Source: an uncultured Desulfatibacillum sp. (GTDB lineage: Bacteria; Desulfobacterota; Desulfobacteria; Desulfobacterales; SpSt-501). Taken from it: a DNA stretch of 64,000 nt. Location of the stretch: NCBI GenBank assembly GCA_964596545.1, contig CAZQUP010000001.1, forward strand, positions 70,181-134,180. The letters are read 5' to 3'. Positions within the stretch are counted from its first letter, which is position 1, and every line of letters begins with the position of its first letter. This document shows positions 1-64,000 of this stretch, one piece after another. A program made the translations under genes and the position numbers. The notes beneath the pieces are model-generated. The model had not been told where the DNA came from. It did no database searches and was given only the letters and a program-made list of their open reading frames with translations.

Positions 1-1644
1 GTAGTAGCGCAGGGCGTTCGTGCGGTCGTCGAGCTTAAGGTACGCGTCACCGACATGCTCCAGGATGACGGGGTCGTCCTTGACGAGCTCGGAGGCTTTC
101 TTGAGAACGCGAAGCGCCTTTTCGTACTCGCCCTTCTTATAATAAACCCAGCCCAGGCTGTCGGTGATGTAGCCGTCTTCCGGCTTGTGCTTGAGGGCCT
201 CGAGGATCAGCCGTTCGGCCTCCTCCAGCTGAATCCCGAGATCGGCGTAGGTGTAGCCCAGGTAATTCAGGGCGGTCGCATCCTTCGGGTCAAGCTCGAT
301 GGCCCGTTTCATGGCCTCGATGGCCGCCTCCTTGTTCTTCATCTTGTCGTGGACGACCCCCAGCCGGAAATGGAAGCGCGCGTTCTTTTCGTCCTGGGCG
401 ACCGCCTGTTGGAGAAGCCCGAGGGCCTCCTCGAACCGCCGCGCCTCTTCGTAGAGGGTGGCGAGGTAATATTTCAGATCGGCGTTATGCGGCTGGGAGC
501 GGATCTGCTCCGCCAAGTGCTCGCGCGCCTCCTCCGCTTTGCCCTGCTCCTGCAGGATGAAGGCGATGTGCACCGAGGCGTCTTGATGGAAACGCGAAAC
601 CGGGGTCACCCGGCGGAAGGCCTCGAGTGCCTCCCCGAGGCGTTTCAGCCCGAAGAGGCAGAAGCCCCGCAGGTGGTGCAGGTCGGGCTGATCGGGAGCC
701 CCCGCCAGCATGCCCTCGAGGAGAAAGAGGCTTTCCTCGAACCGCCGGGGGTCGACCCAACCCTGGATCAGATGGAGAATGATCTCGAATTCACCGCGGC
801 TGCGCTCCCCCAAGCGCCGCAGGATCGCCTGTGCCTCGGCTGTCTCGCCTGCGGCGCGGTGCAGGAGCGCCGCATCGAAAAGCGCGCGTCCGTTGTCCGG
901 CTCGCGCGCCAGGATCTCGCGGACCACCCGCGCCGCCTCTTCGCGCCTGCCGGCCTCGCGCATGATTTTGAGCACTTCGAAGAGCGGCTCGGTGCTCTCG
1001 GGGTCGGCCTGAGCGCTGCGGCGGAAAGCGGCCTCAGCCGCATCCGGTTTGCCGCGGGCGAGATGCAGCCGTCCCAGCAGGAAATGGCCGGTGTAGGACT
1101 CCGGGAACCGCTCGACCATGCGCTGAAGAACGCGTTCCGCGCTTTCGAGGTCCCCGCGCTCGAGATGGAGGCTTGCGGTCACGGCGTGGACCTTTTCCTG
1201 TTGCGGGTCGAGCCGCAGCACGGTTTCGTAAAGCTCGAGCGCCTCGGCCGTCTTTTTCTGCGACTGTAGGATCCCGGCCTGAAGGACCATCCCCGCCGCA
1301 TCCCCGGGATGGCGCGCCCGAAGCTCCTCCAGAACGGCAAGCGCCTGGCCTTCCTCCTTGTTCTGCAAATGAAGCGTCGCCAGTTCGCGCCGCAGGAAGG
1401 GCGAGTCGGGCTCGGCGGCGATCGCCTCGCGCAGCAGGACAATCGCGCGATCCAGTCGCCCGGCGCGGCGCTCGCCCTGGGCGGCGAGAAAGTAATAGTA
1501 GGCGCTCTCCGGCCGGTGGGCGACCTCGCCGATCACCTGCGCGGTCGAAACCGCCTGCGGTGGGGCCGGCGGCGGCGCGGCGCAGCCGGAAAAGAAGAGT
1601 CCTCCGGCGGCGAGCGACAGCAGCAGTCTGGGTGCGGGCTTCAT
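1..1644 (-). CDS. TPR-repeat lipoprotein (3' end lies outside the window; absent from the ORF track because it is truncated)
   Basis: Own minus-strand translation from ATG at 1644-1642: MKPAPRLLLSLAAGGLFFSGCAAPPP (signal peptide with lipobox-like FSGC). Repeated TPR-like helices follow, ending ...GWVYYKKGEYEKALRVLKKASELVKDDPVILEHVGDAYLKLDDRTNALRYY at position 1. The frame is open for all 548 codons. The + ORF 55..1269 is its antisense shadow. Confidence 0.8.
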   Translation of the reverse strand, partial: MKPAPRLLLSLAAGGLFFSGCAAPPPAPPQAVSTAQVIGEVAHRPESAYYYFLAAQGERRAGRLDRAIVLLREAIAAEPDSPFLRRELATLHLQNKEEGQALAVLEELRARHPGDAAGMVLQAGILQSQKKTAEALELYETVLRLDPQQEKVHAVTASLHLERGDLESAERVLQRMVERFPESYTGHFLLGRLHLARGKPDAAEAAFRRSAQADPESTEPLFEVLKIMREAGRREEAARVVREILAREPDNGRALFDAALLHRAAGETAEAQAILRRLGERSRGEFEIILHLIQGWVDPRRFEESLFLLEGMLAGAPDQPDLHHLRGFCLFGLKRLGEALEAFRRVTPVSRFHQDASVHIAFILQEQGKAEEAREHLAEQIRSQPHNADLKYYLATLYEEARRFEEALGLLQQAVAQDEKNARFHFRLGVVHDKMKNKEAAIEAMKRAIELDPKDATALNYLGYTYADLGIQLEEAERLILEALKHKPEDGYITDSLGWVYYKKGEYEKALRVLKKASELVKDDPVILEHVGDAYLKLDDRTNALRYY

Positions 1645-1694
1645 GGAGGCGATTCCCGGGTTGCGGGCGGAAAGCCCCGGACGGGGAGGGGGTC

Positions 1695-3041
1695 TCATTC
1701 CGTTCCGGAGTCTTCCGAATAGGATGCGAAATCGGGGAGCTCGTTTTTGAAAAACTCGCGCATCTTGCGGATGATGTTTTTCTCGATCTGCCGCACCCGC
1801 TCACGCGAGATGCCGTAGCGGTCCCCGATTTCCTGCAGGGTGACGGGGTTGTCGGAGAAGATGCGCAGCTCGAAGATCTCGATCTCGCGGGGCGTCATCC
1901 GTTTGCGGAACTCGTTGATCTTGTTGTGCAACAGCAGCTCGATCTCCTTTTTGGAGACCTGCTCTTCGACCGATTCGGTCTGCGTGCTCACAAACTCGAT
2001 GCGCTCGGTGTCGGAGTCGTTCTTGACCGGAGCGTCGAGCGAGACGTCCCAGCCGTCCAGCCGCTGGTCCATGTCGACCACCTCCCGCTCCGAGACGCCG
2101 AGACGCTCGGAGAGGAGCTTGGGCTTGGGATCGAACCCCTGTTCGATCAGCCGGTGCTTTTCCTTTTTCAGCTTGAAAAACAGCTTGCGCTGGCCCTGGG
2201 TGGTCCCGATCTTGACCAGGCGCCAGTTGTCCATGATGAATTTCAGAATGTAGGCCTTGATCCAGAAGGAGGCGTAGTAGGAAAATTTGACGTTTTTGTA
2301 GGGGTCGAACTTTTTAACCGCCTGCATGAGACCGATGTTCCCCTCCTGGATCAGATCGAGCAGGTTCTGCATCCACACCCGCTGAAATTCAAGGGCGATC
2401 TTGACCACAAGCCGCAGGTTCGCCGTGACGAGCGCATAGGCCGCCTCCTTGTCGGCGTACTCCTTGACCCGGATGCCGAGTTCGCGTTCCTCCTCCCGCG
2501 TGAGCAGACGGTACTTGCTGATCTCGGAAAGATACCGCTGCAGAGGGTCGAACTTGATGAGCGCCTTCTCGGAATCCTCGGAGGAGGAAGCCGCCTTGTT
2601 CGGAAGCGTCGGCGAGGAGGAGACGGAATCGGGCTCCGGCGCCGGTCGGACTGCTTCGGAGGCCGCCGTTTCGACGACGCTCTCCTCGAACGGCAGCCCT
2701 TCTTTCGAGGCCGTCGGCGAAAGAAGTGCCTGCTCCTCTTGCGGTGCGGTCACGGGGGCGGGAGCGCTGGTCTTCGGCCGCCCGCGCGTCTTCGCCGCGC
2801 GCGAAGGGGCGGCGACCGGCCGCTTGGGCTTCGCTGCGGGGACGGGTCTTTGGCCCGGAGTCCTTTCCGTGAAAGCCTTGCGGGCCGCCGGTTGGCGCGA
2901 TGGGGTTGGGCCGGATTTCTTCCCCGCGGCCCGGACCGGTTTTCGAACGGCGGTCTGCGAGCGGGCGGAGGGTGATTTCCGATCCTTTCTTGGGGCGGAT
3001 CCCCGGGAGGGACTCTGGGTTTTGGTCGGCTTCTTCTTCAT
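1695..3041 (-). CDS. rpoH: RNA polymerase sigma-70 family factor, RpoH (sigma-32) type, with a long basic N-terminal extension
   Basis: The C-terminal ~280 aa carry sigma regions 2-4 (LLDLIQEGNIGLMQAVKKFDP; YASFWIKAYI; RpoH-box-like QRKLFFKLKKEK; region 4 LQEIGDRYGISRERVRQIEKNII). Residues 1 to ~165 are a K/R/P/A/S-rich low-complexity region. Confidence 0.85.
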   Translation of the reverse strand: MKKKPTKTQSPSRGSAPRKDRKSPSARSQTAVRKPVRAAGKKSGPTPSRQPAARKAFTERTPGQRPVPAAKPKRPVAAPSRAAKTRGRPKTSAPAPVTAPQEEQALLSPTASKEGLPFEESVVETAASEAVRPAPEPDSVSSSPTLPNKAASSSEDSEKALIKFDPLQRYLSEISKYRLLTREEERELGIRVKEYADKEAAYALVTANLRLVVKIALEFQRVWMQNLLDLIQEGNIGLMQAVKKFDPYKNVKFSYYASFWIKAYILKFIMDNWRLVKIGTTQGQRKLFFKLKKEKHRLIEQGFDPKPKLLSERLGVSEREVVDMDQRLDGWDVSLDAPVKNDSDTERIEFVSTQTESVEEQVSKKEIELLLHNKINEFRKRMTPREIEIFELRIFSDNPVTLQEIGDRYGISRERVRQIEKNIIRKMREFFKNELPDFASYSEDSGTE

Positions 3042-3100
3042 GAGGCGAGTTGCCTGCCCGCTGGACGCGCGCCTTGCGGTGTGTTACAGGGCGAATTCAG

Positions 3101-3177
<77 letters not shown>

Positions 3178-3260
3178 GCCCAGGTTTCATGCTCCCCGAC
3201 GGGCCACTTATACAAAATGGGCGCCCAAGAGTTCAACCGAAATCTGAAACCGATCTACCA

Positions 3261-3458
3261 ATGAACGCGATCAGCGAAATCTTACGACTCCTGAGCGTGC
3301 TCCTGGGAGCGGCGATTCTGGGGAACTGGTTCCTCTCCGAAGTGCGGGCCGCCCGCCGGCGTGGACGGCCGTGGTACACGGCCTACTTTTCGGCACCCGG
3401 CGTGCTCATCCTCGCGGCTCTCGCTTTTCCCATCCTCTGGTGGCTTTTTCGTCGTTAG
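3261..3458 (+). CDS. Small hypothetical membrane protein (two predicted TM helices)
   Basis: Internal ATG of ORF 3189..3458. MNAISEILRLLSVLLGAAILGNWFL...GVLILAALAFPILWWLFRR shows two hydrophobic stretches. No clear RBS and no family recognised. Confidence 0.3.
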   Translation: MNAISEILRLLSVLLGAAILGNWFLSEVRAARRRGRPWYTAYFSAPGVLILAALAFPILWWLFRR

Positions 3459-3690
3459 CCGATGTCGGGCGAGCGGCGATTCGCGGTCGCACGTAGGGTT
3501 TTTTTAATCATTTCGGAAGTTCCGGTTTCTTCCCCGTGGGGCGCCTTCCAGTCCGCCGCGCAGAGCCGGGGACAAGGCGAGCGATCCTCCCGGCGGGGAA
3601 CGGCCGCAATTCAAGTCTCCCCGTCCCGCCGTCGATAATTCTTCTCAAGGGCAGACGGGCTGTTTCACGGTGCACAGGAGGAGAACATCC

Positions 3691-4827
3691 ATGGCCGAAA
3701 CCCGTGTGGTGTTTCTTGAGAACATCGAGTGGTTCGACGAAAGCGGCAAGCAGCTCGTGCAGCGCATCCCCGCCGAGGGGTCGGCGGAAATCAAGTGGGG
3801 CGCCCAGCTGACGGTGCGCGAAAGCCAGGCCGCGGTCTTCTTCTACAAGGGCAAGGCCGTGGGCGCCTTCGGTCCGGGACGCCACACCCTGCGAACGGGG
3901 AACATCCCGCTGCTCACGAAGCTGCTGAGCGCCCCCTGGGCGTTCGACAGCCCGCTTCGCGCCGAGATCTACTTCGTCAACCTCAAGGTCTTCACCAACC
4001 TCAAGTGGGGAACCCGCGATCCGGTCGCCTTCCGTGACACCGAGCTTGGCCTGGTGCGGCTGCGGGCTTTCGGCGTCTTCAACCTCCAGGTCACCCAACC
4101 GGTGCTCTTCGTCAACCGCCTGGTCGGCACCCAGGGGGCATTCACAACCGCGGAGGTCGAGGAATACCTGAACCGGGTGATCGTTTCGCGCCTAAACGAC
4201 TACCTCGGCGAAAAGCTCGACACGCTTCTCAACCTGCCTTCGCGCTACGACGAGATCTCGGCCGGACTGGCGAAGCGGCTCGAGGAGGATTTCGGCCGCT
4301 TCGGCGTCCGCCTGGAGGCGCTCTACGTGAACGCGATCACCCCGCCGCCGGAGGTGCAGCAGGCGATCGACGACCGCAGCCGCATGGGCGCTTTCCAGGA
4401 TCTCGAGCGGCTCATGCAGCTCAAGGCGGCGATGGCCATGGAAAAGGCCGCCTCCGCCGGCGAAGGGGCGGGCTCGGGCATGGGAACCGCGCTGGGGCTG
4501 ATGCTGCCGGCGATGTTCGCGCAGGTTTTCGCCGCCGGCAAGCCCTCCGCCCCGCTCCCCCCTGCGGGAACGCCGGCTTCCACGGTCTGTCCGGAATGCA
4601 AAAGCCCCGTCGCCGCGGATGCGAAATTCTGCCCCCAATGCGGTCACCAGCTGGTGGTGTTCGACCGCTGCGCCCGCTGCGGCAAGAACCTCACCCCGGC
4701 CGCGCGCTTCTGCCTGCGCTGCGGACTGGAACAGAGAACGGGGCCGCAGAAAAAGTTCTGCCCCCACTGCGGGGCGGAGAACCTGGCCGATTCCGTCTAC
4801 TGCAACGACTGCGGGGAAAAGCTTTGA
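3691..4827 (+). CDS. SPFH/band-7 domain protein with three C-terminal zinc ribbons (YdjI / COG4260-like)
   Basis: ATG at 3691 is preceded by AGGAGGAG. The N-terminal ~270 aa look like the YdjI-type SPFH fold (AVFFYKGKAVGAFGPGRHTL, EIYFVNLKVFTNLKWGT, ITPPPEVQQAIDDR). From 4588 onward there are three CxxC-x(9-11)-CxxC units: CPECK..CPQCG, CARCG..CLRCG, CPHCG..CNDCG. Confidence 0.75.
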   Translation: MAETRVVFLENIEWFDESGKQLVQRIPAEGSAEIKWGAQLTVRESQAAVFFYKGKAVGAFGPGRHTLRTGNIPLLTKLLSAPWAFDSPLRAEIYFVNLKVFTNLKWGTRDPVAFRDTELGLVRLRAFGVFNLQVTQPVLFVNRLVGTQGAFTTAEVEEYLNRVIVSRLNDYLGEKLDTLLNLPSRYDEISAGLAKRLEEDFGRFGVRLEALYVNAITPPPEVQQAIDDRSRMGAFQDLERLMQLKAAMAMEKAASAGEGAGSGMGTALGLMLPAMFAQVFAAGKPSAPLPPAGTPASTVCPECKSPVAADAKFCPQCGHQLVVFDRCARCGKNLTPAARFCLRCGLEQRTGPQKKFCPHCGAENLADSVYCNDCGEKL

Positions 4828-6060
4828 ATGTCCGGCTTGAGGATCGAAACCGCCTGTCCCCAGTGCGGCGCACCGACCGATCTCGAGGAAACCGAGCGCC
4901 TGGTCACCTGCCCCTTCTGCCGGGTGAAATCCTTCCTCGTCGGCCGGGACGGGTTCCGCTATCTTCTGCCTTCGAAATCGACGCGGCGGCAGGATCTCCT
5001 CTACGTCCCCTACTGGCGCTTTAAAGGGCTTTTCTTCGCCTGCCGTCAGGCCGGAGTCGAGCACCGCTTCGCCGATGTGAACGAAATCGCCCTTGCCCTT
5101 TCTTCCCTGCCGCGCACGCTCGGCCTTCGTCCCCAGGGCCTGCGGCTGCGCTTCCTCACGCCGCAGGCCGAAGGCCGTTTTCTTCCCCCGGAGCGAAGCT
5201 TGGGCGACGCGATGACGGCCTTCCTGAGCCGCCTGCGCAAGCCCCACGAACGCCCTCTCCTTTGCACCGCCCACATCGGCGAGTCGATGGGGCTTCTCTA
5301 TGCCCCCTACGGGATCGACGGTCCCTTTCTCCTCGATGCGGTTCTCGATCGCCCGTTGAGCATCCGCACCCCTCCGGAGCTCCTCTCGCTTCCGGTGGAC
5401 GATCTCCGTCCGGCCGCCGGCGTGACGTTTCTTCCCGCCCTCTGTCCCGACTGCGGCTGGGACCTGGAGGGCAGCCCGCAGGCGCTCGCCCTGCATTGCC
5501 GCAGTTGCCAGAGCTCCTGGATTCCTTCCGACGAGCGGCTGACGCAGGTCTCTTCCTGCTGCGCAACCGGCGGCGATCCGGGCTCGTTTTTTCTCCCCTT
5601 CTGGGAGATCGGCTGTGAGCTGCGCGGGATCGAGCTGCGCACGCGCGGCGAGCTGGCCCGCGCCGCCAACCTGCCGGCCGCGCCGCGGAAAGAATGGGAA
5701 GAGGAGCCCTTCCGGTTCTGGGTTCCGGCGTTCAAGATCCGAGCGGAAAATTTCCTGCAGCTCGCCAAAGCCCTCACCCTCCATCCGTTGACTGGGCGGC
5801 TGGAGCCTTCCCTTCCGGGGCCGCGCCATCACCCGGTGACCCTGCCGGTGGAGGAAGCCTGCGAGAGCCTCAAGCTGATTCTCGCCGCCTTTCTTCGCCC
5901 GCGAAGGGATCTTCCGGAGAGGCTCGCGGCGGTCGAGATCCGCCCCGAGCGCTTCCGCCTCGCCTATCTTCCCTTCCGGGAAACCGCGCACGACTGGATT
6001 CAGCCCGAAGCGAAGATCGCGGTCAACCGCAACATCCTCGGGTTGTCGGCGAATCTTTGA
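4828..6060 (+). CDS. Hypothetical protein with two zinc-ribbon modules, translationally abutted to the SPFH gene
   Basis: Its ATG directly follows the SPFH stop (TGAATG). It contains CPQCG-x17-CPFC and CPDCG-x18-CRSC motifs, each followed by an aromatic YVPYWRF / FLPFWEI segment. No family recognised. Confidence 0.6.
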   Translation: MSGLRIETACPQCGAPTDLEETERLVTCPFCRVKSFLVGRDGFRYLLPSKSTRRQDLLYVPYWRFKGLFFACRQAGVEHRFADVNEIALALSSLPRTLGLRPQGLRLRFLTPQAEGRFLPPERSLGDAMTAFLSRLRKPHERPLLCTAHIGESMGLLYAPYGIDGPFLLDAVLDRPLSIRTPPELLSLPVDDLRPAAGVTFLPALCPDCGWDLEGSPQALALHCRSCQSSWIPSDERLTQVSSCCATGGDPGSFFLPFWEIGCELRGIELRTRGELARAANLPAAPRKEWEEEPFRFWVPAFKIRAENFLQLAKALTLHPLTGRLEPSLPGPRHHPVTLPVEEACESLKLILAAFLRPRRDLPERLAAVEIRPERFRLAYLPFRETAHDWIQPEAKIAVNRNILGLSANL

Positions 6061-6075
6061 GCGGCGATCCGGGTT

Positions 6076-6729
6076 TCAGCAAATCCAGGGAAGGAGATCG
6101 GCGGGGGACGGCAAGAGGAGGCGCGCCCCGGACTCCAGGAGTTCCTCCGCACCGCGGTATCCCCAGAGGGCCCCCACGGGAAAAAGACCTGCCGCGACGG
6201 CCGTCTGCATGTCGACGGCGCTGTCCCCGAGGAGGAAGGCTTTTTCCGGAGCGACCCGCAGGGCGGCGAGCAGCTCCCGGGCGCCGCTGGGGTCGGGTTT
6301 GCGCGGACGGCCGGGAAGCGCCCCGCAGACGATGCGGAAGCCTTCCTCCGGCAGCAGCGCCTCCAGGAGGCGGCGGGCCGCCTCTTCCGGCTTGTTCGTG
6401 AGCACGGCGAGCGCAAGGCCCGCCCCGCGGCATGCCGCCAGAAGCTCGCGCACCCCCGGAAACGGACGGGTGCGCTCCAGACAGCCTCGGGCGTATTCCT
6501 CGCGCATTTCGCGCACCCGCTCGGCGAGGAGTTCTGGGGGAGGAAGCGGCCGGGGAAGCGCGCGCCGCACCAGCGCCTCGATGCCCTCGCCGACGAACTC
6601 CCGGTAGGCCCGCGGGGGGTGCTCCGGGAGCCCGTGGCGGCGAAGAACGCCGTTCATCGCGCCGGCGAGGTCCTCGAGCGTATCGAGCAGCGTCCCGTCG
6701 AGGTCGAAGATCGCCGCCCGGAACCGCAT
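6076..6729 (-). CDS. HAD-superfamily hydrolase, phosphoglycolate phosphatase-like
   Basis: HAD motifs are present: FDLDGTLLDT (motif I), LAVLTNKP (II), K..PDP and LLGDSAVDMQTA (III/IV). ATG at 6729 is preferred over the track's TTG at 6753, which overlaps the gdhA stop. Confidence 0.75.
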   Translation of the reverse strand: MRFRAAIFDLDGTLLDTLEDLAGAMNGVLRRHGLPEHPPRAYREFVGEGIEALVRRALPRPLPPPELLAERVREMREEYARGCLERTRPFPGVRELLAACRGAGLALAVLTNKPEEAARRLLEALLPEEGFRIVCGALPGRPRKPDPSGARELLAALRVAPEKAFLLGDSAVDMQTAVAAGLFPVGALWGYRGAEELLESGARLLLPSPADLLPWIC

Positions 6730-6745
6730 CCGCTGTTCTCTCGTT

Positions 6746-8095
6746 TCAAACAAGCCCCTGGTCGAGGAGCGCCCGGACCACTTTGAGAAAGCCCGCGATG
6801 TTCGCCCCGGCCAGAATATTGCCGGGGCGACCGTAGCGCTCCGCCGCCTCGAGGCAGGTGCGGTGGATGTCTTTCATCACCGTCTGCAGCCGCCGCTCGA
6901 CCTCCTCGCGCGTCCAGGTCAGCCGCATACTGTTCTGGGCCATCTCCAGGCCCGAAACGACGACCCCGCCGGCGTTCGCCGCCTTGCCCGGCGCATAGGC
7001 CACCCCGCGCTCCTCGAAGAGACGCACCGCATCCGGCGTGGAGGCCATGGAGGCCCCCTCGACGACGAGGCCGACGCCGTTTCCGGCGAGGTGCTCGGCA
7101 TCCTGCCGCTGGATTTCGTTTTCGGTCGCGCAGGGGAAGGCGCAGTCGGCCGGGATTTTCCATAGCGGGTTGTGGTCGAGACGCAGATCGCGCTCGAGGT
7201 ACACCGCCTGGGAGTACTTGTCGACGTACTCGCCGATCCGCGCCCGACGGATGTTCTTCAGGCGCTTGATGAATTCGATTTTGTCGGCGTCGAAGCCTTC
7301 CTCGTCGTAGATGGCCCCGCTGGAATCCGAGAGACTGACCACTCGCGCGCCGAGCTCGACCAGCTTTTCGGCGGTGTGCTGGGCCACGTTTCCGGCCCCC
7401 GAGACGAGGCAGACCTTGCCCGCAATGCTCTGCCCGCGCGCGGCGAGCATCTCGCAGGCGAAGTAGACGACTCCGTAGCCCGCGGCCTCCCGCCGCAGCA
7501 CGCTTCCCCCCCAGTCGAGGCTTTTCCCGGTGAAAGAGCCGCTGAACTCGTTTCTCAGCTTGCGGTACATGCCGAAGAGAAAGCCGACCTCGCGGGCGCC
7601 CACGCCGATATCCCCCTCGGGGATGTCGGTATGCGGGCCGATGTGGCGGAAGAGCTCGGCGACGAAGCTCTGGCAGAACCGCATGATCTCCGGGTCCGAT
7701 TCGCCCTGGGGGTCGAAATCGGAGCCGCCGTGAGCGCCGCCCATGTTGAGCGGGGTGAGGGCGTTCTTGAAGACGTTCTCGAGGGCGAGCGATTTCAAGA
7801 TGCCGAGCGTCACCGAAGGGTGGAAACGAAGGCCGCCCTTGTAGGGCCCGATGGCGCTGCTCATCTCGACGCGACAGCCCCGGTGGACGTGGAACTGCTG
7901 TCGGTCGTCCATCCAGGGAACCCGGAAGAGGATCGTCCGCTCGGGTTCGAAGAGCCGCTCGAGAATGGCGTTCCGGCGGTACTCCGGGTGGCGCTCCAGC
8001 ACGGGGGCGACCGATTCGAGCACCTCGGTCACCGCCTGGTGAAACTCCTTTTCCCCGGGGTCGCGTGCGGTGAGTTTTCGCAGGATTTCCGTCAT
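6746..8095 (-). CDS. gdhA: Glutamate dehydrogenase family protein (hexameric NADP-GDH type) with an atypical GGAHGG active-site motif
   Basis: Near full-length match to recalled E. coli and C. symbiosum GDH: AIGPYKGGLRFHPSV, VFKNALT, GSDFDPQGESD.EIMRFCQSF, DIPEGDIGVGAREVG, GAGNVAQ, GKAANAGGV. RBS AAAGGAG lies upstream. The catalytic-lysine position reads His (codon 7732-7730). Confidence 0.9.
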   Translation of the reverse strand: MTEILRKLTARDPGEKEFHQAVTEVLESVAPVLERHPEYRRNAILERLFEPERTILFRVPWMDDRQQFHVHRGCRVEMSSAIGPYKGGLRFHPSVTLGILKSLALENVFKNALTPLNMGGAHGGSDFDPQGESDPEIMRFCQSFVAELFRHIGPHTDIPEGDIGVGAREVGFLFGMYRKLRNEFSGSFTGKSLDWGGSVLRREAAGYGVVYFACEMLAARGQSIAGKVCLVSGAGNVAQHTAEKLVELGARVVSLSDSSGAIYDEEGFDADKIEFIKRLKNIRRARIGEYVDKYSQAVYLERDLRLDHNPLWKIPADCAFPCATENEIQRQDAEHLAGNGVGLVVEGASMASTPDAVRLFEERGVAYAPGKAANAGGVVVSGLEMAQNSMRLTWTREEVERRLQTVMKDIHRTCLEAAERYGRPGNILAGANIAGFLKVVRALLDQGLV

Positions 8096-8131
8096 GGGAG
8101 ATCTCCTTTTCGGGAACCCGCCGCGCGGGGC

Positions 8132-9715
8132 TCAGCCGTCGATGATGGCCAGAGCCTCTTCGCGGAAGGCGTCCATGACATAGGGAATGCCCGTGACCCG
8201 GGCGCATTCTTCGGTGAGGGAGACGAGATCGCGGCGCTCGATGTAGCGCACGGCCCAGCTTCGTGTCCCGGCCATGAGCTGCTGGAGCCCGACCCGGATC
8301 TTGTCGGTCGCGTTGTAGATGCCGATCGCCCCCAGCGGGAACCGGTCCACCTCGGTGCCGTACTTCTCCCGCAGCAGCTCGTAGTTCATGAAGATCTCCT
8401 CCTTGGTCATCCCGTAACGGGAGACCGTTTTGGGAAGCCCTTCGTCCTCGCCCCGGAGCCATTTCTCGGCGTTTTTGCCGACCATCCCCGGGATCATGAG
8501 CGCCCGGCCCATACAGACCGCCTTGCAGTACGGGGCGCCCAAGGCGAGCGCCTTGAAGACGTGGTCCTCGGAGGAGAACCCGCCGGCGAAGGCGATATCG
8601 GGCACCCGGCGTCCCGAGCGGGCGAGCCGCTCGCAGAGCTCCCAGGCCATGGAATGGAGGTAGAGCGAAGGGATCCCCCACTCGGCCATCATGCGCCAGG
8701 GGCTCATGCCCGTGCCTCCGGGTGCGCCGTCGATGGTCAAGAGATCGATCCCCGCATCGCTCGACCAACGGATCGCCATGGCGAGCTCACGCATGGGGTA
8801 AGCGCCGGTCTTCAGCGTCACCCGCTTCGCCCCCAGCCGCCGCAGGCGCTCCACCTCGCGCGCGAAGCCCTCGGCGTCGATGAAGCCGAGCCGGGAATGA
8901 CGCTCGAACTGTTTGAGGGGCCCGGCTTTGAAGGCCGCCTGGTTGGCCGGCAATTCGGGATCGGGGGTGACGATGTAGCCGCGCTTCTTCAGTTCGATCG
9001 CCCGCTGGAGCGAGCTCACCTTGATCTCGCCGCCGATGCACTTGGCGCCCTGACCCCATTTGAGTTCGATGGTCTCGACGCCGAGCGTTTCGATCGCATA
9101 TTCGGCCACCCCCAGCCGCGTGTCCTCCACGTTCATCTGCACCAGGATATCCCCCCAGCCCTCGTGGTAGCGCCGGTATTCGCGGATGCGGCGGTCCATT
9201 TCGGGGGATTTGACGATCCGTCCCTCGGCGTTCAGCTCGAGTTCGGGGTCGATGCCGCAGACGTTTTCGCCGCAGACGATGCTGATGCCGCTGATCGCCG
9301 CGCCGACGGCGAAGTGTTCCCAGTTCTTGCGCGCGATGTCCGTGCTGCCGAGCGCGCCGGTGAAGATGGGGATCTTCATGCGCACCTTGTGCTGCAGCCC
9401 GAATTCGGTCTCCGTGTTCACGTGGGGGAAGGTGGCGATATCGGGATCGGCGGCCACCCCCTTGGCGCCGAAGGCGTAGCCGAGAATGTTGAGGTGCGAG
9501 TAGTCTACGGGGTAGTCCTTGTCGGCTCCCGCGGTCACGCTGCCGAAAGGCTCCGGGTAGAGGACTTCGCGTCCGCGGAACGTGACGCGAAAGAGATCGC
9601 AGTTGCCGCGGCAGCCGTCGATACAGCGGCTGCAGATGCCGGACTGGGGCACGACATTGCGGGAACGATTGGCGGTTTGCAATGCCTCGTTGGCATTGGG
9701 GCGATGGAGGTTCAT
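8132..9715 (-). CDS. Glutamate synthase-related FMN-binding protein (stand-alone GltB domain-2 type)
   Basis: IELKWGQGAKCIGGEIK, TIDGAPGGTGMSP and FAGGFSSEDHVFKALALGA match the GltS FMN domain. An N-terminal Cys cluster CSRCIDGCRGNC is present. The start is set at ATG 9715 (RBS AAAGGAG 7 nt upstream) rather than the track start 9904, which sits on the predicted promoter. Confidence 0.8.
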   Translation of the reverse strand: MNLHRPNANEALQTANRSRNVVPQSGICSRCIDGCRGNCDLFRVTFRGREVLYPEPFGSVTAGADKDYPVDYSHLNILGYAFGAKGVAADPDIATFPHVNTETEFGLQHKVRMKIPIFTGALGSTDIARKNWEHFAVGAAISGISIVCGENVCGIDPELELNAEGRIVKSPEMDRRIREYRRYHEGWGDILVQMNVEDTRLGVAEYAIETLGVETIELKWGQGAKCIGGEIKVSSLQRAIELKKRGYIVTPDPELPANQAAFKAGPLKQFERHSRLGFIDAEGFAREVERLRRLGAKRVTLKTGAYPMRELAMAIRWSSDAGIDLLTIDGAPGGTGMSPWRMMAEWGIPSLYLHSMAWELCERLARSGRRVPDIAFAGGFSSEDHVFKALALGAPYCKAVCMGRALMIPGMVGKNAEKWLRGEDEGLPKTVSRYGMTKEEIFMNYELLREKYGTEVDRFPLGAIGIYNATDKIRVGLQQLMAGTRSWAVRYIERRDLVSLTEECARVTGIPYVMDAFREEALAIIDG

Positions 9716-9871
9716 CTCGGTTCTCCTTTCTGCGGCCAGCCGCGGAAGCGCACTCCGGACTCGATCCGTCGAGGGTCGACCCGGCTTTAGGCGTCGTATT
9801 TCTAAGGAATGGGCGAGCGCAAGAGAAACGTCCGGAACGGGAGCAAAAAATCCGCCACCGTTCGTGCCCGC

Positions 9872-9901
9872 GTTATAAAACCTCATCCCGGGCTTTGTCA
9901 A
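9872..9901 (-). promoter_or_regulatory. Sigma-70-like promoter for the gltB-like/gdhA/HAD operon
   Basis: The minus strand reads TTGACA-N18-TATAAC (or N17-TTATAA), about 150 nt upstream of the ATG at 9715. Confidence 0.5.
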
Positions 9902-10021
9902 CAAACCGCCCGCCGCGGCGGATGAGGCCCATCCGCTGGAATCGGCTCCCCGTTCGTGCTACCCAGGGGATGACAGGCGTCGACCGGCCCCGATTCCGGC
10001 CGGGCCCATCGCCTCCGAGCC

Positions 10022-10927
10022 ATGAAAACCCCACCGCCCCTTTCGTCATTGATCGATCGTTATCTGGAGCATCTCCTCGTCGAAAAGGGCCTTTCCCCGG
10101 CCACCCTTTCCTCCTACGGCGCGGATCTGCGTCGCTATGCCGATTTCCTCGCCGCCGGCGGGGTGACGAGCGTTTCCGGCGAGGATACCGCCCGCCTCCT
10201 GCAGTATCTGATCCACCTGCGCGCCGCGGGACTGGGCTCCCGTTCGCGCGCCCGGCACCTGGTTTCGCTGCGCTCCTTCTATGGTTTTCTGCTCCGCGAA
10301 GGGGTGCTTTCCGCCGACCCCACGGCGCGACTCGACACCCCGCACATCCCTCTGCGGTTGCCGGACACGCTGAGCCGGGCCGAGGTCGAGCGCCTGCTCA
10401 ACGCCCCCGGCGACCGCCGTGCCGCCGACCTGAGGGATGCAGCCATGATCGAGATCCTTTACGCCGCCGGGCTGCGCGTCTCGGAGCTCGTGTCCCTGCG
10501 GCTGCAGGACATCGATCTCGAGGCGGGCTTCGTGCGCGTGCTCGGCAAAGGCTCCAAGGAGCGGCTCGTACCGATCGGCAGCCCCGCGCGGGAGAAGACC
10601 CGCCTCTATCTGGAACGGGCGCGCGGGCCGCTGCTCAAAGGCCGGGGCAGCCCCTTTCTCTTCATCGGTCGCGCCGGCAAACCGCTCAGCCGCCAGGGGT
10701 TCTGGAAACGACTCCAAGCTTACGCCCGCGCTGCGGGCATCGAGCGCCGTACCACCCCCCATAGCCTGCGTCACTCCTTCGCCACCCATCTCCTGGAGGG
10801 CGGCGCAGATCTGCGCACGGTGCAGATCCTTCTGGGGCATGCGGATATCGCCACCACCCAGATCTACACTCATGTCAGCCGTGAGCGGCTGAAAGAATTG
10901 CACCGACGCCATCATCCCCGGGGATAA
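10022..10927 (+). CDS. xerD: Tyrosine recombinase XerD
   Basis: Catalytic R..H-R-H..Y context is present: LRDAAMIEILYAAGLRVSEL, HSLRHSFATHLLEGGADLRTVQILLGHADIATTQIYTHV. The C-terminus ERLKELHRRHHPRG matches the recalled E. coli XerD tail ERLRQLHQQHHPRA. Confidence 0.9.
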   Translation: MKTPPPLSSLIDRYLEHLLVEKGLSPATLSSYGADLRRYADFLAAGGVTSVSGEDTARLLQYLIHLRAAGLGSRSRARHLVSLRSFYGFLLREGVLSADPTARLDTPHIPLRLPDTLSRAEVERLLNAPGDRRAADLRDAAMIEILYAAGLRVSELVSLRLQDIDLEAGFVRVLGKGSKERLVPIGSPAREKTRLYLERARGPLLKGRGSPFLFIGRAGKPLSRQGFWKRLQAYARAAGIERRTTPHSLRHSFATHLLEGGADLRTVQILLGHADIATTQIYTHVSRERLKELHRRHHPRG

Positions 10928-10944
10928 GCGCCGGCGGGAGCGGC

Positions 10945-10973
10945 TTGACAGCCTCGGAGGCTTTCCCTAAGAG
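10945..10973 (+). promoter_or_regulatory. Sigma-70-like promoter upstream of pfaD
   Basis: TTGACA-N17-TAAGAG lies 60 nt upstream of ATG 11033. The extended sequence resembles the box upstream of pfaC. Confidence 0.4.
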
Positions 10974-11032
10974 AAACGGACCGCCCCGTCCCCCCCGCCC
11001 GCGCGGCCGGGCGACGGAGCGCCGAAAGATTG

Positions 11033-12751
11033 ATGCCCGTGTTCGCACTTCGCGCACCAGCCGCTACCGCCCGCTTCCGACCCGCGGGGCCTGAACCGAA
11101 ACCTGTGGAGGCGGAGGCTCTCGGCCAATCCCTTCTTGAAGTCACGCGCCCCCTTTTCCTCGTGCGCCGCGGCGCGAAGCTCCTTCTGGCCCGCTCGGGG
11201 ACGGTCAGGTTCGCTCCCGTACCGGAGGGCGAGGAAGACAGCCTGCCGCTGGTCGCCTGGGTCCCCCCCCTGCACCCTGAGGCCTTAGGCGATCCCGGCT
11301 TTCGTGCCGCCTATGGGCTGCGCTATGCCTATGTGGTGGGCGAGATGGCCAACGCCATCACCTCGGTACGGATGGTCCAGGAGGCCGGAAGTGCGGGGAT
11401 GATCGGCTTCTTCGGCACCGGAGGCCTGCTTCCCGCGGAGGTCGAAGAGGCGATCGACGCCCTCCAGCGCACGAGCCCGCAGGTTCCCTTCGGAGTCAAC
11501 CTGATCCACACCCCCGGCGACCCGGAGCTGGAGAACCGTTTGGCGGAGATCTTTCTCGACCGCGGCGTCACCGTCGCCAGCGCCTCGGCTTTCGTCGAGC
11601 CGACCCCCGCGCTCAGCCTCTTCCGCTTGCGGGGCATCTACCGCCTTCCCGACGGCCGCATCGTCTGCCCCAACCGTCTCATCGCCAAGGTCTCCCGCGT
11701 GGAAGTGGCGCGGCGGTTTCTCGCGCCGCCTCCGGCGCGCCATCTCGAGTTCCTGGTGACCCGAGGGGCCCTGCGGCCGAAAGAGGCCGAACTCGCCGCC
11801 TACATCCCGCTCGCCGAGGATCTCACCGCCGAGGCCGACTCCGGAGGCCACACGGACAATCGGCCGGCCATCGCGTTGTTGCCCACGATCCTCGCCCTGC
11901 GCGACGACTGCCGCCGTGAGCACGGCTACGCCCACCTGCCCCGGGTCGGTCTCGCCGGCGGGATCGCCACCCCGCTTTCGGCGGCCGCGGCCTTCGCCAT
12001 GGGCGCAGCCTTCGTCATGGCGGGCTCGGTACACCAAGGCTGCGTCGAGGCCGGGACCTCGGAGGCGGTTCGCCGCCTGCTCGCCGAAGCGGGGCAGGCC
12101 GACGTCGCGATGGCCCCCGCGGCCGACATGTTCGAACTCGGGGTCAAGGTCCAGGTGCTCAAGCGCGGCACGATGTTCGCTCAGCGCGCGGCGAAGCTCT
12201 ACGAGCTTTTTAAAGCCCACGAGCGCTACGAGGAGATCCCCCCGCCGCAGCGGGCGGTCCTCGAGAAGGATTTCTTCCGCCGCTCCTTCGAAGAGGAGTG
12301 GGAGGCGACCCGCGCCTTCTTCCGCGAGCGGGACCCTCGGCAGATCGAGATCGCCGAGCGCAACCCCCGGCACAAGATGGCGCTCGTCTTTCGATCCTAC
12401 CTGGGGCGCTCTTCGCGTTGGGCGATCGCAGGCGAACCCTCGCGGCGCATGGATTATCAGATCTGGTGCGGTCCGGCGATGGGCGCCTTCAATCAGTGGG
12501 CGAAGGGAAGCTTCCTCGAGGATCCCGCCGAGCGCCGCACCGTCACCGTGGCCGCAAACCTCCTCTTCGGCGCGGCCGTAGCCGTGCGCGCCTCCTGGTT
12601 GCGCAACCAGGGAGTCGCCGTGCCCTCCGAAGCCGCGGTTTTCCGGCCTCTCCCCCTCGAGCGGATCGAGGCGTTGTTGGGAGGAACCCCCTTCCGTCCG
12701 GCCGGATCGCCCGGTGAGTTGCCATCCGGGGACGAATCGGCTATGAAATAG
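11033..12751 (+). CDS. pfaD: PfaD-type trans-acting enoyl reductase (nitronate monooxygenase fold)
   Basis: YGLRYAYVVGEMANAITS, GFFGTGGL, PFGVNLIH, AEADSGGHTDNRP, GGIATP and KVQVLKRGTMF fit PUFA-synthase ER proteins. The track start at 11030 is TTG; the ATG at 11033 is preferred. Confidence 0.85.
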   Translation: MPVFALRAPAATARFRPAGPEPKPVEAEALGQSLLEVTRPLFLVRRGAKLLLARSGTVRFAPVPEGEEDSLPLVAWVPPLHPEALGDPGFRAAYGLRYAYVVGEMANAITSVRMVQEAGSAGMIGFFGTGGLLPAEVEEAIDALQRTSPQVPFGVNLIHTPGDPELENRLAEIFLDRGVTVASASAFVEPTPALSLFRLRGIYRLPDGRIVCPNRLIAKVSRVEVARRFLAPPPARHLEFLVTRGALRPKEAELAAYIPLAEDLTAEADSGGHTDNRPAIALLPTILALRDDCRREHGYAHLPRVGLAGGIATPLSAAAAFAMGAAFVMAGSVHQGCVEAGTSEAVRRLLAEAGQADVAMAPAADMFELGVKVQVLKRGTMFAQRAAKLYELFKAHERYEEIPPPQRAVLEKDFFRRSFEEEWEATRAFFRERDPRQIEIAERNPRHKMALVFRSYLGRSSRWAIAGEPSRRMDYQIWCGPAMGAFNQWAKGSFLEDPAERRTVTVAANLLFGAAVAVRASWLRNQGVAVPSEAAVFRPLPLERIEALLGGTPFRPAGSPGELPSGDESAMK

Positions 12752-15700
12752 TGTTTCCGGATTTATCCCCCGCAAACGGCCTGCAGCTGGACCCTCCTGG
12801 AGGTGAAGGGGAGATCGAATTCGAGGTGACCCCGACGTTGAATCGCCGCCCCGCCGCCATCGTGGGCATGGGATGTTTTTTCCCGCAATCGCCCGGCTTG
12901 AAAGGCTACCTCCGGCTTCTGTTCAACGGCCGGGACGCCGTGAGCGAGGTCCCTCCGACCCACTGGTCGCGCGAGGACTATTTCGACCCCGACCCCCGCG
13001 CGCGCGACCGCGTCTATTGCGCCCGCGGCGGGTTTCTTCCGCCCGTCGACTTCGATCCCGCCGCCTTCGGCATCCCTCCGGCCCTGCTCGAAGCGACCGA
13101 CACTTCCCAGCTGCTCGCGCTGCTCGCCGCCCGGGCGGCGCTCGCCGACATGGGCCTGCCCTACGACCCCGCACGCACGAGCGTGATCCTCGGCGTAACG
13201 GGCACCCAGGAGCTGGTGATCCCGCTCAGCTCCCGCCTCGGCTTTCCCCGCTGGCGCCGGGCCCTCGCCGCAGCGGGTGTTTCCGATCAAACCGCCGAAG
13301 AGGTGATCCGCCGCATCTCCGATTCTTACGTCGAGTGGCAGGAAAATTCGTTTCCCGGCCTGCTCGGCAATGTGGTCGCCGGGCGCATCAGCAACCGTTT
13401 GAACCTCGGGGGCACCAACTGCGTGGTCGACGCCGCCTGCGCGAGCTCGCTGGCCGCCGTGCACATGGCGCTCCTCGAACTCGAAGCGGGCCGCTGCGAT
13501 CTCGCCCTCACCGGAGGGGTCGACACGCTGAACGATATTTTCATGCATATGTGTTTCGCCAAGACCCAGGTCCTCTCGGCGACGGGAGACGCCCGGCCGT
13601 TCTCGCAGCACGCCGACGGGACGGTCTTGGGCGAAGGGGTGGGGATCGTCGTTCTGAAGCGCCTCGAGGACGCCGAGCGCGACGGAAACCGTATCTACGC
13701 CGTGCTGCGCGGGCTGGGCTCCTCAAGCGACGGCCGTTCGCAGAGCATCTACGCGCCGCGCCGCGAGGGCCAGGTCGAGGCGCTGCGCGCCGCTTACGCC
13801 GAGGCCGGGGTCGACCCCGGCACCGTGGGGCTGATCGAGGCCCACGGCACGGGGACACGGGTCGGCGACCGGGTGGAGTTCGAGGCCCTCTGTGAGGTGT
13901 TCAAGAGCGCCGGAGCCCCCCTGGGCCGCTGTGCGCTCGGCTCCGTGAAATCCATGATCGGACACACCAAGGCGGCGGCGGGTGTGGCCGGTCTGATCAA
14001 GGCCGCCCTCGCCCTGCACCATCGCGTGCTCTTCCCCACCCTCAAGGCCGAAGATCCGGACCCCGCCTTGAACCTCGAAACCTCCCCTTTCCACCTATGC
14101 CGCCGCGCTCGGCCGTGGTTTTCCCCGGATGGCGCGCCGCGCCGCGCGGGGGTGAGCGCCTTCGGGTTCGGCGGAAGCAACTTCCATGCGGTCCTCGAGG
14201 AACACGGATCCTCCCGCCGGGAAATCGGCTGGGACGGCTCCGTTCAGATCTTCGCTTTTTCGGCCGGGTCCCCCGCGGAGCTTCTGAAGGAAATTTCCGC
14301 GACGACTGCAGATCCGAAGCTTTCCGCCTCCGGGGAGGGCTGGTCGCGGCTCGCCGCCGAAACGCGCGCCCGTTTCGACCCGAACGCAGCCTGTCGGCTG
14401 CTCTTTCCTGCCTCGGATGCCCGGGAAGCGTTGGATGGACTTCAGACCGCCCGGAAGCGGCTCGTACAAGAAGCGCCCGCCGGCGATCCGACCGGCCGCG
14501 GCGTTTGCTATGGGGAAGGGGCCCCCGCGGGAGCTCTCGCCATTCTCTTTCCCGGGCAGGGAAGCCAGTACCCCGACATGGGCCGCGAGTTGATCCTGCG
14601 CTTTCCGGCGGCGCGCGAGACGATCGAGACCGCCCAGCGCGTGCTCGGCCTCAAGCCTCCGCTGGGGGATCGGATCTACCCGCCGCATCCACCCGGTCGC
14701 CCGGATGAGGAGCGCCTCCAGTCGACCGAGCTTGCGCAGCCGGCGATCGGCGCGGTGAGTCTCGCCCTCTGGAAGGTGCTGCGCGCCTTCGGCCTATCGC
14801 CTGCGGCCGCAGGCGGTCATAGCTTCGGCGAGCTGACGGCCCTCTGCGCCGCAGGCCGGATCGACGAGGAAGACTTCTTCGCGCTCGCCCGGGCCCGCGG
14901 TCGGGCGATGGCGGAAGCGCCCGCCGGAGCCATGGCGGCCGTCTTCGCTCCGCTTGCCGAGGTGGAAAGGGCGGTTTCCGAAACCGGTCTCCCGGTCGGG
15001 GTCGCCAACCGCAATGCTCCGCGGCAAACGGTGGTTTCCGGTTCCAAAGATGCCGTACAGCGGCTCGCCGCGACCCTCGGCCGGCGCGGCGTGCGGGTGG
15101 TGTCGCTTCCGGTGAGCGGGGCCTTTCACAGCCCGCTCATGACCGAGGCGAGCCAATCCTTTGCCGCGGCGCTGGAACGCGCCGATTTCGCTCCGGCCGC
15201 GCTTCAAGTCTTTTCCAGTCGGACGAAGACCCCCTTCCCCGCCGAGACGGACGCCGTCCGCCGGCTGCTCGCCGAGCAGATGCTTTTCGAGGTCGATTTC
15301 ATCGGTCTGATCGAGGCGATGTACGCCGGCGGAATCCGCTCCTTCGTTGAAATCGGTCCTCGGGCCGTTCTCTCCGGGCTGGTCGCCGAAATCCTTGCCG
15401 GACGACCGCATGCGGCCTTTTCCGTGGATTCCTCCTCGGGGCGGAAACCGGGGCTTCTCGATCTGGCGGCAGCCCTGTGCCGGATCTGTGCCTTGGGTTA
15501 CCCGCTGGATCTCATTCGATGGGACCCGGCGGAGCCGGTGGCATCCTCCTCGAGCCGTCTGCGCATTCCGATCTGCGGAGCGAATCTCGGTCCTTCCACC
15601 GACCGCAAAGGCGAAAACCCTCTACCGCCGGCCACCCCGCGGTGTCCCGGAGCCGACGACGGCCGGAATTTGAAGGCTCACCGAGAGCCGATATCGAGTT

Positions 15701-18700
15701 CATCCCGTCTTCGCGAAACGCCTATGGAAAATGAATCCTCCTCCATTCCGCCAACCCGGCGTGCGGAAGAACACCGCCGCACCCTCGAAGAGGGTCTTCA
15801 GGCCATTCGCCGAATCCACGAGCAAACGGCCCAGGCCCACGAAAAGTTCCTGGACCTGCAGCGCGAGACCACCCAGGCGCTCCTGGATCTGATCCGCGGC
15901 TCGGATACGGCGCGTTTCCCGGCGATCAGACCCTCGCAGCTTCCCGAGGGCTCAACCGTCGACCCACCCCTGCCCTTAGACCCCTCGGTCGCCCTTTCCG
16001 CCCAAGATCCCCTTTCGATTCCCGCCGCGGTCGAAATGAAACCTTCATCCCCTCCCGACCCGGCCCCGGCGGTCCGCAGCGCCGCCGCACAGGAGCCCCC
16101 GCCGCCCGAGGCTCCACCCGCACCCCAGGCCTCCTCCCCCCCGGCCACCCCCGCCCTGCAGGACGTGCTCCTCGAGGTGGTCAGCCGCCTGACCGGCTAC
16201 CCCCCGGAGATGCTCGGATTCGACCTGGACATCGAGGCCGATCTCGGCATCGACTCCATCAAACGCGTCGAAATCCTCTCCGCCCTCGAAGAAAAGATCC
16301 CCGGCCTGCGCCCCGTCACCCCCGAAGACATGCCCCGGCTCAAAACGCTCTCCGCCATGGTCTCCTTCTTCGCCGCCCCCCGGGCCGCAACACCCCCTCC
16401 CGACCCGGCCCCGGCGGTCCGCAGCGCCGCCGCACAGGAGCCCCCGCCGCCCGAGGCTCCACCCGCACCCGCCAAGTCTGTAGCGCCCGCCCCGCGGCGG
16501 ATCATTACCTTGGAGCCGGCACCGGAGATCGACCCGGTCGACGTGCAGGTGCCTTCCGGCCGCAAGATTTTCGTGACCGACGACCGCTCGGGGCTTGCGC
16601 GCGCGGTTCTTGATGTACTGAGCGATCTCGGCCTGAGCGCCGTCCTGGTGGCCGCCGACATCCTGCATCATCGGCGCGACCTTCCCCCCGCGGCGGGGCT
16701 GTTCTTCGTCGCCCGTCCCGACGGCGAAGACGGACAGCGGGAACTGCGGGACGCCTTCGAACTCACCCGGCGTCTGGGCCCGGATCTGATCGAGAGCGCT
16801 CGGCTCGGCGGGGCCTTTTTTGCCACCGTCAGCCGACTGGACGGGGCCTTGGGTTTCAGCGGCCGCAGGCTTTCCCGGCCGCTCCAGGGAGCGCTCGCCG
16901 GCCTGGCCAAAACCGCGGCGATCGAATGGCCCGAGGTCATCTGCCACGCCCTGGATCTCGACCCCGACTGGAGGGATCTGCGTACCGCCGCAAGGGCCGT
17001 CGTGCGGGAAGCGTTGCATCGCGGGCCGTTGGAAGTGGGTCTCGGACCGCACGGCCGCCTTGTGCCCCGGTTGGTGCGCCGCGAGGATCCCGCTGCCGGC
17101 CCCCTGCCGCTTGCGCCCGGCGAAACCGTGATCGTCAGCGGAGGAGCGCGGGGCATCACCGCCGCCTGCGCCGTGGAGCTCGCCCGCCGGGTGCGGCCGG
17201 CCCTGGTCCTGCTCGGCCGGACTCCGGAACCGGGACCCGAGCCCCTCTGGATGCAGGGATTGGAGGAGGAAAACGAAATCCGCCGGGCCCTCCTGCGCGA
17301 GGAATTTTCCGCGTCCTCGGCCCGGCCGGCGGAGGCGGAGAAAAAGCTCCGACTCCTGCTTGCCGCCCGGGAGGTCCGCAACACCCTGCAAACCCTGCAA
17401 GAGCTGGGGGCGCCGGCGGCCTACGTTTCCGTCGACGTGCGCGATCCCGTCCGCCTGCGCGCGGTCGTTGCCGAGGCCCGCGATCGCTTCGGCCCGATCC
17501 GCGGGCTGATCCACGGGGCGGGTGTGCTCGAGGACCGCCTGATTCTCGACAAAACCCTCGAGCAATTCGACCGCGTGATGAGCACGAAGCTCGGCGGGTT
17601 TCTTGCGCTGCGGGAAGCCCTGGGGGACGAAGAGCTTCGCCTGATGGTTCTTTTCTCCTCGGTGACGGCGCGCTTCGGAAACCGCGGTCAGGCCGACTAC
17701 GCCATGGCCAACGAGGCCTTGAACAAGCTCGCCCGCGCCGAGGCGCGGCGACGGCCCGGCTGCCGGGTCGTCGCCGTCAACTGGGGGCCCTGGGATTGCG
17801 GCATGGTGACCCCGGGCATCCGCCGCGAGTTCGAACGCCGAGGGGTCGAGCTTCTCTCCGCGGCGCAGGGCGCGGCGTCACTGATCGCCGAACTGCGCCG
17901 GCCGCCGGATGAAGAGGCGGTCGAAGTCGTGATCGGCGGGATGAACCGCCGGAAACGGCTGACGGCCTTTTCGTCGCGGAAGACCGAAGGCCTGCGGCCC
18001 CTGATCGAGCGCCGCCTCGACCTGGTGAGCCATCCCGTGCTGCGCGCCCACGTGTTGGGCGAACGCGCCGTCGTGCCGCTGGCGCTGATCGCCGAATGGC
18101 TGGGCGAAGGCGCCCTGCACGAAAACCCAGGGCTCGTGTTGGACGGATTGGAGGAGATCCGCCTGCTCAAGGGCATCCGCCTCGAGGCCTCGCCCTACCC
18201 GGTGCACATTCTGGCCGGCAAGCCCCGCGCGCGAAACGGAGGCTTCGAAGTCGACCTCGAGCTGCGCGGGGGGGAAAACGAGTCCACAGAGACGCTCCAT
18301 TGCCGAGCACGGGCCGTTCTCGCCGAGACCCACGCCTCGCCCCCCGTTTATCGCCTTCCCTCCGGGCTTTCCTGCAATCATTACCCGCGCTCCCCCCGTG
18401 AGGTTTACGAGGCCGTTCTTTTTCACGGCGAGGCGCTTCAGGGATTGCGCTGGATTCAGTGTTGCACCGCCGAGGGCATGGTCGCCGACGTCGCCGCCGC
18501 CCCCCGCCCGGAGTCATGGGTCGAAAGCCCCTTTCGCCGGAGCTGGCTCGGAGACCCCCTGGCACTCGACGCCGCCTTCCAGATGGCGAGCCTGTGGTGT
18601 TGGGAAATGAAAGGGGCGGTCTGCCTCCCGAGCGGCGTATCCTCCTTTCGCCTTTACCGGGGGCAATGGCCCGAAGAGGGGTGCCGTGTGGTGCTCGAGA

Positions 18701-18909
18701 TCCGCGATGCGAGCAGCCGAAAATTGCAAGGCGATTTCATGTTTCTCGACGCCGACCACAAACCGATCGCCCAGCTCACCGGCTTCGAGGCCGTGATCGA
18801 CCCCTCGCTCAACCGGGCCTTCAAGCCGGGCGGCATCCGCGCGGAGCCTCTCGCGCTCGGGGAGAGCGGGGTACCGGAAAGCTCCGTTCAATCCGGGAGC
18901 AGATCGTAA
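12751..18909 (+). CDS. pfaA: PfaA-type multidomain synthase: KS - AT - single ACP - KR - PKS-type DH
   Basis: GTG start overlaps the pfaD stop (TAGTG). Domain anchors: KS active-site DAACASS (Cys codon 13438-13440) with HGTGT and GHTKAAAG; AT GQGSQ and GHSFGE (Ser codon 14821-14823); ACP LGIDSIKRVEI (Ser codon 16255-16257); KR GGARGIT (17140-17154); C-terminal DH motif HVLGERAVVP. Confidence 0.9.
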   Translation: MFPDLSPANGLQLDPPGGEGEIEFEVTPTLNRRPAAIVGMGCFFPQSPGLKGYLRLLFNGRDAVSEVPPTHWSREDYFDPDPRARDRVYCARGGFLPPVDFDPAAFGIPPALLEATDTSQLLALLAARAALADMGLPYDPARTSVILGVTGTQELVIPLSSRLGFPRWRRALAAAGVSDQTAEEVIRRISDSYVEWQENSFPGLLGNVVAGRISNRLNLGGTNCVVDAACASSLAAVHMALLELEAGRCDLALTGGVDTLNDIFMHMCFAKTQVLSATGDARPFSQHADGTVLGEGVGIVVLKRLEDAERDGNRIYAVLRGLGSSSDGRSQSIYAPRREGQVEALRAAYAEAGVDPGTVGLIEAHGTGTRVGDRVEFEALCEVFKSAGAPLGRCALGSVKSMIGHTKAAAGVAGLIKAALALHHRVLFPTLKAEDPDPALNLETSPFHLCRRARPWFSPDGAPRRAGVSAFGFGGSNFHAVLEEHGSSRREIGWDGSVQIFAFSAGSPAELLKEISATTADPKLSASGEGWSRLAAETRARFDPNAACRLLFPASDAREALDGLQTARKRLVQEAPAGDPTGRGVCYGEGAPAGALAILFPGQGSQYPDMGRELILRFPAARETIETAQRVLGLKPPLGDRIYPPHPPGRPDEERLQSTELAQPAIGAVSLALWKVLRAFGLSPAAAGGHSFGELTALCAAGRIDEEDFFALARARGRAMAEAPAGAMAAVFAPLAEVERAVSETGLPVGVANRNAPRQTVVSGSKDAVQRLAATLGRRGVRVVSLPVSGAFHSPLMTEASQSFAAALERADFAPAALQVFSSRTKTPFPAETDAVRRLLAEQMLFEVDFIGLIEAMYAGGIRSFVEIGPRAVLSGLVAEILAGRPHAAFSVDSSSGRKPGLLDLAAALCRICALGYPLDLIRWDPAEPVASSSSRLRIPICGANLGPSTDRKGENPLPPATPRCPGADDGRNLKAHREPISSSSRLRETPMENESSSIPPTRRAEEHRRTLEEGLQAIRRIHEQTAQAHEKFLDLQRETTQALLDLIRGSDTARFPAIRPSQLPEGSTVDPPLPLDPSVALSAQDPLSIPAAVEMKPSSPPDPAPAVRSAAAQEPPPPEAPPAPQASSPPATPALQDVLLEVVSRLTGYPPEMLGFDLDIEADLGIDSIKRVEILSALEEKIPGLRPVTPEDMPRLKTLSAMVSFFAAPRAATPPPDPAPAVRSAAAQEPPPPEAPPAPAKSVAPAPRRIITLEPAPEIDPVDVQVPSGRKIFVTDDRSGLARAVLDVLSDLGLSAVLVAADILHHRRDLPPAAGLFFVARPDGEDGQRELRDAFELTRRLGPDLIESARLGGAFFATVSRLDGALGFSGRRLSRPLQGALAGLAKTAAIEWPEVICHALDLDPDWRDLRTAARAVVREALHRGPLEVGLGPHGRLVPRLVRREDPAAGPLPLAPGETVIVSGGARGITAACAVELARRVRPALVLLGRTPEPGPEPLWMQGLEEENEIRRALLREEFSASSARPAEAEKKLRLLLAAREVRNTLQTLQELGAPAAYVSVDVRDPVRLRAVVAEARDRFGPIRGLIHGAGVLEDRLILDKTLEQFDRVMSTKLGGFLALREALGDEELRLMVLFSSVTARFGNRGQADYAMANEALNKLARAEARRRPGCRVVAVNWGPWDCGMVTPGIRREFERRGVELLSAAQGAASLIAELRRPPDEEAVEVVIGGMNRRKRLTAFSSRKTEGLRPLIERRLDLVSHPVLRAHVLGERAVVPLALIAEWLGEGALHENPGLVLDGLEEIRLLKGIRLEASPYPVHILAGKPRARNGGFEVDLELRGGENESTETLHCRARAVLAETHASPPVYRLPSGLSCNHYPRSPREVYEAVLFHGEALQGLRWIQCCTAEGMVADVAAAPRPESWVESPFRRSWLGDPLALDAAFQMASLWCWEMKGAVCLPSGVSSFRLYRGQWPEEGCRVVLEIRDASSRKLQGDFMFLDADHKPIAQLTGFEAVIDPSLNRAFKPGGIRAEPLALGESGVPESSVQSGSRS
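16049..16125 (+). repeat. Direct repeat copy 1 (77 bp, Pro/Ala linker upstream of the ACP)
   Basis: By hand alignment this is identical over 77 bp to 16394..16470. It encodes PPDPAPAVRSAAAQEPPPPEAPPAP. Confidence 0.9.
16394..16470 (+). repeat. Direct repeat copy 2 (77 bp, linker downstream of the ACP)
   Basis: Perfect copy of 16049..16125, offset by exactly 345 bp (115 codons, one linker+ACP unit). Confidence 0.9.
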
Positions 18910-20186
18910 AAATAGCGCATCACGTCGGAGCGGGTGAGGATGCCGAGCATGCGGCCTTCCTGGACCACCGGCAAACGGCCGATGTCGTGCTTGACCAGCA
19001 GCCGGGCCGCATCCTGAACGTTTTCCGTCGGACTGACCGTGACCACCTCGGTCGCCATAAAGGCCTTGACCGGGGATTTGAGCTGACCGGGCTTGCGGAT
19101 TTTGCGGAAATCGCGCCGGGAGATCATGCCCACGAGCCGCCCCTCCTCCACCACCGGAATTCCGGTGATCCCTTTTTCCCGCAGCAGGGCGGCCGCCTCC
19201 TCCATGCGGGTCGAAGGCGCGACGGTCCAGACCGGATAAGACATGAGGTCACTGATCTGCACGGCGGCCCGGCCGCCTTCCCGGAGGATCTCGAGGATCC
19301 GCCGCTCGATCTCCTCCGGCGGGAGATTCCGAAGGTGAACCGAGCCGGCGCGGGGATGCCCCCCGCCGCCCAGCCGCCGCAGGATCGCACCGACATCCAC
19401 GGCGTCCGACTGACTGCGGGCGATCACCATCGTGCGGCTGTCGGCCGGATCGTGGAAGACCCCGAAGGCCGCATCCACGCCGAGGATCTCCACGTACATC
19501 CGCATCACGACGGCAAGCCCGTCCACCTGCCCCGTCACTTGCGCGTGCGGGATGCTGATCCGGTGGCCGTTCACCCGGATGCGCCGGGCTTTCTCCAGCA
19601 TGCGGAAGAGGATCGCCTTGTGCCGCTCGCTGTAAGCCGGGCGCAAAAAACGGTTCAAAATGTCGAGGTCCGCCCGGCGCTCGAGCAGCCAGGCCGCAGC
19701 GTAAGCATCCTCGGCGCGGGTCGAGGGAAAGCTCAAGTTTCCCGTATCTTCGTAAATCCCCGCGAGAAACAGCGTCGCCTGCATCGGGGTGAGGGTCTGG
19801 CGTGCGCTGCGCAGCTCGCGCACCAACAGGGTCGTTGTGGCCCCCACTTCCTCGATCACCCGGCGCCGGGCGGCAATCGTCCCCCCGTCCGGGTGATGGT
19901 CGATGACCCAGAGATCGAGATCCTTCCGACCTTTCAGCGGCTCCATCCGCTCCAACCGGCTCCAGCAGTTCGCATCGACCACGATCAGCCGCTTGACCTC
20001 CTCGTGCGGAACCTCGGCGGCGGAAAGGGCCTCGAAGAGGTCTTTGTGAATGGAGAGAAAAGCCTTGACATTGGGGTTCAGCGTACGGGGGAGAACAGCG
20101 AGGGTTCCCGGGAAGACAAGCGTTGCCGCAATGACGGAGGCAAGCGCGTCGAAATCGGTGTTTTTGTGGGTGGTGACGATCTGCAT
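18888..20186 (-). CDS. DHH/DHHA1-family phosphoesterase with a C-terminal CBS pair
   Basis: THKNTDFDALAS, VVDAN, DHH (VIDHHP) and GGGGHPRAG (DHHA1) are followed by two CBS-like modules. The start is set at ATG 20186 (MQIVTTHKN) rather than the track start 20291. The 3' end overlaps the pfaA 3' end by 22 nt. Confidence 0.75.
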   Translation of the reverse strand: MQIVTTHKNTDFDALASVIAATLVFPGTLAVLPRTLNPNVKAFLSIHKDLFEALSAAEVPHEEVKRLIVVDANCWSRLERMEPLKGRKDLDLWVIDHHPDGGTIAARRRVIEEVGATTTLLVRELRSARQTLTPMQATLFLAGIYEDTGNLSFPSTRAEDAYAAAWLLERRADLDILNRFLRPAYSERHKAILFRMLEKARRIRVNGHRISIPHAQVTGQVDGLAVVMRMYVEILGVDAAFGVFHDPADSRTMVIARSQSDAVDVGAILRRLGGGGHPRAGSVHLRNLPPEEIERRILEILREGGRAAVQISDLMSYPVWTVAPSTRMEEAAALLREKGITGIPVVEEGRLVGMISRRDFRKIRKPGQLKSPVKAFMATEVVTVSPTENVQDAARLLVKHDIGRLPVVQEGRMLGILTRSDVMRYFYDLLPD

Positions 20187-20225
20187 GGCGCAGCCGAGGG
20201 CACCGATCTCGAATCGGCAGTCTCG

Positions 20226-20254
20226 ATTATAGCACGGGGTCGCCCGGGGACCAA
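20226..20254 (-). promoter_or_regulatory. Sigma-70-like promoter for the DHH-CBS gene
   Basis: The minus strand reads TTGGTC-N17-TATAAT (perfect -10). The leader contains the small hairpin CCGAT-TCGAG-ATCGG. Confidence 0.5.
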
Positions 20255-20278
20255 GCCGTCCGCGGCGCCGGATCCCGG

Positions 20279-20307
20279 TTGACAGGAGCAAGCGGCTGTT
20301 CGATAGT
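20279..20307 (+). promoter_or_regulatory. Sigma-70-like promoter for the ACT/UPF0210 genes
   Basis: TTGACA-N17-GATAGT lies 30 nt upstream of ATG 20337, which has RBS GGAGGCGGAG. Confidence 0.45.
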
Positions 20308-20336
20308 TACACTCCTCTCGGGCGGAGGCGGAGCGA

Positions 20337-20891
20337 ATGAAAAAGGCGCTTCTTTCCATTCTGGGTCGCGACCGGCCGGGCATCGTGGCCGCCGTGGCGC
20401 GCGGCCTGCTGGAACTCGACTGCAACATCGAAAACGTCAGCCAGGCGATGCTGCAGACCGAGTTCGCCGGCATCTTCCTCGTCGCCATGCCGGAGTCCGT
20501 CACGCTCCGGCGGCTCCAGGAGACGCTCACCGCCCGACTCGAGCCCATGGGGTTGCAGGTCGTCGCCAAGCCCTGCGCCCCCGCCGCGGAGAATGAAGCG
20601 CCGCCCTCCGCGGAGCCGTTCGTCATCACCAGCCGCGGGCCGGACCGTAAGGGGCTGGTCGCGCATGTCTCCGAGGTGATCGCCCGCCATGGGGTCAACA
20701 TCACCCGGCTACAGGCCGTCTTCAAAGGAGGCTCCCAGCCGGCCGATAACCTGATGATCTTCGAAGTCGACGTCCCCGAGGCGGTCGACGCCGGCTCCCT
20801 GCGCCGCGAGCTGAACGCGGCGGCCGAGCGGCTCGGACTGGAGATCAACCTCCAGCACCGCTTCATCTTCGAGACCCTCCACCGCATCTAA
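20337..20891 (+). CDS. Tandem ACT-domain protein (UPF0237/GcvR-like)
   Basis: Two ACT-like units are present: LSILGRDRPGIVAAVARGLLELDCNIENVSQ and VITSRGPDRKGLVAHVSEVIARHGVNITRLQ. Confidence 0.7.
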   Translation: MKKALLSILGRDRPGIVAAVARGLLELDCNIENVSQAMLQTEFAGIFLVAMPESVTLRRLQETLTARLEPMGLQVVAKPCAPAAENEAPPSAEPFVITSRGPDRKGLVAHVSEVIARHGVNITRLQAVFKGGSQPADNLMIFEVDVPEAVDAGSLRRELNAAAERLGLEINLQHRFIFETLHRI

Positions 20892-20902
20892 CGCCTGCCG
20901 CC

Positions 20903-22276
20903 ATGCTGACCGAGCGCGAAATCGTTTCCACCCTCGAAATGGTCAAAAACGAGCACCTCGATGTGCGCACCGTGACCCTGGGCCTGAGCCTTTTCGATTG
21001 CACGGGCGACGAGCTCGTCACCGTCCGCCGCCGCATCGCCGAGCGCATCCGGCGCCTGTCCGAAAGGCTTGTTCCCGTCTGCGATCGCATCGGGCAGAAA
21101 TACGGCATTCCCGTGGTCAACAAGCGCATCGCCGTCAGCCCGATCGCCGTCGTGGCTGCGGCCTTCGCGCCGCAGGAAATGGTCGAGATCGCCCGGACTC
21201 TGGATGCCGCCGCCCGCGAGGTCCGCGTGGATTTCATCGGCGGTTTCTCCGCGCTCGTCGAAAAGGGGATCGCCCGCGGCGACCGCGCCCTGATCGAGGC
21301 GATCCCCGAGGCCCTGGCTTCAACCGAGCGCGTTTGCGCCTCGGTCAACGTCGCCTCCACCCGCTCGGGCATCAACATGGACGCCGTCCTGCGGATGGGG
21401 GAGGTGATCAAGGCTGCCGCGGAGCGAACGCGGGAACGCGACGGGATCGCATGCACGAAACTCTGCGTCTTCGCCAACATTCCCGAGGACATCCCTTTCA
21501 TGGCCGGGGCTTACCTCGGAGTCGGCGAAGCCGACGCGGTGATCAACGTCGGCGTGAGCGGACCGGGCGTCGTCCGCAAAGCGATCGACCGCGCGCTCGC
21601 CGAACAGCCCGGCCTGGACCTGGGCGGCCTCTCGGAGATCATCAAAAAAACCGCCTACAAAGTGACGCGGGTCGGAGAGCTGATCGGACGCGAAGTCGCC
21701 GAGGCGCTGGGCATCCCCTTCGGGGTGGTGGACCTCTCGCTCGCCCCCACCCCCCAGGTGGGGGACAGCGTCGGGGAGATTCTCCAGAGTCTGGGGCTTC
21801 TCGCCATCGGGGTCCCGGGAAGCACGGCGGCGCTCGCCCTGCTGAACGATGCCGTCAAAAAAGGAGGCGCCTTCGCGAGCTCCCGGGTGGGCGGCCTCTC
21901 CGGAGCCTTCGTTCCCGTGAGCGAAGATCTGAACATCGCCGAGGCCGCACGGCGCGGGATCCTCGGCCTGGAAAAACTCGAGGCGTTGACGAGCGTCTGC
22001 TCGGTCGGACTCGACATGGTCGCGCTCCCCGGGGACACCCCCGCGGAGACCCTCGCCGCGATCATCGCCGACGAAATGGCGATCGGCGTCATCAACCAGA
22101 AAGCAGCCGCCGCACGGCTGATCCCCGTTCCCGGAAAACAGGCCGGCGAGCAGGCCGTTTTCGGAGGGCTGCTCGGCCAGACGACGATCATCCCGGTGAA
22201 CCGCGGTTCGGCCGAAAACCTTTTCGTGCGGCGCGGAGGCCTGATTCCGGCGCCGATCCACAGCCTGAGAAATTGA
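20903..22276 (+). CDS. UPF0210 / DUF711 (PFL-like) family protein
   Basis: N-terminus MLTEREIVSTLEMVKNEHLDVRTVTLGLSL, size ~450 aa and pairing with an upstream ACT protein fit the conserved ACT+UPF0210 gene pair. Confidence 0.7.
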   Translation: MLTEREIVSTLEMVKNEHLDVRTVTLGLSLFDCTGDELVTVRRRIAERIRRLSERLVPVCDRIGQKYGIPVVNKRIAVSPIAVVAAAFAPQEMVEIARTLDAAAREVRVDFIGGFSALVEKGIARGDRALIEAIPEALASTERVCASVNVASTRSGINMDAVLRMGEVIKAAAERTRERDGIACTKLCVFANIPEDIPFMAGAYLGVGEADAVINVGVSGPGVVRKAIDRALAEQPGLDLGGLSEIIKKTAYKVTRVGELIGREVAEALGIPFGVVDLSLAPTPQVGDSVGEILQSLGLLAIGVPGSTAALALLNDAVKKGGAFASSRVGGLSGAFVPVSEDLNIAEAARRGILGLEKLEALTSVCSVGLDMVALPGDTPAETLAAIIADEMAIGVINQKAAAARLIPVPGKQAGEQAVFGGLLGQTTIIPVNRGSAENLFVRRGGLIPAPIHSLRN

Positions 22277-22279
22277 GGG

Positions 22280-23095
22280 ATGAAGGTGGCGCGCTCCACG
22301 CGGCCGCGTCCCCGAGGCGGGAGACTCCTGCGGGACGGCCTGAAGGCCTTCGTGCTGGCCACGGCCCTGGTCGGGCTGCTCGGATTGGCCGCCGAGCGTC
22401 TGGGCTACCCCTGGCAGTGGTACCGCGTCCCCCGTTATCTCCTCACCGCCGCCGAGGACGGCTTACGACCCGGCCCCCTCCTGCGAGGTCTCGCCGTCAC
22501 CCTTCAGGTGACGGCGGCGAGCCTGGTCCTTTCCGTCGGGATCGGCCTGGCCACCGCTCTGCTTCGCCTTTCGCCTTCCTGGATCGGCCGGGGGCTCGCA
22601 CGGGTCTACCTCGAGCTCATCCGCAACACCCCCCTTCTCGTGCAGATCTTCTTCATCTATTTCGTTCTCGCCCCCGCCTTCGGCCTGAGCGCCTTCGCCT
22701 CCGCCGTGCTCGCCTTGAGCCTCTTCGAGGGGGCCTACGCCTCGGAGATCATCCGCGCCGGGATCGTCTCCGTGCCCCGCGGCCAGTGGGAGGCCGCTTA
22801 CAGCCTGGGGTTGAACACCCGGCTCACCTACCGTTTGGTCATCCTGCCGCAGGCGCTGCGGCAGATGCTGCCGCCGCTCACCGGACAGGCCGTATCCCTG
22901 GTCAAGGACTCGGCCCTTGTCAGCACGATCGCCGTCTACGATCTCACCATGCAGGCTCAGGCCGCCATCGCTGAAAGCTATCTTGTTTTCGAGATCTGGT
23001 TCACGACCGCCGCCCTGTACCTCGGGATCACGATCGCCCTTTCCCAGGCGGCCTCCCGTCTGCAAAAGAAGGCCCTGATCTCGGCCCCCCCCTAA
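22280..23095 (+). CDS. Polar amino-acid ABC transporter permease
   Basis: YLELIRNTPLLVQIFFIYF, EGAYASEIIRAGI, QWEAAYSLGL and LPPLTGQAVSLVKDSAL match the HisM/GlnP-family signature. Confidence 0.8.
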   Translation: MKVARSTRPRPRGGRLLRDGLKAFVLATALVGLLGLAAERLGYPWQWYRVPRYLLTAAEDGLRPGPLLRGLAVTLQVTAASLVLSVGIGLATALLRLSPSWIGRGLARVYLELIRNTPLLVQIFFIYFVLAPAFGLSAFASAVLALSLFEGAYASEIIRAGIVSVPRGQWEAAYSLGLNTRLTYRLVILPQALRQMLPPLTGQAVSLVKDSALVSTIAVYDLTMQAQAAIAESYLVFEIWFTTAALYLGITIALSQAASRLQKKALISAPP

Positions 23096-23113
23096 ACCCA
23101 TCGAGGAGGACCC

Positions 23114-23941
23114 ATGAATCTGCGATCCTTGTCGACCCTGGCCCTGGCCGCGGCCCTCTGCGCGCTTTCCCCGCCGGCTCCAGCGGGGGAGCTGCAGCAG
23201 AAGCTCGCGGGGGAAAGCATGATCGAACAGGCCATGCGCCGCGGGGTGCTGCGTGTGGGCATGTCGACCTTCGTTCCCTGGGCGATGACCGACAAAACCG
23301 GCAAACTGATCGGTTTCGAAATCGACGTCGCCACGCGGCTCGCCTCGGATCTCGGACTCAAGGTCGAGTTCGTCCCCACCAAGTGGGCGGGGATCATCCC
23401 TGCGCTGCTCACCGGAAAATTCGACGTGATCATCGGCGGCATGGGCATTCTCCCGCAGCGCAACCTGAAGGTGAACTTCAGCATCCCCTACGACCACTCC
23501 GGGGTGGCGATCGCCGCCCACAAGGAACTCGCCTCCGGTTTCCAGCGGCTCGAGGATTTCAATCGACCCGAGGTCACGGTTACGGCGCGGCTGGGCTCCA
23601 CAGCCGCCACTGCCGCCGACAAGCTTTTGCCTCGCGCGCGAAAACGCTACTTCGACGACGAATCCCAGGTGGTCCAGGAACTCCTGAACGGCCGCGCCCA
23701 TGCGCTCCTGGCCGGGGCACCGCTGCCCCGCTACCAGGTCCTCCGGCATCCCGACCGCCTTTTTCTGCCGCTTTCCGGAACGATCACCCGCGAGCCGATC
23801 GGCTTTGCCGTGCGCAAGGGCGACTTCGACAGCCTGAATGTCCTCGACAGCTGGATCCGGGTGGTCGAGGCGGAGGGCTGGCTCGCCGAACGCAAAGCCT
23901 ACTGGTTCGAGACCCAGGAGTGGGAAAGTCTGCTCAAGTGA
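23114..23941 (+). CDS. Amino-acid ABC transporter substrate-binding protein (family 3)
   Basis: Signal peptide MNLRSLSTLALAAALCALSPPAPA. GFEIDVATRLASDLGLKVEFVPTKWAGIIPALLTGKFDVIIGGM is typical of family-3 binding proteins. Confidence 0.8.
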   Translation: MNLRSLSTLALAAALCALSPPAPAGELQQKLAGESMIEQAMRRGVLRVGMSTFVPWAMTDKTGKLIGFEIDVATRLASDLGLKVEFVPTKWAGIIPALLTGKFDVIIGGMGILPQRNLKVNFSIPYDHSGVAIAAHKELASGFQRLEDFNRPEVTVTARLGSTAATAADKLLPRARKRYFDDESQVVQELLNGRAHALLAGAPLPRYQVLRHPDRLFLPLSGTITREPIGFAVRKGDFDSLNVLDSWIRVVEAEGWLAERKAYWFETQEWESLLK

Positions 23942-23967
23942 CCGCTTCGTCCCCCGAAAGGCAAGGC

Positions 23968-24882
23968 ATGGGCCACGGCCCTCCCACGCCGGCGCATCGG
24001 AGCCTTCTCCGACGCGCCTCCCGCTGGGACCTCCTGGCGGGCCTTCTTCTTGCCGCCGCGCTCGCTTGGGGGATCCACCGCCTTTCCACGGGTCTGTCCT
24101 ACCGCTGGGAATGGGAAGTGCTGCCGCAGTACTTTTTGCGCCGCGATCCGGAAAGCGGACGCCTGGCGGCCAACGTCCTTCTGCTCGGCTTTTTCACCAC
24201 GATCCGCCTGAGCCTCTGGGCCATGCTTTTCGCCACGCTGATCGGATTCGCCGCGGCCCTGCTGCGCATGAGCCGTCGGCCTTTCCGTCGGGCCGTGGCC
24301 GCCGCTTATGTGGAGCTGCTGCGCAACAGCCCCCCGATCGTGCTGGTGTTCGTGTTCTACTACTTCGTCGGCGAGCAGCTGCTCTCCGGATGGGGGTTGA
24401 CGCAGGATCCGGCGCTTGCCGGAGGATCCGGCGACGAGGCCCTCCTCGAATTCCTCTTCGCCCCGGCGGGGTTGAGGATCCCCTTTTTCTCCGCGGTGCT
24501 CACGCTCGCCCTCTTCGAGGGAGCCTATCTCACCGAAATCATCCGCGCCGGAATCCAGTCGATCGATCCCGGCCAGCAGGAGGCCGCGGCCGCCCAGGGC
24601 TTCAGCCGCTGGCAGCGGCTGCGCTACATCCTTTGGCCGCAGGCGCTCCGGCGCATCCTGCCGCCGCTCGGCGGACAGTTCATCTCCACGATCAAGGACT
24701 CGGCCATCGTCTCGGTCATCTCGATTCCCGAGCTGACCTTCCGCGGCCTCGAGCTCATGTCGGCCACGCACCTCACGATCGAGACCTGGATCGCAATCAC
24801 GGGTCTCTATTTCCTGCTTACCTTCGGCTGCTCGCTCCTCTTTACCCGCCTGGAGAGAGTTTCGCGCCGCCGTCCCGGATGA
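23968..24882 (+). CDS. Polar amino-acid ABC transporter permease (second subunit)
   Basis: Internal ATG of track ORF 23383..24882. YVELLRNSPPIVLVFVFYYF, EGAYLTEIIRAGIQS, QQEAAAAQGFS and LPPLGGQFISTIKDSAI are present. Confidence 0.8.
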   Translation: MGHGPPTPAHRSLLRRASRWDLLAGLLLAAALAWGIHRLSTGLSYRWEWEVLPQYFLRRDPESGRLAANVLLLGFFTTIRLSLWAMLFATLIGFAAALLRMSRRPFRRAVAAAYVELLRNSPPIVLVFVFYYFVGEQLLSGWGLTQDPALAGGSGDEALLEFLFAPAGLRIPFFSAVLTLALFEGAYLTEIIRAGIQSIDPGQQEAAAAQGFSRWQRLRYILWPQALRRILPPLGGQFISTIKDSAIVSVISIPELTFRGLELMSATHLTIETWIAITGLYFLLTFGCSLLFTRLERVSRRRPG

Positions 24883-24919
24883 GCGGACCGCGGCGGCGCG
24901 CGAAGGGCGGCCCGGCTCG

Positions 24920-24948
24920 TTGACATCGCCATCCAGGAAGGTTAAAGA
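24920..24948 (+). promoter_or_regulatory. Sigma-70-like promoter, possibly giving a leaderless or near-leaderless transcript
   Basis: TTGACA-N17-TAAAGA ends 7 nt before ATG 24956. The track's TTG start at 24920 is the TTG of this -35 box. Confidence 0.4.
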
Positions 24949-24955
24949 CCGGGGC

Positions 24956-25624
24956 ATGAAATCGGCCCCCCGCCGGCTCCTCCCCGAGCGTCTGCAAAGT
25001 ACGTTTCTGCGTTTCCTGGCCCCCCTCGTGCGGCTGCTCACGCGCCTGGGGGTGAGTCCCAACCTGCTTACCCTCGCCGGCGTGCTGATCACCGGAATCG
25101 CGGCGGCCGCGTTTCTCTTGCAGATGCCGCGTACCGGCGGCGTTCTCGTCCTCCTGGGCGGCCTGTGCGACGCGATCGACGGTTCTCTCGCCCGCAACGC
25201 CGGACGGGCGACCCGCTTCGGCGCGCTGCTCGATTCCTCCGTCGACCGCTACAGCGAATTTTTGATGCTCTTCGGTATCGGCGGCTTCTTCTTCCTGTCC
25301 CGGGACACCCTGAGCGCCGCGGCCACCTTTCTCGCCCTTTGCGGCTCGTTCATGGTGAGCTACACCCGGGCCCGAGCCGAAAGCCTGGGGCTCGAGGCCA
25401 AGGTAGGCGTCATGCAGCGCCCGGAACGCATCGTCTTTCTCGGCCTCGGAGCGCTCCTCCATCCCGTGGCGTTGAGTCTGGCCGTCTGGCTGGTCGCCGT
25501 CTTCGCCAACATCACCGCCCTCCAGCGTCTGCGCTTCGCCTTCCGACAGGATTCGGCGCTCGCCGAATCGGACCATGAAAAACGGAAAATCAAAACGGTC
25601 CCCTTCTCGAACCGCGGCTGCTGA
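24956..25624 (+). CDS. CDP-alcohol phosphatidyltransferase family protein
   Basis: The exact family motif D-x2-DG-x2-AR-x8-G-x3-D-x3-D is present: CDAIDGSLARNAGRATRFGALLDSSVD. The protein is a multi-TM membrane protein. Confidence 0.8.
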   Translation: MKSAPRRLLPERLQSTFLRFLAPLVRLLTRLGVSPNLLTLAGVLITGIAAAAFLLQMPRTGGVLVLLGGLCDAIDGSLARNAGRATRFGALLDSSVDRYSEFLMLFGIGGFFFLSRDTLSAAATFLALCGSFMVSYTRARAESLGLEAKVGVMQRPERIVFLGLGALLHPVALSLAVWLVAVFANITALQRLRFAFRQDSALAESDHEKRKIKTVPFSNRGC

Positions 25625-27002
25625 TTTCGACGTCATTATCGTCGGCGCCGGGCCTGCAGGTCTCTTCGCAGCCTACCACCTCGCGGAACACTCCGACCTG
25701 CGGGTGCTGGTGATCGAAAAGGGGCGCGAGCCCCTCAAGCGACGCTGCCGCATCCCCCGCTCCGGCCGATGCGCCGGCTGCACCCCCTGCGACATTTTGA
25801 GCGGTGTCGGAGGGGCGGGGCTCTTCTCCGACGGCAAACTCAACTTCAGCCCTCGGCTCGGCAAGACCGACCTCACCCAGTTTCTACCACTTCCCGAGGC
25901 CGAAGCCCTGATCGCCGAAACCGAAAAGATCTTCAACCGCTTCGGCATGGACGGACCGGTCTACCCGACCGATCTGCCGCGGGCGCTCGAGCTGCGCAAA
26001 CAGGCCCGGCGCTTCGGCATCGATCTCTTGATCCTGCGCCAGAAACACATCGGCAGCGAACGGCTCCCCCGACGCATCGCGGCGCTCTCCCGCCATCTTG
26101 AGGAACGCGGGGTGGCGCTGCATTGCTCCGAGGAGGTCCGCGACCTCCGGGTCTCCGCCGGGCGGGTGCAGGGCGTGCAGACCGACCGCGCCGCCTACAA
26201 CGCCCCGCGGGTCATCGTCGCTCCGGGGCGCGTGGGGGCCGACTGGATCGCCGGGCTCGCACGCCGTTTCGGCCTGAACCTCACGCAACGCGGCATCGAA
26301 GTGGGGGTGCGGGTCGAGGTGCACGGAGACATTCTGGCCGATGTGTGCCGCGTGATTTACGACCCCGCCTTTTTTATCCGCACGGCCACCTATGACGATC
26401 TCACGCGCACGTTCTGCACCAACCCCGGCGGTTTCGTGACGGTTGAAAATTACAGCCGTTTCGTGTGCGTGAACGGCTACGCCTTCCGGGACCGGAAATC
26501 CGAAAACGCCAACTTCGCCTTTCTTTCCAAAGTGGTCCTGACCGAGCCGGTGACGGACAACCACGCTTACGGCGAGGCGATCGGCCGTCTCGCCCACCTG
26601 ATCGGCGGCGGCCGACCGATTCTTCAGCGATTCGGGGACCTCAAACGCGGCCGCCGCAGCACCTGGAGCCGGGTTCGCAAAGGTTCTCTGGTGCCGACCC
26701 TTTCCGCAGTCGTCTGCGGCGACATCGCCATGGCCCTTCCGGAGCGTATCCTCACCAATCTCGTCGAAGGCCTGGAAACGCTGAACGCCGTCATTCCCGG
26801 CGTGGCAAACGACGAAACCCTTCTCTACGCCCCGGAGATCAAATTCTTCGCCACCCAGATCGAAACCGACGCGAGGCTCGAGACGCGGATCCCGGGCCTC
26901 TTCGTGGCCGGCGACGGCCCGGGGGTCGCGGGGAACATGGTGTCCGCGGCGGCTACGGGGTTGATCCCCGCCAAGGCGATTCTCGCCGCGCTCGGCCGCT
27001 GA
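25575..27002 (+). CDS. FAD-dependent oxidoreductase (COG2509-like, function unknown)
   Basis: N-terminal Rossmann motif FDVIIVGAGPAGLFAA and C-terminal LFVAGDGPGVAGNMVSAAATG. The start overlaps the upstream gene by 50 nt, and no alternative start precedes the GxGxxG motif. Confidence 0.7.
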   Translation: MKNGKSKRSPSRTAAADFDVIIVGAGPAGLFAAYHLAEHSDLRVLVIEKGREPLKRRCRIPRSGRCAGCTPCDILSGVGGAGLFSDGKLNFSPRLGKTDLTQFLPLPEAEALIAETEKIFNRFGMDGPVYPTDLPRALELRKQARRFGIDLLILRQKHIGSERLPRRIAALSRHLEERGVALHCSEEVRDLRVSAGRVQGVQTDRAAYNAPRVIVAPGRVGADWIAGLARRFGLNLTQRGIEVGVRVEVHGDILADVCRVIYDPAFFIRTATYDDLTRTFCTNPGGFVTVENYSRFVCVNGYAFRDRKSENANFAFLSKVVLTEPVTDNHAYGEAIGRLAHLIGGGRPILQRFGDLKRGRRSTWSRVRKGSLVPTLSAVVCGDIAMALPERILTNLVEGLETLNAVIPGVANDETLLYAPEIKFFATQIETDARLETRIPGLFVAGDGPGVAGNMVSAAATGLIPAKAILAALGR

Positions 27003-27033
27003 CTTCCATCCGCGGCACCCTCCCGCACGCCGG

Positions 27034-27063
27034 TTGACAGCGGAAGGCGATTTCCCCTAAGGT
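27034..27063 (+). promoter_or_regulatory. Sigma-70-like promoter upstream of pfaC-oleABCD
   Basis: TTGACA-N18-TAAGGT lies 90 nt upstream of ATG 27153. It shares TTGACAGC..GRAGGC..TTTCCC..TAAG with the pfaD box. Confidence 0.4.
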
Positions 27064-27152
27064 GCCCCGGAGTTCTAGCTTCCGGGAACCCTTATGACCG
27101 CGAGCCCGTTTCCGCCTCCCCATCCCCCCTGCTCCGCTTTCGCCGCCTGAAG

Positions 27153-30100
27153 ATGGACAGGCCGTCCCCGATCGCCGTCGTCGGTATCTCCGGGCTGTTT
27201 CCCGGAGCTCACGACCTGGCGGCATTCTGGAACCTCATGACCTCCGGGCGTCCCGCGGCGGCCGAAGTCCCCCGGGAGCGCTGGAACGTCTCGCCCGAAC
27301 GGTTCGTCTTCGCCCGGCCGATCCCCGACCGTGCCTATTCGCGCATCTCCTGCCTGTTGCAGGAGCCTCCCTTCGATCCGCGTGCGGTCGAACCCGGTTT
27401 ACCGGAAGGGAAGAATCTCGACCCGATGCAGCGGATCGTGCTCCGGGCCGCGCACGACCTGCTCACAGCCCCCGGGCCTCTCCCACTGAACCGCGAGCGC
27501 ACGGCGGTCGTTCTCGCCGCGATCGTACTCCCCACCGATTCCGCAACCCGCTGGAGCTGGGAGGTCCTTGCGCCGCAAATCGAACAGCGCTGCGGTCGCG
27601 CCCTTTTTCGCAGGCCGGAAAGCTCCGCCGCGCTTCATTCCGCCGCCGCACGCGTCGCCTCGTATCCCGCCGCCCTGCTCGCACGGGTTTTCGGGCTGGG
27701 AGGCGGAAGCTTCACCCTCGATGCCGCCTGCGCTTCCTCGCTCTACGCTATAAAGCTCGCCTGCGACGCCCTCCGGGCCGGGCGGGCCGACGCCGTGGTG
27801 ACCGGGGGGGTCTCGCGCCCCGACGCCCTGTTCACCCAGATCGGCTTCAGCCAGCTGCGGGCCCTCTCTCCGAGCGGCCGCTGCGCTCCTTTCGATCGCC
27901 ACGCCGACGGCCTCGTGGTGGGCGAGGGGGTCGGGCTTTTGCTCCTCAAACGCCTCGAGGACGCTCTGCAGGCAGGGGACCGGATCTGGGGCCTGATCCG
28001 CGGCATCGGCCTTTCGAACGACACGCGGGGAAGTCTTCTCGCCCCCGATCCGGACGGCCAGTGGCGGGCCCTTTCGGCGGCCTACGCCCAGGCCGGCTGG
28101 CGGCCCGAGGAGGTGGACTATATCGAGTGCCACGGAGCGGGAACTCCCGTCGGCGATGCGGTCGAGCTGGAGAGTTTGAGCCGTCTGCGGCAGGACACCC
28201 CGGCCTGCCCCATCGGCTCGGTCAAGTCCATCATCGGCCACCTGCTCACCGCCGCGGGCGCAGCGGGAATGATCCGGGTGCTGCTGGCGATGCGTCACGG
28301 GCTCATCCCCCCGACCCTGAATTTCCGCGAGCCCCCGACCGACAGCCCGATCGCCCATGGCCGCTTCCGCATCCCCGCCAAACCCGAACCGTGGATCCGC
28401 CGCGGCGAGGGGATCCCGCGCCGCGCGGCCGTGAGCGCCTTCGGTTTCGGAGGCATCAACGGTCACCTGCTGCTGGAGGAATGGCTCGCGGATCGGCCCC
28501 GAAACCTCCAATCCTCATGCGGCCGCCCGAACGGGCAGACGGCCCTTGAGGGGGAGGAGCCGTCGTCGTCGAACGCACCCGCCGCTTCGTCACCGGTTGC
28601 GGTGATCGGTCTTGCCGCCCGAGTCGGTCCCTACCCCTCCCTGGAGGCCCTGGGACGGGCTCTCGAAAAGGGGGAAAGGCCCCTTTCGCCACCTCCCCCG
28701 CAGCGCCTGGAAAAGAGGGCGCCGTTCGCGCTTCCGGAAGCCTTTCCCCCGGGGTTATATCTCGCCGACGAACCGGCGGTGAGCCGCCGGTTCCGGATTC
28801 CGCCCGCGGAGCAGCGCGATCTGCTGCGGCAGCATGCGGTTATGCTCGAGGTCGCCGCCGCGGCCATGGATGACGCCAAATTCGATGCCCGGGTGGAGCG
28901 TCCGGCGATGGGAGCGCTGGTAGGCATCGATTTCGACTTCGAGGCGACCCGTTACGGGCTGCGCTGGCGCCTGGAAGATCTCTCAGGCGTCATGCCCCCC
29001 GAGGAGGCCGAGCCTCTTCTGGAAAACCTGTCCCCGCCGCTTACGGCCTCGCGGGTGCTCGGATCCCTCGGCAGCATGGTGGCGAGCCGCATCGCGCGGG
29101 AGTTCCGCTTGGGCGGGCCGAGCTACGCCGTGAGCGCCGAGGCCTGCTCGGGGCTGCGCGCGCTCGAGATCGCCATGCGCGCGGTTCAATCCGGGGAGAT
29201 GGATGCGGTGCTGGTGGGCGCCGTCGACCTTCCGGGCGATCCCCGACGACTCGCCGCGAAGGAACAGCCCGCCCCGCCCCCTGCGGAAGGTGCGGTCGCC
29301 TTGGTGCTCAAACGCCGCGATCGCGCCTTGGCGGACGGGGACCGCATCCGCTTGATCCTGCGCGGTGCGGGCGCGGCGGGGGGCGAAGACCAGGGAGGCT
29401 CCCTTCGCCGCGCCCTCGCGGCGGCCCTCGCCGAGGCGAACGTCCCCTCCACGGCGGTCCGCCGCGCGGTCTGCGGCGGCCCGGATCGGGGGGAGGAGCT
29501 CCGCCGTCTTCTCCCGGAAGGAACCCGGATCGAATCGGTCCTAGACCGTCTGGGGGACTCAGGGGCGGCCGGGGGGCTCTTGGCGCTCCTGCAAGCTTGT
29601 TTGTCCTCCGCGGATCCGCACGGCGAAGGGCTCACGCTGATCAGCGCCGCCAGCCCCGAGGGCCACTGCCTGCAGGTTCTGGCTGAGTTTCCATCCCCCC
29701 TCGAAAAACGATCCGGCGGGGCCGTCAAGCCGGCGACGCCGGCGGAAAGGCCCTCGGCCGGAGCCGCCTCCCCGTCCCCGGCGACACCGGGCCGCCTGGC
29801 GGCAAGCGCCGCAGAAACGATCCTCGCGCTTTCCCGTTCCGCGGCCGCCGCCCATCGGAAGTATCTCGATTTTTCCCTCGAGTTGACCCGCGGCCTCGCC
29901 GGAACCCTGGGCCGCGGGGCCATCCGCCGGGAAACGCCCGGGGCTTCCTTTTCGCCCCGGGTGCTCTTCAACCGTGCCGCCTGCCTGGAGTTCGCCCGGG
30001 GCTCCGCCGCGCGGGTACTCGGCCCGGAGTTCGCCGCCGTCGACCGCTATCCGGTGCGCGTGCGGCTTCCCGACGAGCCGCTCATGCTGGTGGATCGGAT

Positions 30101-32357
30101 TTTGGAAATCCAGGGACGCAAGGGCACCCTGGGTCCGGGGCGCATCGTCACCGAGCATGACGTCCGGGAAAACGCCTGGTACCTCGACGGCGGCCGCGCG
30201 CCGATCAGCATCACGATCGAGGCCGGCCAAGCCGACCTGTTCCTGTGCGCCTGGCTCGGCATCGATCTTGCCGTCCGAGGCCGCCGCGCCTACCGCCTGC
30301 TCGATGCCGCGGTGCGCTTTCACCGCGCCCTGCCCACGCCCGGAGAAACCATCCGCTATGCGATCGAAATCGAAAAGTTCATCCGCCAAGGGGAGACCCA
30401 TCTCTTCTTTTTCCGCTTCGAGGGCACCATAGACGGCCGACCGCTGATCACGATGCGAGGGGGATGCGCCGGATTCTTCACGGCCGAGGAATCCCTGCAC
30501 TCGGGCGGCATCGTGCTTTCCCCAGAGGAAACGGCCCCTTCCCCTGGGAAGACGCCCGCCGCGTTTTCCTGGCCGGTCCCGGAGGAGGCCGCCGCCTTCG
30601 ACGATGCGGCCCTCGAGGCCCTGCGGGAGGGGGATGCCGCGCGCGCTTTCGGACCGCTCTTCGCCGGGGTCCGCATTCCCGAAACGCTGCGTCTTCCCGG
30701 CGGCCGTCTGCGGCTGATCGACCGCATCGTTTCCTTCGAACCGCACGGCGGGCGCTACGGATTGGGCAGCATCCGCGCCGAGGCCGACATCGATCCTGAG
30801 GCCTGGTTCCTCGTTTGCCATTTCGTCGATGACCGGGTCATGCCGGGCACCCTGATGTACGAGTGCTGCAACCAGGCGTTGCGCGTGCTGTTGCTCCGCC
30901 GCGGCTGGTTCCTCGAGCGGACGGGGCTGCGCTTCGAACCGGTCCCGGGCGTGGAGGCGGTCCTCACCTGCCGCGGGCCGGTCACCCCTTCGGTGCGCCG
31001 CGTCCACTACGAGGTCCATCTCAAGGAAGCGGGGTATCGACCCGAGCCTTACGTGCGGGCGGACGCCTTCCTTTACGCCGACGGTCGGCGCATCGTGCGC
31101 TTTCGCGACCTGTCCCTGAAACTCTGCGGAGCCTCCGCCGCCGATCTCGAAGCCTTCTGGAAACCGCGAAGGGTTCCTCCCCCCTTGAACCCCACAAAAA
31201 TCCTGGTTTCCCGAGACGGCCTCGAGGATTTTGCGACCGGCCACTCCTCGGCGGCTTTCGGCGATCGATACCTCCCCTATGACGGAAACCGCCATCTCGC
31301 CCGTCTTCCCGCCCCCCCGTTTCTTTTCCTGGACCGCATCCTCGAGGCCGGGCCCCGACCCTTCGTTCTGCGCCCGAAAGGCTGGGCCGAGTCCGAATTC
31401 GACATCCGGCCCGCAGCATGGTATGTCGCGGCCGAACGCACGGGAGCCATACCTTTCTGCGTTTTGCTCGAAACCGCGCTCCAGACCTGCGGCTTTCTCG
31501 CGGCTTACCTGGGTTCGGCCTTGAAGAGCGAAAAAGATCTCTTCTTCCGCAACCTGGACGGAAGCGGGTTGCTCGAGCGGCCGCTTTCGGCGGAGGCCGG
31601 AACCCTGCGGACGCGCTGCCGCCTGACGCGCGTCTCCGAGATGGCCGACCTCATCCTCGAGCAGTTCGCCTTCGAGGTTCACGATCGGCGAGGGCTCCTC
31701 TATTCCGGCACCGCGGGCTTCGGCTTCTTCACCCGCGAGGCGCTCGCTGGACAGCGGGGGATCTCCGGTGCGCCTCAGGCACCTCCGGCGGAGACGGCGG
31801 CGGAACTCGAGCGGCTCTGGCCCGATGTCCCCCCGTTTGAGCCGACCGATGCGGACCGCGCGCCGGACGGTGGCCTGCAGCTTCCGGCGCGGGCCCTGCG
31901 GATGATCGACCGCCTCGCAGGCTGGGAGGCCCGGGGAGGAAGCGCCGGCGCCGGTCGCCTGCTCGGCTTGAAGGAGATACGCGCCGGGGAGTGGTTCTTC
32001 CAGGCCCACTTCCACGGCGATCCGGTGTGGCCGGGCTCGCTCGGCCTCGAGGCCTTGATCCAACTTCTCAAAGCCGCAGCGATCCTCAAGTTGCCTGAAA
32101 GACGGTCTACTCACCGCTTTTTCCTGCCGCCCGGCAGGCGGCACCGCTGGAGCTACCGCGGCCAGGTGCGGCCGCAGAACCGTCGGGTGCTCGTGGAAGC
32201 CGACCTCCAAGGTCTCGAAGAGCGTCCCGCGGAGTCCGTTTTCTGGGGCGACGGGCGCCTCTGGGTGGATGGATTGTGCATTTACCGGATGGAAGGCTTC
32301 GGCGTCGGCCTCGCGCCGCAACACCCGGCCGACCGGTGCCTGCGCCCGCCCCGCTGA
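27153..32357 (+). CDS. pfaC: PfaC-type multidomain synthase: KS - CLF-like KS - two FabA-type DH double-hotdog units
   Basis: KS DAACASS (Cys codon 27729-27731) with HGAGT and GHLLTAAG. The second KS-like domain reads SAEACSG, with Ala aligned to the KS cysteine (CLF-like). FabA-type motifs: CHFVDDRVMPG (His codon 30819-30821) and AHFHGDPVWPG (His codon 32007-32009). No AT domain is present. Confidence 0.9.
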   Translation: MDRPSPIAVVGISGLFPGAHDLAAFWNLMTSGRPAAAEVPRERWNVSPERFVFARPIPDRAYSRISCLLQEPPFDPRAVEPGLPEGKNLDPMQRIVLRAAHDLLTAPGPLPLNRERTAVVLAAIVLPTDSATRWSWEVLAPQIEQRCGRALFRRPESSAALHSAAARVASYPAALLARVFGLGGGSFTLDAACASSLYAIKLACDALRAGRADAVVTGGVSRPDALFTQIGFSQLRALSPSGRCAPFDRHADGLVVGEGVGLLLLKRLEDALQAGDRIWGLIRGIGLSNDTRGSLLAPDPDGQWRALSAAYAQAGWRPEEVDYIECHGAGTPVGDAVELESLSRLRQDTPACPIGSVKSIIGHLLTAAGAAGMIRVLLAMRHGLIPPTLNFREPPTDSPIAHGRFRIPAKPEPWIRRGEGIPRRAAVSAFGFGGINGHLLLEEWLADRPRNLQSSCGRPNGQTALEGEEPSSSNAPAASSPVAVIGLAARVGPYPSLEALGRALEKGERPLSPPPPQRLEKRAPFALPEAFPPGLYLADEPAVSRRFRIPPAEQRDLLRQHAVMLEVAAAAMDDAKFDARVERPAMGALVGIDFDFEATRYGLRWRLEDLSGVMPPEEAEPLLENLSPPLTASRVLGSLGSMVASRIAREFRLGGPSYAVSAEACSGLRALEIAMRAVQSGEMDAVLVGAVDLPGDPRRLAAKEQPAPPPAEGAVALVLKRRDRALADGDRIRLILRGAGAAGGEDQGGSLRRALAAALAEANVPSTAVRRAVCGGPDRGEELRRLLPEGTRIESVLDRLGDSGAAGGLLALLQACLSSADPHGEGLTLISAASPEGHCLQVLAEFPSPLEKRSGGAVKPATPAERPSAGAASPSPATPGRLAASAAETILALSRSAAAAHRKYLDFSLELTRGLAGTLGRGAIRRETPGASFSPRVLFNRAACLEFARGSAARVLGPEFAAVDRYPVRVRLPDEPLMLVDRILEIQGRKGTLGPGRIVTEHDVRENAWYLDGGRAPISITIEAGQADLFLCAWLGIDLAVRGRRAYRLLDAAVRFHRALPTPGETIRYAIEIEKFIRQGETHLFFFRFEGTIDGRPLITMRGGCAGFFTAEESLHSGGIVLSPEETAPSPGKTPAAFSWPVPEEAAAFDDAALEALREGDAARAFGPLFAGVRIPETLRLPGGRLRLIDRIVSFEPHGGRYGLGSIRAEADIDPEAWFLVCHFVDDRVMPGTLMYECCNQALRVLLLRRGWFLERTGLRFEPVPGVEAVLTCRGPVTPSVRRVHYEVHLKEAGYRPEPYVRADAFLYADGRRIVRFRDLSLKLCGASAADLEAFWKPRRVPPPLNPTKILVSRDGLEDFATGHSSAAFGDRYLPYDGNRHLARLPAPPFLFLDRILEAGPRPFVLRPKGWAESEFDIRPAAWYVAAERTGAIPFCVLLETALQTCGFLAAYLGSALKSEKDLFFRNLDGSGLLERPLSAEAGTLRTRCRLTRVSEMADLILEQFAFEVHDRRGLLYSGTAGFGFFTREALAGQRGISGAPQAPPAETAAELERLWPDVPPFEPTDADRAPDGGLQLPARALRMIDRLAGWEARGGSAGAGRLLGLKEIRAGEWFFQAHFHGDPVWPGSLGLEALIQLLKAAAILKLPERRSTHRFFLPPGRRHRWSYRGQVRPQNRRVLVEADLQGLEERPAESVFWGDGRLWVDGLCIYRMEGFGVGLAPQHPADRCLRPPR

Positions 32358-32373
32358 AAGAAACCGGATCCCC

Positions 32374-33414
32374 ATGCGATTCTCCCGCGTCCGCATCGAG
32401 GCCTTCGGCTACGAGATCGCCCCCCACGTGGTTTCCTCCGCGGACCTCGAAGAGCGTCTCTCCCCCCTCTATGAGGCCTTGAGGATCCCCCGCGGGCAGC
32501 TCGAGGCGATCACCGGGATCCGCGAGCGTCGCTACTGGAGCCCGGGGTTCCGGCCCTCCGAAGGAGCGATCCGTGCCGGTCGCAAGGCACTCGAGACGGC
32601 CGGCCTCCACCCGCGGGAAATCGGGATGTTGATCTACGCCGCGGTTTGCCGCGAGCACCTCGAACCGGCGACCGCCTGCACGGTGGCCGACGGGCTGGGC
32701 ATCGCTGCCGATTCGCAGATCCTCGATCTCTCCAACGCCTGTCTCGGCGTCCTGAACGGGATCCTCCAGGTGGCCTGCGCGATCGAACTCGGCCACATCC
32801 GCGCCGGGCTCGTCGTCGCCTGCGAAACGGCGCGTGAAATCGTGGATCTTACGATCGAACGGCTGAACCGCGAACCCTCCATGGAGACGCTCCGCAAGAC
32901 GCTCGCCACCCTGACCGGCGGTTCCGGGGCGGCCGCCGTGCTTCTGGTCGACGCCGCCCACCGCCCCGGAGGCCGACGGGTGCGCGGGGGAGTATGCCGC
33001 AGCGCCCCCCAACACCACCGACTCTGCACGTGGGGGCCGGACACGGGGTTCCCCGAGGGCCGGGCCCACATGGCCGAGACCGATGCGGCCGAAGTCCTGC
33101 GCCACGGCGTCGCCTTGGGCGTCGAAACCTTCGCCGCCTTCCGGAGCGAGCTCTCCCTGCCGGAGGGAAAACCGGACAAGATCATCTGCCACCAGGTCGG
33201 GGCTACCCACCAGCGCACCTTTCTGGACGCCGTCGGCATCGATCCGGAACGCGACTTCACGACCTTCCGCCACCTCGGCAACACCGGGACCGTGAGTCTG
33301 CCCCTCACGGCGGCCCTGGCCGAAGAGCGCGGTTTTCTCGAGGCCGGAGATCTCGTCGGGCTGCTCGGCATCGGAAGCGGGCTGAACTGCCTCATGCTCG
33401 CCGTCGACTGGTAA
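32374..33414 (+). CDS. oleA: OleA, thiolase-superfamily head-to-head acyl condensing enzyme
   Basis: Internal ATG of track ORF 32269..33414, 16 nt after the pfaC stop. REHLEPATA, DLSNACLGVLNG (Cys codon 32740-32742), HQVGATH and the C-terminus LLGIGSGLNCLMLAVDW closely parallel recalled X. campestris OleA (RDYLEPSTA, DVANACLAFING, LLGIGSGLNCSMAEVVW). Confidence 0.85.
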   Translation: MRFSRVRIEAFGYEIAPHVVSSADLEERLSPLYEALRIPRGQLEAITGIRERRYWSPGFRPSEGAIRAGRKALETAGLHPREIGMLIYAAVCREHLEPATACTVADGLGIAADSQILDLSNACLGVLNGILQVACAIELGHIRAGLVVACETAREIVDLTIERLNREPSMETLRKTLATLTGGSGAAAVLLVDAAHRPGGRRVRGGVCRSAPQHHRLCTWGPDTGFPEGRAHMAETDAAEVLRHGVALGVETFAAFRSELSLPEGKPDKIICHQVGATHQRTFLDAVGIDPERDFTTFRHLGNTGTVSLPLTAALAEERGFLEAGDLVGLLGIGSGLNCLMLAVDW

Positions 33415-33420
33415 ACGGCC

Positions 33421-34320
33421 GTGAACGACTGGCGCGCTCTCTACCCTTTCCGCTCGCGGTTCCTCGCGGTGAACGGCCGCCGTATGCACTACGTGGATGA
33501 GGGCCGCGGCGCCCCGCTCGTCATGGTGCACGGCAACCCGACTTGGTCGTTCTTTTTCCGCTCCCTGATCGCCGGCCTCTCGGGTCGCTTCCGTTGCCTC
33601 GCCCCCGACCACATCGGCTGCGGGCTCTCGGAGCGCCCCGCCCCCCGCGGCTACGGCTTCCGCTTGGCGGATCGCGTGGCGGATTTCACGGCCTGGATGG
33701 AGCAGGTGGTCCCCGAAGAGCCCGTCACCCTCGTGCTGCACGACTGGGGCGGAATGATCGCCTCCGCGTGGGCGGTCGGGCGTCCCGAACGGATATCCCG
33801 GCTCGTCGTTCTGAACACCGCGGCCTTCTGCAAGCCGGAAGAAAAACCGCTTCCCCGGGTGCTCGCGCTGCTGCGGCGCCATCCGCGCACGGCGGCCGTT
33901 CTCGTCTGCGGCCTCAATCTCTTCACCCGCGGCGCGGCCCATACGGCGACGGCCCGCGGGCTTTCGCCCGCGGCGCGCGCCGGGCTGCTGGCACCCTATC
34001 GCGGCGGCTGGAAGCGACGAATCGCGCTGCTGCGGTTCGTCCTGGACATCCCGCTTTCGCCCGCCGACCCGAGCTGGCCCACGGTCGCGGCGGTTGATCG
34101 CGCCGTCGGGCGGCTGCAAACAAAGCCTCTCCTCCTCCTCTGGGCGGAGAGGGACTTCGTCTTCGACGGCGACTATCTCGCCGAATGGCGCCGGCGCTTT
34201 CCTGCGGCGGAGGTGCACACTTTTCCGGATGCAGGCCATTACCTGCTCGAGGACGAGCCCGTCGCCGCTCTCACGCGGATCGCCGATTTCCTCTCCCGCA
34301 CGGGGGCCTCCCCCGATTGA
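33421..34320 (+). CDS. oleB: OleB, alpha/beta-hydrolase (haloalkane-dehalogenase-like) beta-lactone decarboxylase
   Basis: GTG start lies 6 nt after oleA. MHYVDEGRGAPLVMVHGNPTWSFFFR and nucleophile elbow LVLHDWGG (Asp codon 33742-33744) are present, and the gene sits within ole order. Confidence 0.8.
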   Translation: MNDWRALYPFRSRFLAVNGRRMHYVDEGRGAPLVMVHGNPTWSFFFRSLIAGLSGRFRCLAPDHIGCGLSERPAPRGYGFRLADRVADFTAWMEQVVPEEPVTLVLHDWGGMIASAWAVGRPERISRLVVLNTAAFCKPEEKPLPRVLALLRRHPRTAAVLVCGLNLFTRGAAHTATARGLSPAARAGLLAPYRGGWKRRIALLRFVLDIPLSPADPSWPTVAAVDRAVGRLQTKPLLLLWAERDFVFDGDYLAEWRRRFPAAEVHTFPDAGHYLLEDEPVAALTRIADFLSRTGASPD

Positions 34321-34399
34321 AAAAGCCCGCTCCTTGCGGTAGGGGAAGGCGCCGGGCGGGGTATCCGCCCCCCCGGCTTTCCGAAAACCCGATCGCCGG

Positions 34400-36124
34400 A
34401 TGACGGTCATGACGGACCCCCTTCCTGCGGAGGTCCCGGGCGCCAACATCGCCTCGACCCTGAGCGAGGCCGCTCGGTCCGCTCCCTATAAGCCGGCCGT
34501 GGTGGCCGCGGCGGGCCGCGGCCCGGACGGCCGGCTGCGTTACGCCCACCTCACGTTCGCCGCGCTCGAGGAGTCCTCGGACCGCCTGGCCTGGGGCCTG
34601 AAGGAGATCGGCCTGGACCGCGGCATACGGACGATCCTTCTGGTCCGCCCGAGTCTCGAATTTTTCGAGGTGCTTTTCGCCCTTTTCAAGGTCGGAGCCG
34701 TGCCGGTGATCGTCGATCCGGGCATGGGGTTGCAGCGCATGCTCGCCTGCTACCGCTCGACCCGACCTCAGGCCATGATCGGCATTCCCCGGGCGCACGC
34801 CTTCCGGAGCCTCTTCCGGAAGCATTTCCGGGACGTCCGCATCCGCGTCACCGTCGGCCGCAGATGGTTCTGGGGGGGAAAGACGCTTCGATCGCTTTAC
34901 CGGACGGGCCGCGGCTCGTTTCCCGCCGCCGCGAACGCCCCTGACGACCCCGCGGCCATCCTGTTCACGACCGGAAGCACCGGGCCGGTGAAAGGCGCCG
35001 TTTACACCCACGGCGGCTTCGCCGCCCAGCTCCGGGCCGTCGGCCGCGAACTCGCCTTCGGTCCGGAGGAAAAGGACCTCTCCACCTTTCCGCTCTTCGC
35101 CCTCTTCTACCCCGCCTTGGGGGTGACCGCCGTGCTTCCGCCGCTGGATCCCCGACGTCCGGCAAAGGCCGACCCGGCGCTTCTGTTGGAAGTGATGGAG
35201 AACCAGGGGGTGACCAACCTCTTCGCTTCGCCCGCACTCCTCGAGCGCCTGGCCGGATTTTGCGCCGACCGCGGTCGGCGGCTTCCCTTTCTGCGGCGCG
35301 TGATCTCCGCCGGAGCGCCGGTTCCGCCGGCGACGGTCGCCTGCGTTCGCCCGCTGCATGCGGCCTCCGCCGAGATCCTCACCCCCTACGGCGCTACCGA
35401 GGCCGTCCCGGTCGCCGTGATCCGCGACGCGGAGATCCTCACCGAAACGCGCCCGCTCACCGAGCGGGGCTACGGCATCTGCGTCGGCACCCCCGTCCAG
35501 GGCATCGAACTGCGGATTCTGCGCATCCGCGACGAGCCGATCCCGCATTGGGACGATGGGCTCGAGCTGCCCGCCGGAGAGATCGGGGAAATCGTCGTAC
35601 GCGGAGCTCATGTAAGTCCAGGCTACTTCGAAAATCCCCGGGCCGACGCCCTGCACAAGATCCCCGACGGCGACGGCGGGTTCTGGCATCGCATGGGCGA
35701 TCTCGGATGGATCGACCGCAAGGGTCGTCTGTGGTTCTGCGGCCGCAAGAGTCATCGGGTGATCACCTCTTCCGGAACCCTCTTCACGGTCCCCTGTGAG
35801 GGAATTTTCAACACCCATCCCCTCGTCCGTCGCAGCGCCCTCGTCGGCGTAGGGCCGAGCGGACACCAGGTGCCGGTGCTGTGTGTCGAGTTGCGCCGGA
35901 CCCAGCGCCGGGTCCGTCGCCATGTCGTGCGCGAAGAGCTTCTCGATCTCGCCCAACGCCACGAGATGACCCGTTCGATCCGCACCGTGCTCTTTCATCG
36001 CTCCTTCCCGGTGGACATCCGGCACAACGCGAAGATCCGGCGCGAGGACCTCGCCGCGTGGGCCGCCCGTCGGATGAAGATGAAAAGCGCCCGCAGCCGG
36101 GGACGAAAGGGAATGCCTCCGTGA
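34400..36124 (+). CDS. oleC: OleC, AMP-dependent synthetase-family beta-lactone synthetase
   Basis: Adenylation motifs LFTTGSTGPVKGAVYTH, YGATEA and GEIVVRGAHVSPGYF are present, and the gene sits between oleB and oleD. Confidence 0.8.
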   Translation: MTVMTDPLPAEVPGANIASTLSEAARSAPYKPAVVAAAGRGPDGRLRYAHLTFAALEESSDRLAWGLKEIGLDRGIRTILLVRPSLEFFEVLFALFKVGAVPVIVDPGMGLQRMLACYRSTRPQAMIGIPRAHAFRSLFRKHFRDVRIRVTVGRRWFWGGKTLRSLYRTGRGSFPAAANAPDDPAAILFTTGSTGPVKGAVYTHGGFAAQLRAVGRELAFGPEEKDLSTFPLFALFYPALGVTAVLPPLDPRRPAKADPALLLEVMENQGVTNLFASPALLERLAGFCADRGRRLPFLRRVISAGAPVPPATVACVRPLHAASAEILTPYGATEAVPVAVIRDAEILTETRPLTERGYGICVGTPVQGIELRILRIRDEPIPHWDDGLELPAGEIGEIVVRGAHVSPGYFENPRADALHKIPDGDGGFWHRMGDLGWIDRKGRLWFCGRKSHRVITSSGTLFTVPCEGIFNTHPLVRRSALVGVGPSGHQVPVLCVELRRTQRRVRRHVVREELLDLAQRHEMTRSIRTVLFHRSFPVDIRHNAKIRREDLAAWAARRMKMKSARSRGRKGMPP

Positions 36125-37140
36125 ACCGCTGCGGCGACGAACCCATCCTGGTCACCGGCCCGGGCGGCTTTCTCGGGTCGGCCTTGGTTTCCGCCCTCCT
36201 CGCCCGGGGACGCAAGGTGCGGGGCTTCAGCCGCTCGAAACCCCCGGGGCTCTCCCGTCTGCCCGTCCGGTTCCTGCCGGGCGACCTCGCCGACCCCGAA
36301 GCGGTGAACCGGGCCTGCCGTGGGGTGGAAGTCGTCTTTCACACGGCGGCCAAGCCGCCGCCGTGGGGTCGAAGGCGAGACTACGTACGGACCAACGTGC
36401 GGGGAACCCGAAATGTGATCGACGCCTGCCTTCGCCACGGGGTCCGACGCCTGATCTACACGAGCTCCCCGAGCGTCGTCTTCAACGGCCGCGACCTGGA
36501 AGGGGTCGACGAGTCGGCTCCCTACCCCGCACGCTACAACGCCGACTACCCGGCCACCAAGGCCGAAGCCGAACGGGCGGTCATCGCTGCGGGCAAGGCA
36601 GGGGATCTGCGGACGATCGTTCTCCGCCCCCACCAGATCTGGGGACCGGGGGACCCGCATTTCCTCCCCCGGCTGCTGCGGCGCGCCCACCGCCTGCGGC
36701 GGATCGGAGACGGGAAAAACCTCGTGGACACGACCTTTATCGACGACGCCGTGGAGGCGCACCTGCTTGCGGATCGGGCGCTGGCGGAGAACCCGGCTCT
36801 TTCCGGGCGCGTTTTTTTTATCAGCCAGGGCGAACCTCTGCCCGCCTGGGAGATGATCGACCGCATCCTGAACGCGGCCGGGCGCCCCCCGGTGCAGGGC
36901 TCGATCTCGCTTGTCGCCGCTCGGCGGATCGGCTGGGTTTGCGAGTGGCTCTGGCGTGGGCTGGCGCTGCCCGGGGAGCCTCCGCTTACGCGATTCGTGG
37001 CCGAGGCCCTGGGCACGGCGCACTGGTTTGACCTCTCGGCCGCGCGGCGCGATCTGGGCTACCGCCCCCGGGTTTCCGTGGCTCAAGGACTCGAGCGCCT
37101 GGCCCGCTTCCTGCGGCCGGGGAACGGAAATCTTCGATGA
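36121..37140 (+). CDS. oleD: OleD, NAD(P)H-dependent 3-beta-HSD/SDR-family reductase
   Basis: GTG start overlaps the oleC stop (GTGA). Rossmann motif ILVTGPGGFLGSALV and catalytic YPATKAEAE (YxxxK) are present. The track's 35881 start is an in-frame upstream extension inside oleC. Confidence 0.8.
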   Translation: MNRCGDEPILVTGPGGFLGSALVSALLARGRKVRGFSRSKPPGLSRLPVRFLPGDLADPEAVNRACRGVEVVFHTAAKPPPWGRRRDYVRTNVRGTRNVIDACLRHGVRRLIYTSSPSVVFNGRDLEGVDESAPYPARYNADYPATKAEAERAVIAAGKAGDLRTIVLRPHQIWGPGDPHFLPRLLRRAHRLRRIGDGKNLVDTTFIDDAVEAHLLADRALAENPALSGRVFFISQGEPLPAWEMIDRILNAAGRPPVQGSISLVAARRIGWVCEWLWRGLALPGEPPLTRFVAEALGTAHWFDLSAARRDLGYRPRVSVAQGLERLARFLRPGNGNLR

Positions 37141-37156
37141 ACCGAGGAGGAAGGAG

Positions 37157-37669
37157 ATGACCTTGACCGATCTGGCCCCCCTCGAACGATGGCGCGCGCT
37201 CGAGGAGGAACTTCATGCGCAATCGGGGATGGATGTCAGCGTTTTCGACCCGCGCGGCTACCGCATCCTGCCCGAAAAGCGCTGGGCGAACCGCTTGTGC
37301 CCGGCGGTCAAGGAGACCGACAAGGGCCAGAGCTTCATCTGCGCGCCCGCGCACATGAACCTCGCCGCCCAGGCCGCGCGCTCGCGCGAGCCGGTGATCG
37401 AGGAGTGCGACGCGGGGATGATCAAGATCGTGGTTCCGATTTTCGCCGGCGAGGAGTTCGTCGGCGCGGTGGGCGCCTGCGGCCTGCGCTTCGAGGACGC
37501 CGAGATCGACGCCTTCCTGGTGAGCAAAATGACCGATCTCCCCGAGGAGCAAGTGGAGGAGCTCGCCCGCAGCGTCGCCCCCTTCGAGCGCCGGGAAGCC
37601 GCCGCACTGGTCGATCTCATCCGGCGGCGCATCGACGAGCTGGTCTCCGGCATAAGCCGAGATCCATGA
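37157..37669 (+). CDS. Stand-alone PocR ligand-binding domain protein
   Basis: ATG lies 16 nt after the oleD stop and is preceded by GAGGAGGAAGGAG. SGMDVSVFDPRG, C-x-C-rich core and ECDAGMIKIVVPIFAGEEFVGAVGACG match the PocR sensory domain pattern. No output domain is present. Confidence 0.65.
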   Translation: MTLTDLAPLERWRALEEELHAQSGMDVSVFDPRGYRILPEKRWANRLCPAVKETDKGQSFICAPAHMNLAAQAARSREPVIEECDAGMIKIVVPIFAGEEFVGAVGACGLRFEDAEIDAFLVSKMTDLPEEQVEELARSVAPFERREAAALVDLIRRRIDELVSGISRDP

Positions 37670-37687
37670 GAGGCAAAGCGCGGTTGC

Positions 37688-38485
37688 TCAGGCCGCCGGG
37701 GCCGTCTCCAGAAACTCGAGCAGCAGCCGGTTGAAACGCTCCGCCTGCTCGACGTTGGCCAGATGGGAGGCCGAGGGAAGGATCACCAGACGCGATCCCG
37801 CGATCCGCTCGTGGATCGCCTGCGCCGCCGCCACCGGAGTGCCGGGATCCTCCTCGCCGACCACGATCAGTGTAGGAATGCCGATACGCGGCAGCTCGCC
37901 CAGCAGATCGAGGCCGCAGATCGCCTCCGCGCAGCCGACGTAGCCCTCGACCGGCGTCCGCAGGAACAGACGCCGGATCAGGGCCACCCCCGGCCCCTCG
38001 GCTGCAAGAAACCGCGGGGTGAACCAGCGCGCAAGCGTCGCCTCGACCAGCGCGGCCATCCCTCCGCGGCGCGCCAGCGCGATGCGCTCCCGGAGGGCCT
38101 GCGTCCCTTCGGGCGGGATCCGGGCGCTTGTGTCTCCGAGGATCAGGCGCACGATCCGCCCGGGATGCCGCAGCGCGATCACCTGGCCGATCATGCCTCC
38201 CAGGGAGATCCCCGCAAAGCTCGCCTGCGTTACACCGAGGGCATCGAGCAGGGCGACCGCATCGGCAGCGAGTTCGGAGAGCGAGTACGGCGCGGGGGGG
38301 ACTTCGCTTTCCCCGTGTCCGCGGATGTCGTAGCGCACCACGCGGAAGCGGGACTCGAGGGCCGCCAGTTGCGGATCCCAGAGGTTGAGGTCGGTTCCCA
38401 GAGCGTGGCTGAGCAGAACGACGGGGGCGTCCCGCGGGCCGCTCACTTCGCAGTTCGTCTCGAGGGTCGCCGTGCGGATGCGCAT
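37688..38485 (-). CDS. Alpha/beta hydrolase, 3-oxoadipate enol-lactonase-like
   Basis: Internal ATG (MRIRTATLETN) of track ORF 37688..38959. VVLLSHALGTD, nucleophile elbow GISLGGMIG and late His (PSASHLANVE) are present. Confidence 0.75.
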   Translation of the reverse strand: MRIRTATLETNCEVSGPRDAPVVLLSHALGTDLNLWDPQLAALESRFRVVRYDIRGHGESEVPPAPYSLSELAADAVALLDALGVTQASFAGISLGGMIGQVIALRHPGRIVRLILGDTSARIPPEGTQALRERIALARRGGMAALVEATLARWFTPRFLAAEGPGVALIRRLFLRTPVEGYVGCAEAICGLDLLGELPRIGIPTLIVVGEEDPGTPVAAAQAIHERIAGSRLVILPSASHLANVEQAERFNRLLLEFLETAPAA

Positions 38486-39555
38486 CGCGTTTTCCTTTCC
38501 GCGCTCTTTACGGCGGGCGGGGAGGCCGCGGCGTTCCGCTCCGCGGCGATGATGCCGCCGATCAGCGCCGCCAGCTTCGCCGAATCGTGGCGCACGATCC
38601 CGCCCGCGGTGTCGAGCAGATCGCCGGCGTAAAGCCGACGTTCCTTCCAGAAGTCCTCGCCGGGGTCGACTTCCACGAAGTCGGCCTTCTGTCTGCGGTA
38701 AGCCCGCAGAACCGCCTCCGGCGGGCGGCGCCGGTTGGCGATGACGCCGTCCACCGCGCGGCCGAGCGCCGCCTCCAGCCGTTCGACGAAATCCCGGCCT
38801 CGGAAGCGGTCGGTTTCCCCGAACTTGGTCATGAGGTTCAGGATGTAGAGGATCCGGCCGTGGGAGCGGCGCAGGGCCCCGGCGACGCCGGGGACGATAA
38901 GCGCCGCGAGGATGCTCGTGAAAAGGTCCCCCGGCCCGATCAGGATGTAGTCCGCCCACCAGGTGGCGTCGATCACCGGCGGGTAGACCGAGACGGCCTC
39001 GCTGTGGTGAGGGACGAGAAAGACCTCGCGGATCTTTTCGCGCTGCAAACCGCGCGGGACATCGATCGCCTTCTCACCGAACACGCGGCTGCCGTCGGTC
39101 AACTCCGCCACGAGGGTGGCGGGGTCGACCGTGACCGGAAGGATCCGACCGCGAACGTCGAGGATTTCAGCCAGGGCCTGCACGCCGGCGGCGAAACTGC
39201 CGGCGTACCGGCTGAGCATGGTGAGGAGCATGTTGCCGGCGTTGTGCCCTTTCAACCGTCGGTCCTCGACGAATCGCTTCAGCAGGAGCGTGCGGGCCAT
39301 TTCCCGGTGGGGGGAAAGGGCGACGATGCACTTGAGGATGTCGCCGGGGGGAAGGATTCCGAACTCGTCACGCAGCCTCCCCGTGCTGCCGCCGCTGTCG
39401 ACCATGGAAACGACGGCGGTGATCTCGATTCCGGGCAGATCGCGCAGACCGGCGAGCAGGGCGAATTGCCCGCTGCCGCCGCCCAGGGTGAGGACGCGGA
39501 CGGGGTCCTTGCGGCCGTTCTCCGATCTGGAGCGCCCCGGCCGATCTTTCTTCAA
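38443..39555 (-). CDS. YvcK/CofD-family (UPF0052) gluconeogenesis-factor-like protein
   Basis: VLTLGGGSGQFALLAGL, VSMVDSGGSTGRLRDE, PPGDILKC and GPGDLFTSILAALIVPG are present. The start is uncertain: TTG 39555 forms a TTGA overlap with the aor stop, and ATG 39612 is the alternative. Confidence 0.7.
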   Translation of the reverse strand: MKKDRPGRSRSENGRKDPVRVLTLGGGSGQFALLAGLRDLPGIEITAVVSMVDSGGSTGRLRDEFGILPPGDILKCIVALSPHREMARTLLLKRFVEDRRLKGHNAGNMLLTMLSRYAGSFAAGVQALAEILDVRGRILPVTVDPATLVAELTDGSRVFGEKAIDVPRGLQREKIREVFLVPHHSEAVSVYPPVIDATWWADYILIGPGDLFTSILAALIVPGVAGALRRSHGRILYILNLMTKFGETDRFRGRDFVERLEAALGRAVDGVIANRRRPPEAVLRAYRRQKADFVEVDPGEDFWKERRLYAGDLLDTAGGIVRHDSAKLAALIGGIIAAERNAAASPPAVKSAERKTRCASARRPSRRTAK

Positions 39556-41489
39556 AGACGGGGGCCCGTCCGCGGCGCCTCGGAATCCCGTGCGAGCAGC
39601 TCCGCCACCCATTCGAGACCTGCCTCGAAGAGCTTGGCGTCCGTGGGTCGGCCCGTAGCCGGATCGACGCCCGCGATCGCGTAATAGGTTTGTAGGGCCT
39701 TTGCGAATTCCTCGCGGGAGAAGATTTGCTTTCCCGCCCCCGGCCCGTTCGGCTTGGGATCGAAGATCCGCCCCGGAAGCCGATCGTCGCGCGGGGTGAA
39801 ACCCTCCCGGACGTTGAAGGCCCGAGCGAGAAGCGAGCCGCGTTCGGCCGACTGCATCAGGTCAAGGAGGCTCGTCTCCCAGCCCGTCACGGCGCGGATG
39901 CACTCGACCAGGGTGGGGATCGGCATCACCCCGCGCGGGGCGAAGCCGAAGACGCACAGCCCCAGGGAATCGAGCATGCGCCAGTAGCGCTCGAGCAGAA
40001 CGAAAGCGCGCACCTTGTCGGCGGTAAGCGCCGTGGCGGGCATGGGCTGGTGGATGCCGAGCACGCCCACGGAACGGAAGGAGAAAGATTCGGGGTCCAC
40101 GAAGGAAGGGTCGTGGGGCGCGTCCATGTGGTCGGCGCCGTAAGTCGAAAGCGCATAGCCCATGCCGACCCCGGCTTTGATCCGCGGGTCGTGGAGCGCA
40201 AGCTCCTGGCCCTTGACGCACAGGCAGAAATCCGCGTCCTCGAGTTTCAGACGCCGGGCAAGCCTCGCCGAGCCCTCGGCGAGGACCTCCCCGAAGCCTT
40301 CGCGCCGCCCGATCATCTCGAGCAGCCGCAGCACGAGGGCCGGATCGCCGAAGCGAAGTTCGAGACCGCCCGTGTCCGCGGAGGTGAGGATCCCCTTTTC
40401 GAAACACTCACAGGCGAAGGCGATCGTCATCCCCGCGGTGATCGTGTCCATGCCGTAGCGGTTACAGATTTCGTTTCCCTTGGCGACGGCCCGCAGATCG
40501 AGAATTTTCAGGTTGCTTCCCAGAGCGGCGATCGTCTCGTATTCGGGTCCGCCGTAGCGCGGATCGACGCCGTAGAGCGGGTCCTCGAGGGCGATGACCC
40601 GCTTGCACATGATGGGGCAGGCATGGCAGCCCTTGCGCCGTTTGAGCAGCAGCTCGTTGTAACGGTCACCGCCGAGCGGGGAAGCATCCTCAAGGGCGCT
40701 TTCGCGGAAATGGTTCACCGGAAGCCCGCCCGCAGCGGAGAGAATCTCGGGAAAGACCGTCGTTCCGTAGGTGTAGAGCGCCTCCCCCGCCGGATTGCGA
40801 CGGAAGGTCTTGGCGTAATCGGTCGCCGTCCGCCGCAGGAATTCCGCGTCGTGGAATTCGATCTCCGAGGTGCCGAGCGCGGCGACGGCCCTGAGGTTCT
40901 TCGAGCCCATCACCGCACCGAAGCCGTTTCGGCCGTTGAAGTGGCCGAGGTTGTTGGTGATGTTGGCGAAACGCACGCGGCGCATACCCGCCGGTCCGGC
41001 CTGGGCGACGCGGATCTTGTCGCTGCCCAGTTCGCTGCGGATCGCATCTTCCACCTCGCGGGTCTCGAGGAAGGCCAACGCCCGCGCGTCGCGGATCTCG
41101 GCCCGCCCCTGCGTCACCCACAGGTAGACCGGCGCTTCGGCCGCGCCGCGGAAGACGACGGCGTCGAAACCCGCCTTTTTCAATTCGGGGCCGAAAAACC
41201 CGGCCGCTTCGGACTCCCCCGCCGCCCCGGTGAGCGGCGATTTGCCCACGGCGGCGAAGCGGCAGGAAGCCGCAATCGGGGCCCCGGTCATCACCCCCGT
41301 CGCCAGAGTGAAGACGTTGGCAGGCGAAAAGGCGTCCGTCCGCGGCGGCATGTCGCGCAGCAGGTAGTGATAGCCGATGCCGCGGCCCCCGAGAAGACGC
41401 CGGTAGAAGAGGTCGCCCGGCTCCTCGATCTCGATCCGGCGGTCCGTGAGGTCGACATGCAGGATCTTCCCGGTCATTCCCTTGGCCAT
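39552..41489 (-). CDS. aor: Aldehyde:ferredoxin oxidoreductase (tungstopterin AOR family)
   Basis: Start MAKGMTGKILHVDLT with RBS GGAGGAAAAG. GGRGIGYHYL, KSPLTG, GFDAVVFRGAA and 4Fe-4S ligand motif CHACPIMC are present over a ~645-aa AOR-like length. Confidence 0.85.
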   Translation of the reverse strand: MAKGMTGKILHVDLTDRRIEIEEPGDLFYRRLLGGRGIGYHYLLRDMPPRTDAFSPANVFTLATGVMTGAPIAASCRFAAVGKSPLTGAAGESEAAGFFGPELKKAGFDAVVFRGAAEAPVYLWVTQGRAEIRDARALAFLETREVEDAIRSELGSDKIRVAQAGPAGMRRVRFANITNNLGHFNGRNGFGAVMGSKNLRAVAALGTSEIEFHDAEFLRRTATDYAKTFRRNPAGEALYTYGTTVFPEILSAAGGLPVNHFRESALEDASPLGGDRYNELLLKRRKGCHACPIMCKRVIALEDPLYGVDPRYGGPEYETIAALGSNLKILDLRAVAKGNEICNRYGMDTITAGMTIAFACECFEKGILTSADTGGLELRFGDPALVLRLLEMIGRREGFGEVLAEGSARLARRLKLEDADFCLCVKGQELALHDPRIKAGVGMGYALSTYGADHMDAPHDPSFVDPESFSFRSVGVLGIHQPMPATALTADKVRAFVLLERYWRMLDSLGLCVFGFAPRGVMPIPTLVECIRAVTGWETSLLDLMQSAERGSLLARAFNVREGFTPRDDRLPGRIFDPKPNGPGAGKQIFSREEFAKALQTYYAIAGVDPATGRPTDAKLFEAGLEWVAELLARDSEAPRTGPRL

Positions 41490-41554
41490 GTGCTCTTTTC
41501 CTCCCTGGAGGCTTTGGACGTCGAAGGGGACATTTCGAATCCCCCGATCCGGAC

Positions 41555-41584
41555 GGTTTAGCGGGGGGTGAAGGGCCCTGTCAA
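41555..41584 (-). promoter_or_regulatory. Sigma-70-like promoter for the aor operon
   Basis: The minus strand reads TTGACA-N18-TAAACC, about 65 nt upstream of ATG 41489. Confidence 0.4.
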
Positions 41585-41687
41585 TAGCGCCCCTTGAGCC
41601 CAAGGCCGTTTTGGGTTAGCCCTTCCCGAAAAACTCCGCCGGCCCTGACCGGATCGGGCGCCGGCCGTTGAAAGGAGCCTTCCAGCG

Positions 41688-42875
41688 ATGCCGATCGCCC
41701 CGCCGATCGCCTCCCGGCTCGCCGCCTTTGCGGTGATCCGGGACATGTTCGAAGAGGGACGCCGGATGAAAGAACGCTTCGGCGCCGAGGGGGTCTACGA
41801 CTTTTCTCTCGGCAACCCCGACGCCCCGCCGCCGGAAACCTTCCGCGAGCTTCTCCGCAGGCTGGTCGCCGACCCCGCCCTCGATCACGGCTACGCCCCC
41901 GTGTCCGGTCTTCCGGAGGCGCGCGCCGCCGTGGCCGAAAGGCTTTCGGCCGAGCAGGGAATCGAGGTCCCTCCCCAAGCGGTGATCATGACCGCCGGTG
42001 CCTCGGGAGCTCTGAATGTGATCCTGCGCACGCTCTGCGAAGCCGGAGACGAGTTGGTCGTCCCCGCGCCCTACTTCGTGGGATACGAAAACTACGCCTT
42101 TCTCGCCGGCGCCCGGTTGGTCGCGGCGGCAACCGACCGGCGCTTTCACCTCGACCCGAAGACGATCGAGGCCCTGCTGGGACCGAAGACACGGGCCGTC
42201 CTCATCAACTCGCCCAACAACCCGAGCGGCGCCGTCTACACCGCCGCCGAGCTCGAAGCGCTCGGGGCGGTACTCGAAAAAGCCAGTTCCCGTCTGCGCC
42301 GGCGCCTCTATCTCCTCGCCGACGAACCCTACCGCACGATCACCTACGGGGCGGCGGTCGCGCCCGTGTTTCCGGCTTACGCCCACAGCATTCTCGTCAA
42401 TTCCTTTTCCAAGGAACTGGGCCTGGCCGGGGAGCGTCTGGGCTACCTCGCCGTTCACCCCGCGGCCGAGGACGCTTCGCGCGTGGTGGAGGCGGCCTCG
42501 GCCGTCAACTCCATGATGGTGGTTCATGCCCCCGCGCTTTTCCAGCGCGCGATCGCCCGCGCCGGAGGAATCCGCGTCGATGCCGCGCACTACCAGCGAC
42601 GAAGGACGTCCATCTGCGAGGTGTTGGAAGCGGCGGGCTACGCGTTCGTCCCCCCCGAGGGCGCCTTCTATGTGTTTCCCCGCAGCCCGATCGCCGATGA
42701 CCGGCGCTTTACGGTATGGCTGCGCGAGGAGAGGATTCTCGCCAGCCCCGGATGCGCTTTCGGCGTCCCGGGGCATTTCCGCCTTTCGTTCGCCGTCCCC
42801 GAGAAGACGATCCTGGCGGCCCGGGAGGGGTTCCGCCGCGCACGGGAAAGGGCGCTCGCCGAGGCAGGCCGCTAA
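41688..42875 (+). CDS. Class I/II pyridoxal-phosphate aminotransferase (aspartate/aromatic type)
   Basis: FSLGNPD, INSPNNPSGAVY, ADEPY and the PLP-lysine motif NSFSKELGLAGERLGY are present. RBS AAAGGAG lies upstream. Confidence 0.8.
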   Translation: MPIAPPIASRLAAFAVIRDMFEEGRRMKERFGAEGVYDFSLGNPDAPPPETFRELLRRLVADPALDHGYAPVSGLPEARAAVAERLSAEQGIEVPPQAVIMTAGASGALNVILRTLCEAGDELVVPAPYFVGYENYAFLAGARLVAAATDRRFHLDPKTIEALLGPKTRAVLINSPNNPSGAVYTAAELEALGAVLEKASSRLRRRLYLLADEPYRTITYGAAVAPVFPAYAHSILVNSFSKELGLAGERLGYLAVHPAAEDASRVVEAASAVNSMMVVHAPALFQRAIARAGGIRVDAAHYQRRRTSICEVLEAAGYAFVPPEGAFYVFPRSPIADDRRFTVWLREERILASPGCAFGVPGHFRLSFAVPEKTILAAREGFRRARERALAEAGR

Positions 42876-43744
42876 CCGGCGGAGGAATGTGGGGATCGGT
42901 TCCCGGAATCGGTTGCGGCGACAATCCGGTCGGCTACGGCCCCCAGCGCACGGCTCAGGGGCGAATCCGGGAAGCTTTCGATAAATGAGCGGCCCCGGTC
43001 GGCGCAGTCCACCATCCGCGGGTCGAGCGGGATGCGCCCGAGAAAGGTGATCCCCATTTCACGGCAGGTGCGCTCTCCTCCGCCGGATCCGAAGAGATCG
43101 ACCGGTTTGCCGCAATGCGGACAGGCGAAGCCGCTCATGTTCTCGATCAACCCCAAGATCTCCATCTTCACCGTGCGGCAGAAATTGATCGACTTGCGCA
43201 CGTCGGCGAGGGCCACTTCCTGGGGCGTGGTGACGATGACGGCGCGCGCATCGGGGACCTGCTGGGCGACCGTGAGCGGCTCGTCCCCCGTCCCGGGGGG
43301 CGCATCGATGATCAAGAAATCGAGATCGCCCCATTCCACGTCCCCGATGAACTGGCGGATGGCCGAGAACTTGAGCGGCCCGCGCCAGATCACGGCGTCG
43401 TCGCGGCCGGGGAGAAAGGACTCCATGGAGATCACGGCCAGGGTATCCGAGACGCGCAGCGGGTTGAGTTTTCGCTCCGCGTTCACCTCCGGAGTTCCGG
43501 AGAGGCCGAGCATGCGTGGCACGTCCGGGCCGTGCAGGTCGACGTCCATCAGGCCGATACGCTTTCCGCGCGCGGCGAGGGTGAGGGCCAGGTTCACGGC
43601 GGTGCTGGTTTTTCCGACTCCGCCCTTGCCGCTCATCACCAAAAGCTTGTGGCGGATGCGCGCCAGCGAGCGGGCGATCGCCTTCTGCTGTTCGTTGCGG
43701 ATCGCCTCGGGGGAGGAAGGCATACGATCGAGAATTTCAGCCAT
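42872..43744 (-). CDS. mrp: Mrp/NBP35 (ApbC) family Fe-S cluster carrier ATPase
   Basis: Deviant Walker A SGKGGVGKTSTAVNLA, IIDAPPGTGDE and the CPHCG cluster-ligand motif are present. RBS AAGGAG lies upstream. Confidence 0.85.
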   Translation of the reverse strand: MAEILDRMPSSPEAIRNEQQKAIARSLARIRHKLLVMSGKGGVGKTSTAVNLALTLAARGKRIGLMDVDLHGPDVPRMLGLSGTPEVNAERKLNPLRVSDTLAVISMESFLPGRDDAVIWRGPLKFSAIRQFIGDVEWGDLDFLIIDAPPGTGDEPLTVAQQVPDARAVIVTTPQEVALADVRKSINFCRTVKMEILGLIENMSGFACPHCGKPVDLFGSGGGERTCREMGITFLGRIPLDPRMVDCADRGRSFIESFPDSPLSRALGAVADRIVAATDSGNRSPHSSAG

Positions 43745-43951
43745 GAGCGTCTCCTTGCGTGCTTGGGAGGACGGGGTCCGATGCGTAATGCCGGCAAAGA
43801 AGTAACCCGTCGGGCGGACTTGTCAAGGCCCGGTTCCGAGCCGCCGACGCGATTCCTCTGGACTTGTCCGAGGGGGACAATCTATGGTAGCAGGCGGGTT
43901 TTAAAAGGAATCGGGAAATTCGGGTTCTCGGAAAGGCGGTCGACACAGCTT

Positions 43952-46222
43952 ATGAAATTGCGGCTTGCTCTGGGGGTGGTGTTGTCCATTCTCGGCTTCG
44001 GGGCGGCGGTCTTCTCCGCGGAAGCCGCCCTCACCGTGCGCGTGCCCTTACCGGAGATCGCCCCTGTACAAAACCCGCAGCTTCGCGGCGCAACGGACCG
44101 CTTTTCCTTTCGCCTGCCGATCCCCGAGCGCTGGAAAGTGCGCCGGGCCGTGCTGCGCTTTTCCTATGTCAACTCCTCGGCGCTCATCGCCCGGATCTCG
44201 CGTTTGGTCTTCACCCTGCAGGAGCGCCCGCTCGCTCAGGTCCGCCTCAACCCCGACACCCCGGAAGGGGAGGTCACCGTGCCGCTGCCGCCGGAGCTTT
44301 TGCTTCCGGGGTACAACGAATGCACGTTCTGGGTGGCGCAGCACTACACCGAAGAGGAATGCGAGGACCCCTTCGCTCCCGAGCTGTGGACCTGGCTCAA
44401 CCTGGAGGAGGCCCAGATCCTCTTCGAGTTGGAGCCGAACCCGGTGCCGCTTCGCGTATCGGCCATCGCCGATTTTCTCTTTGATCCGCGAAACGCTTTC
44501 GACACGCGCGTCCACCTGGTGCTGCCCGAACTCACCCCCGCCTCCCTCCGGGCGGCTTCGGTCGTGGCCTCCGGCATCGCCCTGCGCTACGCTTACCGCG
44601 CACCGCAGATCTCCCTCGGTGCAAGCCTCCGACCCGGCGTCGACAATATCGTGATCGGCCTGCGGGATGAGCTCGCATCGCGGTTGCCGCAGGCGGCGAA
44701 GGCCGCTTTTCCCTCCGGCGCGGAGATGCGGGTGCAGCACCTCCCGGAGCTCCGGCCGGAGCCGAAGCCGGGGGAGCCGGCCATCGCCTTCGACCCGGCC
44801 CACGCCCTGGTCCTGGTGACCGGGGGAAACGCCCCGGAGCTCGAGACCGCCTGCCGAGCCTTCGCCTCGCTTTCCTATCCGCTTCCCGACACGGCCTCGA
44901 CCCGCATCGAGTCCGTGCGGCTGCCCGAGGTGGAAGAGCATAGCGTCCAGCGCGGCCTCTCTCCCGGCAAAACATACACGTTCGCCAGCCTTGGAAAACC
45001 CACCACGGAGTTTCTGCACATCTCCCCGCCTCCCCTCGATCTCGAGCTGCGGCTGCCCGCCGGCCTGCATCTCGCCGCCAACGCCTTCGCGAGCGTCATC
45101 CTGCACATGGCTTACGACGCCGCCATGCGCTCGGACTCCGTGCTCAACATCCTGCTCAACGGAAAGTTCATCTCCGCCGTACGCCTGGACAACCCGAAAG
45201 GGGACTATTTCAAGGGCTACCGCATCGACATCCCTTTCTCCTCCTTCAAAAGCGGACTGAATCGTCTGAGCCTCAAGGCGGAGCTGACCCCGCTGCACAC
45301 CGACAAGTGCACGCTGATTCAAACCGAAAATCTGCGGCTGACCGTGTTCGACGACTCCGCGGTCATCCTCCCCGAAGCGCCCTTCTGGAGCCGCATGCCG
45401 CGCCTGGATCTCTTCTTCCAGGACGCCTTTCCGCTCGGACGCTGGCCCGACTTGAGAGAAGCCGCCGTGTTCCTGGCGGAAAAAAACCCTCAGACGGCCG
45501 AAGCCGCCGTGAACGCCGTCGCGATCTGTGCCCAGAAATTGGGCTACCCCCCTTTCGCCGCGGCCTGGGCGATCGCCCCCGATGCGATTCCAGCGGACCG
45601 GGATCTCCTGGTCGTCGGCCCGCTTTCCTCGATTCCCGGCCCGCTTCTGGCCGCCGCCCCCTTAAGCGGCCTGGACCCGATGCGGCTCGCCTTCCCCTTG
45701 CAACCCCGACCCCGACCCCATATTTCCGAGCCGGTCGACTTCTGGTCCCGACCGCCGCGGCCGCAGGCCTCGGCACCCTTTCACCCCTCGGACGTGACCA
45801 CCCACAACCCGGCGCAGGTCGACCTCTCCGGGGCTCTGGGCGCCGGCCGCGGGGCGATGATGCAATTCCAGCACCCGAACGCCGCCGGCCGCACCGTCAC
45901 CCTGCTGGCGAGCGATGACGCCGCCGGTCTCGCCCGGCTGGGACGCACCCTCTGGGAACCCTCCGTCCAGGCGGCCGTTCAGGGCGATTTCGTACTCCTG
46001 CGTCTCGACGCCCCGCGCCCCCAAACGCTCGCCCTCACGCTGGGGCCGGCCTACTTCATCGGGGTTCCCGGGAAAATGCCGGCGCTGCAGAACTTCATCA
46101 ACACGCATCCTCTCCTTGCCTTGGGAATCCTGCTGGCGCTGCTTTTGATCCTGTGCATCCTTCTCGTCCGTCTGATCCGGGGACACCGGCGCCGGAGGCT
46201 GCAACCCGGGGAAGCGGAATGA
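43952..46222 (+). CDS. bcsB: Cellulose synthase regulatory (periplasmic) subunit BcsB
   Basis: Internal ATG giving signal peptide MKLRLALGVVLSILGFGAAVFSAEA. The ~750-aa length and the C-terminal TM anchor plus basic tail (HPLLALGILLALLLILCILLVRLIRGHRRRRL) parallel the recalled E. coli BcsB terminus. Confidence 0.8.
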   Translation: MKLRLALGVVLSILGFGAAVFSAEAALTVRVPLPEIAPVQNPQLRGATDRFSFRLPIPERWKVRRAVLRFSYVNSSALIARISRLVFTLQERPLAQVRLNPDTPEGEVTVPLPPELLLPGYNECTFWVAQHYTEEECEDPFAPELWTWLNLEEAQILFELEPNPVPLRVSAIADFLFDPRNAFDTRVHLVLPELTPASLRAASVVASGIALRYAYRAPQISLGASLRPGVDNIVIGLRDELASRLPQAAKAAFPSGAEMRVQHLPELRPEPKPGEPAIAFDPAHALVLVTGGNAPELETACRAFASLSYPLPDTASTRIESVRLPEVEEHSVQRGLSPGKTYTFASLGKPTTEFLHISPPPLDLELRLPAGLHLAANAFASVILHMAYDAAMRSDSVLNILLNGKFISAVRLDNPKGDYFKGYRIDIPFSSFKSGLNRLSLKAELTPLHTDKCTLIQTENLRLTVFDDSAVILPEAPFWSRMPRLDLFFQDAFPLGRWPDLREAAVFLAEKNPQTAEAAVNAVAICAQKLGYPPFAAAWAIAPDAIPADRDLLVVGPLSSIPGPLLAAAPLSGLDPMRLAFPLQPRPRPHISEPVDFWSRPPRPQASAPFHPSDVTTHNPAQVDLSGALGAGRGAMMQFQHPNAAGRTVTLLASDDAAGLARLGRTLWEPSVQAAVQGDFVLLRLDAPRPQTLALTLGPAYFIGVPGKMPALQNFINTHPLLALGILLALLLILCILLVRLIRGHRRRRLQPGEAE

Positions 46223-46226
46223 GGCC

Positions 46227-47297
46227 ATGCGCATACTTCCGGCCGGTTCGCCCGCAACCGTTCAGGGCGCTTGGGGCGTTTGGCTCTTGCTGGCGTTTCT
46301 CTGGGGACCTCCGGCCGAGTGCGCCGATTGGGGACGGTTCCTCGAACGCTTCGTTTCCGGCGACGGCCGGGTGATCGACCCCGGGCAGCAGGACGCCAGC
46401 CACTCCGAGGGGCAAGGCTACGGCCTGTGGCTGGCCTTGCTCCACGGCGACCGACCGGCCTTCGACCGCATCCTGCGCTGGACGGTCGACAACCTCCAGG
46501 TGCGCAAAGACGCGCTGTTCGCCTGGTCGTGGGGTCGCAGGCCGAACGGATCCTGGAACGTCATCGATTACAACAACGCCAGCGACGGCGATCTGCTGAT
46601 CGCCTCGGCCTTGCTTCGCGCCGCCGCGGAATGGAAACATCCGCCGTATCGCGAAAAGGCCCTCGCCGTGGTCCGGGACATCCGAGTGCATCTGGCCTTT
46701 GCGGCCGGCAAGCGGCGACTGATCGCCCCGGGCTATTACGGCTTCGCCGGCCGGGAACGACTCCTTTTCAACACCGGCTATGCGGTGTTCCCGGCCTACC
46801 GCGCTTTCGCCGCCGCCGAGGAGACGGCCTTCTGGAGCCGGATCCTGGAGGATGCGCGAAGCCTGCTTCGGGAAGCCGCGGCGAACCCTTTCGCCCTTCC
46901 CCCGGACTGGGTCGTTCTCGAGCCGGAGCAGCCGCGCCTTTCGGCCGAACGCGGCCCCTTCTTCGGCTACGAGGCGGCCCGGCTTCCGCTCTACGAATCC
47001 GGCCTGGCAGAGCCCCTGCCCCTTTTCGGTCCTTTTCTCGACTGGGTGGAGCGCTCGGGCTACCTCCCCGTAAGGGTAAACCTCGTCGAACACACGGTTT
47101 CGACCGGCGAAGCGGCGGCGGGCTTTCACGCCGTCTTTGCGCTTGCGGCGGAGCGGCGGGGAAAGGAGGATCTCGCGCGGAGGCTGCTCGAACGCGGCCG
47201 GGCGAAGATTGCGTCCGAGGCGGACGATTACTACTCGAACGCGCTTTTTCTTTTGGCAACGGGGGGGCCGGGCCGAAGAGGAGTGCGATGGCCATGA
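46227..47297 (+). CDS. bcsZ: Glycoside hydrolase family 8 endoglucanase BcsZ
   Basis: SHSEGQGYGLWLAL (catalytic Glu context) and ASDGDLLIASALLRAA match GH8 signatures. The gene lies between bcsB and bcsC. Confidence 0.8.
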   Translation: MRILPAGSPATVQGAWGVWLLLAFLWGPPAECADWGRFLERFVSGDGRVIDPGQQDASHSEGQGYGLWLALLHGDRPAFDRILRWTVDNLQVRKDALFAWSWGRRPNGSWNVIDYNNASDGDLLIASALLRAAAEWKHPPYREKALAVVRDIRVHLAFAAGKRRLIAPGYYGFAGRERLLFNTGYAVFPAYRAFAAAEETAFWSRILEDARSLLREAAANPFALPPDWVVLEPEQPRLSAERGPFFGYEAARLPLYESGLAEPLPLFGPFLDWVERSGYLPVRVNLVEHTVSTGEAAAGFHAVFALAAERRGKEDLARRLLERGRAKIASEADDYYSNALFLLATGGPGRRGVRWP

Positions 47298-50110
47298 TCC
47301 GGTTCGTCGCGGGATTCGTCCTGTTTTGCCTGCTCGGCGCGGTTTTTCCCCTGCTTCACCCCGAGGAGACCAGGGCCGGCGAGCCGCCGATCGCCCCCGC
47401 GGCCCCCTCGGCCGTCCGCCGGGATGGCCCCGCTTCCGGCGTCGAGACGCTGCAGCGCGTCGCCCCCGGCCGCGTGGAAGCCCGTCCCCACGAGATGGAA
47501 GTCGAGTGGGAACCTCCGGACTGGTTCTACACCTCTCCCAAGGATGCGCTGCGGTTGAAAGGCTGGGACTCCGGCTTTCCCCCCGATGCGCCTCGCGAAT
47601 TGCTTCCGCCCGCCGCCGCCCCGCCTTCCCCGCTCGAGCAGGCCTGGGCCCTGTACCGACGAGGGCGTCTTGCCGAATCGGCGGCGCTTTTTCGCTCCCT
47701 GCTCGAGCTGCCCGAGCCCGCCCGGGCCCGGGAGGCCCGCCTGGGACTCGCCTACAGCCTTCTCCGCCAGGGCCGACGGCGGGAGGCGCTGCCGCACCTC
47801 GAGCGACTCTTGCGCGAGGGCCATCGAGGGCCGGAAGTGCGTCGAGCCCTGATCGATCTGCTCATGGCCGAAGGCCGCTACCCGGCCGCGCGTGCGGAAA
47901 TCGATCGCCTGCCGGTCCGCGAGCGCGAAGCCGCGCTGCGAAGGTTCCTCGAAGTCCGTTTTGCGGATCGGCTCCGCTCTCTTCCCGCCGACCCGCCCCT
48001 GCCCAAACTCAAGGAAATCCTTTCCAGCGAGCAGGAGGCCCTCGCGCGCTGCATCCGACCCGATCTGTTTCATGGGCTCGCCCGCCTCTTCGCCCGAGCC
48101 GGCGATGCGGGGGCGGCGGCGGAGCTCGATCGCCGTCTGCTCGCCTGTCCTATCGCCCCGTCGCTGCGACTGGGCATCCTCGCCGGACTCGCCGCTTCCG
48201 GCCCGGAGGAAGAGGCCCTTTCCCTCCTCGTTTCCCAGCGTACGTTTCTCGCTCCGCTTGATCCGCTGATCGCCCGGCAGCTCGAAGACCTCGAAGTCGC
48301 CCTTCTCCGGCAAAGGCTCGCCCGTCTGCCCGAAGGCTCCGCGGCGCGGGCGGAAACGGCGACGGAAATCCTCGCCCGACGGCCGGACGACCCGGAGGCG
48401 CTCGCCGTTCTCGCCTGGGAACACCTCCGCCGCGGCGAGGCGGAAACGGCCGAGCGGCTCTTTCTCCGCTTGCGGGAATCCGACCCACAAAACCGCGACG
48501 CGGCCCTGGGAGCGGGCTGGGCGCGCCTGCAATCCGGGCGCGTGGACGAGGCGCTCGCACCGTTTGCTTCCGGGGCGATCCCCGAGGACGAAGGGATCCG
48601 TGCCCTCCGACGGGCGGTGCTGCGGCGTCAGGCGGACCGGGCGATGGCCGAGAGCCGCTGGCGGGATGCAGCCGCCGCCTACGAGGCGCTTCTGCAAATC
48701 GATCCGCAGGACCCCAACGCCGCAGACGAACTCACACGCGCGCTGCTCCGTGGAGGACCGGCGGTCGAGGAGCTCAAGCGCCTGGAAGGACGGGTTCAAA
48801 CCGCCCCCTCGCCGTCTCTCGTCTCCGGACTGCTCGATCACTACCGTGAAGCGGGGCTGGAGGATCCCGCCTGGGATCTCGCCTGCCGCGCCGCCCGCAG
48901 CTCCGACCCGGCGGTCGCCGCCGCGGCGGCGCCCTTCTTTTTCGCCCAGGGGCTTCCCGTCACCGCCTCGCAGCTCGATGCCGACGAGACCCGCTGCTAC
49001 CGCAACGCCTTCTCGCCGCGCGCCGAAGCCTTCGGCCTGCATCGCAGCCGCGACACCCGCGGCCGTTACGGCGACCTCGAGGAAACTTCCTTTCCGCTTT
49101 CCGCTTTCCATGCCGTGGGACGCGGGCGCACCGCCTCACTCACCCTCACCCCGCGCCTGCTGCGGGGAAACCCGGCGCAAGATCAACCCCCCGTGGGGCG
49201 CGACTACCTGCGCGGATCTCCCCGGCGGGAACGCTGGCAGGACGATCTCCTCGTGGTCCAGCCCGACGCCGGGCTGGAGCTCGAGGGCCGTTTTCCCGTA
49301 GCGCTGCACCTGGGAACGACCCCGCTCGGCGGGCCCGTCTCCCCCGGGCCGACCTTCTCCGCCCGCCTCGGCTCCGAAGCGGGATTCCTCGAGGTCCACC
49401 GGCTCAGCGTGCGCGACTCGATCCTTTCCTGGGTGGGGCAGAAGGATCCCTACAGCCGAACCTCCTGGGGCCGGCTGACGCGCACGGGGGCGGAAGCGGG
49501 CCGGAGCTTCCCCGTGGGGGCCATCGGCTGGTGGGCCCTAAACGCCGGCTTCGATCACTACGACGGGCAAAATGTGATCGATAACCAGGCCCTGCGCGGC
49601 GGAATCGCCGCAGGCCGCACCCATCTCGTGGAGGGCGACGAGTGGAGCTACGGGGCCTTTCTCAGCCTCGCCCATTTCCGCCGTAACAGCGATTTTTACA
49701 CCTTCGGCCACGGCGGATACTACAGCCCGCAGTTCTTTTCCATTGCCGGCCCCTTCGCCCGCTTGCGCACCGCCGCCTGCCGCGATTTCTGGCTGGATCT
49801 TCAGCTTTCCGCCGGCTGGCTCCACCAGCGATTGCATCAAAGCCGCCGCTACCCCCTCGATGACGATCTTCGGGTGAACGGAACCTACAACGACGACACC
49901 GATCATCTCATCGGCGCCTCCGTCCGGATCCAGGGTATGAAACAGCTCACCCGCTACGCGGCCCTGGGAGGCCTCTTTTCCTTCGGCGCAAGCGGCGACT
50001 GGACGGAATGGATGGTGGGAGCGGGGGTCCAGATCTTCTTCGAGCCTCAGAACGTCTTCTCCACCCGCAGAAATCTCTTCGGCGACTTCGGCGCATCCTC
50101 GAACCGCTGA
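47288..50110 (+). CDS. bcsC: Cellulose synthase operon protein C (TPR + C-terminal outer-membrane beta-barrel), BcsC
   Basis: Internal ATG (MAMIRFVAGFVLFCLLGAV signal) of track ORF 46271..50110. A long TPR region is followed by a Gly/aromatic-rich beta-barrel-like C-terminus ending ...GVQIFFEPQNVF. The gene follows bcsZ. Confidence 0.75.
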   Translation: MAMIRFVAGFVLFCLLGAVFPLLHPEETRAGEPPIAPAAPSAVRRDGPASGVETLQRVAPGRVEARPHEMEVEWEPPDWFYTSPKDALRLKGWDSGFPPDAPRELLPPAAAPPSPLEQAWALYRRGRLAESAALFRSLLELPEPARAREARLGLAYSLLRQGRRREALPHLERLLREGHRGPEVRRALIDLLMAEGRYPAARAEIDRLPVREREAALRRFLEVRFADRLRSLPADPPLPKLKEILSSEQEALARCIRPDLFHGLARLFARAGDAGAAAELDRRLLACPIAPSLRLGILAGLAASGPEEEALSLLVSQRTFLAPLDPLIARQLEDLEVALLRQRLARLPEGSAARAETATEILARRPDDPEALAVLAWEHLRRGEAETAERLFLRLRESDPQNRDAALGAGWARLQSGRVDEALAPFASGAIPEDEGIRALRRAVLRRQADRAMAESRWRDAAAAYEALLQIDPQDPNAADELTRALLRGGPAVEELKRLEGRVQTAPSPSLVSGLLDHYREAGLEDPAWDLACRAARSSDPAVAAAAAPFFFAQGLPVTASQLDADETRCYRNAFSPRAEAFGLHRSRDTRGRYGDLEETSFPLSAFHAVGRGRTASLTLTPRLLRGNPAQDQPPVGRDYLRGSPRRERWQDDLLVVQPDAGLELEGRFPVALHLGTTPLGGPVSPGPTFSARLGSEAGFLEVHRLSVRDSILSWVGQKDPYSRTSWGRLTRTGAEAGRSFPVGAIGWWALNAGFDHYDGQNVIDNQALRGGIAAGRTHLVEGDEWSYGAFLSLAHFRRNSDFYTFGHGGYYSPQFFSIAGPFARLRTAACRDFWLDLQLSAGWLHQRLHQSRRYPLDDDLRVNGTYNDDTDHLIGASVRIQGMKQLTRYAALGGLFSFGASGDWTEWMVGAGVQIFFEPQNVFSTRRNLFGDFGASSNR

Positions 50111-50116
50111 GGAGAA

Positions 50117-51442
50117 CTATCGCCTTTTTCCTCTTTCGTCTGCCCGGCCGGCGGGGGAGAAGGCATACCACAGAAGCCCCAGGATCTGCAGAAAAAGGAG
50201 CAGCAGCAGACTCGCCCGATAGCCGGCGGGAGCATACCTGCCGGGCGTATCCGGCGGGAAAAGCGCGATCACCGCTCCGATTCCCCATTGCGCGGCGAAG
50301 GTGGCGACGAAAACGAGCACATTGAGCCCGGTGCTCACCCGGCCGGCGAGCGCCGGCGCAAAGTGCATCGCCAGCGCCGGGTAAGGGATCACCCCCGCCG
50401 TGCCGATGAAGCCGAAGAGCGCCCAGAGGATGGTCGCCCAGCCCCGGGGGGCGAGGATGAGAAGCCCCTGCACGACCATAAAGAGGGCCATCCCCCAGGC
50501 TCCGGTGGTGAGCGGGGCGACTCCGGCGCGTCCCAGGCGCTCCGTCACCCATCCGATGCCCACATAGCCGGCCGTCATCGCGGCCGCCGTCCAGAAGAGC
50601 ACCGTGGCCGCCGCCGGGCGGTCCAGGCCGGCCACGTCCCGCAGCCACGGACCCGACCACAGCCCGTGCACCGCCATGAAGGCGACCTGCGAGGCGACGG
50701 TTAGCGGAGCGATGCGCCAGAATTGTGGACTGCAAAAGACCTCCCGGATGCCGCGCCACGGCCGGGAGAGCGCCTCCGGCGCCGAGGGGGGCCGCTTCTC
50801 GGGGACCGCCCTCCAGATGACGGCGGCCACGGCGAGGCTCAGGACCGAAAGGCCTAAAAAAACGCCCCGCCAGTCGGCGACGCGAAGCGCCGCCTCGACC
50901 GGCACGGTCGCCGACAGCGCCCCCAGCCCACCCGCGGCGAGATGCAGGCCGTTGATCCGCGGCCAGGAAGCCGGAGGGAACCAGAGGGTGTAGGCCTTGA
51001 TCGCCGCCATGTAGCCCGCCGCGACCCCCAGGCCGATCCCGGCGCGGCCGAGGACCAGTCCCCACAGCCCCTCGGCCCGGGCGAAAACCACGGCTCCTCC
51101 GGCGGCGAGCAGAAGGAGCAGTCCCTCGACGCGCCGCGGGCCGAAACGGTCGAGGAGGATCCCGAGCGGAATCTGGAAGGCCGCAAAGGAGATGAAATAG
51201 GCGGCGGTGAGCAACCCCAGATCGGCGGGTCCGATCCCCAGATCCATGACCAGATCCGGCGCGATGATTGCATTGACCACGCGGAAAAGGTAGGAGAGAA
51301 AATAGGCGAGAGCGAAGGGGAGGAGCACGCGCGGCAAGACCCCGCCCCGCGGTCCGGGACGGCTCTCCGAGGCGTCCGCCCCGGCTGCGGCCGGGCCGGA
51401 TGCGGATCCCCCGGGCATGCGCACCTTAGGGCTTCCAGACAT
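50117..51442 (-). CDS. MFS transporter
   Basis: About 12 hydrophobic segments and the MFS loop motif PLGILLDRFGPRRV. An alternative start ATG at 51418 would avoid overlap with the upstream decarboxylase gene. Confidence 0.75.
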   Translation of the reverse strand: MSGSPKVRMPGGSASGPAAAGADASESRPGPRGGVLPRVLLPFALAYFLSYLFRVVNAIIAPDLVMDLGIGPADLGLLTAAYFISFAAFQIPLGILLDRFGPRRVEGLLLLLAAGGAVVFARAEGLWGLVLGRAGIGLGVAAGYMAAIKAYTLWFPPASWPRINGLHLAAGGLGALSATVPVEAALRVADWRGVFLGLSVLSLAVAAVIWRAVPEKRPPSAPEALSRPWRGIREVFCSPQFWRIAPLTVASQVAFMAVHGLWSGPWLRDVAGLDRPAAATVLFWTAAAMTAGYVGIGWVTERLGRAGVAPLTTGAWGMALFMVVQGLLILAPRGWATILWALFGFIGTAGVIPYPALAMHFAPALAGRVSTGLNVLVFVATFAAQWGIGAVIALFPPDTPGRYAPAGYRASLLLLLFLQILGLLWYAFSPAGRADERGKRR

Positions 51443-52688
51443 CGGGCGGGAAGCGGAGGGTGGCGAAATGGTCTTCGACGGTCTCCTCCCGGCGGATCAG
51501 CTCGACCGCACCATCGGTGCGCAGCAGCAACTCCTTGGGGCGCAGCCGTCCGTTGTAATTGAAGCCCATGGCGTGGCCGTGGGCGCCGGTGTCGTGGATG
51601 ACGAGGAGATCGCCTTCCTCGAGCGGCGGCAATTCGCGCTGGATGGCGAACTTGTCGTTGTTCTCGCAGAGCGAGCCGACCACGTCCACCGGAGCGGCGG
51701 GCGGGAGGTCCTGTTTCCCGGGAACGCTGATGTGGTGGTAAGCGCCGTACATTCCGGGCCGCATCAAGGCCGACATGCAGGCATCCACCCCGATGTAGGT
51801 GCGGTAGATTTCCTTGCGGTTGATCACGCGGGTCACGAGCACCCCGTGGGGGCCGGTCATGTAACGGCCGCTTTCCATCAAGAGCCGAGGGGCCCAGCCG
51901 TGGCGGCTGCGGAAACGGTCGAAGAGCGCCGTCGCCTCTTCGCCCAAAGCGGCGAGATCGAGCGGCTCGTCCTCCGGCCGGTAGGGGATTCCCAGGCCGC
52001 CCCCCATGTTGATGAATTCGAAGCGGATCGAGAGCTCGCCGGTGATCCAGGCCATCAGCTCGAGCAGCATGGCCACGGTCTGGGCCATGAAGCGGCAATT
52101 GCGCTCGTTGGAGACGACCATGGTGTGCAGCCCGAAGCGCCGCGCGCCGCGCGCGATCGCCCGGCGGTAAGCTTCGACCATCTGGTCATGGGCGACCCCG
52201 TACTTCGCCTCGACCGGGTTGCCGATGATCTCGTTTCCCGTGCGCCGGGGTCCGGGGTTGTAACGAAACGAGATGAGTTCGGGGAAACGCGGGACCTTGG
52301 GCACAAGCCGTATGTCATCCAGATTGAGGATCGAGCCGCCGTCGGCGAGGGCGGCCTCGAATTCGTGAACCGCGGTGTTGTTGGAGGTAAACATCAGATC
52401 CTCGCCGCGCGCGCCGATCGAACGGCACAGCAACAGTTCGGGGACCGAGCTGCAATCGAAGCCGAAGTCCATCTCGCGCATCAACCGGAGCACGCGCGGG
52501 TTGGGAAGGGCCTTGACCGCGAAATACTCGCGAAAGCCCTCGGGGATCCCGCGGAAGGCGTCCTTTACCGCCTCGCCGGTCGAGCGGATCCCGGCCTCGT
52601 CGTAGATGTGAAATGGAGTCCCGAAATGGCCCGCAATGCGTTCGAGAACGGGAAAGAGGCGTTTTTCGAATTCCGGGGACATCGGCAT
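51426..52688 (-). CDS. lysA: PLP-dependent Orn/DAP/Arg decarboxylase-family enzyme, probable diaminopimelate decarboxylase
   Basis: GTPFHIYDE, PLP-lysine context YFAVKALPN, GFDCSSVPEL, INMGGGLGIPY, ESGRY and CENNDKF are present. ATG 52688 (RBS AAGGAG) is preferred over the track's TTG at 52697. Confidence 0.7.
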   Translation of the reverse strand: MPMSPEFEKRLFPVLERIAGHFGTPFHIYDEAGIRSTGEAVKDAFRGIPEGFREYFAVKALPNPRVLRLMREMDFGFDCSSVPELLLCRSIGARGEDLMFTSNNTAVHEFEAALADGGSILNLDDIRLVPKVPRFPELISFRYNPGPRRTGNEIIGNPVEAKYGVAHDQMVEAYRRAIARGARRFGLHTMVVSNERNCRFMAQTVAMLLELMAWITGELSIRFEFINMGGGLGIPYRPEDEPLDLAALGEEATALFDRFRSRHGWAPRLLMESGRYMTGPHGVLVTRVINRKEIYRTYIGVDACMSALMRPGMYGAYHHISVPGKQDLPPAAPVDVVGSLCENNDKFAIQRELPPLEEGDLLVIHDTGAHGHAMGFNYNGRLRPKELLLRTDGAVELIRREETVEDHFATLRFPPDVWKP

Positions 52689-52724
52689 GGGGACCAAGCT
52701 CCTTGCGCGGCGGAAATGGGACTC

Positions 52725-52753
52725 GATCTATGGTTTTCCGCTCTTTCTGTCAA
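52725..52753 (-). promoter_or_regulatory. Sigma-70-like promoter for the decarboxylase/MFS genes
   Basis: The minus strand reads TTGACA-N17-TAGATC, about 35 nt upstream of ATG 52688. Confidence 0.4.
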
Positions 52754-52842
52754 GCCGGCGCTCATGGATTTCGGCGACGATCGGTGCTATGCTTGAGGGA
52801 TTCGATCGCGTAGCGATCTCTTCCCCCGGGAAGGACGGATCC

Positions 52843-54471
52843 ATGTATCGCAATCACTTCGGTCTGACGAAGAAGCCCTTTGAGATCAGCCCCGATCCGG
52901 AATTTCTCTGGCTCGGCGAAAAGCACCGCGAAGGGCTCGCCGTGCTCAAGTACGGCATCCTGGAGAACAAGGGGTTTCTGCTCATCACCGGCGAGGTCGG
53001 AACGGGCAAGACGGCTCTGATCCGCGCCATCGAAAAAGAGGTCAAGGCCCGTGCGATCATCGTCACCATCCCGGACCCCGGGATGGGGCTGATGGATTTC
53101 TACCAGTTTCTGGCCTCGGAGCTGAACATCCAGCGCGATTTCCGCAACAAGGGGGAATTCCTCGCCCGCTTCAAGCGGCTGATGCTCGAACACTTCTCGG
53201 GCTACCGCCGCGTGTTGCTGATCATCGACGAATCCCAACGGCTGAACCACGAGCTGCTCGAGGAGATCCGGTTGCTGTCCAACATCGACCTCGAGGGCAA
53301 GGTGCTGATCAACATCTTTTTCGTCGGGCAAAGCGAGTTCCGCGACATTCTCGCCCGCGAGGAAAACCGCGCCGTGCGGCAGCGGATTACGGTGAGCTAC
53401 CACTTGCCGGCGCTCGAGGAAGCCGAGACCGGCCAGTACATCCAGCACCGGCTGCGTGTGGCCGGGGCCCGCGGGGAGATTTTCACGCCGGCCGCCGTCC
53501 GCGCCGTGCAGGAGTTTTCCAAGGGCCTGCCGCGGTTGATCAACATCGTCTGCGATCATGCGATGATGACGGCCTACATCCGCGGCGTGAAGACCATCGA
53601 CGCCGACATCGTGCGCGAATGCGGACGGGAACTGGGAATCACGATCGGAGAGGAACCCGGCCGCCGCCGGAAACACGACGCCGCAGAGGGCAAACCGGCG
53701 GCTCCGGCGGGGAAAAACCACCTCCCCGCCCGGAAAGGATCCCGGACCTCCGCCTCCTGGAGCCGACCCGCCCTCTTTTTCGCCCTGGTTTTGCTCGCTC
53801 TCTTCGGCGGGTGGTATTTCTGGGGGGAGGCGGTATCCCAACAGCTTGCGCTCTGGGGAAGGGGAAAAGAGCCGGCCGCCGGCTCCCTTCCCGGCGGAAA
53901 AGACCGCAGCGCCGCCCTGCAGGCGGCGCCGGCGCTTCCGGTGGAAACCGCTTTGCCCGGGCCACAGGCGGAAGCCGAACCCTCCGCCCCGGCGGCGACC
54001 GAGCCCCCCGCCCGCCTTCCCGCCGCCGCCCTGGAGCCGTCGGCGCCGCAAGCGGCGCCCGAGAGGACAGGCGAAGAACGCCGCAGCGCGCCGGAAGGAC
54101 CCCCGCCGTCCTCCCCGGCCTTTGTGCTGCAGGAATTCACCGTCCTCTTCGAGCCGAACTCCGTCGATCTCACCCCTCGGGCGCGCGAAATCCTCGCCAC
54201 GGCAGGGGGCCTGCTCCGCGCCAGTCCCGGGACGGCGGCGCTCGTGGAGGGGCACTCCGACGGCCTGGGCGACCCGGCCTACAACATGTACCTTTCGGGC
54301 AAGCGGGCGATGGCGGTCCGCAATCAGCTTCTCGCTTTAGGGCTCGACCCCGGGCGGCTGAGGATCTCCGCCTTCGGCGCCGAGCGGCCGGTCGACACCA
54401 ACGAGACCCTCGAGGGCCGCAACCGCAACCGGCGCGTCGTGATCCGCATCGTGCCGCTGTGGGGATCCTGA
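52843..54471 (+). CDS. ExeA/GspA-like AAA ATPase fused through one TM helix to a periplasmic OmpA-like peptidoglycan-binding domain
   Basis: Internal ATG (MYRNHFGLTKKPF). Walker A GEVGTGKT, Walker B LLIIDESQ and the ExeA-like LPRLINIVCD are present. The TM helix is ALFFALVLLALFGGWYFW, followed by a Pro/Ala linker. The C-terminus carries OmpA motifs: VEGHSDGLGDPAYNMYLSGKRA, NRNRRVVI. Confidence 0.75.
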   Translation: MYRNHFGLTKKPFEISPDPEFLWLGEKHREGLAVLKYGILENKGFLLITGEVGTGKTALIRAIEKEVKARAIIVTIPDPGMGLMDFYQFLASELNIQRDFRNKGEFLARFKRLMLEHFSGYRRVLLIIDESQRLNHELLEEIRLLSNIDLEGKVLINIFFVGQSEFRDILAREENRAVRQRITVSYHLPALEEAETGQYIQHRLRVAGARGEIFTPAAVRAVQEFSKGLPRLINIVCDHAMMTAYIRGVKTIDADIVRECGRELGITIGEEPGRRRKHDAAEGKPAAPAGKNHLPARKGSRTSASWSRPALFFALVLLALFGGWYFWGEAVSQQLALWGRGKEPAAGSLPGGKDRSAALQAAPALPVETALPGPQAEAEPSAPAATEPPARLPAAALEPSAPQAAPERTGEERRSAPEGPPPSSPAFVLQEFTVLFEPNSVDLTPRAREILATAGGLLRASPGTAALVEGHSDGLGDPAYNMYLSGKRAMAVRNQLLALGLDPGRLRISAFGAERPVDTNETLEGRNRNRRVVIRIVPLWGS

Positions 54472-54524
54472 CGGCGCCCCCCCCCACTCGTCTTTTGCGG
54501 CCGTCGCGGTGGAGTTGCAGCGGA

Positions 54525-54689
54525 TCAGCTTTTCTTGGAAGTGACGGTCTGAAAGGTCGAGATCTGACGCTTGACTTTCCTGGACTTGCACTCGGGGCAG
54601 GTGATCTTCTTCTTTTCGGCGTCCGAAAGGCTCAAAAAGAGAGCAAACGGTTTCTTGCACGCTTCGCAGTAGAACTCGTACGTCGGCAT
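54525..54689 (-). CDS. FmdB-family (CxxC_CxxC_SSSS) zinc-ribbon protein
   Basis: MPTYEFYCEACKKPF...CPECKS matches the family N-terminus YEY.C..C. RBS GAAAGGAGG lies upstream. The track start at 54722 is an upstream extension. Confidence 0.75.
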   Translation of the reverse strand: MPTYEFYCEACKKPFALFLSLSDAEKKKITCPECKSRKVKRQISTFQTVTSKKS

Positions 54690-54740
54690 CGCGTCACCCT
54701 CCTTTCGGCGTTCTTCGTGCACTCCAACCCAAGCTCCGGT

Positions 54741-54770
54741 ATTTTAACAAAGCGGGAAAAACGCGGTCAA
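54741..54770 (-). promoter_or_regulatory. Sigma-70-like promoter for the fmdB-like gene
   Basis: The minus strand reads TTGACC-N18-TAAAAT, about 50 nt upstream of ATG 54689. Confidence 0.45.
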
Positions 54771-54799
54771 GCCTCGCAGGCCGGCCGGGAAACCTGCGC

Positions 54800-55543
54800 T
54801 CAGCGGTTGCGCGGCGACCAGCGGATGGTCGAGGTCTCGTACTGGACGGCGTAATCGACGCGCTGCAGGAAGTCCATCCCCAGCAAGCCGTCGTGCTGCA
54901 GGTCCTCGCCCTCGAGGGGCAGGATCACTACGGGGAAATCCCGCATCGCGATCGGGCCGACCTGGAGCGTCTCCAGGCGTCCGACCTCGGAATGAACCGT
55001 GCGCCCGCCGGCCAGGCGGGACTGGGCCTTGGCCAACGTCAGCACCCGCAGCCGCTCGGCGACCGGTCGGTAGATGACCGTATGGCTCGCCCCCGTGTCG
55101 AGGACAAGCCGCACCCCGGCCTCGAGACCGTGGTTGCCGAGCTTCACCGGAACGAGAATCCGGTTGCCGACGATCTCGACCTCCGTCTCTTCGGCCTTCC
55201 GCCGCTTCCGCTCCTCCTCCGCGGCCCGGCGGGCCCGCAGCCGTTCCTCCTCCTGGCGCAGTTCCTCCAGGTGCCGTTCCGTCTCCCGCCGACGCTCCGC
55301 CTCGAGTTCCTCTTCGCGGCTGCGGTCGGCCTCGCGCTGCAGGATGCGCACTTCCTCGGGGAGATGGTCGTATTTCTCGAGATACCGCCCGGCCTGCGGT
55401 CGGTATTCCTCCGGGATTTTCCAGAGCTCGTCCACGAAATGGGTCCGGCCGAAGCGGTCGGTGTAGCGGTAGAATTCGGCCGCGGCCGATCCCGGGAAGC
55501 CGAAAAGGAGCAGAAACAGCATCACGACCGCCTCCCGGCTCAT
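54800..55543 (-). CDS. Secreted DUF4124-like domain / charged helix / retropepsin-like (clan AA) aspartic protease
   Basis: Internal ATG giving signal peptide MSREAVVMLFLLLFGFPGSAAA. FYRYTDRFGRTHFVD is DUF4124-like, followed by a ~59-aa E/R/K-rich segment. The protease core is LVLDTGASHTVI with GLLGMDFL. Confidence 0.7.
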   Translation of the reverse strand: MSREAVVMLFLLLFGFPGSAAAEFYRYTDRFGRTHFVDELWKIPEEYRPQAGRYLEKYDHLPEEVRILQREADRSREEELEAERRRETERHLEELRQEEERLRARRAAEEERKRRKAEETEVEIVGNRILVPVKLGNHGLEAGVRLVLDTGASHTVIYRPVAERLRVLTLAKAQSRLAGGRTVHSEVGRLETLQVGPIAMRDFPVVILPLEGEDLQHDGLLGMDFLQRVDYAVQYETSTIRWSPRNR

Positions 55544-56430
55544 CGCCCCTCCCCCGTTCGCCGGCGGGCTGGCGCGACGGCGCGGTTCAAGCTCCCGGCG
55601 ATGTAGCCGCCGAGATCGAGGGTGGCGTAAAGAAAGCCGAGGCCGTGGAAGGCCTGCTCGATCTTGTGCCGCAAAGAGGGAGCCGCGAGGCGGGCGAAAT
55701 CTTCCGGTCGGGCTTCGATGCGAGCGACCTGACCGTGATGGCGCACGCGGACACCGGAAAAACCCTGGTCCTCTAAGAATTCCTCCGCCCGTTCGACCGC
55801 CGCCAGCTCCCGTCGCGTGAGTTCCCGTCCGTAGGGGATGCGCGAGGCGAGACAGGCCATGGCCGGGCGGTCCCACGTGGGAAGTCCCAGACGCCGCGAG
55901 AGGCGCCGGATCTCGGCCTTGTCCAGCCCCGCTTCGATCAGGGGCGCGGCGACCCCCATCTCCCGGGCGGCGCGCAGGCCGGGCCGGAAATCCTTGAGGT
56001 CGTCGAGGTTCGCCCCGTGGGCCACCACGGCGAAACCCCGCCGCTCGGCCGCCGTCCGGATTTCCCGCAAGAGCCTTCGCTTGCAGAAATAGCAGCGGGC
56101 GGGACCGTTGCGCCACACCCCCGCCTGGTCGAGGATCGGCACCCGCAGCCGCAGGTGGGGAACCGCAAGCCGGCGCGCGGTCTCGACCGCGAAGGCGATT
56201 TCCCGCCGGCGCTGCAGAGGGGTATCCGCCGTCACCGCGATGACCCGGCCCTCGAGCGCGCGCCGGGCGGCAAAGAGAAGCAGCGTGCTGTCCACCCCGC
56301 CGGAAAAGGCCACCGCAAGCGCCTCGTAGCGGCTCAGCACCGTCAGCAGGCGCACGCCGGGCGGGGAGCTCCAGGCGGAGGGCCTTTCGTGCTTCCGGGG
56401 GGAGGGAAGACGGCGCATGGGCTTCTTCAT
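55540..56430 (-). CDS. larE: PP-loop ATPase, LarE-type ATP-dependent sulfur transferase family
   Basis: PP-loop AFSGGVDSTLLL, CYFCKR and the LarE-like cysteine motif AMACLASRIPYG are present. The start is set at ATG 56430 (MKKPMRR). The stop overlaps the downstream protease start (ATGA). Confidence 0.7.
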   Translation of the reverse strand: MKKPMRRLPSPRKHERPSAWSSPPGVRLLTVLSRYEALAVAFSGGVDSTLLLFAARRALEGRVIAVTADTPLQRRREIAFAVETARRLAVPHLRLRVPILDQAGVWRNGPARCYFCKRRLLREIRTAAERRGFAVVAHGANLDDLKDFRPGLRAAREMGVAAPLIEAGLDKAEIRRLSRRLGLPTWDRPAMACLASRIPYGRELTRRELAAVERAEEFLEDQGFSGVRVRHHGQVARIEARPEDFARLAAPSLRHKIEQAFHGLGFLYATLDLGGYIAGSLNRAVAPARRRTGEGR

Positions 56431-56448
56431 GGGGTTTGCGGGTCGGGT

Positions 56449-56477
56449 TTGCCAGGGTGCCGCAAATCTTCTATTAG
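56449..56477 (+). promoter_or_regulatory. Sigma-70-like promoter for the peptide ABC transporter operon
   Basis: TTGCCA-N17-TATTAG. The -10 lies inside the first AT-rich repeat. Confidence 0.4.
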
Positions 56478-56499
56478 GGTCTATTAGGTTCATTATAGG
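56470..56499. repeat. Three 10-bp-phased AT-rich direct repeats (candidate operator)
   Basis: TCTATTAGG occurs at 56470 and 56480 (identical copies). A degenerate copy TCATTATAGG starts at 56490. This is the most AT-rich patch I noticed in the window. Confidence 0.6.
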
Positions 56500-56520
56500 C
56501 GGATCCGCACCGAACTGCAA
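56492..56520 (-). promoter_or_regulatory. Sigma-70-like promoter for the larE/protease genes
   Basis: The minus strand reads TTGCAG-N17-TATAAT (perfect -10), and the -10 overlaps the third repeat. Confidence 0.45.
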
Positions 56521-56531
56521 AAGGAGCGCTC

Positions 56532-58634
56532 GTGGGCACACGCCGCATTCTGCTCGGACTCCCGCTGGCGGTCAGCACCCTGCTGCTGCAATCCGTCCTC
56601 TGGATTCCGACCTACGAGGAGCAGGCGCGCGGCAACCCCGGCCGGCTCGAGGAGTTCATCCAGGCATCGATCGGCGACGCCGCCGTCCTCAACCCCATCC
56701 TTTCCACCGATGCCGCGAGTGCGGAAATCGAGCAGCTCGTCTTCGAGGGGCTGCTCGACCGGGACGAGCACCTGCGGTTGCGCGGCAAGCTGGCCGAGTC
56801 CTGGTCCGTCCGTGAGGAGGCGTTCTTTCATGTTCCGGCCGGGGAGGGACAGGAGACGGAAGAGGCCGAGCGGATCGCCGCCCTTTTGCGCGACCGCCGC
56901 GCGCACCCCGACGGGCTTCCCTCCGAGGTGCAGACGACCCTGGCGAACCTCGATGAAATCGCCATCGAGCCTCCCCGCCGCGAGAAGCGCGAAATCGTCG
57001 GATCCTCTGGAGAAACCCTGCACCTGACGCTTTCGATCCCGCCCCGCATCCGCCTTCTGCTCGCGCGGGTCGATCCCGATCTTTTCTCCCGGCTCGAGGT
57101 CCTCCTGGGGGAAGGCTATTTCCTTCGCTTCCGCCCCGAGCTGCACCTCGAGGCCGCCCCTTCCCTTGACGCGGAGGAAACAAGCCGGATCGCGGCGGAA
57201 CTGCTCCCCCCCGTCGAGCACAACCCCGTCATCGAGTTCCGCCTCCGACCGGGTCTCACCTTTCACGACGGACATCCTCTCACCGCCGAAGACGTGCGCT
57301 TTACCTGGCAGGCCGTGATGGACCCGCGGAACCTCTCGCCGCGGGCCTCCGATTTTGAACCCGTGAAGGAGGTGCGCATCCCCGATCCGCGGACGGCGGT
57401 GGTGGTCTACAAGCGCCTCCATGCGCCGGCGCTGGCGAGCTGGACGCTGGGGATTCTGCCCCGGCACCGCCTCGACGAAAACGCCTTGCAGGCCGAAGCG
57501 CTCGCCTCCGGAAAAGACCCCGCCTCCTTCGGGATCCGCCAAAGCCGCTTCAACCGCCAACCCGTCGGCTGCGGGCCTTTCGTCTTTCGCGAGTGGAAAT
57601 CCGATCGCCACATCCGTCTCGAGCGCTTCGCGGGATACTTCGAGGGGCCGCCCGAGTACCGCCGGTTCTCCTTCCGGGTGATCCCGGATCTATTGACTCA
57701 GGAAATGGAGTTCTACGCCGGGACGATCGACGCCTATGCCGTCCAGCCGCATCAGGCGGCACGCCTCGCCGGCGATCCGCGCTTCCAGCATTTCTCCGGC
57801 ACCTCCTTCGCCTACACCTACATCGGCTACAACCTCCGCCGCCCGCCCTTCGACGACCCCCGCGTGCGGCGGGCCCTGGGCCTTGCCGTCCCGGTCGAGC
57901 GGATCATCGAGACCGTGCTCTACGGTCAGGCCGAACGCACGAGCGGTCCGTTTCTGCGGCAGACGCCCTTCTACAACCCGCAGGTCGAACCGCTTCCTCA
58001 TGACCCGGAGACTGCCAGGCGCCTGCTCGAGGAAGCCGGTTGGCGGCCCGGCCCGGACGGTCTGCTCGAGAAAGGCGGCCGACGCCTGCGTTTCACCCTG
58101 ATCACCAACAGCGGCAACGACATCCGCAAATCCATCCTGACGATCGTCCAGGACGCCTGGAAACGTCTGGGCATCGAGGTGCGCACCGATCTCGTCGAGT
58201 GGTCCGTCTTCATCCGCGAGCGGATCCACCGCCTCGATTTCGACGCCGTGGTGCTCGGCTGGTCGATGAGCGTCGAACCCGACCTCTACCCGATCTGGCA
58301 CTCGAGCCAAACCGGCCCGCACCAGCTCAATTTCGTCGGCTACCGCCACCCCGAGGCCGACGCGCTGATCACGCGGATCCGCGAGGAGTACGATCCCGAG
58401 CGTCAGGTCGTCCTGTGCCGCAAACTGCATGCCCGGATCGCCGCCGATCAGCCGATCAACTTCCTCTACGCCGGCAAGTGGACGGCCGTGCTCGACCGGC
58501 GGATCGTGATCCGCGAGCGACAGGGAGGCGAAATCCGCCACCGCCCGATCGAACCCACGGCGACGGGCAATTACCGCTACCACTTCAATCGCTGGGTGAA
58601 GCTCTCCGAGCGCCCGGTGTTCACCGGGCTATGA
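56532..58634 (+). CDS. ABC transporter substrate-binding protein, peptide/nickel family 5, with a large N-terminal-lobe insertion
   Basis: GTG start with RBS AAAGGAG. Family-5 motifs are present (VFEGLLDRD, LAESWSV, RPGLTFHDGHPLTAEDVRFTW, GPFVFREW, YIGYNLRRPPFDD). The protein is 700 aa, against the ~530 aa I recall as usual. Confidence 0.8.
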   Translation: MGTRRILLGLPLAVSTLLLQSVLWIPTYEEQARGNPGRLEEFIQASIGDAAVLNPILSTDAASAEIEQLVFEGLLDRDEHLRLRGKLAESWSVREEAFFHVPAGEGQETEEAERIAALLRDRRAHPDGLPSEVQTTLANLDEIAIEPPRREKREIVGSSGETLHLTLSIPPRIRLLLARVDPDLFSRLEVLLGEGYFLRFRPELHLEAAPSLDAEETSRIAAELLPPVEHNPVIEFRLRPGLTFHDGHPLTAEDVRFTWQAVMDPRNLSPRASDFEPVKEVRIPDPRTAVVVYKRLHAPALASWTLGILPRHRLDENALQAEALASGKDPASFGIRQSRFNRQPVGCGPFVFREWKSDRHIRLERFAGYFEGPPEYRRFSFRVIPDLLTQEMEFYAGTIDAYAVQPHQAARLAGDPRFQHFSGTSFAYTYIGYNLRRPPFDDPRVRRALGLAVPVERIIETVLYGQAERTSGPFLRQTPFYNPQVEPLPHDPETARRLLEEAGWRPGPDGLLEKGGRRLRFTLITNSGNDIRKSILTIVQDAWKRLGIEVRTDLVEWSVFIRERIHRLDFDAVVLGWSMSVEPDLYPIWHSSQTGPHQLNFVGYRHPEADALITRIREEYDPERQVVLCRKLHARIAADQPINFLYAGKWTAVLDRRIVIRERQGGEIRHRPIEPTATGNYRYHFNRWVKLSERPVFTGL

Positions 58635-58659
58635 ACCGCACCGGCGCCGAGGACGGAAC

Positions 58660-59622
58660 ATGACCGCCTTTCTCGCCCGCAGCCTGAAACGGAAACTGGT
58701 CACGCTCTGGTGGGTGACCGTGGTCTCCTTTCTCATCATCCACCTCGCCCCCGGCGAGCCCGCCCAGGTCGATCCGCTCGACCCGAAGTTCACCCCCGAA
58801 ATGGTGGAGCGCTTCCGGCGCGCCTTTCATCTCGACCGGCCGCTTCCGATCCAGTACGTCCTCTTCTACCGCGACCTTTTCACGGGCCGGAGCGTCTCCT
58901 GGAAGGACAGCCGGCCGGTCCTCGAAAAGATCGGCGAGCGCTTCCTGAACAGCCTGCCGCTGTTCGCCGTAGGAACCCTTCTCACCTGGACGCTCGCTTT
59001 CCCGCTCGGCATCCACGCCGTCGTGCGCCGCGGCGGGTTCTTCGACCGCGGAACGGCCTTTTTCGCTTACGTGTTGATCTCTCTTCCCGGATTTTTCTTC
59101 GCTTACCTGCTGATCCTCCTCGTGGTGAACACCCTGGCGGTGCCCGTACTCGGCATGCAGACCTACGGTTTCGAGGACGCTCCCTTCCTCCACCGCCTCA
59201 ACGACCGGCTCTGGCACCTGCTGCTGCCCGCGGGGCTCGGCTCGGCGACGGGGATCGCCGTACTTTCGCGCTACGTCCGCAGCCAGATGCTCGAGGTGAT
59301 CCATCAGGACTACGTCCGCACCGCCCGGGCCAAGGGTCTGCCCGAAGAGACGGTTCTCTACAAGCATGCCCTGCGCAACGCCCTGCTCCCTTTCCTGACC
59401 ATGTTCGGGCTCCTCCTTCCCGGCTTGGTCGGCGGCTCGGTGATCATCGAATCGATCTTCTCCTGGCCGGGTCTGGGACGCCTGGCCTACGAGGCGATCC
59501 TCGCCCGTGATTATCCGGTGATCCTGACGCTCAACTTCATCGCCGCGGTCCTCGTGCTGCTCGGCACCCTGCTCTCCGACCTGCTCTACGCCGCGGCCGA
59601 CCCACGCATCCGGCTCGAATGA
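58660..59622 (+). CDS. ABC transporter permease (DppB/OppB type)
   Basis: IIHLAPGEP, QDYVRTARAKGL and ESIFSWPGLGRL are the characteristic motifs. Confidence 0.85.
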   Translation: MTAFLARSLKRKLVTLWWVTVVSFLIIHLAPGEPAQVDPLDPKFTPEMVERFRRAFHLDRPLPIQYVLFYRDLFTGRSVSWKDSRPVLEKIGERFLNSLPLFAVGTLLTWTLAFPLGIHAVVRRGGFFDRGTAFFAYVLISLPGFFFAYLLILLVVNTLAVPVLGMQTYGFEDAPFLHRLNDRLWHLLLPAGLGSATGIAVLSRYVRSQMLEVIHQDYVRTARAKGLPEETVLYKHALRNALLPFLTMFGLLLPGLVGGSVIIESIFSWPGLGRLAYEAILARDYPVILTLNFIAAVLVLLGTLLSDLLYAAADPRIRLE

Positions 59623-60752
59623 TGGACGCAGCGGCTCTTGCGGAAGCGGACGGCGCCGGCACGGTGCAAAAGCGCGGGCACCTCTGGCGCTCCTTCCGCC
59701 GCAACCGCCCGGCCCTGACCGGGCTCGTGCTCTTCTGCGCCTTCCTGGTTCTCGCCGCGATCGGGGCCGGGGCGACCTCCGGCCGCGACCCGCTCCTCGA
59801 TCCCGCCCGTGTGCGCCTCGAAGAAAGACTCCGCCCTCCCCTCAGCCCGGCCCGGGACGACGAGAATCCCCCGTTTCTCGGGATCTACCTCCTCGGGACC
59901 GACGAGCTGGGGCGGGACCTCTTCGCCCGGATGCTCCAGGGCGCCTGGGTGTCGCTCACGGTAGGCTTCATCGCCGTCGGCATCTCGGTCGCCGTCGGCA
60001 TCCTCGCCGGGGGTGCCGCCGGCCATTACGGCCGTCGCCTGATCCGCCTGCGGCATGCGGCGGTCGCCCTCACCCTCGCCGCGGGCGCGATTCTGGGGGC
60101 GAGCGGACATCTTCCGGCGGGACTGCTCCTTCTCGCCGCGACGCTCTGGGCCTCTCTCGGAGCGCGTCGGCGGCTTCGGAAAAGGGACCGTTCGCAACGT
60201 CCGGGGCTCCTCGATCGCCCGCTCATCGACATCGACACCTTCATCATGCGCATCGTCGACATCCTGCTCTGCTTTCCCAGCTTCTTTCTCATCCTGACCG
60301 TGGTCGCGCTGCTCCCTCCCAGCATGATCACGATCATGGCCGTGATCGGCCTGACGAGCTGGGAAGGGACGGCCCGGTTCGTCCGCGCGGAGTTTCTCTC
60401 GCTCCGCGAACGGGAATTCGTCGACGCCGCGCGCGCCCTGGGGGTCGGCGATCCGGGCATCCTCTTCCGTCACATGCTGCCGAACGCCCTGGGTCCGGTC
60501 TTCGTCTCGGCGACCCTCGGGGTCGCCTCGGCCATCCTTACCGAATCCGGTCTGAGTTTCCTGGGTTTCGGGGTCCCCCCGCCGCACGCCATCTGGGGCA
60601 ACCTTCTCGCCGACGGAAGACGTTTTCTCTTCGATGCCCCCTGGCTCACGCTCGCCCCGGGGTTGGCGATTCTGGTTGTGGTCCTCGCTTTCAATCTCTT
60701 CGGCGAAGGCCTGCGCGATCTCCTCAACCCCCAGGCGCGCGAGGGGAGGTGA
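59619..60752 (+). CDS. ABC transporter permease (DppC/OppC type) with an extra hydrophobic insertion
   Basis: LGTDELGRDLFARML, IMRIVDILLCFPSFFL, FVDAARALG and WGNLLADG are present. About 64 extra residues sit between GHYGRR and IDTFIMRIVD. Confidence 0.8.
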   Translation: MMDAAALAEADGAGTVQKRGHLWRSFRRNRPALTGLVLFCAFLVLAAIGAGATSGRDPLLDPARVRLEERLRPPLSPARDDENPPFLGIYLLGTDELGRDLFARMLQGAWVSLTVGFIAVGISVAVGILAGGAAGHYGRRLIRLRHAAVALTLAAGAILGASGHLPAGLLLLAATLWASLGARRRLRKRDRSQRPGLLDRPLIDIDTFIMRIVDILLCFPSFFLILTVVALLPPSMITIMAVIGLTSWEGTARFVRAEFLSLREREFVDAARALGVGDPGILFRHMLPNALGPVFVSATLGVASAILTESGLSFLGFGVPPPHAIWGNLLADGRRFLFDAPWLTLAPGLAILVVVLAFNLFGEGLRDLLNPQAREGR

Positions 60753-60756
60753 AGCC

Positions 60757-61767
60757 GTGGAGTCGGCCAATCCCGGCGTCCTTCTCTCCGTCGAGGGACT
60801 GACCGTCCGCTTCCGGCGGCAGGAGGAAAGCTTCCACGCCGTCGAAGGATTGGATCTCTCCGTCCGGCGGGGGGAAACCGTCTGCCTCGTGGGCGAGTCC
60901 GGCTGCGGCAAAACCGTGACCGCGCTTTCCGTGATGGGCCTTCTTCCCCGGCCGGTTGCGGAAATCGCCACCGGCCGGATCCGCTTCGACGGGATCGACC
61001 TCGCGGCCGGAGCGCCGGACTACCCGCCAGGCATCCGCGGCCGACGCCTGGCGATGGTCTTCCAGGAGCCGCTCACCTCGCTCAACCCGGTTCTTTCGAT
61101 CGGCGATCAGATCTCCGAGGGGCTTTTGTTCCACCGTCGGCTCTCCGCGCGGCGGGCGCGCGAGCGTGCGCGGGAGCTGCTCGCCGAAGTGGGGCTTTCG
61201 CGACCGGAACAGAGGCTTTCCGATTATCCGCACCGCTTGAGCGGCGGTGAGCGCCAACGGGTCATGATCGCGACCGCCCTCGCCTGCGATCCGGAGCTCT
61301 TGATCGCCGATGAGCCGACGACGGCGCTCGATGTGACCGTGCAAGCGCAGATTTTGCGACTTCTCCGGGCGCTCCAGGAAAACCGCGATCTTTCGATGCT
61401 CTACATCACCCACGACCTCGGGGTCGTAGCCCGGATCGCCGAGCGGGTGGCCGTGATGTATGCCGGCGAAGGGGTCGAGACGGGGCCGGCAGGCGAAATC
61501 CTGCGGCACCCGCTGCACCCCTACACGGCGGCGTTGCTCGATGCGCTTCCCGGGCGCGGCAAACGCGGCCGGCGCCTCGCCGCCATCCCGGGGGCAGTCC
61601 CGCATCCCGCCGCGCGGCCGCCGGGGTGCGCGTTTCATCCGCGCTGCCCGCGGGTAGAACCCGCCTGCCGCCGGCAGCGACCGAGGCTGATCCCGGTGAC
61701 GAGCGCGCGGGCCGTCCGTTGTCCCGTGACCGCCGGTACGCTCGGCGGGGAGGATGCCGGACGATGA
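60757..61767 (+). CDS. ABC transporter ATP-binding protein (DppD/OppD type)
   Basis: GTG start 4 nt after the permease stop. Walker A GESGCGKT, signature LSGGERQR, Walker [13 protein letters not shown] and the C-terminal oligopeptide-type HPYT motif are present. Confidence 0.85.
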
Positions 61768-62750
61768 ACCGAAGCACATGCCCGGGCGACACGCCGATTC
61801 TCGCCGCCCGGAACCTCGTCAAACGCTATCCCCGGGGGCGGGAAAGGTTCCGCTCGCAGCCCGCCGACGGGATCGAGGCCGTGTCCGGGGTTTCCTTCGA
61901 ACTGGCATGCGGGGAAACCCTCGGCCTCGTCGGGGAGTCCGGTTGCGGCAAGACCACCCTCGCCCGCATGCTTCTCAAGCTTTTGCCCGCCGACGAAGGA
62001 AAGATCCTCTATCGCGGGGTGGATCTCGTGCCTCTCTCCGAGGCCGAGATGCGGCCGCTGCGCCGCAGGATCCAGATCGTCTTTCAAGACCCCTACGGCT
62101 CGCTCAATCCCCGGCTGACCATCGGCCAAGCCCTCCGGGACGGGCTGCGCCTGGCCGGGATCACCGGCCGCGGGGCGGTCCGACACAGGATCGCCACCTT
62201 GCTCGAACGGGTCGGGCTTCCCGCCTCGGCGGCGGACCGCTATCCGCACGAATTCAGCGGCGGACAGCGCCAGCGGATCGGCATCGCCCGCGCCCTGTCC
62301 GTCGAGCCCGAAATCCTCGTCTGCGACGAGCCGGTCTCGGCCCTCGACGTCTCGATCCAAGCGCAGATCCTGAATCTCTTGGGCGATCTCCGGGAGGACC
62401 TGAGCTTGAGCTGCCTCTTCATCTCCCACGACTTGAACGTCGTGGGTTACTTCTGTCGCCGGATCGCCGTCATGGTCCACGGCCGCATTGTGGAGGAAGC
62501 CCCCGCCGAGACCCTCTTTGACAATCCCCTCCACCCCTACACGCGGCAGCTGCTTGCGGCGGCGGCCGACCCGCTGCGGTCGGTTGCGCACGCAGTTGCC
62601 TCGGCTCGGGCCCAAGCGGCTTCGTCGGCTTCGCCGCACGCCTGCATCGCCTATCCGGCCTGCCCCGAGGCCGCCTCCGCATGCCGGGCCTGGGCGGGCG
62701 ACTTGACGGATGCGGGGGGAGGGCACTATGTCCGGTGCCTGCAGAGCTAA
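61764..62750 (+). CDS. ABC transporter ATP-binding protein (DppF/OppF type)
   Basis: The ATG overlaps the upstream stop (ATGA). Walker [10 protein letters not shown], signature FSGGQRQR, Walker [13 protein letters not shown] and HPYT are present. Confidence 0.85.
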
Positions 62751-62773
62751 GACCCTTACAAGGAAAATCGCTC

Positions 62774-63973
62774 ATGGAGACCGCCGACCGCCGCACACCC
62801 CAGGAGGAAATCGACCGCCGCCTCGCCGCCCTGCAGCAGGTGCTATGCCGCCGCGAAATCGACCTCGCGCTGGTGATCCAGAAAACCGATCTTTTCTATT
62901 TCAGCGGTACGATCCAACAGGCGGTCCTGGTCGTGCCGGCCGAGGGCCGGGCGCTGCTGCTCGTCAACAAGTCGCTCGACCGGGCCCGCGGGGAAACCCC
63001 CCTCCAAGCGGTCTTTCCCCTGGGGAGCACGCGCGATCTTCCCCGACGGATCGCCGAGGCCGGGCTTCCCGCGCCGCGGCGCATCGGCCTCGAACTGGAT
63101 GTTCTGCCGGCCAACCTCTACTTTTCCTACCGCGGGCTCTTTCCGGAAGCCGAGATCGTGGACGTCTCGACCGACATCCGGCTGCTGCGGGCGGTAAAGT
63201 CCCCCTGGGAGATGGAGCGGATCCGCGAGGCGGCCGCCCTTTCCGACCGGGTTGCCGCCTGTGTGCCCGAGCTTCTGCGCGAGGGGATGACCGAGGTCGA
63301 GCTCGCCGGCCGAGTGGAAGCCGAGGCCCGCCGCCTGGGACACCCGGGAATCGTCCGCATGCGCCTGTGGGGCAGCGAGCTCTTCTACGGGCATCTCCTC
63401 TCGGGCCCTTCCGGCGCGGTGCCGAGCTACCTCTCCTCGCCGACCGGCGGCAGCGGGGTCGACCCCGCCGTCGCCCAGAGCGCCGGTTTTCGCCGCATCG
63501 GGCGCAACGAGCCGATCCTCGTCGATTACGTCTTTGTCCGTTCGGGGTACATCTCGGACCATGCACGGATCTTTTCTTTAGGTCCTCTCGCCCCGGATCT
63601 CGAGCGCGCCCATCGGGCGATGATCGACCTGCAGCACCGCCTCCGAGAATTCGCGCGCCCCGGCGTCGCCTCGGGCGAGGTTTACGCTTTCGCCCTGCAG
63701 CAGGCGGAAGCGGAAGGTTACGGGGAGCATTTCATGGGCTTCGGGCCGGAGCGCATCCGCTTCGTCGGACACGGCGTGGGGCTCGAGCTGGACGAATTCC
63801 CCTTCCTGAACGCCGGGCAAAGCTTGACACTCGCCGAAAACATGGTCGTCGCCCTCGAGCCCAAGCTCATCTTTCCCGGCGTCGGCGTGGTCGGGGTCGA
63901 AAACACCCACCGCGTGACGGCGACGGGACTTGAGCCTTTCGGTCGCTACCCGGATGAGATCACGGTCGTCTGA
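62774..63973 (+). CDS. M24-family metallopeptidase (Xaa-Pro aminopeptidase/creatinase fold)
   Basis: Internal ATG (METADRRTPQEEIDRRL). AVKSPWEMERIREAA, VDYVFVRSGYISDHARIF, GHGVGLELDE, VVALEP and GVENTHRVT supply the expected metal-ligand positions. Confidence 0.75.
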   Translation: METADRRTPQEEIDRRLAALQQVLCRREIDLALVIQKTDLFYFSGTIQQAVLVVPAEGRALLLVNKSLDRARGETPLQAVFPLGSTRDLPRRIAEAGLPAPRRIGLELDVLPANLYFSYRGLFPEAEIVDVSTDIRLLRAVKSPWEMERIREAAALSDRVAACVPELLREGMTEVELAGRVEAEARRLGHPGIVRMRLWGSELFYGHLLSGPSGAVPSYLSSPTGGSGVDPAVAQSAGFRRIGRNEPILVDYVFVRSGYISDHARIFSLGPLAPDLERAHRAMIDLQHRLREFARPGVASGEVYAFALQQAEAEGYGEHFMGFGPERIRFVGHGVGLELDEFPFLNAGQSLTLAENMVVALEPKLIFPGVGVVGVENTHRVTATGLEPFGRYPDEITVV

Positions 63974-64000
63974 GCACCGATCGCCACGGCGGCCGCCCTT

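Follow-up and report, generated by a model that had tools for sequence, protein, structure and literature searches.

To our knowledge, the lysine of the GG[GA]KGG motif is treated as invariant in the glutamate, leucine, phenylalanine and valine dehydrogenases, and it is the basis of both the family signature and the mechanism. In leucine dehydrogenase, replacement of the homologous Lys80 with Gln or Ala removes about 99% or more of the activity. The glutamate dehydrogenase (GDH) mutants K128H and K128R of Escherichia coli, from the work of McPherson et al. in 1988, were reportedly less active and less specific, with a higher pH optimum. Our literature search found no description of a natural GDH clade without this lysine. 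In the complex of Schizosaccharomyces pombe Gdh1 (SpGdh1) with 2-iminoglutarate and NADP+, the alpha-carboxylate is bound by Q98, K101, K113 and N340, the gamma-carboxylate by K77, R192 and S377, and the imino nitrogen is held by D153 (PMC12301742). The Asn corresponding to E. coli N348 and SpGdh1 N340 is a ligand of both the alpha-carboxylate and the cofactor (PMC8784811, PMC12301742). In E. coli GDH, the ligands of the alpha-carboxylate include K116 and N348, and altering both retargets the enzyme, the double mutant K116Q/N348M accepting a gamma-keto acid that lacks this carboxylate (PMC8784811). Another residue of the substrate pocket is Ala152 of AnGDH (PMC4079599). A member of the family may also be maintained in an inactive form, as Thermus thermophilus GdhA has no catalytic activity and serves as the regulatory subunit in the GdhA/GdhB heterohexamer (PMC9570180).

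Histidine at the catalytic lysine position

In the present study, we analyzed a 64-kb stretch of DNA (hereafter the window), in which a gene of the GDH family lies at positions 6746 to 8095 of the minus strand. The encoded protein of 449 amino acids has an ELFV_dehydrog_N domain (PF02812, residues 51-179, E 7e-43) followed by an ELFV_dehydrog domain (PF00208, residues 196-447, E 7e-80). It is equal in length to the 50-kDa hexameric NADP-GDHs (E. coli GdhA, Corynebacterium glutamicum GDH and S. pombe Gdh1) and has the same two-domain architecture. In phmmer searches, it matched the solved NADP-GDHs over the full length (E 1e-150 to 1e-157), with the majority of aligned positions identical in the bacterial enzymes. 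The score for the NADP-GDH equivalog NF006929 was 663.7 bits, against a cutoff of 536. As a protein without the lysine scores this high, the cutoff is blind to the loss of the catalytic residue; that it is still passed is nevertheless a point against neofunctionalization.

The codon CAC at positions 7730 to 7732 of the minus strand, read from 7732 to 7730 within ...ctcaacatgggcggcgctCACggcggctccgatttcgacccc... and translated as part of LNMGGAHGGSDFDP, encodes His122. This residue was aligned by phmmer with the Lys of GG(G)KGG in the C. glutamicum (5ijz/5gud) and E. coli (4fcc) structures. Residue n of the query corresponds to residue n + 6 of the E. coli enzyme, and hence H122 is the counterpart of K128 (K113 of SpGdh1); in the Clostridium symbiosum enzyme the catalytic Lys is K125. 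The column holds Lys in all 47 canonical relatives, distant phyla among them, Gln in 90 sequences and His in 5, and the claim of the first-pass annotation that His here takes the place of the catalytic lysine is thus borne out. The annotation had also considered a single sequencing error unlikely. We found CAC in three independent GTDB MAGs (L013, L014 and L015, with 99%, 95% and 91% identity, respectively) and in 11/11 distinct sequences of the 90%-identity cluster of the window protein, all members having an intact reading frame of 449 amino acids, so that this conclusion holds as well.

A lysine-less clade in Desulfobacterales and its substrate pocket

The window protein lies inside a monophyletic Lys-less clade of Desulfobacterales, uncultured relatives of sulfate reducers, comprising about 91 clusters. 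In the tree constructed with the signature columns masked, the Gln/His clade was monophyletic with the Lys-type proteins as its sister group, and the His sub-lineage was nested within the clade on a long stem. Gln, encoded by CAG at all five of the Gln loci sampled, is the commoner state, and the His codon CAC is one transversion away from it. Because the sub-clade descends from a Gln state with the codon CAG, the route runs from Lys (AAG) through Gln (CAG) to His (CAC) with one substitution per step, and not through the two substitutions from AAR that had been assumed previously. The dN/dS ratio is 0.08-0.13 in the His group and 0.10-0.13 in the Gln group; the Lys-less lineage is under purifying selection. 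In a library of representatives at 50% identity, the clade was merged with canonical GDHs, and other sporadic sequences without the lysine were present, many of them truncated or odd; none of these sporadic sequences in the library has Glu160 and Arg202, described below, together.

Compared with the 47 canonical GDHs, only five of the 449 positions discriminate the clade (K122Q/H, A160E, P202R, N349T/S and M145I/A/V), and at least three of the five fall in a 12-residue set of documented ligand contacts (hypergeometric P = 1.4e-4). All codons given here are on the minus strand. Glu160 (GAG, 7616 to 7618) is located two residues before the catalytic Asp in the substrate side-chain pocket, at the position of AnGDH Ala152, and replaces an Ala present in 47/47 canonical proteins. 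Arg202 (CGG, 7490 to 7492) directly follows the ligand Arg201, where canonical GDHs have Pro or Thr. These two residues are near-invariant in the clade (94/95 and 95/95, respectively). Ser349 (TCC, 7049 to 7051) replaces the Asn of the EGAN motif, that is, E. coli N348 or SpGdh1 N340, and most of the Gln/His clade has Thr at this position. The fifth position is Val145 (GTC, 7661 to 7663), where at least 93% of the 47 canonical proteins have Met. Furthermore, the His sub-clade has additional changes at the same site, namely Q107N, T349S and A379V. Asn107 (AAC, 7775 to 7777) is specific to this sub-clade, the Gln of the FEQ motif (SpGdh1 Q98) being kept in the Gln clade as well as in canonical GDHs. 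Since the Lys, the EGAN Asn and the FEQ Gln are all replaced, the window protein keeps only one of the four alpha-carboxylate ligands, K110, in the set N107, K110, H122 and S349; two of the four are lost in the Gln clade and three in the His sub-clade.

In contrast to these replacements, Lys110 (7766-7768), the catalytic Asp162 (GAT, 7610 to 7612) and the gamma-carboxylate triad of Lys86 in the KGG motif (7838-7840), Arg201 (7493-7495) and Ser381 in GGVxxS (6953-6955) are kept, as in the 50-kDa NADP-GDHs. Arg201 corresponds to SpGdh1 R192 and is also a ligand of the nicotinamide ribose. These five residues are invariant in all groups, as is the GxGxxG motif of the dinucleotide fold, represented in the window protein by G233-A-G235-N-V-A238. 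A sensor or regulatory subunit would keep the ligand-binding residues equally, which is a caveat to neofunctionalization. The rest of the protein is not fully canonical, and the first-pass annotation overlooked E160, R202, S349 and N107. In the AF2 model, residues 200-440 have a pLDDT of about 80-95, whereas domain I (residues 38-199) has values below 50 and is unusable for judging the proximity of E160, R202 and H122. These low values reflect a shallow alignment, in which all sequences are at least 69% identical to the query, and not disorder.

The E. coli mutants are the closest engineered parallels to this pocket. The replacement in K128H is identical to that in the window protein, and the position of N348 is occupied by S349. 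However, K128H, K128R and K116Q/N348M carry single or double changes in an otherwise wild-type pocket, whereas the natural clade keeps K110, the equivalent of E. coli K116, and has gained Glu160 and Arg202 in addition to losing the catalytic Lys. Lactate and D-2-hydroxyacid dehydrogenases use a catalytic set of His, Glu (or Asp) and Arg. The His, Glu and Arg of the His sub-clade, which would lie in or near the 2-oxo-acid pocket by the nicotinamide, resemble this trio. The likeness is one of possible mechanism and not of homology; the NAD(P)-dependent 2-hydroxyacid dehydrogenases have a different fold, and most of the Lys-less clade has Gln instead of His.

Operon organization

Upstream of the GDH-like gene, a gene for a 527-amino-acid protein of the Glu_synthase superfamily (FMN/TIM-barrel-like) is located at positions 8132 to 9715 of the minus strand. 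The ATG at 9715, preceded by a Shine-Dalgarno sequence, is probably its start, while the mechanically called open reading frame runs to a TTG at 9904. The protein has an invariant N-terminal C-x2-C-x3-C-x3-C motif, and its orthologues are 526-527 amino acids long and 82-95% identical. The match to PF01645 is partial (profile positions 186-309 of 369, 57 bits, about 130 residues); no other domain (amidotransferase or GXGXG) and no NCBIfam model was matched, and the full GltB architecture is absent. Searches against PDB sequences gave only weak matches to designed TIM-barrel proteins and none to a natural enzyme. The mean pLDDT of the AF2 model, 48, is too low for a fold search, and all that can be read from it is that beta and alpha elements alternate, as they would in a TIM barrel. 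The earlier label of a GltB FMN domain is therefore acceptable at the superfamily level, but the distant, partial match and the want of a close solved structure do not carry it further.

The two genes are separated by a spacer of only 36 nt (8096 to 8131, minus strand), which contains the Shine-Dalgarno sequence AAGGAG and no terminator-like site. Because of these features they are very probably co-transcribed, in agreement with the first-pass annotation. Downstream, a gene for a HAD-family phosphatase, similar to phosphoglycolate phosphatase but below all equivalog cutoffs, is located at positions 6076 to 6753 of the minus strand; its TTG start at 6753 overlaps the stop of the GDH-like gene, and an alternative ATG is at 6729. 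The 527-amino-acid protein, the GDH-like protein and the phosphatase are probably expressed together. A promoter-like sequence, TTGACA-17-TATAAC, was recognized by eye upstream of the 527-amino-acid gene (9870 to 9900, minus strand), below the criteria of our promoter scan, which found no qualifying site in 5900-10100. Comparison of the operon leader with Rfam gave no known RNA element, and the leader is without the ANTAR-type hairpins and terminator found in Lys-type relatives.

By position, the GDH-like gene is orthologous to the canonical GDH gene of an ANTAR-regulated operon, which encodes the 527-amino-acid FMN protein, a PPDK_N protein and GDH. In the Lys-less lineage, the PPDK_N gene and the ANTAR leader have been lost and the HAD phosphatase gene is found downstream (13/13 Gln/His loci, and none of the Lys-type loci), and this rewiring of the operon coincides with the loss of the Lys. 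However, the clade spans little diversity (at least 74% identity) and MAGs are its only source; therefore, the conserved gene neighborhood may simply be inherited synteny. The first-pass annotation took the pairing with a GltB-like protein to mean that both may belong to a non-standard glutamate-related pathway. The pairing is not peculiar to Lys-less proteins, since canonical GDHs of sister Desulfobacterales occupy the same operon slot beside an orthologue of the 527-amino-acid protein with 82-84% identity, and a partner peculiar to the Lys-less GDH is thereby ruled out. A second GDH gene was found neither in the window by tblastn nor within 10 kb on either side in 13/13 Gln/His loci. The relative L011 has two GDH paralogues in one locus.

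Possible functions of the lysine-less proteins

The best reading of these observations is that the protein is a neofunctionalized GDH scaffold, selectively maintained, which binds NADP(H) but has lost the standard amination of 2-oxoglutarate. From the sequence comparisons, we give this reading a probability of about 0.45, and the canonical GDH activity of the window protein appears doubtful. The catalytic Lys, as general base, was replaced once by Gln and, in the sub-lineage to which the window protein belongs, later by His. In concert with this loss, the part of the pocket around the C1-C2 head group of the substrate would have been remodelled. As the Lys is needed for both formation and hydrolysis of the imine, efficient ammonia-dependent reductive amination of 2-oxoglutarate would be lost. 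The protein may still bind NADP(H) and a dicarboxylate-like ligand, in keeping with the retained distal gamma-carboxylate triad, NADP fold and catalytic Asp. Most likely it would be an oxidoreductase that depends on NADP(H) and whose chemistry or substrate has changed. One option could be that hydride is transferred to a carbonyl, or to an imine formed beforehand, with no water or ammonia step. Polarization and binding of the substrate might then fall to the newly acquired polar residues Q/H122, E160 and R202. Gln, the majority state, is incapable of acid/base catalysis, and thus any new chemistry would rely on other residues.

A more elaborate form of neofunctionalization can be suggested only tentatively. 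Gln/His122, Glu160 and Arg202 may form a new natural active site that replaces the handling of ammonia and water by the Lys. The substrate might be a 2-oxo acid or imine, either dicarboxylate-like or phosphorylated, on which the enzyme would carry out another reaction dependent on NADP(H). Freed from nitrogen-type (ANTAR) control, it would belong to an undescribed pathway together with the highly conserved FMN/Cys4 Glu_synthase-like protein and the HAD phosphatase. If true, this would be the first natural ELFV-family enzyme known to us to work without the invariant lysine.

An alternative possibility, somewhat unlikely in our view, is that the protein is a non-catalytic, ligand-sensing or regulatory subunit, which binds NADP(H), glutamate or 2-oxoglutarate and modulates a partner, either a canonical GDH in hetero-hexamers or the 527-amino-acid FMN protein, to which its adjacency is conserved. 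Such a subunit would be expected to lack the catalytic Lys but to keep the cofactor fold and the residues for binding, under strong purifying selection, as is the case here, and inactive regulatory GDH subunits have precedent (PMC9570180, PMC12364357). Like these Lys-less proteins, T. thermophilus GdhA belongs to the GDH family and is maintained for its function, although reported to be inactive alone (PMC9570180). However, it is of a shorter class (about 420 amino acids) and is encoded beside its catalytic partner. The two paralogues of L011 show that relatives can have such a pair, but the window and the 13 Gln/His loci have no second GDH, and the gene is a positional orthologue of the canonical GDH gene and no extra copy. 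Furthermore, three more strictly fixed polar substitutions in the pocket are unnecessary for mere inactivation, and Q107N, T349S and A379V of the His sub-clade look like the tuning of a working site.

Less probable still is that the protein remains a GDH serving ammonia assimilation with altered kinetics or pH optimum, the Lys base being replaced by His122, Glu160, or Asp162 with water. The full-length match above the NADP-GDH equivalog cutoff, the retention of K86, K110, D162, R201 and S381, the operon slot shared with canonical GDHs and the residual activity that K128H and K128R of E. coli are said to have would agree with this. However, the near-total loss of activity in the Lys80 mutants of leucine dehydrogenase, the want of acid/base capacity in Gln, the loss of two to three of the four alpha-carboxylate ligands, and the loss of nitrogen-type ANTAR control, which is at odds with a retained assimilatory role, argue against it. 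Catalytic residues can migrate, according to reviews of pseudoenzymes (PMC10211241), which would fit this reading. On the other hand, Glu at the Ala position of the pocket should clash with or repel the C3-C4/gamma-carboxylate region of the substrate, judging from the pocket role of this position (PMC4079599). An artefact of sequencing or assembly, or a gene in decay, has only the unusual residue itself in its favour and is ruled out by the same CAC codon in three independent assemblies and 11 cluster sequences, the intact frames and a dN/dS of about 0.1.

Every clade member seen is annotated as NADP-specific glutamate dehydrogenase, and this database label is probably wrong about the function of the Lys-less clade. 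With this annotation and the equivalog cutoff passed, metabolic reconstructions may wrongly credit uncultured Desulfobacterales with GDH-based ammonia assimilation. The naturally maintained clade with its co-evolved pocket changes is a natural experiment on how this scaffold can change its chemistry. It could also supply new NADP(H)-dependent biocatalysts, as GDH has already been retargeted by engineering at these positions (PMC8784811). As a by-product of the comparison, a conserved, uncharacterized ANTAR-controlled operon for the 527-amino-acid FMN protein, the PPDK_N protein and GDH was recognized in Desulfobacterota.

A histidine in place of the catalytic lysine

The minus strand of the window between 7680 and 7790 contains ...CTCAACATGGGCGGCGCTCACGGCGGCTCCGATTTCGACCCC..., and the CAC codon at 7732-7730 specifies His122 in a glutamate dehydrogenase (GDH) homologue of 449 aa (6746..8095, minus strand). 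Both GDH-family Pfam domains are present in the protein, which scores 663.7 bits against the NCBIfam NADP-GDH equivalog NF006929 (cutoff 536) and aligns end-to-end with solved NADP-GDHs (C. glutamicum and E. coli; E 1e-150 to 1e-157). His122 there falls on the Lys of GGGKGG, corresponding to E. coli K128; thus, the first-pass annotation was right in reading GGAHGG for GG[GA]KGG, with His in place of the catalytic Lys. The same CAC codon was found in three independent GTDB MAG assemblies, L013 (uncultured Desulfobacterales), L014, and L015 (labelled 'Desulfatibacillum sp.'), whose proteins are 99%, 95%, and 91% identical to the window protein, respectively. Together with the presence of GGAHGG in all 11 distinct sequences of the 90%-identity cluster of this protein, this shows that the change is no sequencing error, in line with the earlier view that a single one is unlikely.

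Of the 120 top-ranking homologue clusters, 90 have Gln at the catalytic column, 2 have His, and 29 have Lys; ranks 1-91 (74-90% identity) are non-Lys, and Lys reappears at approximately 72% identity. When further loci were added, the proposed count of His at this column among GDH relatives gave H 5, Q 90, and K 47. In a neighbour-joining tree with the signature columns masked, the Gln/His (Q/H) group is monophyletic (95/95 tips), its sister group is of the canonical Lys type (K-type; P0101, P0109, and P0111-P0113), and the His sequences form one lineage that arises on a long stem (0.12) within the Gln group. Because the Gln codon is CAG in 5/5 sampled Gln loci, the path was AAG (Lys) to CAG (Gln) to CAC (His) with one substitution at each step, and not the two simultaneous substitutions (AAR to CAC) previously supposed. 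The Lys-less Q/H clade is a narrow, uncultured lineage.

Pairwise dN/dS values (NG86) are 0.08-0.13 in the His group, 0.10-0.13 in the Gln group, and 0.11-0.22 between the groups, and the frames are intact in all members (442-449 aa) except for one 418-aa partial sequence. The Lys-less clade of GDH orthologues is real, conserved, and under selection, and the protein has a function of some kind. A natural Lys-less GDH clade was not described in any of the literature that we searched. All of the members are annotated as NADP-GDH, the NCBI and JGI names for every one seen being 'NADP-specific glutamate dehydrogenase'. These names and the score of the window protein, 128 bits over the NF006929 cutoff, show that annotation is systematically blind to the loss of a catalytic residue.

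Locus organization in the K-type and Lys-less lineages

In the window, the gene for a 527-aa Glu_synthase-superfamily protein (8132-9715, minus strand; the true start is probably ATG 9715) lies upstream of the GDH-like start, from which it is separated by a 36-nt spacer with an AAGGAG Shine-Dalgarno sequence but without a terminator-like site. On the other side, a HAD phosphatase gene overlaps the stop of the GDH-like gene or directly adjoins it. The order 527-aa gene, GDH(Q/H), and HAD was observed in 13/13 Q/H loci examined, in two of which GDH and HAD are separated by a divergently transcribed HTH-cupin gene. Wider synteny around the Q/H loci includes a pfa-like PKS, XerD, a Band7 protein, and a sigma factor. 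In the sister group and the other nearest K-type relatives, the order is a GAF-ANTAR regulator, the 527-aa gene, a PPDK_N-domain gene of approximately 990 aa, and GDH(K). The 527-aa proteins of the K-type and Q/H loci are 82-88% identical, a higher conservation than that of the GDHs. From this comparison of locus order, it follows that the Lys-less gene is the positional orthologue of a canonical GDH, that the locus lost both its PPDK_N gene and its ANTAR regulator in the Q/H lineage, and that the 527-aa partner, the GltB-like protein of the first-pass annotation, is not specific to the Lys-less protein.

The PPDK_N gene (L008:6928-9900 in a K-type locus; PF01326 and a faint Response_reg match) is missing from 13/13 Lys-less loci. 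It adjoins canonical Lys-type GDH genes in many lineages, among them those of L011, L016, L017, L019, L020, L022, L031, and L050, with 41% identity in Bacteroidetes (L019) and Alphaproteobacteria (L020), and looks like a widespread, uncharacterised GDH-associated partner. The K-type leaders of the 527-aa gene (L008:4793-5037, L011:4923-5167, L016:4972-5216, and L050:2512-2756), compared with the window leader (9716-9960, minus strand), have two hexaloop hairpins, GCAC-AACGGC-GTGC and AGAC-AAAGGC-GTCT, which overlap a GACGCC-T7-9 terminator, and the GAF-ANTAR gene adjoins. The element has no match in Rfam and looks like an ANTAR antitermination target; it is degraded in the Gln loci and absent from the His loci. 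In the K-type metagenomic contig L011, two canonical GDH paralogues (2331-3680 and 10001-11350; 82% identical) flank the ANTAR, 527-aa, and PPDK_N genes, followed at 11347-19185 by FlpD, DUF5981, MTHFR, and an archaeal-type glutamate synthase split into Glu_synthase, Fer4 + Glu_synthase, and GXGXG parts.

Substrate pocket and possible function

Only 5 of the 449 positions set the Q/H clade apart from all 47 canonical sequences, which take in other phyla: 122 (K to Q or H), 145 (M to I, A, or V), 160 (A to E in 94/95), 202 (P to R in 95/95), and 349 (N to T or S in 92/95). In the structure of S. pombe Gdh1 with 2-iminoglutarate and NADP+ (PMC12301742), which maps to the query with a constant +9 offset up to residue 349, the alpha-carboxylate is bound by Q98, K101, K113, and N340 (query 107, 110, 122, and 349), the side-chain carboxylate by K77, R192, and S377 (query 86, 201, and 381), and the imino nitrogen by D153 (query 162). 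In support of these roles, E. coli GDH binds the alpha-carboxylate with K116 and N348, and its K116Q/N348M variant gains activity on levulinate (PMC8784811); Ala152 of A. niger GDH (query 160) is listed as a conserved pocket residue (PMC4079599). Thus, of the four alpha-carboxylate ligands, two are gone in the Gln clade. In the His sub-clade, Q107N is additionally fixed, leaving only K110 of the four, as are T349S, A379V (adjoining pocket residue V378), and F105L. K86, K110, D162, R201, S381, and the GxGxxG fold are invariant across all groups. At least three of the five discriminating positions lie within the 12-residue contact set (P = 1.4e-4). As judged from the sequences, the changes are a focused remodelling at one end of the pocket, not decay.

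In this clade, the head-group pocket has been rebuilt, the operon has been rewired, and the cofactor domain and distal binding site are intact. Our preferred explanation, with a probability of roughly 45%, is that the protein may be NADP(H)-dependent and, having lost the standard reductive amination of 2-oxoglutarate, serve some other step or substrate; its working site would then include the new polar residues, which are strictly conserved. A less probable explanation is a non-catalytic regulatory or sensor subunit, as T. thermophilus GdhA is reported to be (PMC9570180). However, the gene is in the orthologous position of a canonical GDH, and no catalytic paralogue is nearby: the suggested search for a second canonical gdh found none in the 64-kb window or within +/-10 kb of related loci. 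It is rather unlikely that His122, Glu160, or the invariant Asp162 stands in for the Lys base in a compensated GDH, and an artefact is scarcely conceivable with one codon shared by independent assemblies.

Among the 50%-identity GDH-family representatives (P0126-P0270), the catalytic column also holds a residue other than Lys (A, R, F, M, H, D, and others) in approximately 28 of 150. Many of these are truncated or odd, and none has the signature of Glu160 and Arg202; other pseudo-GDH or neofunctionalised lineages may be among them.

The 527-aa protein and other genes of the window

The 527-aa protein has only a partial match to PF01645 (57 bits) and none in NCBIfam; its PDB sequence matches are weak and to designed TIM-barrel proteins, with no close solved structure. 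An N-terminal C28-x2-C31-x3-C35-x3-C39 motif is invariant in the family, which shows at least 80% identity over more than 120 clusters, is abundant in Desulfobacterales, and carries no name but 'FMN-binding glutamate synthase family protein'. The 527-aa protein is probably an Fe-S/FMN enzyme, as yet uncharacterised, with an important place in Desulfobacterales nitrogen metabolism.

At 3670-6060 (plus strand), an SPFH/Band7 protein that carries a multi-zinc-ribbon tail at its C terminus precedes a 410-aa protein without a Pfam match, and this pair adjoins the locus also in the Q/H MAGs L005 and L052 and in K-type L011. The pfa-like polyketide/PUFA-type synthase cluster (11030-36124, plus strand), which shares synteny with Q/H loci in other MAGs, encodes a PfaD-like NMO/FabD_helical_ins protein, a 2052-aa PKS, a 1734-aa KS/FabA-domain protein, a KAS III-like protein, an alpha/beta hydrolase, and an AMP-ligase. 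An ACT-domain protein and a DUF711 protein (598 bits) form a two-gene pair (20337-22276, plus strand), followed by amino-acid ABC transporter components. The only Rfam gathering-level match is a tRNA gene (3101-3174, plus strand). A CofD-like 2-phospho-L-lactate transferase adjoins an aldehyde:ferredoxin oxidoreductase (38443-41603, minus strand), and BcsB-like and GH8 cellulose-synthesis genes are located at 43115-47297 (plus strand).

Follow-up and report, generated by a model that had tools for sequence, protein, structure and literature searches.

Does the DNA between positions 11033 and 37669 encode a single dedicated assembly line for long-chain polyolefins, and would such an arrangement be new? 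The locus is a genuine cluster of a PUFA-synthase-like enzyme and the four Ole enzymes for long-chain olefins, and pfaD, pfaA, pfaC, oleA, oleB, oleC, and oleD were all found intact in the window (i.e., the whole 64-kb stretch of DNA that was analysed). Its features are as follows.

11033..12751, + strand: pfaD, PfaD-family enoyl reductase (TIGR02814; Pfam NMO and FabD_helical_ins)
12751..18909, + strand: pfaA (Pfam domains, TIGR02813, motifs); KS ~12847-14046, AT ~14545-15378, ACP ~16126-16395, KR ~17125-17796, PS-DH ~18391-18789 (Pfam)
16046-16125 and 16391-16470, + strand: 80-nt direct repeat around the single pfaA ACP (repeat search; 99% identical, 345-nt spacing)
18888..27002, mixed strands: intervening block (Pfam and NCBIfam), consisting of the next six entries
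18888-20291, - strand: DHH/CBS gene
20337-20891: ACT gene
20903-22276: DUF711 gene
22280-24882: three amino-acid ABC transporter genes (permease, binding protein, permease)
24956-25624: PIP-synthase-like CDP-alcohol phosphatidyltransferase
25575-27002: FAD-dependent protein
27153..32357, + strand: pfaC (Pfam, motif alignment); KS ~27165-28325, CLF ~28561-29957, DH1 ~30681-31124, DH2 ~31881-32291 (Pfam)
32374..33414, + strand: oleA, head-to-head condensing thiolase (PDB OleA matches, NF006720)
33421..34320, + strand: oleB, alpha/beta-hydrolase related to haloalkane dehalogenases, beta-lactone decarboxylase type (Pfam Abhydrolase_1)
34400..36124, + strand: oleC, AMP-dependent beta-lactone synthetase type (NF006754)
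36121..37140, + strand: oleD, NAD(P)H-dependent 2-alkyl-3-oxoalkanoate reductase type (NF042422; Pfam 3Beta_HSD and Epimerase)
37157..37669, + strand: 171-aa ORF with a PocR sensory domain only (Pfam PF10114, 56.6 bits)

Layout and integrity of the locus

The reading frames and gene identifications of the earlier note were borne out, and so were its junctions: the stop codon of pfaD overlaps the start of pfaA in TAGTG (12749-12753), 16 nt lie between the pfaC stop and oleA and 6 nt between oleA and oleB, and the oleC stop overlaps the GTG start of oleD in GTGA (36121-36124). The oleABCD genes are co-directional (32374-37140), with successive gaps of 6 nt, 79 nt, and -4 nt. At the other end of the locus, pfaD has its first possible start at TTG 11030, followed by ATG 11033.

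The same note's description of the genes as physically fused into one translationally coupled unit is overstated, since 8.2 kb and an opposite-strand gene split pfaD-pfaA from pfaC-oleABCD. At least two expression units are predicted instead, pfaD-pfaA and pfaC-oleA-oleB-oleC-oleD-pocR, the second of which may start further upstream. A promoter and terminator scan of 18700-38000 gave counts no higher than in shuffled sequence and is therefore silent on transcription units; its sole good sigma-70-like site (20279-20307) lies ahead of the ACT gene.

The interval between pfaA and pfaC (18910-27152) contains eight genes without an evident role in pfa or ole metabolism, the DHH/CBS gene being convergent with pfaA and overlapping its 3' end by 22 nt. 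The same block occupies this position in two related loci that keep the split arrangement (L081 and L082, 72-85% amino acid identity). In several other Desulfobacterales loci, its DHH/CBS-ACT-DUF711 part sits after oleD (L008, L012, L031, L036, L073, and L074), whereas the window has it before pfaC. Presumably, the block parted the two units by a lineage-specific rearrangement. An origin from a mobile element was rejected: the XerD recombinase encoded ahead of pfaD is of the housekeeping type, and the region shows no shift in GC content.

Every gene of the cluster is under purifying selection, with dN/dS values of 0.07-0.31 (e.g., 0.20 for pfaD against L081, at 80% amino acid identity, 0.29 for pfaC against L001, and 0.07 for oleA). 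Values above 1 initially obtained for PocR and for the CDP-OH transferase against L081 proved spurious, having been caused by a non-coding overlap and by a stop codon in frame within the aligned part.

Composition of the synthase

PfaD exceeds the cut-off of its family model (TIGR02814, 590.8 bits; cut-off 449), as does PfaA (TIGR02813, 1301.7 bits; cut-off 1010), in agreement with the PfaD-type enoyl reductase and the 2052-aa KS-AT-ACP-KR-DH protein recognized from the sequence earlier. By Pfam, PfaA consists of KS, AT, one ACP, KR, and PS-DH domains, which corresponds to the KS-MAT-ACP(n)-KR(-DH) organization, and it carries the DAACASS, GHSFG, DSI, and GGARGI motifs. The tandem ACPs regarded as a hallmark by Shulse & Allen are absent from PfaA, in which tblastn detected a single ACP. 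Among the relatives, one ACP is present in L081, L082, and L084-L086, and two in L087 and L079. Because the 80-nt repeat flanks the ACP of pfaA, a collapse of ACP copies during assembly is possible; the repeat spacing of 345 nt equals one ACP-plus-linker unit, and the single ACP may be an artefact of this kind.

PfaC (1734 aa) likewise has the predicted KS-CLF-2xFabA-DH architecture. Its KS contains DAACASS, HGAGT, and GHLLTAAG, its second KS is CLF-like (the catalytic Cys and His are absent in the alignment of KS with CLF), and the two FabA-type DH domains bear HFVDDRVMPG and HFHGDPVWPG (consensus HFxxDxVxPG). No Acyl_transf_1 match was found in PfaC, and a PfaB-type AT is present neither separately nor as a PfaBC fusion of the Type I kind. 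The protein is about 700 aa shorter, AT included, than PfaBC of Desulfatitalea alkaliphila (L047). PfaC of most relatives carries the AT module, whereas the AT-less form is kept in several lineages (L001, L004-L007, and L074). The scanned ORFs of the 64-kb window included no PfaB, no further AT-bearing protein, and no PPTase (PfaE), and no PfaT-like or hot-dog thioesterase was found in the window; a PPTase gene may lie in another part of the genome. In these respects, and in its one ACP, the synthase deviates from canonical ones.

The idea that a PfaC-bound product passes directly to OleA is inaccurate as worded in the earlier note: the only ACP sits on PfaA, and because PfaC has no carrier domain, a handoff from it is unsupported. 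A tentative reading, to which only limited credence is given, sees here a stripped-down synthase dedicated to olefins (single ACP, PfaB/AT release and chain-length module lost, no thioesterase), with OleA off-loading polyenoyl chains from the PfaA ACP and PocR acting as a hydrocarbon or lipid sensor that would tune the pathway.

The four Ole enzymes

The thiolase next to pfaC is predicted to catalyze the non-decarboxylative Claisen condensation of two long acyl chains. It matches the structures of Xanthomonas campestris OleA (PDB ID: 3ROW, 3S21, and 4KTI) with 212 bits (E 1e-61) and NF006720 with 460 bits (cut-off 285). Identity as FabH was rejected, as the candidate reaches only 78 bits against fabH TIGR00747 (cut-off 292) and at most 76 bits with the best FabH-type PDB chain. 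Its Cys123, Glu97, His273, and Asn303 align to Cys143, Glu117, His285, and Asn315 of the X. campestris enzyme, in which Glu117 is the OleA-specific base. The alignment also covers the NACLG motif and the C-terminal LLGIGSGLNCLMLAVDW, in agreement with the likeness to Xanthomonas OleA rather than FabH pointed out in the earlier note. JGI names the OleA homologues acyl-CoA:acyl-CoA alkyltransferase.

The nearest solved structures (PDB) to OleB are haloalkane dehalogenases, and its aligned HGNPT and HDWG motifs place it in the haloalkane-dehalogenase-like subfamily, for which a nucleophilic Asp and a His are expected. OleC scores 701 bits against NF006754 (cut-off 478), and 605 and 558 bits against olefin beta-lactone synthetase models with narrow cut-offs of 900 and 850. 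The best match of OleD is the OleD model NF042422 (385 bits, with 338 bits for a second equivalog score, against a cut-off of 580), followed at a distance by the HpnA family (129 bits). The NCBIfam equivalog cut-offs for OleC and OleD, set on models built on Xanthomonas and Shewanella orthologues, are thus not reached; since these equivalogs are by far the best specific families, the strict equivalog naming is weakened, and the functional assignment is not. Together, the thiolase, hydrolase, AMP ligase, and SDR follow each other in the order oleABCD within one co-directional cluster, from which an output of long-chain olefins is predicted. X. campestris OleABCD shares with the window the OleA fold, the catalytic Cys/Glu/His/Asn, and the gene order, but it has no pfa partner and uses ordinary FAS-II acyl-CoA substrates; its accessory genes are PF13784 and PF03692, as compared with PocR in the window.

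It is very improbable that the Ole enzymes stop at a beta-lactone or ketone, or that the AT-less, single-ACP Pfa proteins are decaying remnants, with no Pfa-derived polyolefin made at present. Clusters of the oleACD type do yield beta-lactones (PMC7064751), no polyene was detectable in P. profundum SS9 even though its pfa and ole operons lie next to each other (PMC6463001), about 700 aa including the AT are lost from PfaC, and OleB, OleC, and OleD do not reach the curated equivalog cut-offs. Nevertheless, OleB, the decarboxylase by which olefin clusters are set apart, is intact in the window and has dehalogenase-type motifs; moreover, all ORFs are uninterrupted and constrained (the dN/dS range given above), the catalytic motifs are intact, and the AT-less form is itself conserved in the six loci already named.

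Related loci and the predicted product

Searching genomes for pfaC-oleA adjacency, as had been proposed, showed that the adjacency is the majority state in relatives, which speaks against its novelty. In 56 of the 72 informative related loci (almost all from Desulfobacterales, plus a few Planctomycetes bins), pfaC is directly upstream of oleA, mostly with a gap below 100 nt or with overlapping genes; the remaining 16 OleA loci of this clade have no pfaC upstream. The oleA-B-C-D order is kept in nearly all 80 related loci, oleB being colinear with oleA throughout these. Such adjacent loci are seen in Desulfatitalea alkaliphila M08but (L047) and in some 55 further species representatives, with oleABCD colinear and OleA identity of 56-97%; Desulfococcus oleovorans Hxd3 with its Type K cluster (PMC3098273) probably belongs to this group. 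They differ from the window in a PfaC of mostly 2300-2450 aa (KS-CLF-AT-DH2), and pfaA lies outside the sampled upstream flank in most of them.

A metagenome scan with the PfaA C-terminus gave nine loci, which serve as examples and not as statistics. The genes pfaD-pfaA-pfaC-oleA are contiguous in L087, and pfaA is immediately ahead of pfaC-oleABCD in L026 and L079; most Desulfobacterales loci do not have pfaA immediately before pfaC. As pfaD-pfaA stand apart from pfaC-ole here, and pfaA from pfaC in most of these loci, the synthase genes need not be co-expressed stoichiometrically.

The literature already covers the pfa-ole link, the arrangement in tandem, and, as a proposal, the handoff of substrate. 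The ole genes are described as "often linked" to pfa-like clusters, and Type I pfa-like clusters have been proposed to feed olefin synthesis (PMC3098273; also PMC4882568 and PMC6463001). Geobacter bemidjiensis Bem, likewise an obligately anaerobic 'deltaproteobacterium', has a Type I pfa-like cluster (Shulse & Allen 2011; drawn in Yoshida et al. 2016, PMC4882568) with the tandem order pfaD-A-B-C-oleA-B-C-D-pfaE and makes the C31:9 polyene hentriacontanonaene. The window resembles it in gene order on a single strand (pfaD first, then pfaA, pfaC, and oleABCD), but its pfaA and pfaC are split by 8.2 kb of unrelated genes, the PfaB/AT module is missing, PfaA has a single ACP, and a PocR-domain gene follows oleD where Geobacter has pfaE. 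The implied novelty therefore fails: with the linkage published in Geobacter and Photobacterium and usual in the order Desulfobacterales, the locus adds one more ordinary example.

Shewanella oneidensis MR-1 and Photobacterium profundum SS9 possess the same two enzyme systems (pfaABCDE and oleABCD); they differ in being Gammaproteobacteria whose PfaA has tandem ACPs, in having PfaB as a protein of its own and a PfaT thioesterase encoded between the two operons, and in additionally making EPA or DHA. The pfa and ole loci of MR-1 are not known to be linked. Formation of the C31:9 polyene in S. oneidensis was shown by experiment to depend on both Pfa and Ole, OleA joining the two pathways in vivo, while the pfa and ole operons of P. 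profundum are adjacent (PMC6463001).

Probably, the locus is a known kind of system in its Desulfobacterales form, a 'Type I-like' pfa-like secondary-lipid synthase with linked oleABCD genes, and its most likely product is a long-chain polyunsaturated hydrocarbon. PfaA (KS-AT-ACP-KR-DH), PfaC (KS-CLF-DH-DH), and PfaD (ER) would iteratively build a polyunsaturated acyl chain carried on the single ACP of PfaA. Two such chains would be condensed head to head by OleA, through a putative acyl transfer, to a 2-alkyl-3-ketoacid, which OleD would reduce; OleC would then close the beta-lactone, from which decarboxylation by OleB would give a long-chain, C31:9-type polyene. The earlier proposal of a Pfa-type synthase feeding OleABCD is the best-supported reading, yet it is the hypothesis already published for Type I clusters.

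Alternatively, the two systems might be co-located and biochemically independent, Pfa making its own secondary lipid (PUFA or long-chain acyl for phospholipids) and OleABCD using FAS-II acyl-CoAs, so that the genes would be linked through common regulation of membrane adaptation and not for substrate channelling. The pfa homologues may keep a stand-alone product (Shulse and Allen, PMC3098273), ole configurations vary among bacteria of the same pfa type (PMC3098273), and X. campestris OleA uses FAS-derived acyl-CoAs (PMC7064751); the 16 loci without pfaC upstream, as well as the phosphatidylinositol-phosphate-synthase-like gene that closely precedes pfaC in the window and in L001, L004, and L081, point in the same direction. 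Independence is nonetheless unlikely, given that the tight pfaC-oleA junction is conserved across Desulfobacterales and Planctomycetes, that S. oneidensis OleA takes exclusively the Pfa-derived 16:4 chain despite the presence of FAS II (PMC6463001), and that G. bemidjiensis with its tandem cluster makes C31:9 (PMC4882568).

With the Pfa-fed olefin pathway as the preferred reading, an uncultured high-GC Desulfobacterales lineage is added to those for which polyunsaturated hydrocarbons derived from Pfa are predicted, and the window and related loci show that pfaC and oleA are coupled as a rule in the order. The locus opens no new question; it is relevant to how long-chain polyenes in anoxic sediments are read as lipid biomarkers and to picking compact clusters for engineered olefin production.

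The coordinate 37669, with which the region of the earlier note closes, is not the end of OleD: OleD stops at 37140, and a separate PocR-domain gene begins 17 nt after it with its own ribosome-binding site GGAGGAAGGAG. No pfaE-like gene was found after oleD in relatives, the ORFs there encoding CBS, methyltransferase, deacetylase, DUF480, FAD, and SpoIIE-type proteins, which are not PPTases. The PocR gene, shared by some Desulfobacterales loci, adjoins oleD in 14 of 39 related loci and has a dN/dS of 0.26 against L001 when computed on the true ORF; it is a candidate accessory gene of the cluster.

Gene order and junctions

The pfa (PUFA-synthase-like) and ole (head-to-head olefin) genes lie in a window of uniform G+C content (~65-70%).

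Genes of the pfa-ole locus
11033-12751, forward: pfaD
12751-18909, forward: pfaA
18888-20291, reverse: DHH/CBS protein, convergent with pfaA and overlapping its 3' end by 22 nt
within the DHH/CBS-ACT-DUF711 block (18888-22276): ACT protein and DUF711
between pfaA and pfaC: amino-acid ABC permease, binding protein and second permease
24956-27002, forward: CDP-alcohol phosphatidyltransferase (PIP-synthase-like) and FAD-dependent protein, mutually overlapping
27153-32357, forward: pfaC
32374-33414, forward: oleA
33421-34320, forward: oleB
34400-36124, forward: oleC
36121-37140, forward: oleD
37157-37669, forward: PocR-domain-only ORF, 171 aa, 17 nt past oleD

The junctions quoted in the earlier note are present: TAGTG at 12749-12753 (pfaD/pfaA), gaps of 16 nt (pfaC/oleA) and 6 nt (oleA/oleB), and GTGA at 36121-36124. 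The genes do not form the one fused, translationally coupled unit described there, since 8.2 kb and eight genes without an evident pathway role part pfaA from pfaC; tight coupling is restricted to pfaD-pfaA and to pfaC-oleA-oleB-oleC-oleD. Likewise, OleD stops at 37140 rather than at 37669, the latter being the end of the distinct PocR-domain ORF. This ORF has a strong ribosome-binding site (GGAGGAAGGAG) and a dN/dS of 0.26, and it adjoins oleD in 14 of the 39 related loci whose sequence extends far enough downstream. A literature search for a link between PocR and ole genes found no paper.

Within the 8.2-kb block, the CDP-alcohol phosphatidyltransferase resembles phosphatidylinositol-phosphate synthases, with scores under the NCBIfam cut-offs. 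Together with the FAD-dependent protein it lies directly 5' of pfaC, as in the related loci L001, L004 and L081, and a lipid-related tie of the pair to the cluster is possible. The full split order (pfaD-pfaA-DHH/CBS on the reverse strand-ACT-DUF711-ABC-CDPOH-FAD-pfaC) is common to L081 and L082 (72-85% amino acid identity). In six other relatives (L008, L012, L031, L036, L073, and L074) the DHH/CBS-ACT-DUF711 block is located directly 3' of oleD; therefore, the separation in the window appears to result from a block rearrangement, specific to this lineage, of a once tighter locus.

Domain content of the synthase and the Ole enzymes

The identities of PfaD (TIGR02814, 590.8 bits, cut-off 449) and PfaA (TIGR02813, 1301.7 bits, cut-off 1010) are backed by both Pfam and NCBIfam. 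PfaA contains KS, AT, one PP-binding, KR, and PS-DH domains. In PfaC, the first KS is a true one (DAACASS, HGAGT, and GHLLTAAG), the second KS-like domain is a CLF with the catalytic Cys and His replaced, and two FabA-type dehydratase motifs follow (HFVDDRVMPG and HFHGDPVWPG). PfaC has no ACP, and the growing chain cannot be bound to it, contrary to the wording of the earlier note, because the only ACP of the synthase sits in PfaA. Canonical synthase parts are absent besides: no PPTase, separate PfaB or thioesterase was found within the 64-kb window. PfaC (27153-32357) also lacks ~700 residues, AT included, that are present in its Desulfatitalea alkaliphila homolog (L047:2661-10004). Most Desulfobacterales homologs belong to an AT-containing form of ~2300-2450 aa (KS-CLF-AT-DH2; the Type I 'pfaBC fusion'), while an AT-less form of ~1730-1950 aa occurs in the window, L001, L004-L007, and L074. 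The ACP count is one in L081, L082, and L084-L086, and two in L087 and L079. An 80-nt direct repeat in pfaA (16046-16125 and 16391-16470, forward, 99% identical) flanks the single ACP, with its copies spaced 345 nt apart, the length of one ACP plus linker. It may be left over from tandem ACPs, or the assembly may have collapsed a repeat here.

Against all PDB chains, the OleA candidate matches Xanthomonas campestris OleA structures best (e.g., 3ROW, 3S21, and 4KTI; 212 bits, E ~1e-61, full length), whereas FabH-type chains reach at most 76 bits and E. coli FabH ~47 bits. Its Cys123, Glu97, His273, and Asn303 align to Cys143, Glu117, His285, and Asn315 of that enzyme; model NF006720 scores 460 bits (cut-off 285) versus 78 bits for the fabH model (cut-off 292); and the JGI annotation of homologs with 64-73% identity is acyl-CoA:acyl-CoA alkyltransferase. 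The candidate is therefore OleA-type rather than FabH, as initially noticed. The closest solved structures to OleB are haloalkane dehalogenases (HGNPT and HDWG motifs aligned), the kinship expected of an OleB. For OleC and OleD, the olefin beta-lactone synthetase and 2-alkyl-3-oxoalkanoate reductase models, respectively, are the best specific families, yet both proteins score under the narrow equivalog cut-offs.

Conservation, known systems and the predicted pathway

OleA has thousands of homologs, the closest (97% identical) from an uncultured Desulfobacterales MAG. A tblastn comparison of the window proteins with 80 species-representative loci (OleA +/- 10 kb) found the oleA-B-C-D order colinear almost throughout. 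In 56 of the 72 loci whose upstream flank reaches 1 kb or more, including cultured D. alkaliphila M08but (L047) and a Planctomycetaceae MAG (L079), pfaC lies directly 5' of oleA, mostly with a gap below 100 nt or an overlap. When metagenomes were scanned with the C-terminus of PfaA as the query, three informative patterns emerged downstream of pfaA: the split order described above in L081 and L082, contiguous pfaD-pfaA-pfaC-oleA in L087, and pfaA directly preceding pfaC in L026 and L079. One MAG (L004, JBLMXM010000134.1), although labelled Hyphomicrobiales, has a Desulfobacterales-like CDPOH-FAD-pfaC-oleABCD-PocR locus, with an OleA identity of 70%, and may represent a mis-binned contig. Purifying selection acts on every cluster gene (dN/dS 0.07-0.31), and none is decaying; a non-olefin or decaying pathway is very improbable.

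Linkage of pfa and ole genes is already published. Type I clusters are known from Geobacter, Desulfuromonas, Pelobacter, and Gemmata, and Type K from Desulfococcus oleovorans (Shulse & Allen 2011, PMC3098273); pfaD, A, B, C, oleA, B, C, D, and pfaE stand in tandem in G. bemidjiensis, which makes the long-chain polyene C31:9 (Yoshida et al. 2016, PMC4882568); and the pfa and ole operons are adjacent in P. profundum SS9 (Allemann et al. 2019, PMC6463001). The arrangement is therefore not new, a possibility the earlier note had allowed for: its observation is real once corrected and its functional reading reasonable, but that reading is in print. In G. bemidjiensis oleD is followed by pfaE, whereas the window has the PocR-domain gene in that place; this replacement, the AT-less PfaC, the single ACP, and the 8.2-kb interruption are minor lineage-specific traits.

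The locus most likely encodes a Pfa-fed OleABCD polyene pathway, with product, acyl-transfer route, and transcription units all predicted from sequence. By homology, with the PfaA ACP as carrier, PfaA, PfaC, and PfaD would assemble a polyunsaturated acyl chain; OleA would join two acyl chains, OleD would reduce the product, OleC would lactonise it, and decarboxylation by OleB would yield a long-chain polyene. This reading is supported by the C31:9 made in G. bemidjiensis and by work on S. oneidensis, where C31:9 requires Pfa and where OleA draws off Pfa intermediates in vivo; its authors propose that OleA interacts directly with the ACP and that PfaT serves as an auxiliary thioesterase (PMC6463001). 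The chief alternative, that the two systems are only co-located and act on different substrates, seems unlikely. A tentative and rather doubtful elaboration of the Pfa-fed pathway is a minimal, olefin-dedicated synthase that passes its chains straight to OleA, with PocR acting as a sensor.

Neighbouring genes

Directly 5' of pfaD, a XerD-type tyrosine recombinase (10022-10927, forward; TIGR02225, 359 bits, above cut-off) has the look of a housekeeping enzyme, not of one from a mobile element. On the other side of the cluster, a gene for a 3-oxoadipate enol-lactonase-type alpha/beta hydrolase (37688-38959, reverse; TIGR02427, 263.7 bits, just over cut-off) with an N-terminal extension of ~170 aa converges on the PocR gene and is adjoined by CofD-like and aldehyde:ferredoxin oxidoreductase genes. 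A cellulose synthesis gene set occupies 43115-50110 (forward); its BcsZ-like and BcsC-like frames overlap as listed, with bounds provisional pending proper gene calling.

Cellulose synthesis genes
43115-46222, forward: BcsB-like
46227-47297, forward: GH8 endoglucanase, BcsZ-like
46271-50110, forward: BcsC-like with TPR repeats

Follow-up and report, generated by a model that had tools for sequence, protein, structure and literature searches.

The 64-kb stretch of DNA analyzed here (hereinafter the window) carries a pfaA-like gene whose single ACP is bracketed by two identical 77-nt copies of a linker-coding sequence. This linker repeat recurs in a sister species with its position and offset conserved, its copies evolve in concert, and among sister strains at least one very recent transfer has taken place between the copies. 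We consider it likely that the pair represents a real, inherited, minimal ACP array of 1.22 units, which is still recombinationally active and whose copies are kept identical by exchange, and we infer that the source genome has an ACP count of one. The gene and the elements of the repeat are arranged as follows:

12751..18909, + strand: pfaA-like gene, 2052 aa, KS-AT-ACP(x1)-KR-DH (Pfam, TIGR02813)
16049..16125, + strand: linker repeat copy 1, 77 nt, encoding PPDPAPAVRSAAAQEPPPPEAPPAP, upstream of the ACP; GC 0.86, GC skew -0.36
16126..16393, + strand: unique part of the 345-nt unit, 268 nt, made up of the spacer QASSPPAT, the ACP domain (HMM match 16153-16374), and the spacer PRAAT
16255..16257, + strand: Ser1169 codon TCC, predicted phosphopantetheine attachment site in LGIDSIKRVEIL, from the sequence and reading frame
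16394..16470, + strand: linker repeat copy 2, 77 nt, same as copy 1, downstream of the ACP

The membership of the encoded protein in the PfaA family, as supposed in a prior sequence-only reading of this DNA, is borne out by its TIGR02813 (omega_3_PfaA) score of 1301.7 bits, against a cut-off of 1010.1, together with the domain order KS-AT-ACP(n)-KR-DH: Pfam places the KS at residues 33-432, AT at 599-876, PP-binding at 1139-1205, KR at 1459-1682, and PS-DH at 1881-2013. A public protein collection contains an entry (P0001) that is 100% identical to it. The ACP had been described as the only one, and both the Pfam PP-binding model and a purpose-built, family-specific ACP HMM indeed recover a single domain (residues 1134-1209); with these models the window protein lacks the multiple tandem ACPs that are a hallmark of Pfa synthases. 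Its phosphopantetheine serine had likewise been placed correctly, at codon 1169 inside an LGIDS motif.

The two linker copies, which had been aligned by hand, match at 77 of 77 nucleotides with a start-to-start offset of 345 nt, that is, 115 codons in frame. Both are in frame within the pfaA ORF and encode PPDPAPAVRSAAAQEPPPPEAPPAP, with the preceding residue being S for copy 1 and P for copy 2. The identity ends on both sides of the repeat; on the left, two further matching bases lie beyond a T/C mismatch at 16048/16393. Copy 1 is preceded by AAACCTTCAT and followed by CAGGCCTCCTCC, the start of the ACP, and copy 2 is preceded by GGGCCGCAACAC, the end of the ACP, and followed by GCCAAGTCTGTAGCG. 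The 77-mer is present exactly twice in the window, even with three mismatches allowed, and in none of 100 dinucleotide-preserving shuffles, and the pair is the sole long near-perfect direct repeat found in the window. At its 345-nt period the repeat extends over 422 nt, or 1.22 units, and hence falls short of the at least two complete head-to-tail linker+ACP units of a tandem ACP array; Tandem Repeats Finder reported no array at 16049-16470 because the feature comprises only 1.22 copies. The period itself is nevertheless that of a tandem array, spanning one ACP plus linker in frame and lying inside the family range: adjacent ACPs in relatives are spaced 93-138 aa apart (median 108; 149 adjacent pairs), in agreement with the proposal that the offset is one linker+ACP unit.

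A fully syntenic locus from a sister species (L001; protein 86% and DNA 89% identical to the window) has a 70-nt linker repeat at the same 345-nt offset, with the same right boundary and a left boundary within about 8 nt. The linker sequence itself differs, identity being 65-70% between the species; between the copies of one genome it is 100% in the window genome and 88-100% in those of the sister species. The 69 shared linker columns comprise 41 invariant ones, 23 that are fixed between the species yet common to both copies, 5 that belong to a polymorphic patch, and no copy-specific ones; with 23 concerted and 0 copy-specific differences, the copies are more alike within a genome than are the orthologues, as in concerted evolution of a tandem array. 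The presence of this layout at only 89% DNA identity, with an unchanged offset and nearly unchanged boundaries, points to an ancestral arrangement homogenized by concerted evolution, and the common ancestor of the window and sister species would already have had linker-ACP-linker. The earlier suggestion of a contraction, if taken as recent and private to the window, is not supported by this comparison.

Evidence for ongoing exchange comes from the sister assemblies ERZ6863929, ERZ6864144, and ERZ6863697, which are only 6-8 nt apart over 8159 nt. In each pairing of these strains, five of the 6-8 differences make up one 5-nt patch, seen as a/b, b/b, or a/a in the upstream/downstream copies, and outside it the strains differ by at most 3 SNPs per 8 kb. 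As the clustered 5-nt difference occurs in identical form in both copies, it must have been transferred between them; strictly, the pattern demands one conversion only, a/b to a/a, if b/b is ancestral. The prior view that the substrate for recombination is still in place is thus upheld by a repeat that acts as such a substrate in the sister species. All four assemblies (the window and the three sister-species ones) encode a 2052-aa protein with one ACP.

The generalization that PUFA synthases usually carry several ACPs agrees with the relatives, which mostly have 2-5: among the best 120 homologues, 11 have one ACP and 109 at least two (78 with two, 26 with three, 1 with four, and 4 with five). 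Where the contig name is of long-read style, 12 of 12 relatives have at least two ACPs; the single-ACP loci seen are all on short-read-style contigs, though this comparison runs across different subclades. ACP number is labile in the clade, for instance between L002, with two ACPs sharing a 250-nt perfect repeat, and L003, a 92% DNA-identical relative with one. The sequence-only reading had held that orthologues uniformly having a single ACP without repeated linkers would speak against a recent contraction; the orthologues give a divided answer, the closest one having a single ACP with repeated linkers, and the next clade including both L003 and L004, which are of this kind, and L002, which has two ACPs. 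Flanking linker repeats were found in no other single-ACP relative, at the DNA level or on protein inspection, and the linker-ACP-linker layout is therefore not general to single-ACP PfaAs. In the relative L034, which has the order linker-ACP-linker-ACP, a 61-nt linker segment with 95% identity lies upstream of both ACPs. The downstream linker is 68-70 aa long in five species, with or without the repeat, a constancy more readily explained by replacement, or by selection on linker length, than by the linker being a mere remnant of a deleted unit. A metagenome scan with a degenerate 47-nt ACP-core pattern recovered four loci, all more distant (66-85% nucleotide identity per aligned segment), and no further member of the window/L001 lineage.

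An alternative to an inherited single-ACP layout is that at least two perfectly identical 345-nt units exist in the source genome, and possibly in those of the sister species as well, and that the assembler crossed the resulting self-loop once to yield linker-ACP-linker. This output is the shortest route through a loop of this kind in an assembly graph, expected for any n≥1, and the preponderance of multiple ACPs among both the best homologues and the long-read-style contigs is in keeping with it. Relatives also have long perfect repeats (250 nt in L002, 207 nt in L051, and an inferred length of about 268 nt in the Tomsk_70_44 MAG), and short-read assemblies are disrupted by tandem ACPs, with at least 12 of 80 related loci ending inside an ACP. 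However, collapse requires identity across the whole 345-nt unit, and no examined multi-ACP locus has a perfect repeat equal to its period, the longest being 250 of 318 nt. Moreover, the usual failure mode in the related MAGs examined is a contig break and not a silent collapse, with many pfaA genes ending precisely k-1 nt inside a perfect ACP repeat (L014 and L036 at k141, L065 and L070 at k127, and L071 at k191), whereas the window contig and three sister contigs of 127-155 kb pass uninterrupted through the site. The four assemblies, which are independent and come from two species, agree on the 345-nt offset and the 2052-aa product, and at the site they display neither the contig breaks present in other MAGs with perfect ACP repeats nor any disagreement; in L001 the product is still 2052 aa despite its copies being distinguishable (a/b). 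The protein collection yielded no same-species fragment with a different junction; this is a weak point, as the search seemed length-limited, a 197-aa linker-ACP-linker query having returned only proteins of at most 344 aa and at most 69% identity and missed P0001 itself. Taken together, we regard collapse as unlikely, though by no means negligible.

The window copies, being perfectly identical, could also be a passive relic of a multi-ACP array that shrank shortly before sampling, alike for lack of time and with no continuing exchange, and the difference in ACP number between the close relatives L002 and L003 (two versus one at 92% DNA identity) lends this some plausibility. Against it, the layout, boundaries, and offset recur in a species whose DNA has diverged by 11%, and there both copies jointly show linker changes at 23 of 69 positions; a relic of such age would show divergence between its copies. 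In the sister strains, the patch moves between copies while no more than 3 other SNPs accompany it per 8 kb. Parallel, equally recent contractions would be needed in two lineages, and we deem this reading very unlikely. Finally, the length of the repeat equals a commonly used SPAdes k of 77, and the GC skew of its region is the most negative within the pfaA gene (-0.2 to -0.42 over 15870-16470), features that could mark it as a k-mer-length artefact or as a GRINS-type skewed element, respectively. The former is countered by the homologous sister repeat, which is 70 nt long with about the same boundaries in three assemblies; hence, biology and not k sets the length. GRINS, gene-conversion-promoting repeats within PKS genes, are defined as duplicated regions of more than 500 bp with over 80% identity in the same synthase cluster and with mean absolute GC and TA skews both above 0.15 (PMC8256042). 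The window repeat, at 77 nt, is too short, and though the GC skew of the 345-nt unit (-0.325) passes, its TA skew (-0.104) fails; nor do other relatives show strong skew in their ACP arrays. Either explanation is therefore exceedingly improbable.

If the pair is indeed an inherited array with exchanging copies, the linkers would be held identical by continuing non-reciprocal recombination between them, either through gene conversion or through equivalent cycles of unequal exchange or slippage that pass briefly through 2-ACP or 0-ACP forms and then contract. Identity over 77 nt exceeds the minimal length for RecA-dependent recombination in E. coli. The layout may itself have arisen when an array of at least two ACPs lost one ACP core, the L034 form being one deletion away, and the repeat could still be able to expand or delete the ACP through unequal exchange. 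We think it quite unlikely that the conserved layout is a selected, reversible dosage switch instead of a neutral leftover. Were it one, the identical 70-77-nt linkers would let the ACP unit amplify (1 to 2 to n) or contract by unequal exchange at high frequency, such that a population would always include cells differing in ACP number and hence in pfa/ole lipid or olefin output; selection for the switch would then account for the repeat staying perfect across speciation.

The locus is a modest variant of known tandem-ACP biology. ACP number is known to determine how much product Pfa-type synthases turn over (PMC5067506; Jiang et al., 2008, as cited in PMC3098273). With the tandem-ACP PfaA proteins of PUFA and secondary-lipid synthases (Jiang et al., 2008, cited in PMC3098273; Hayashi et al., 2016, PMC5067506; Trujillo et al., 2013, PMC3585217), the window protein shares the family, the domain order, and the ACP signature LGIDSIKRVEIL. 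Like them, it has an ACP flanked by Pro/Ala-rich linkers, with a 115-aa unit inside the 93-138-aa period of the relatives; unlike them, it has one ACP and 1.22 units in place of the 2-5 near-identical units of relatives. Further, the window duplicates the linker and not the ACP core, whereas the typical arrays of relatives homogenize the ACP cores while their linkers diverge. The comparison also extends to gene conversion and GRINS in megasynthases (Nivina et al., 2021, PMC8256042), where intragenic repeats of one genome likewise resemble each other more closely than their orthologous counterparts, implying non-reciprocal exchange. Like GRINS, the window repeat is strongly C-rich and skewed; however, it lies in a disordered linker and not across catalytic domains, and its host is an iterative Pfa-type synthase and not a modular assembly line.

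Natural change of ACP copy number is little documented, and the window and its sister species offer a clean, small example: a single ACP sits between linker copies with demonstrable sequence exchange, and its close relatives in the clade have one or two ACPs. There is also a practical warning, namely that ACP counts from short-read MAGs are lower bounds; metagenomic surveys of ACPs in PUFA and secondary-lipid synthases should allow for linker-ACP-linker or ACP-linker-ACP output as a minimal loop traversal.

Partner genes of the synthase are found on either side of pfaA, outside the repeat:

11030..12751, + strand: pfaD-like enoyl reductase gene (TIGR02814, 590.8 bits, above the cut-off of 449.25; Pfam NMO and FabD_helical_ins)
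27153..32357, + strand: pfaC-like gene (KS-CLF-FabA-type dehydratases; Pfam ketoacyl-synt x2 and FabA x3; NCBIfam matches)
32269..37140, + strand: oleA-, oleB-, oleC-, and oleD-like genes (about 32269-33414, 33421-34320, 34400-36124, and 36142-37140)

The pfaD-like gene is directly upstream, its end touching the pfaA start codon, and the pfaC-like gene lies 8 kb downstream of pfaA; the locus thus has both the pfaD ER and the pfaC KS-CLF-DH2 partners, the latter with two KS-type and three FabA-type stretches. No pfaE (PPTase) was recovered among the window ORFs covered by a non-exhaustive scan. The best named matches of the ole-like genes are the olefin beta-lactone synthetase (604.9 bits, below the cut-off of 900) and the OleD 2-alkyl-3-oxoalkanoate reductase (385.3, below 580). 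These oleABCD-like neighbors suggest a product context of long-chain olefin or secondary lipid, with a possible olefin-precursor role for the synthase (PMC3098273). Comparable ole-linked 'pfa-like' secondary lipid clusters from anaerobic Deltaproteobacteria and Planctomycetes form Types I/J/K of Shulse and Allen, whose scheme keeps single-ACP clusters where the remaining organization fits (PMC3098273). The window resembles these in having pfaD before pfaA, linked ole genes, and an apparently anaerobic, Desulfobacterales-like lineage. It differs in that pfaD-pfaA and pfaC-oleABCD are about 8 kb apart, and while Type I is described as having a pfaBC fusion, no Pfam AT domain was found in the window pfaC-like protein (PMC3098273). 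A genome scan gave Desulfatibacillum sp. Tomsk_70_44 as the top match (71-72% identity), and sequence similarity places the locus in an approximately Desulfobacterales-like lineage. The split between pfaD-pfaA and pfaC-oleABCD, occupied by about 8 kb of unrelated genes, is a layout kept in five species.

The sole acyl carrier protein (ACP) domain of the PfaA-type protein in the window (P0001; 1301.7 bits on TIGR02813, PfaA, cut-off 1010.1) is bracketed by two linker copies that match at 100% over 77 nt with a start-to-start offset of 345 nt:

12751–18909, plus strand: pfaA-like ORF of 2052 aa, with KS, AT, one PP-binding, KR and PS-DH domains
16049–16125, plus strand: linker repeat copy 1, in frame in the ORF, encoding PPDPAPAVRSAAAQEPPPPEAPPAP
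16255–16257, plus strand: ACP serine codon TCC (codon 1169), the serine lying within LGIDSIKRVEIL
16394–16470, plus strand: linker repeat copy 2, in frame in the ORF, encoding PPDPAPAVRSAAAQEPPPPEAPPAP

Re-checking the window sequence returned the same coordinates, peptide, offset and serine codon as the sequence-only reading had given. The repeat is bounded on both sides, its left edge being marked by one mismatch followed by two more matching bases. Searches with the 77-mer, allowing up to three mismatches, recovered these two sites only in the 64-kb window, and 100 dinucleotide-preserving shuffles of the window yielded no matches; no other long near-perfect direct repeat is present within the window.

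Using an HMM built from the family on the 120 best homologues, we counted one ACP in 11 proteins, two in 78, three in 26, four in 1 and five in 4, with a start-to-start period of 93–138 aa (median 108). An offset of 115 codons thus falls within the natural range of unit lengths, and the proposal that the feature represents one unit of a tandem-ACP architecture holds. The four nearest relatives display full synteny with the window, and their ACP counts lend mixed support to the suggestion of a contracted array: the sister-species protein P0002 (86% amino acid identity, 2052 aa) has a single ACP with repeated linkers, as that suggestion would have it, whereas P0004 (72%) and P0005 (70%) each have one ACP with no flanking linker repeat around it, and P0003 (69%) has two, whose units are perfectly identical over 250 nt with a period of 318 nt (L002:13325–13574 and 13643–13892). 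The two-ACP locus L002 and the single-ACP locus L003 of the same clade are 92% identical in DNA, and close relatives therefore vary in copy number; this difference may be genuine or may stem from collapse in one direction or the other (L002 lies on a SPAdes contig, NODE_54, with coverage 91; L003 has coverage 5.4), and the two ACPs of L002 are a lower bound.

In the sister species, P0002 is encoded by locus L001, where a direct repeat of 70 nt surrounds the single ACP, likewise with an offset of 345 nt. When the two window copies and six copies from the sister species are aligned ungapped, their repeat blocks fall in the same columns, with a coincident right boundary and left boundaries within about 8 nt of each other, even though the linkers are only 65–70% identical between the window and the sister species, versus 89% for the gene overall. 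Of 69 shared columns, 41 are invariant, 23 differ between the species but are the same in both copies of each genome and 5 form a polymorphic patch, with none showing a copy-specific (orthologous) pattern. Judged from these columns, the pattern across the two species has the signature of concerted evolution, and the linker-ACP-linker layout is ancestral to both; the two copies have been homogenized repeatedly or recently in each lineage separately. The feature is thus an inherited arrangement evolving in concert, and the earlier idea of a recent contraction private to this genome is contradicted by the sister species, which has the same layout and concerted copies. A 100-nt stretch of the ACP core (16251–16350) is 98% identical in DNA to L001, against 64–66% for the linkers beside it, an unusually strong conservation that includes synonymous sites and may stem from codon constraint or exchange.

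The 90% cluster of P0002 comprises three proteins, each of 2052 aa and each from its own assembly (ERZ6863929, ERZ6864144 and ERZ6863697, on contigs of 155, 152 and 127 kb). The other two differ from L001 at 8 and 6 positions over 8159 aligned nt, and in each comparison five of these differences constitute the same clustered patch, GGCGCAAGC versus CCAGGAAGA; one comparison places this patch in the upstream copy, the other in the downstream one. With the two versions of the patch termed a and b, the upstream/downstream haplotypes across the three assemblies are a/b, b/b and a/a, supporting the contention that the substrate for recombination is still live. Because the window sequence is b-like, the ancestral state was probably b/b; if so, at least one copy-to-copy transfer of the a patch is needed, against a background of at most three other SNPs in 8 kb. 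The patches are 34 nt and 23 nt away from unique sequence flanking their own copies, close enough for every k-mer or read above about 50 nt to tie each to the correct copy; hence, which version stands in the first copy and which in the last should be reliably assigned, however many copies are hidden.

The single ACP might instead be an assembly collapse, wherein an identical multi-ACP array was output as one unit. Where units are perfectly identical, the shortest self-loop path in a de Bruijn graph reads linker-ACP-linker, in which case the assembly proves just one or more ACPs; moreover, the majority of relatives have at least two, as do all 12 of the related loci with long-read-style contig names, and long perfect ACP repeats are known (250 nt in L002, 207 nt in L051). 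Nevertheless, related MAGs fail by contig breakage: among 80 related pfaA loci from species-representative MAGs, at least 12 terminate within an ACP (L014 [DYEU01000035.1], L036 [DYEU01000023.1], L028, L030, L033, L042, L046, L053, L054, L065, L070, L071 and L077), and the break follows the assembler k given in the contig names, the distance from ACP start to contig end being 128–134 nt at k127, 146 nt at k141 and 204 nt at k191. In the Tomsk_70_44 MAG, two contigs (L014 and L036) meet mid-ACP with a 12-nt overlap; at k=141, such a junction indicates at least two ACPs and a concealed perfect repeat of about 268 nt, in agreement with the repeat boundaries of L002. By comparison, the window contig and three sister contigs run through the site at equal length, and none of the arrays examined is perfect over its whole period (best, 250 of 318 nt). 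We accordingly regard collapse as an unlikely, minority possibility beside the inherited single-unit arrangement. As 77 is a common SPAdes k, we also considered a k-mer artefact, which is unlikely because the homologous repeat of the sister species is 70 nt.

Had a single unit simply been duplicated and then lost again by homologous contraction, no flanking repeat would be left, and the linker-ACP-linker layout consequently needs an extra step. In the related locus L034, a 61-nt linker segment (95% identical) lies upstream of each of two ACPs (linker-ACP-linker-ACP), and the present layout would result if a form like this lost its second ACP core. The ACP end and a conserved KIFVTDDR motif are 68–70 aa apart in each of the five species, whether or not the repeat is present (16375–16584 in the window; P0002–P0005), despite the downstream linker sequence being unalignable between the two clades. 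The downstream copy therefore replaces an older linker and adds no length, which would fit either selection on linker length or an ectopic conversion; the constancy of length suggests that the ACP-to-KR linker may be under such selection. In single-ACP homologues further away, the stretch up to an A(P/E/A)R(R/Q) anchor is of similar length, 33–39 aa.

The feature is a small variant within the well-known biology of tandem ACPs, and of modest interest. ACP number controls productivity (PMC5067506, PMC3585217), and the practical worth of the feature is a caution on ACP counts from short-read MAGs, which, with contigs breaking inside ACPs in step with k, are lower bounds. The genes around it are as follows:

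10022–10927, plus strand: XerC/XerD-like tyrosine recombinase gene (Phage_integrase and SAM-like N domains), just upstream of pfaD
11030–12751: PfaD-family enoyl reductase gene, adjoining pfaA upstream (TIGR02814, 590.8 bits versus 449.25)
27153–32357: PfaC-like KS-CLF-dehydratase gene, about 8 kb downstream of pfaA
32269–37140: oleA-, oleB-, oleC- and oleD-like genes, after the PfaC-like gene
38443–39612, minus strand: CofD-like 2-phospho-L-lactate transferase
39552–41603, minus strand: aldehyde:ferredoxin oxidoreductase
43115–47297, plus strand: cellulose-synthase subunit BcsB and adjoining GH8 glycosidase

The pfa genes (11030–37140) are thus split into pfaD-pfaA and pfaC-oleABCD by about 8 kb of unrelated genes, namely those for a DHH/CBS protein (minus strand), an ACT protein, DUF711, amino-acid ABC transporter parts, a CDP-alcohol phosphatidyltransferase and a flavoprotein. 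This order is common to all five species as far as visible, L001–L004 being covered up to the pfaC start and the ole genes confirmed in the window alone. The XerC/XerD-like gene occupies the same place in L001–L004, indicating conserved synteny rather than a mobile element. Among species-representative genomes, the relatives are nearly all MAGs of Desulfobacterales; the closest with a name is a Desulfatibacillum sp. MAG (71–72% amino acid identity). The locus is similar to the pfa-like clusters that Shulse and Allen tied to olefin synthesis in anaerobic Deltaproteobacteria (PMC3098273). The oxidoreductase, CofD-like and BcsB/GH8 genes match an anaerobic lifestyle and have no relation to the repeat. 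Two long high-GC3 ORFs, of 626 aa (47231–49111, minus strand) and 410 aa (4828–6060, plus strand), have no Pfam match; the latter is kept beside an SPFH/zinc-ribbon gene in L001–L004.

In its conversion and strong C-rich skew, the window repeat resembles GRINS, a class of skewed repeats inside modular PKS genes that foster gene conversion and are defined by a length >500 bp and a TA skew >0.15 (PMC8256042); it falls short of both thresholds and is not a GRINS. Strong skew was not found in the ACP arrays of other relatives. The segment comprising the upstream linker, ACP and second linker copy (15870–16470) is the most C-rich and most negatively GC-skewed part of the gene (−0.2 to −0.42 in 150-nt windows, versus a gene mean |skew| of 0.10), and the skew jumps back to about 0 right at the end of the repeat, at 16471. 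It is not confined to the Pro/Ala linkers, the ACP core being skewed as well (−0.25).
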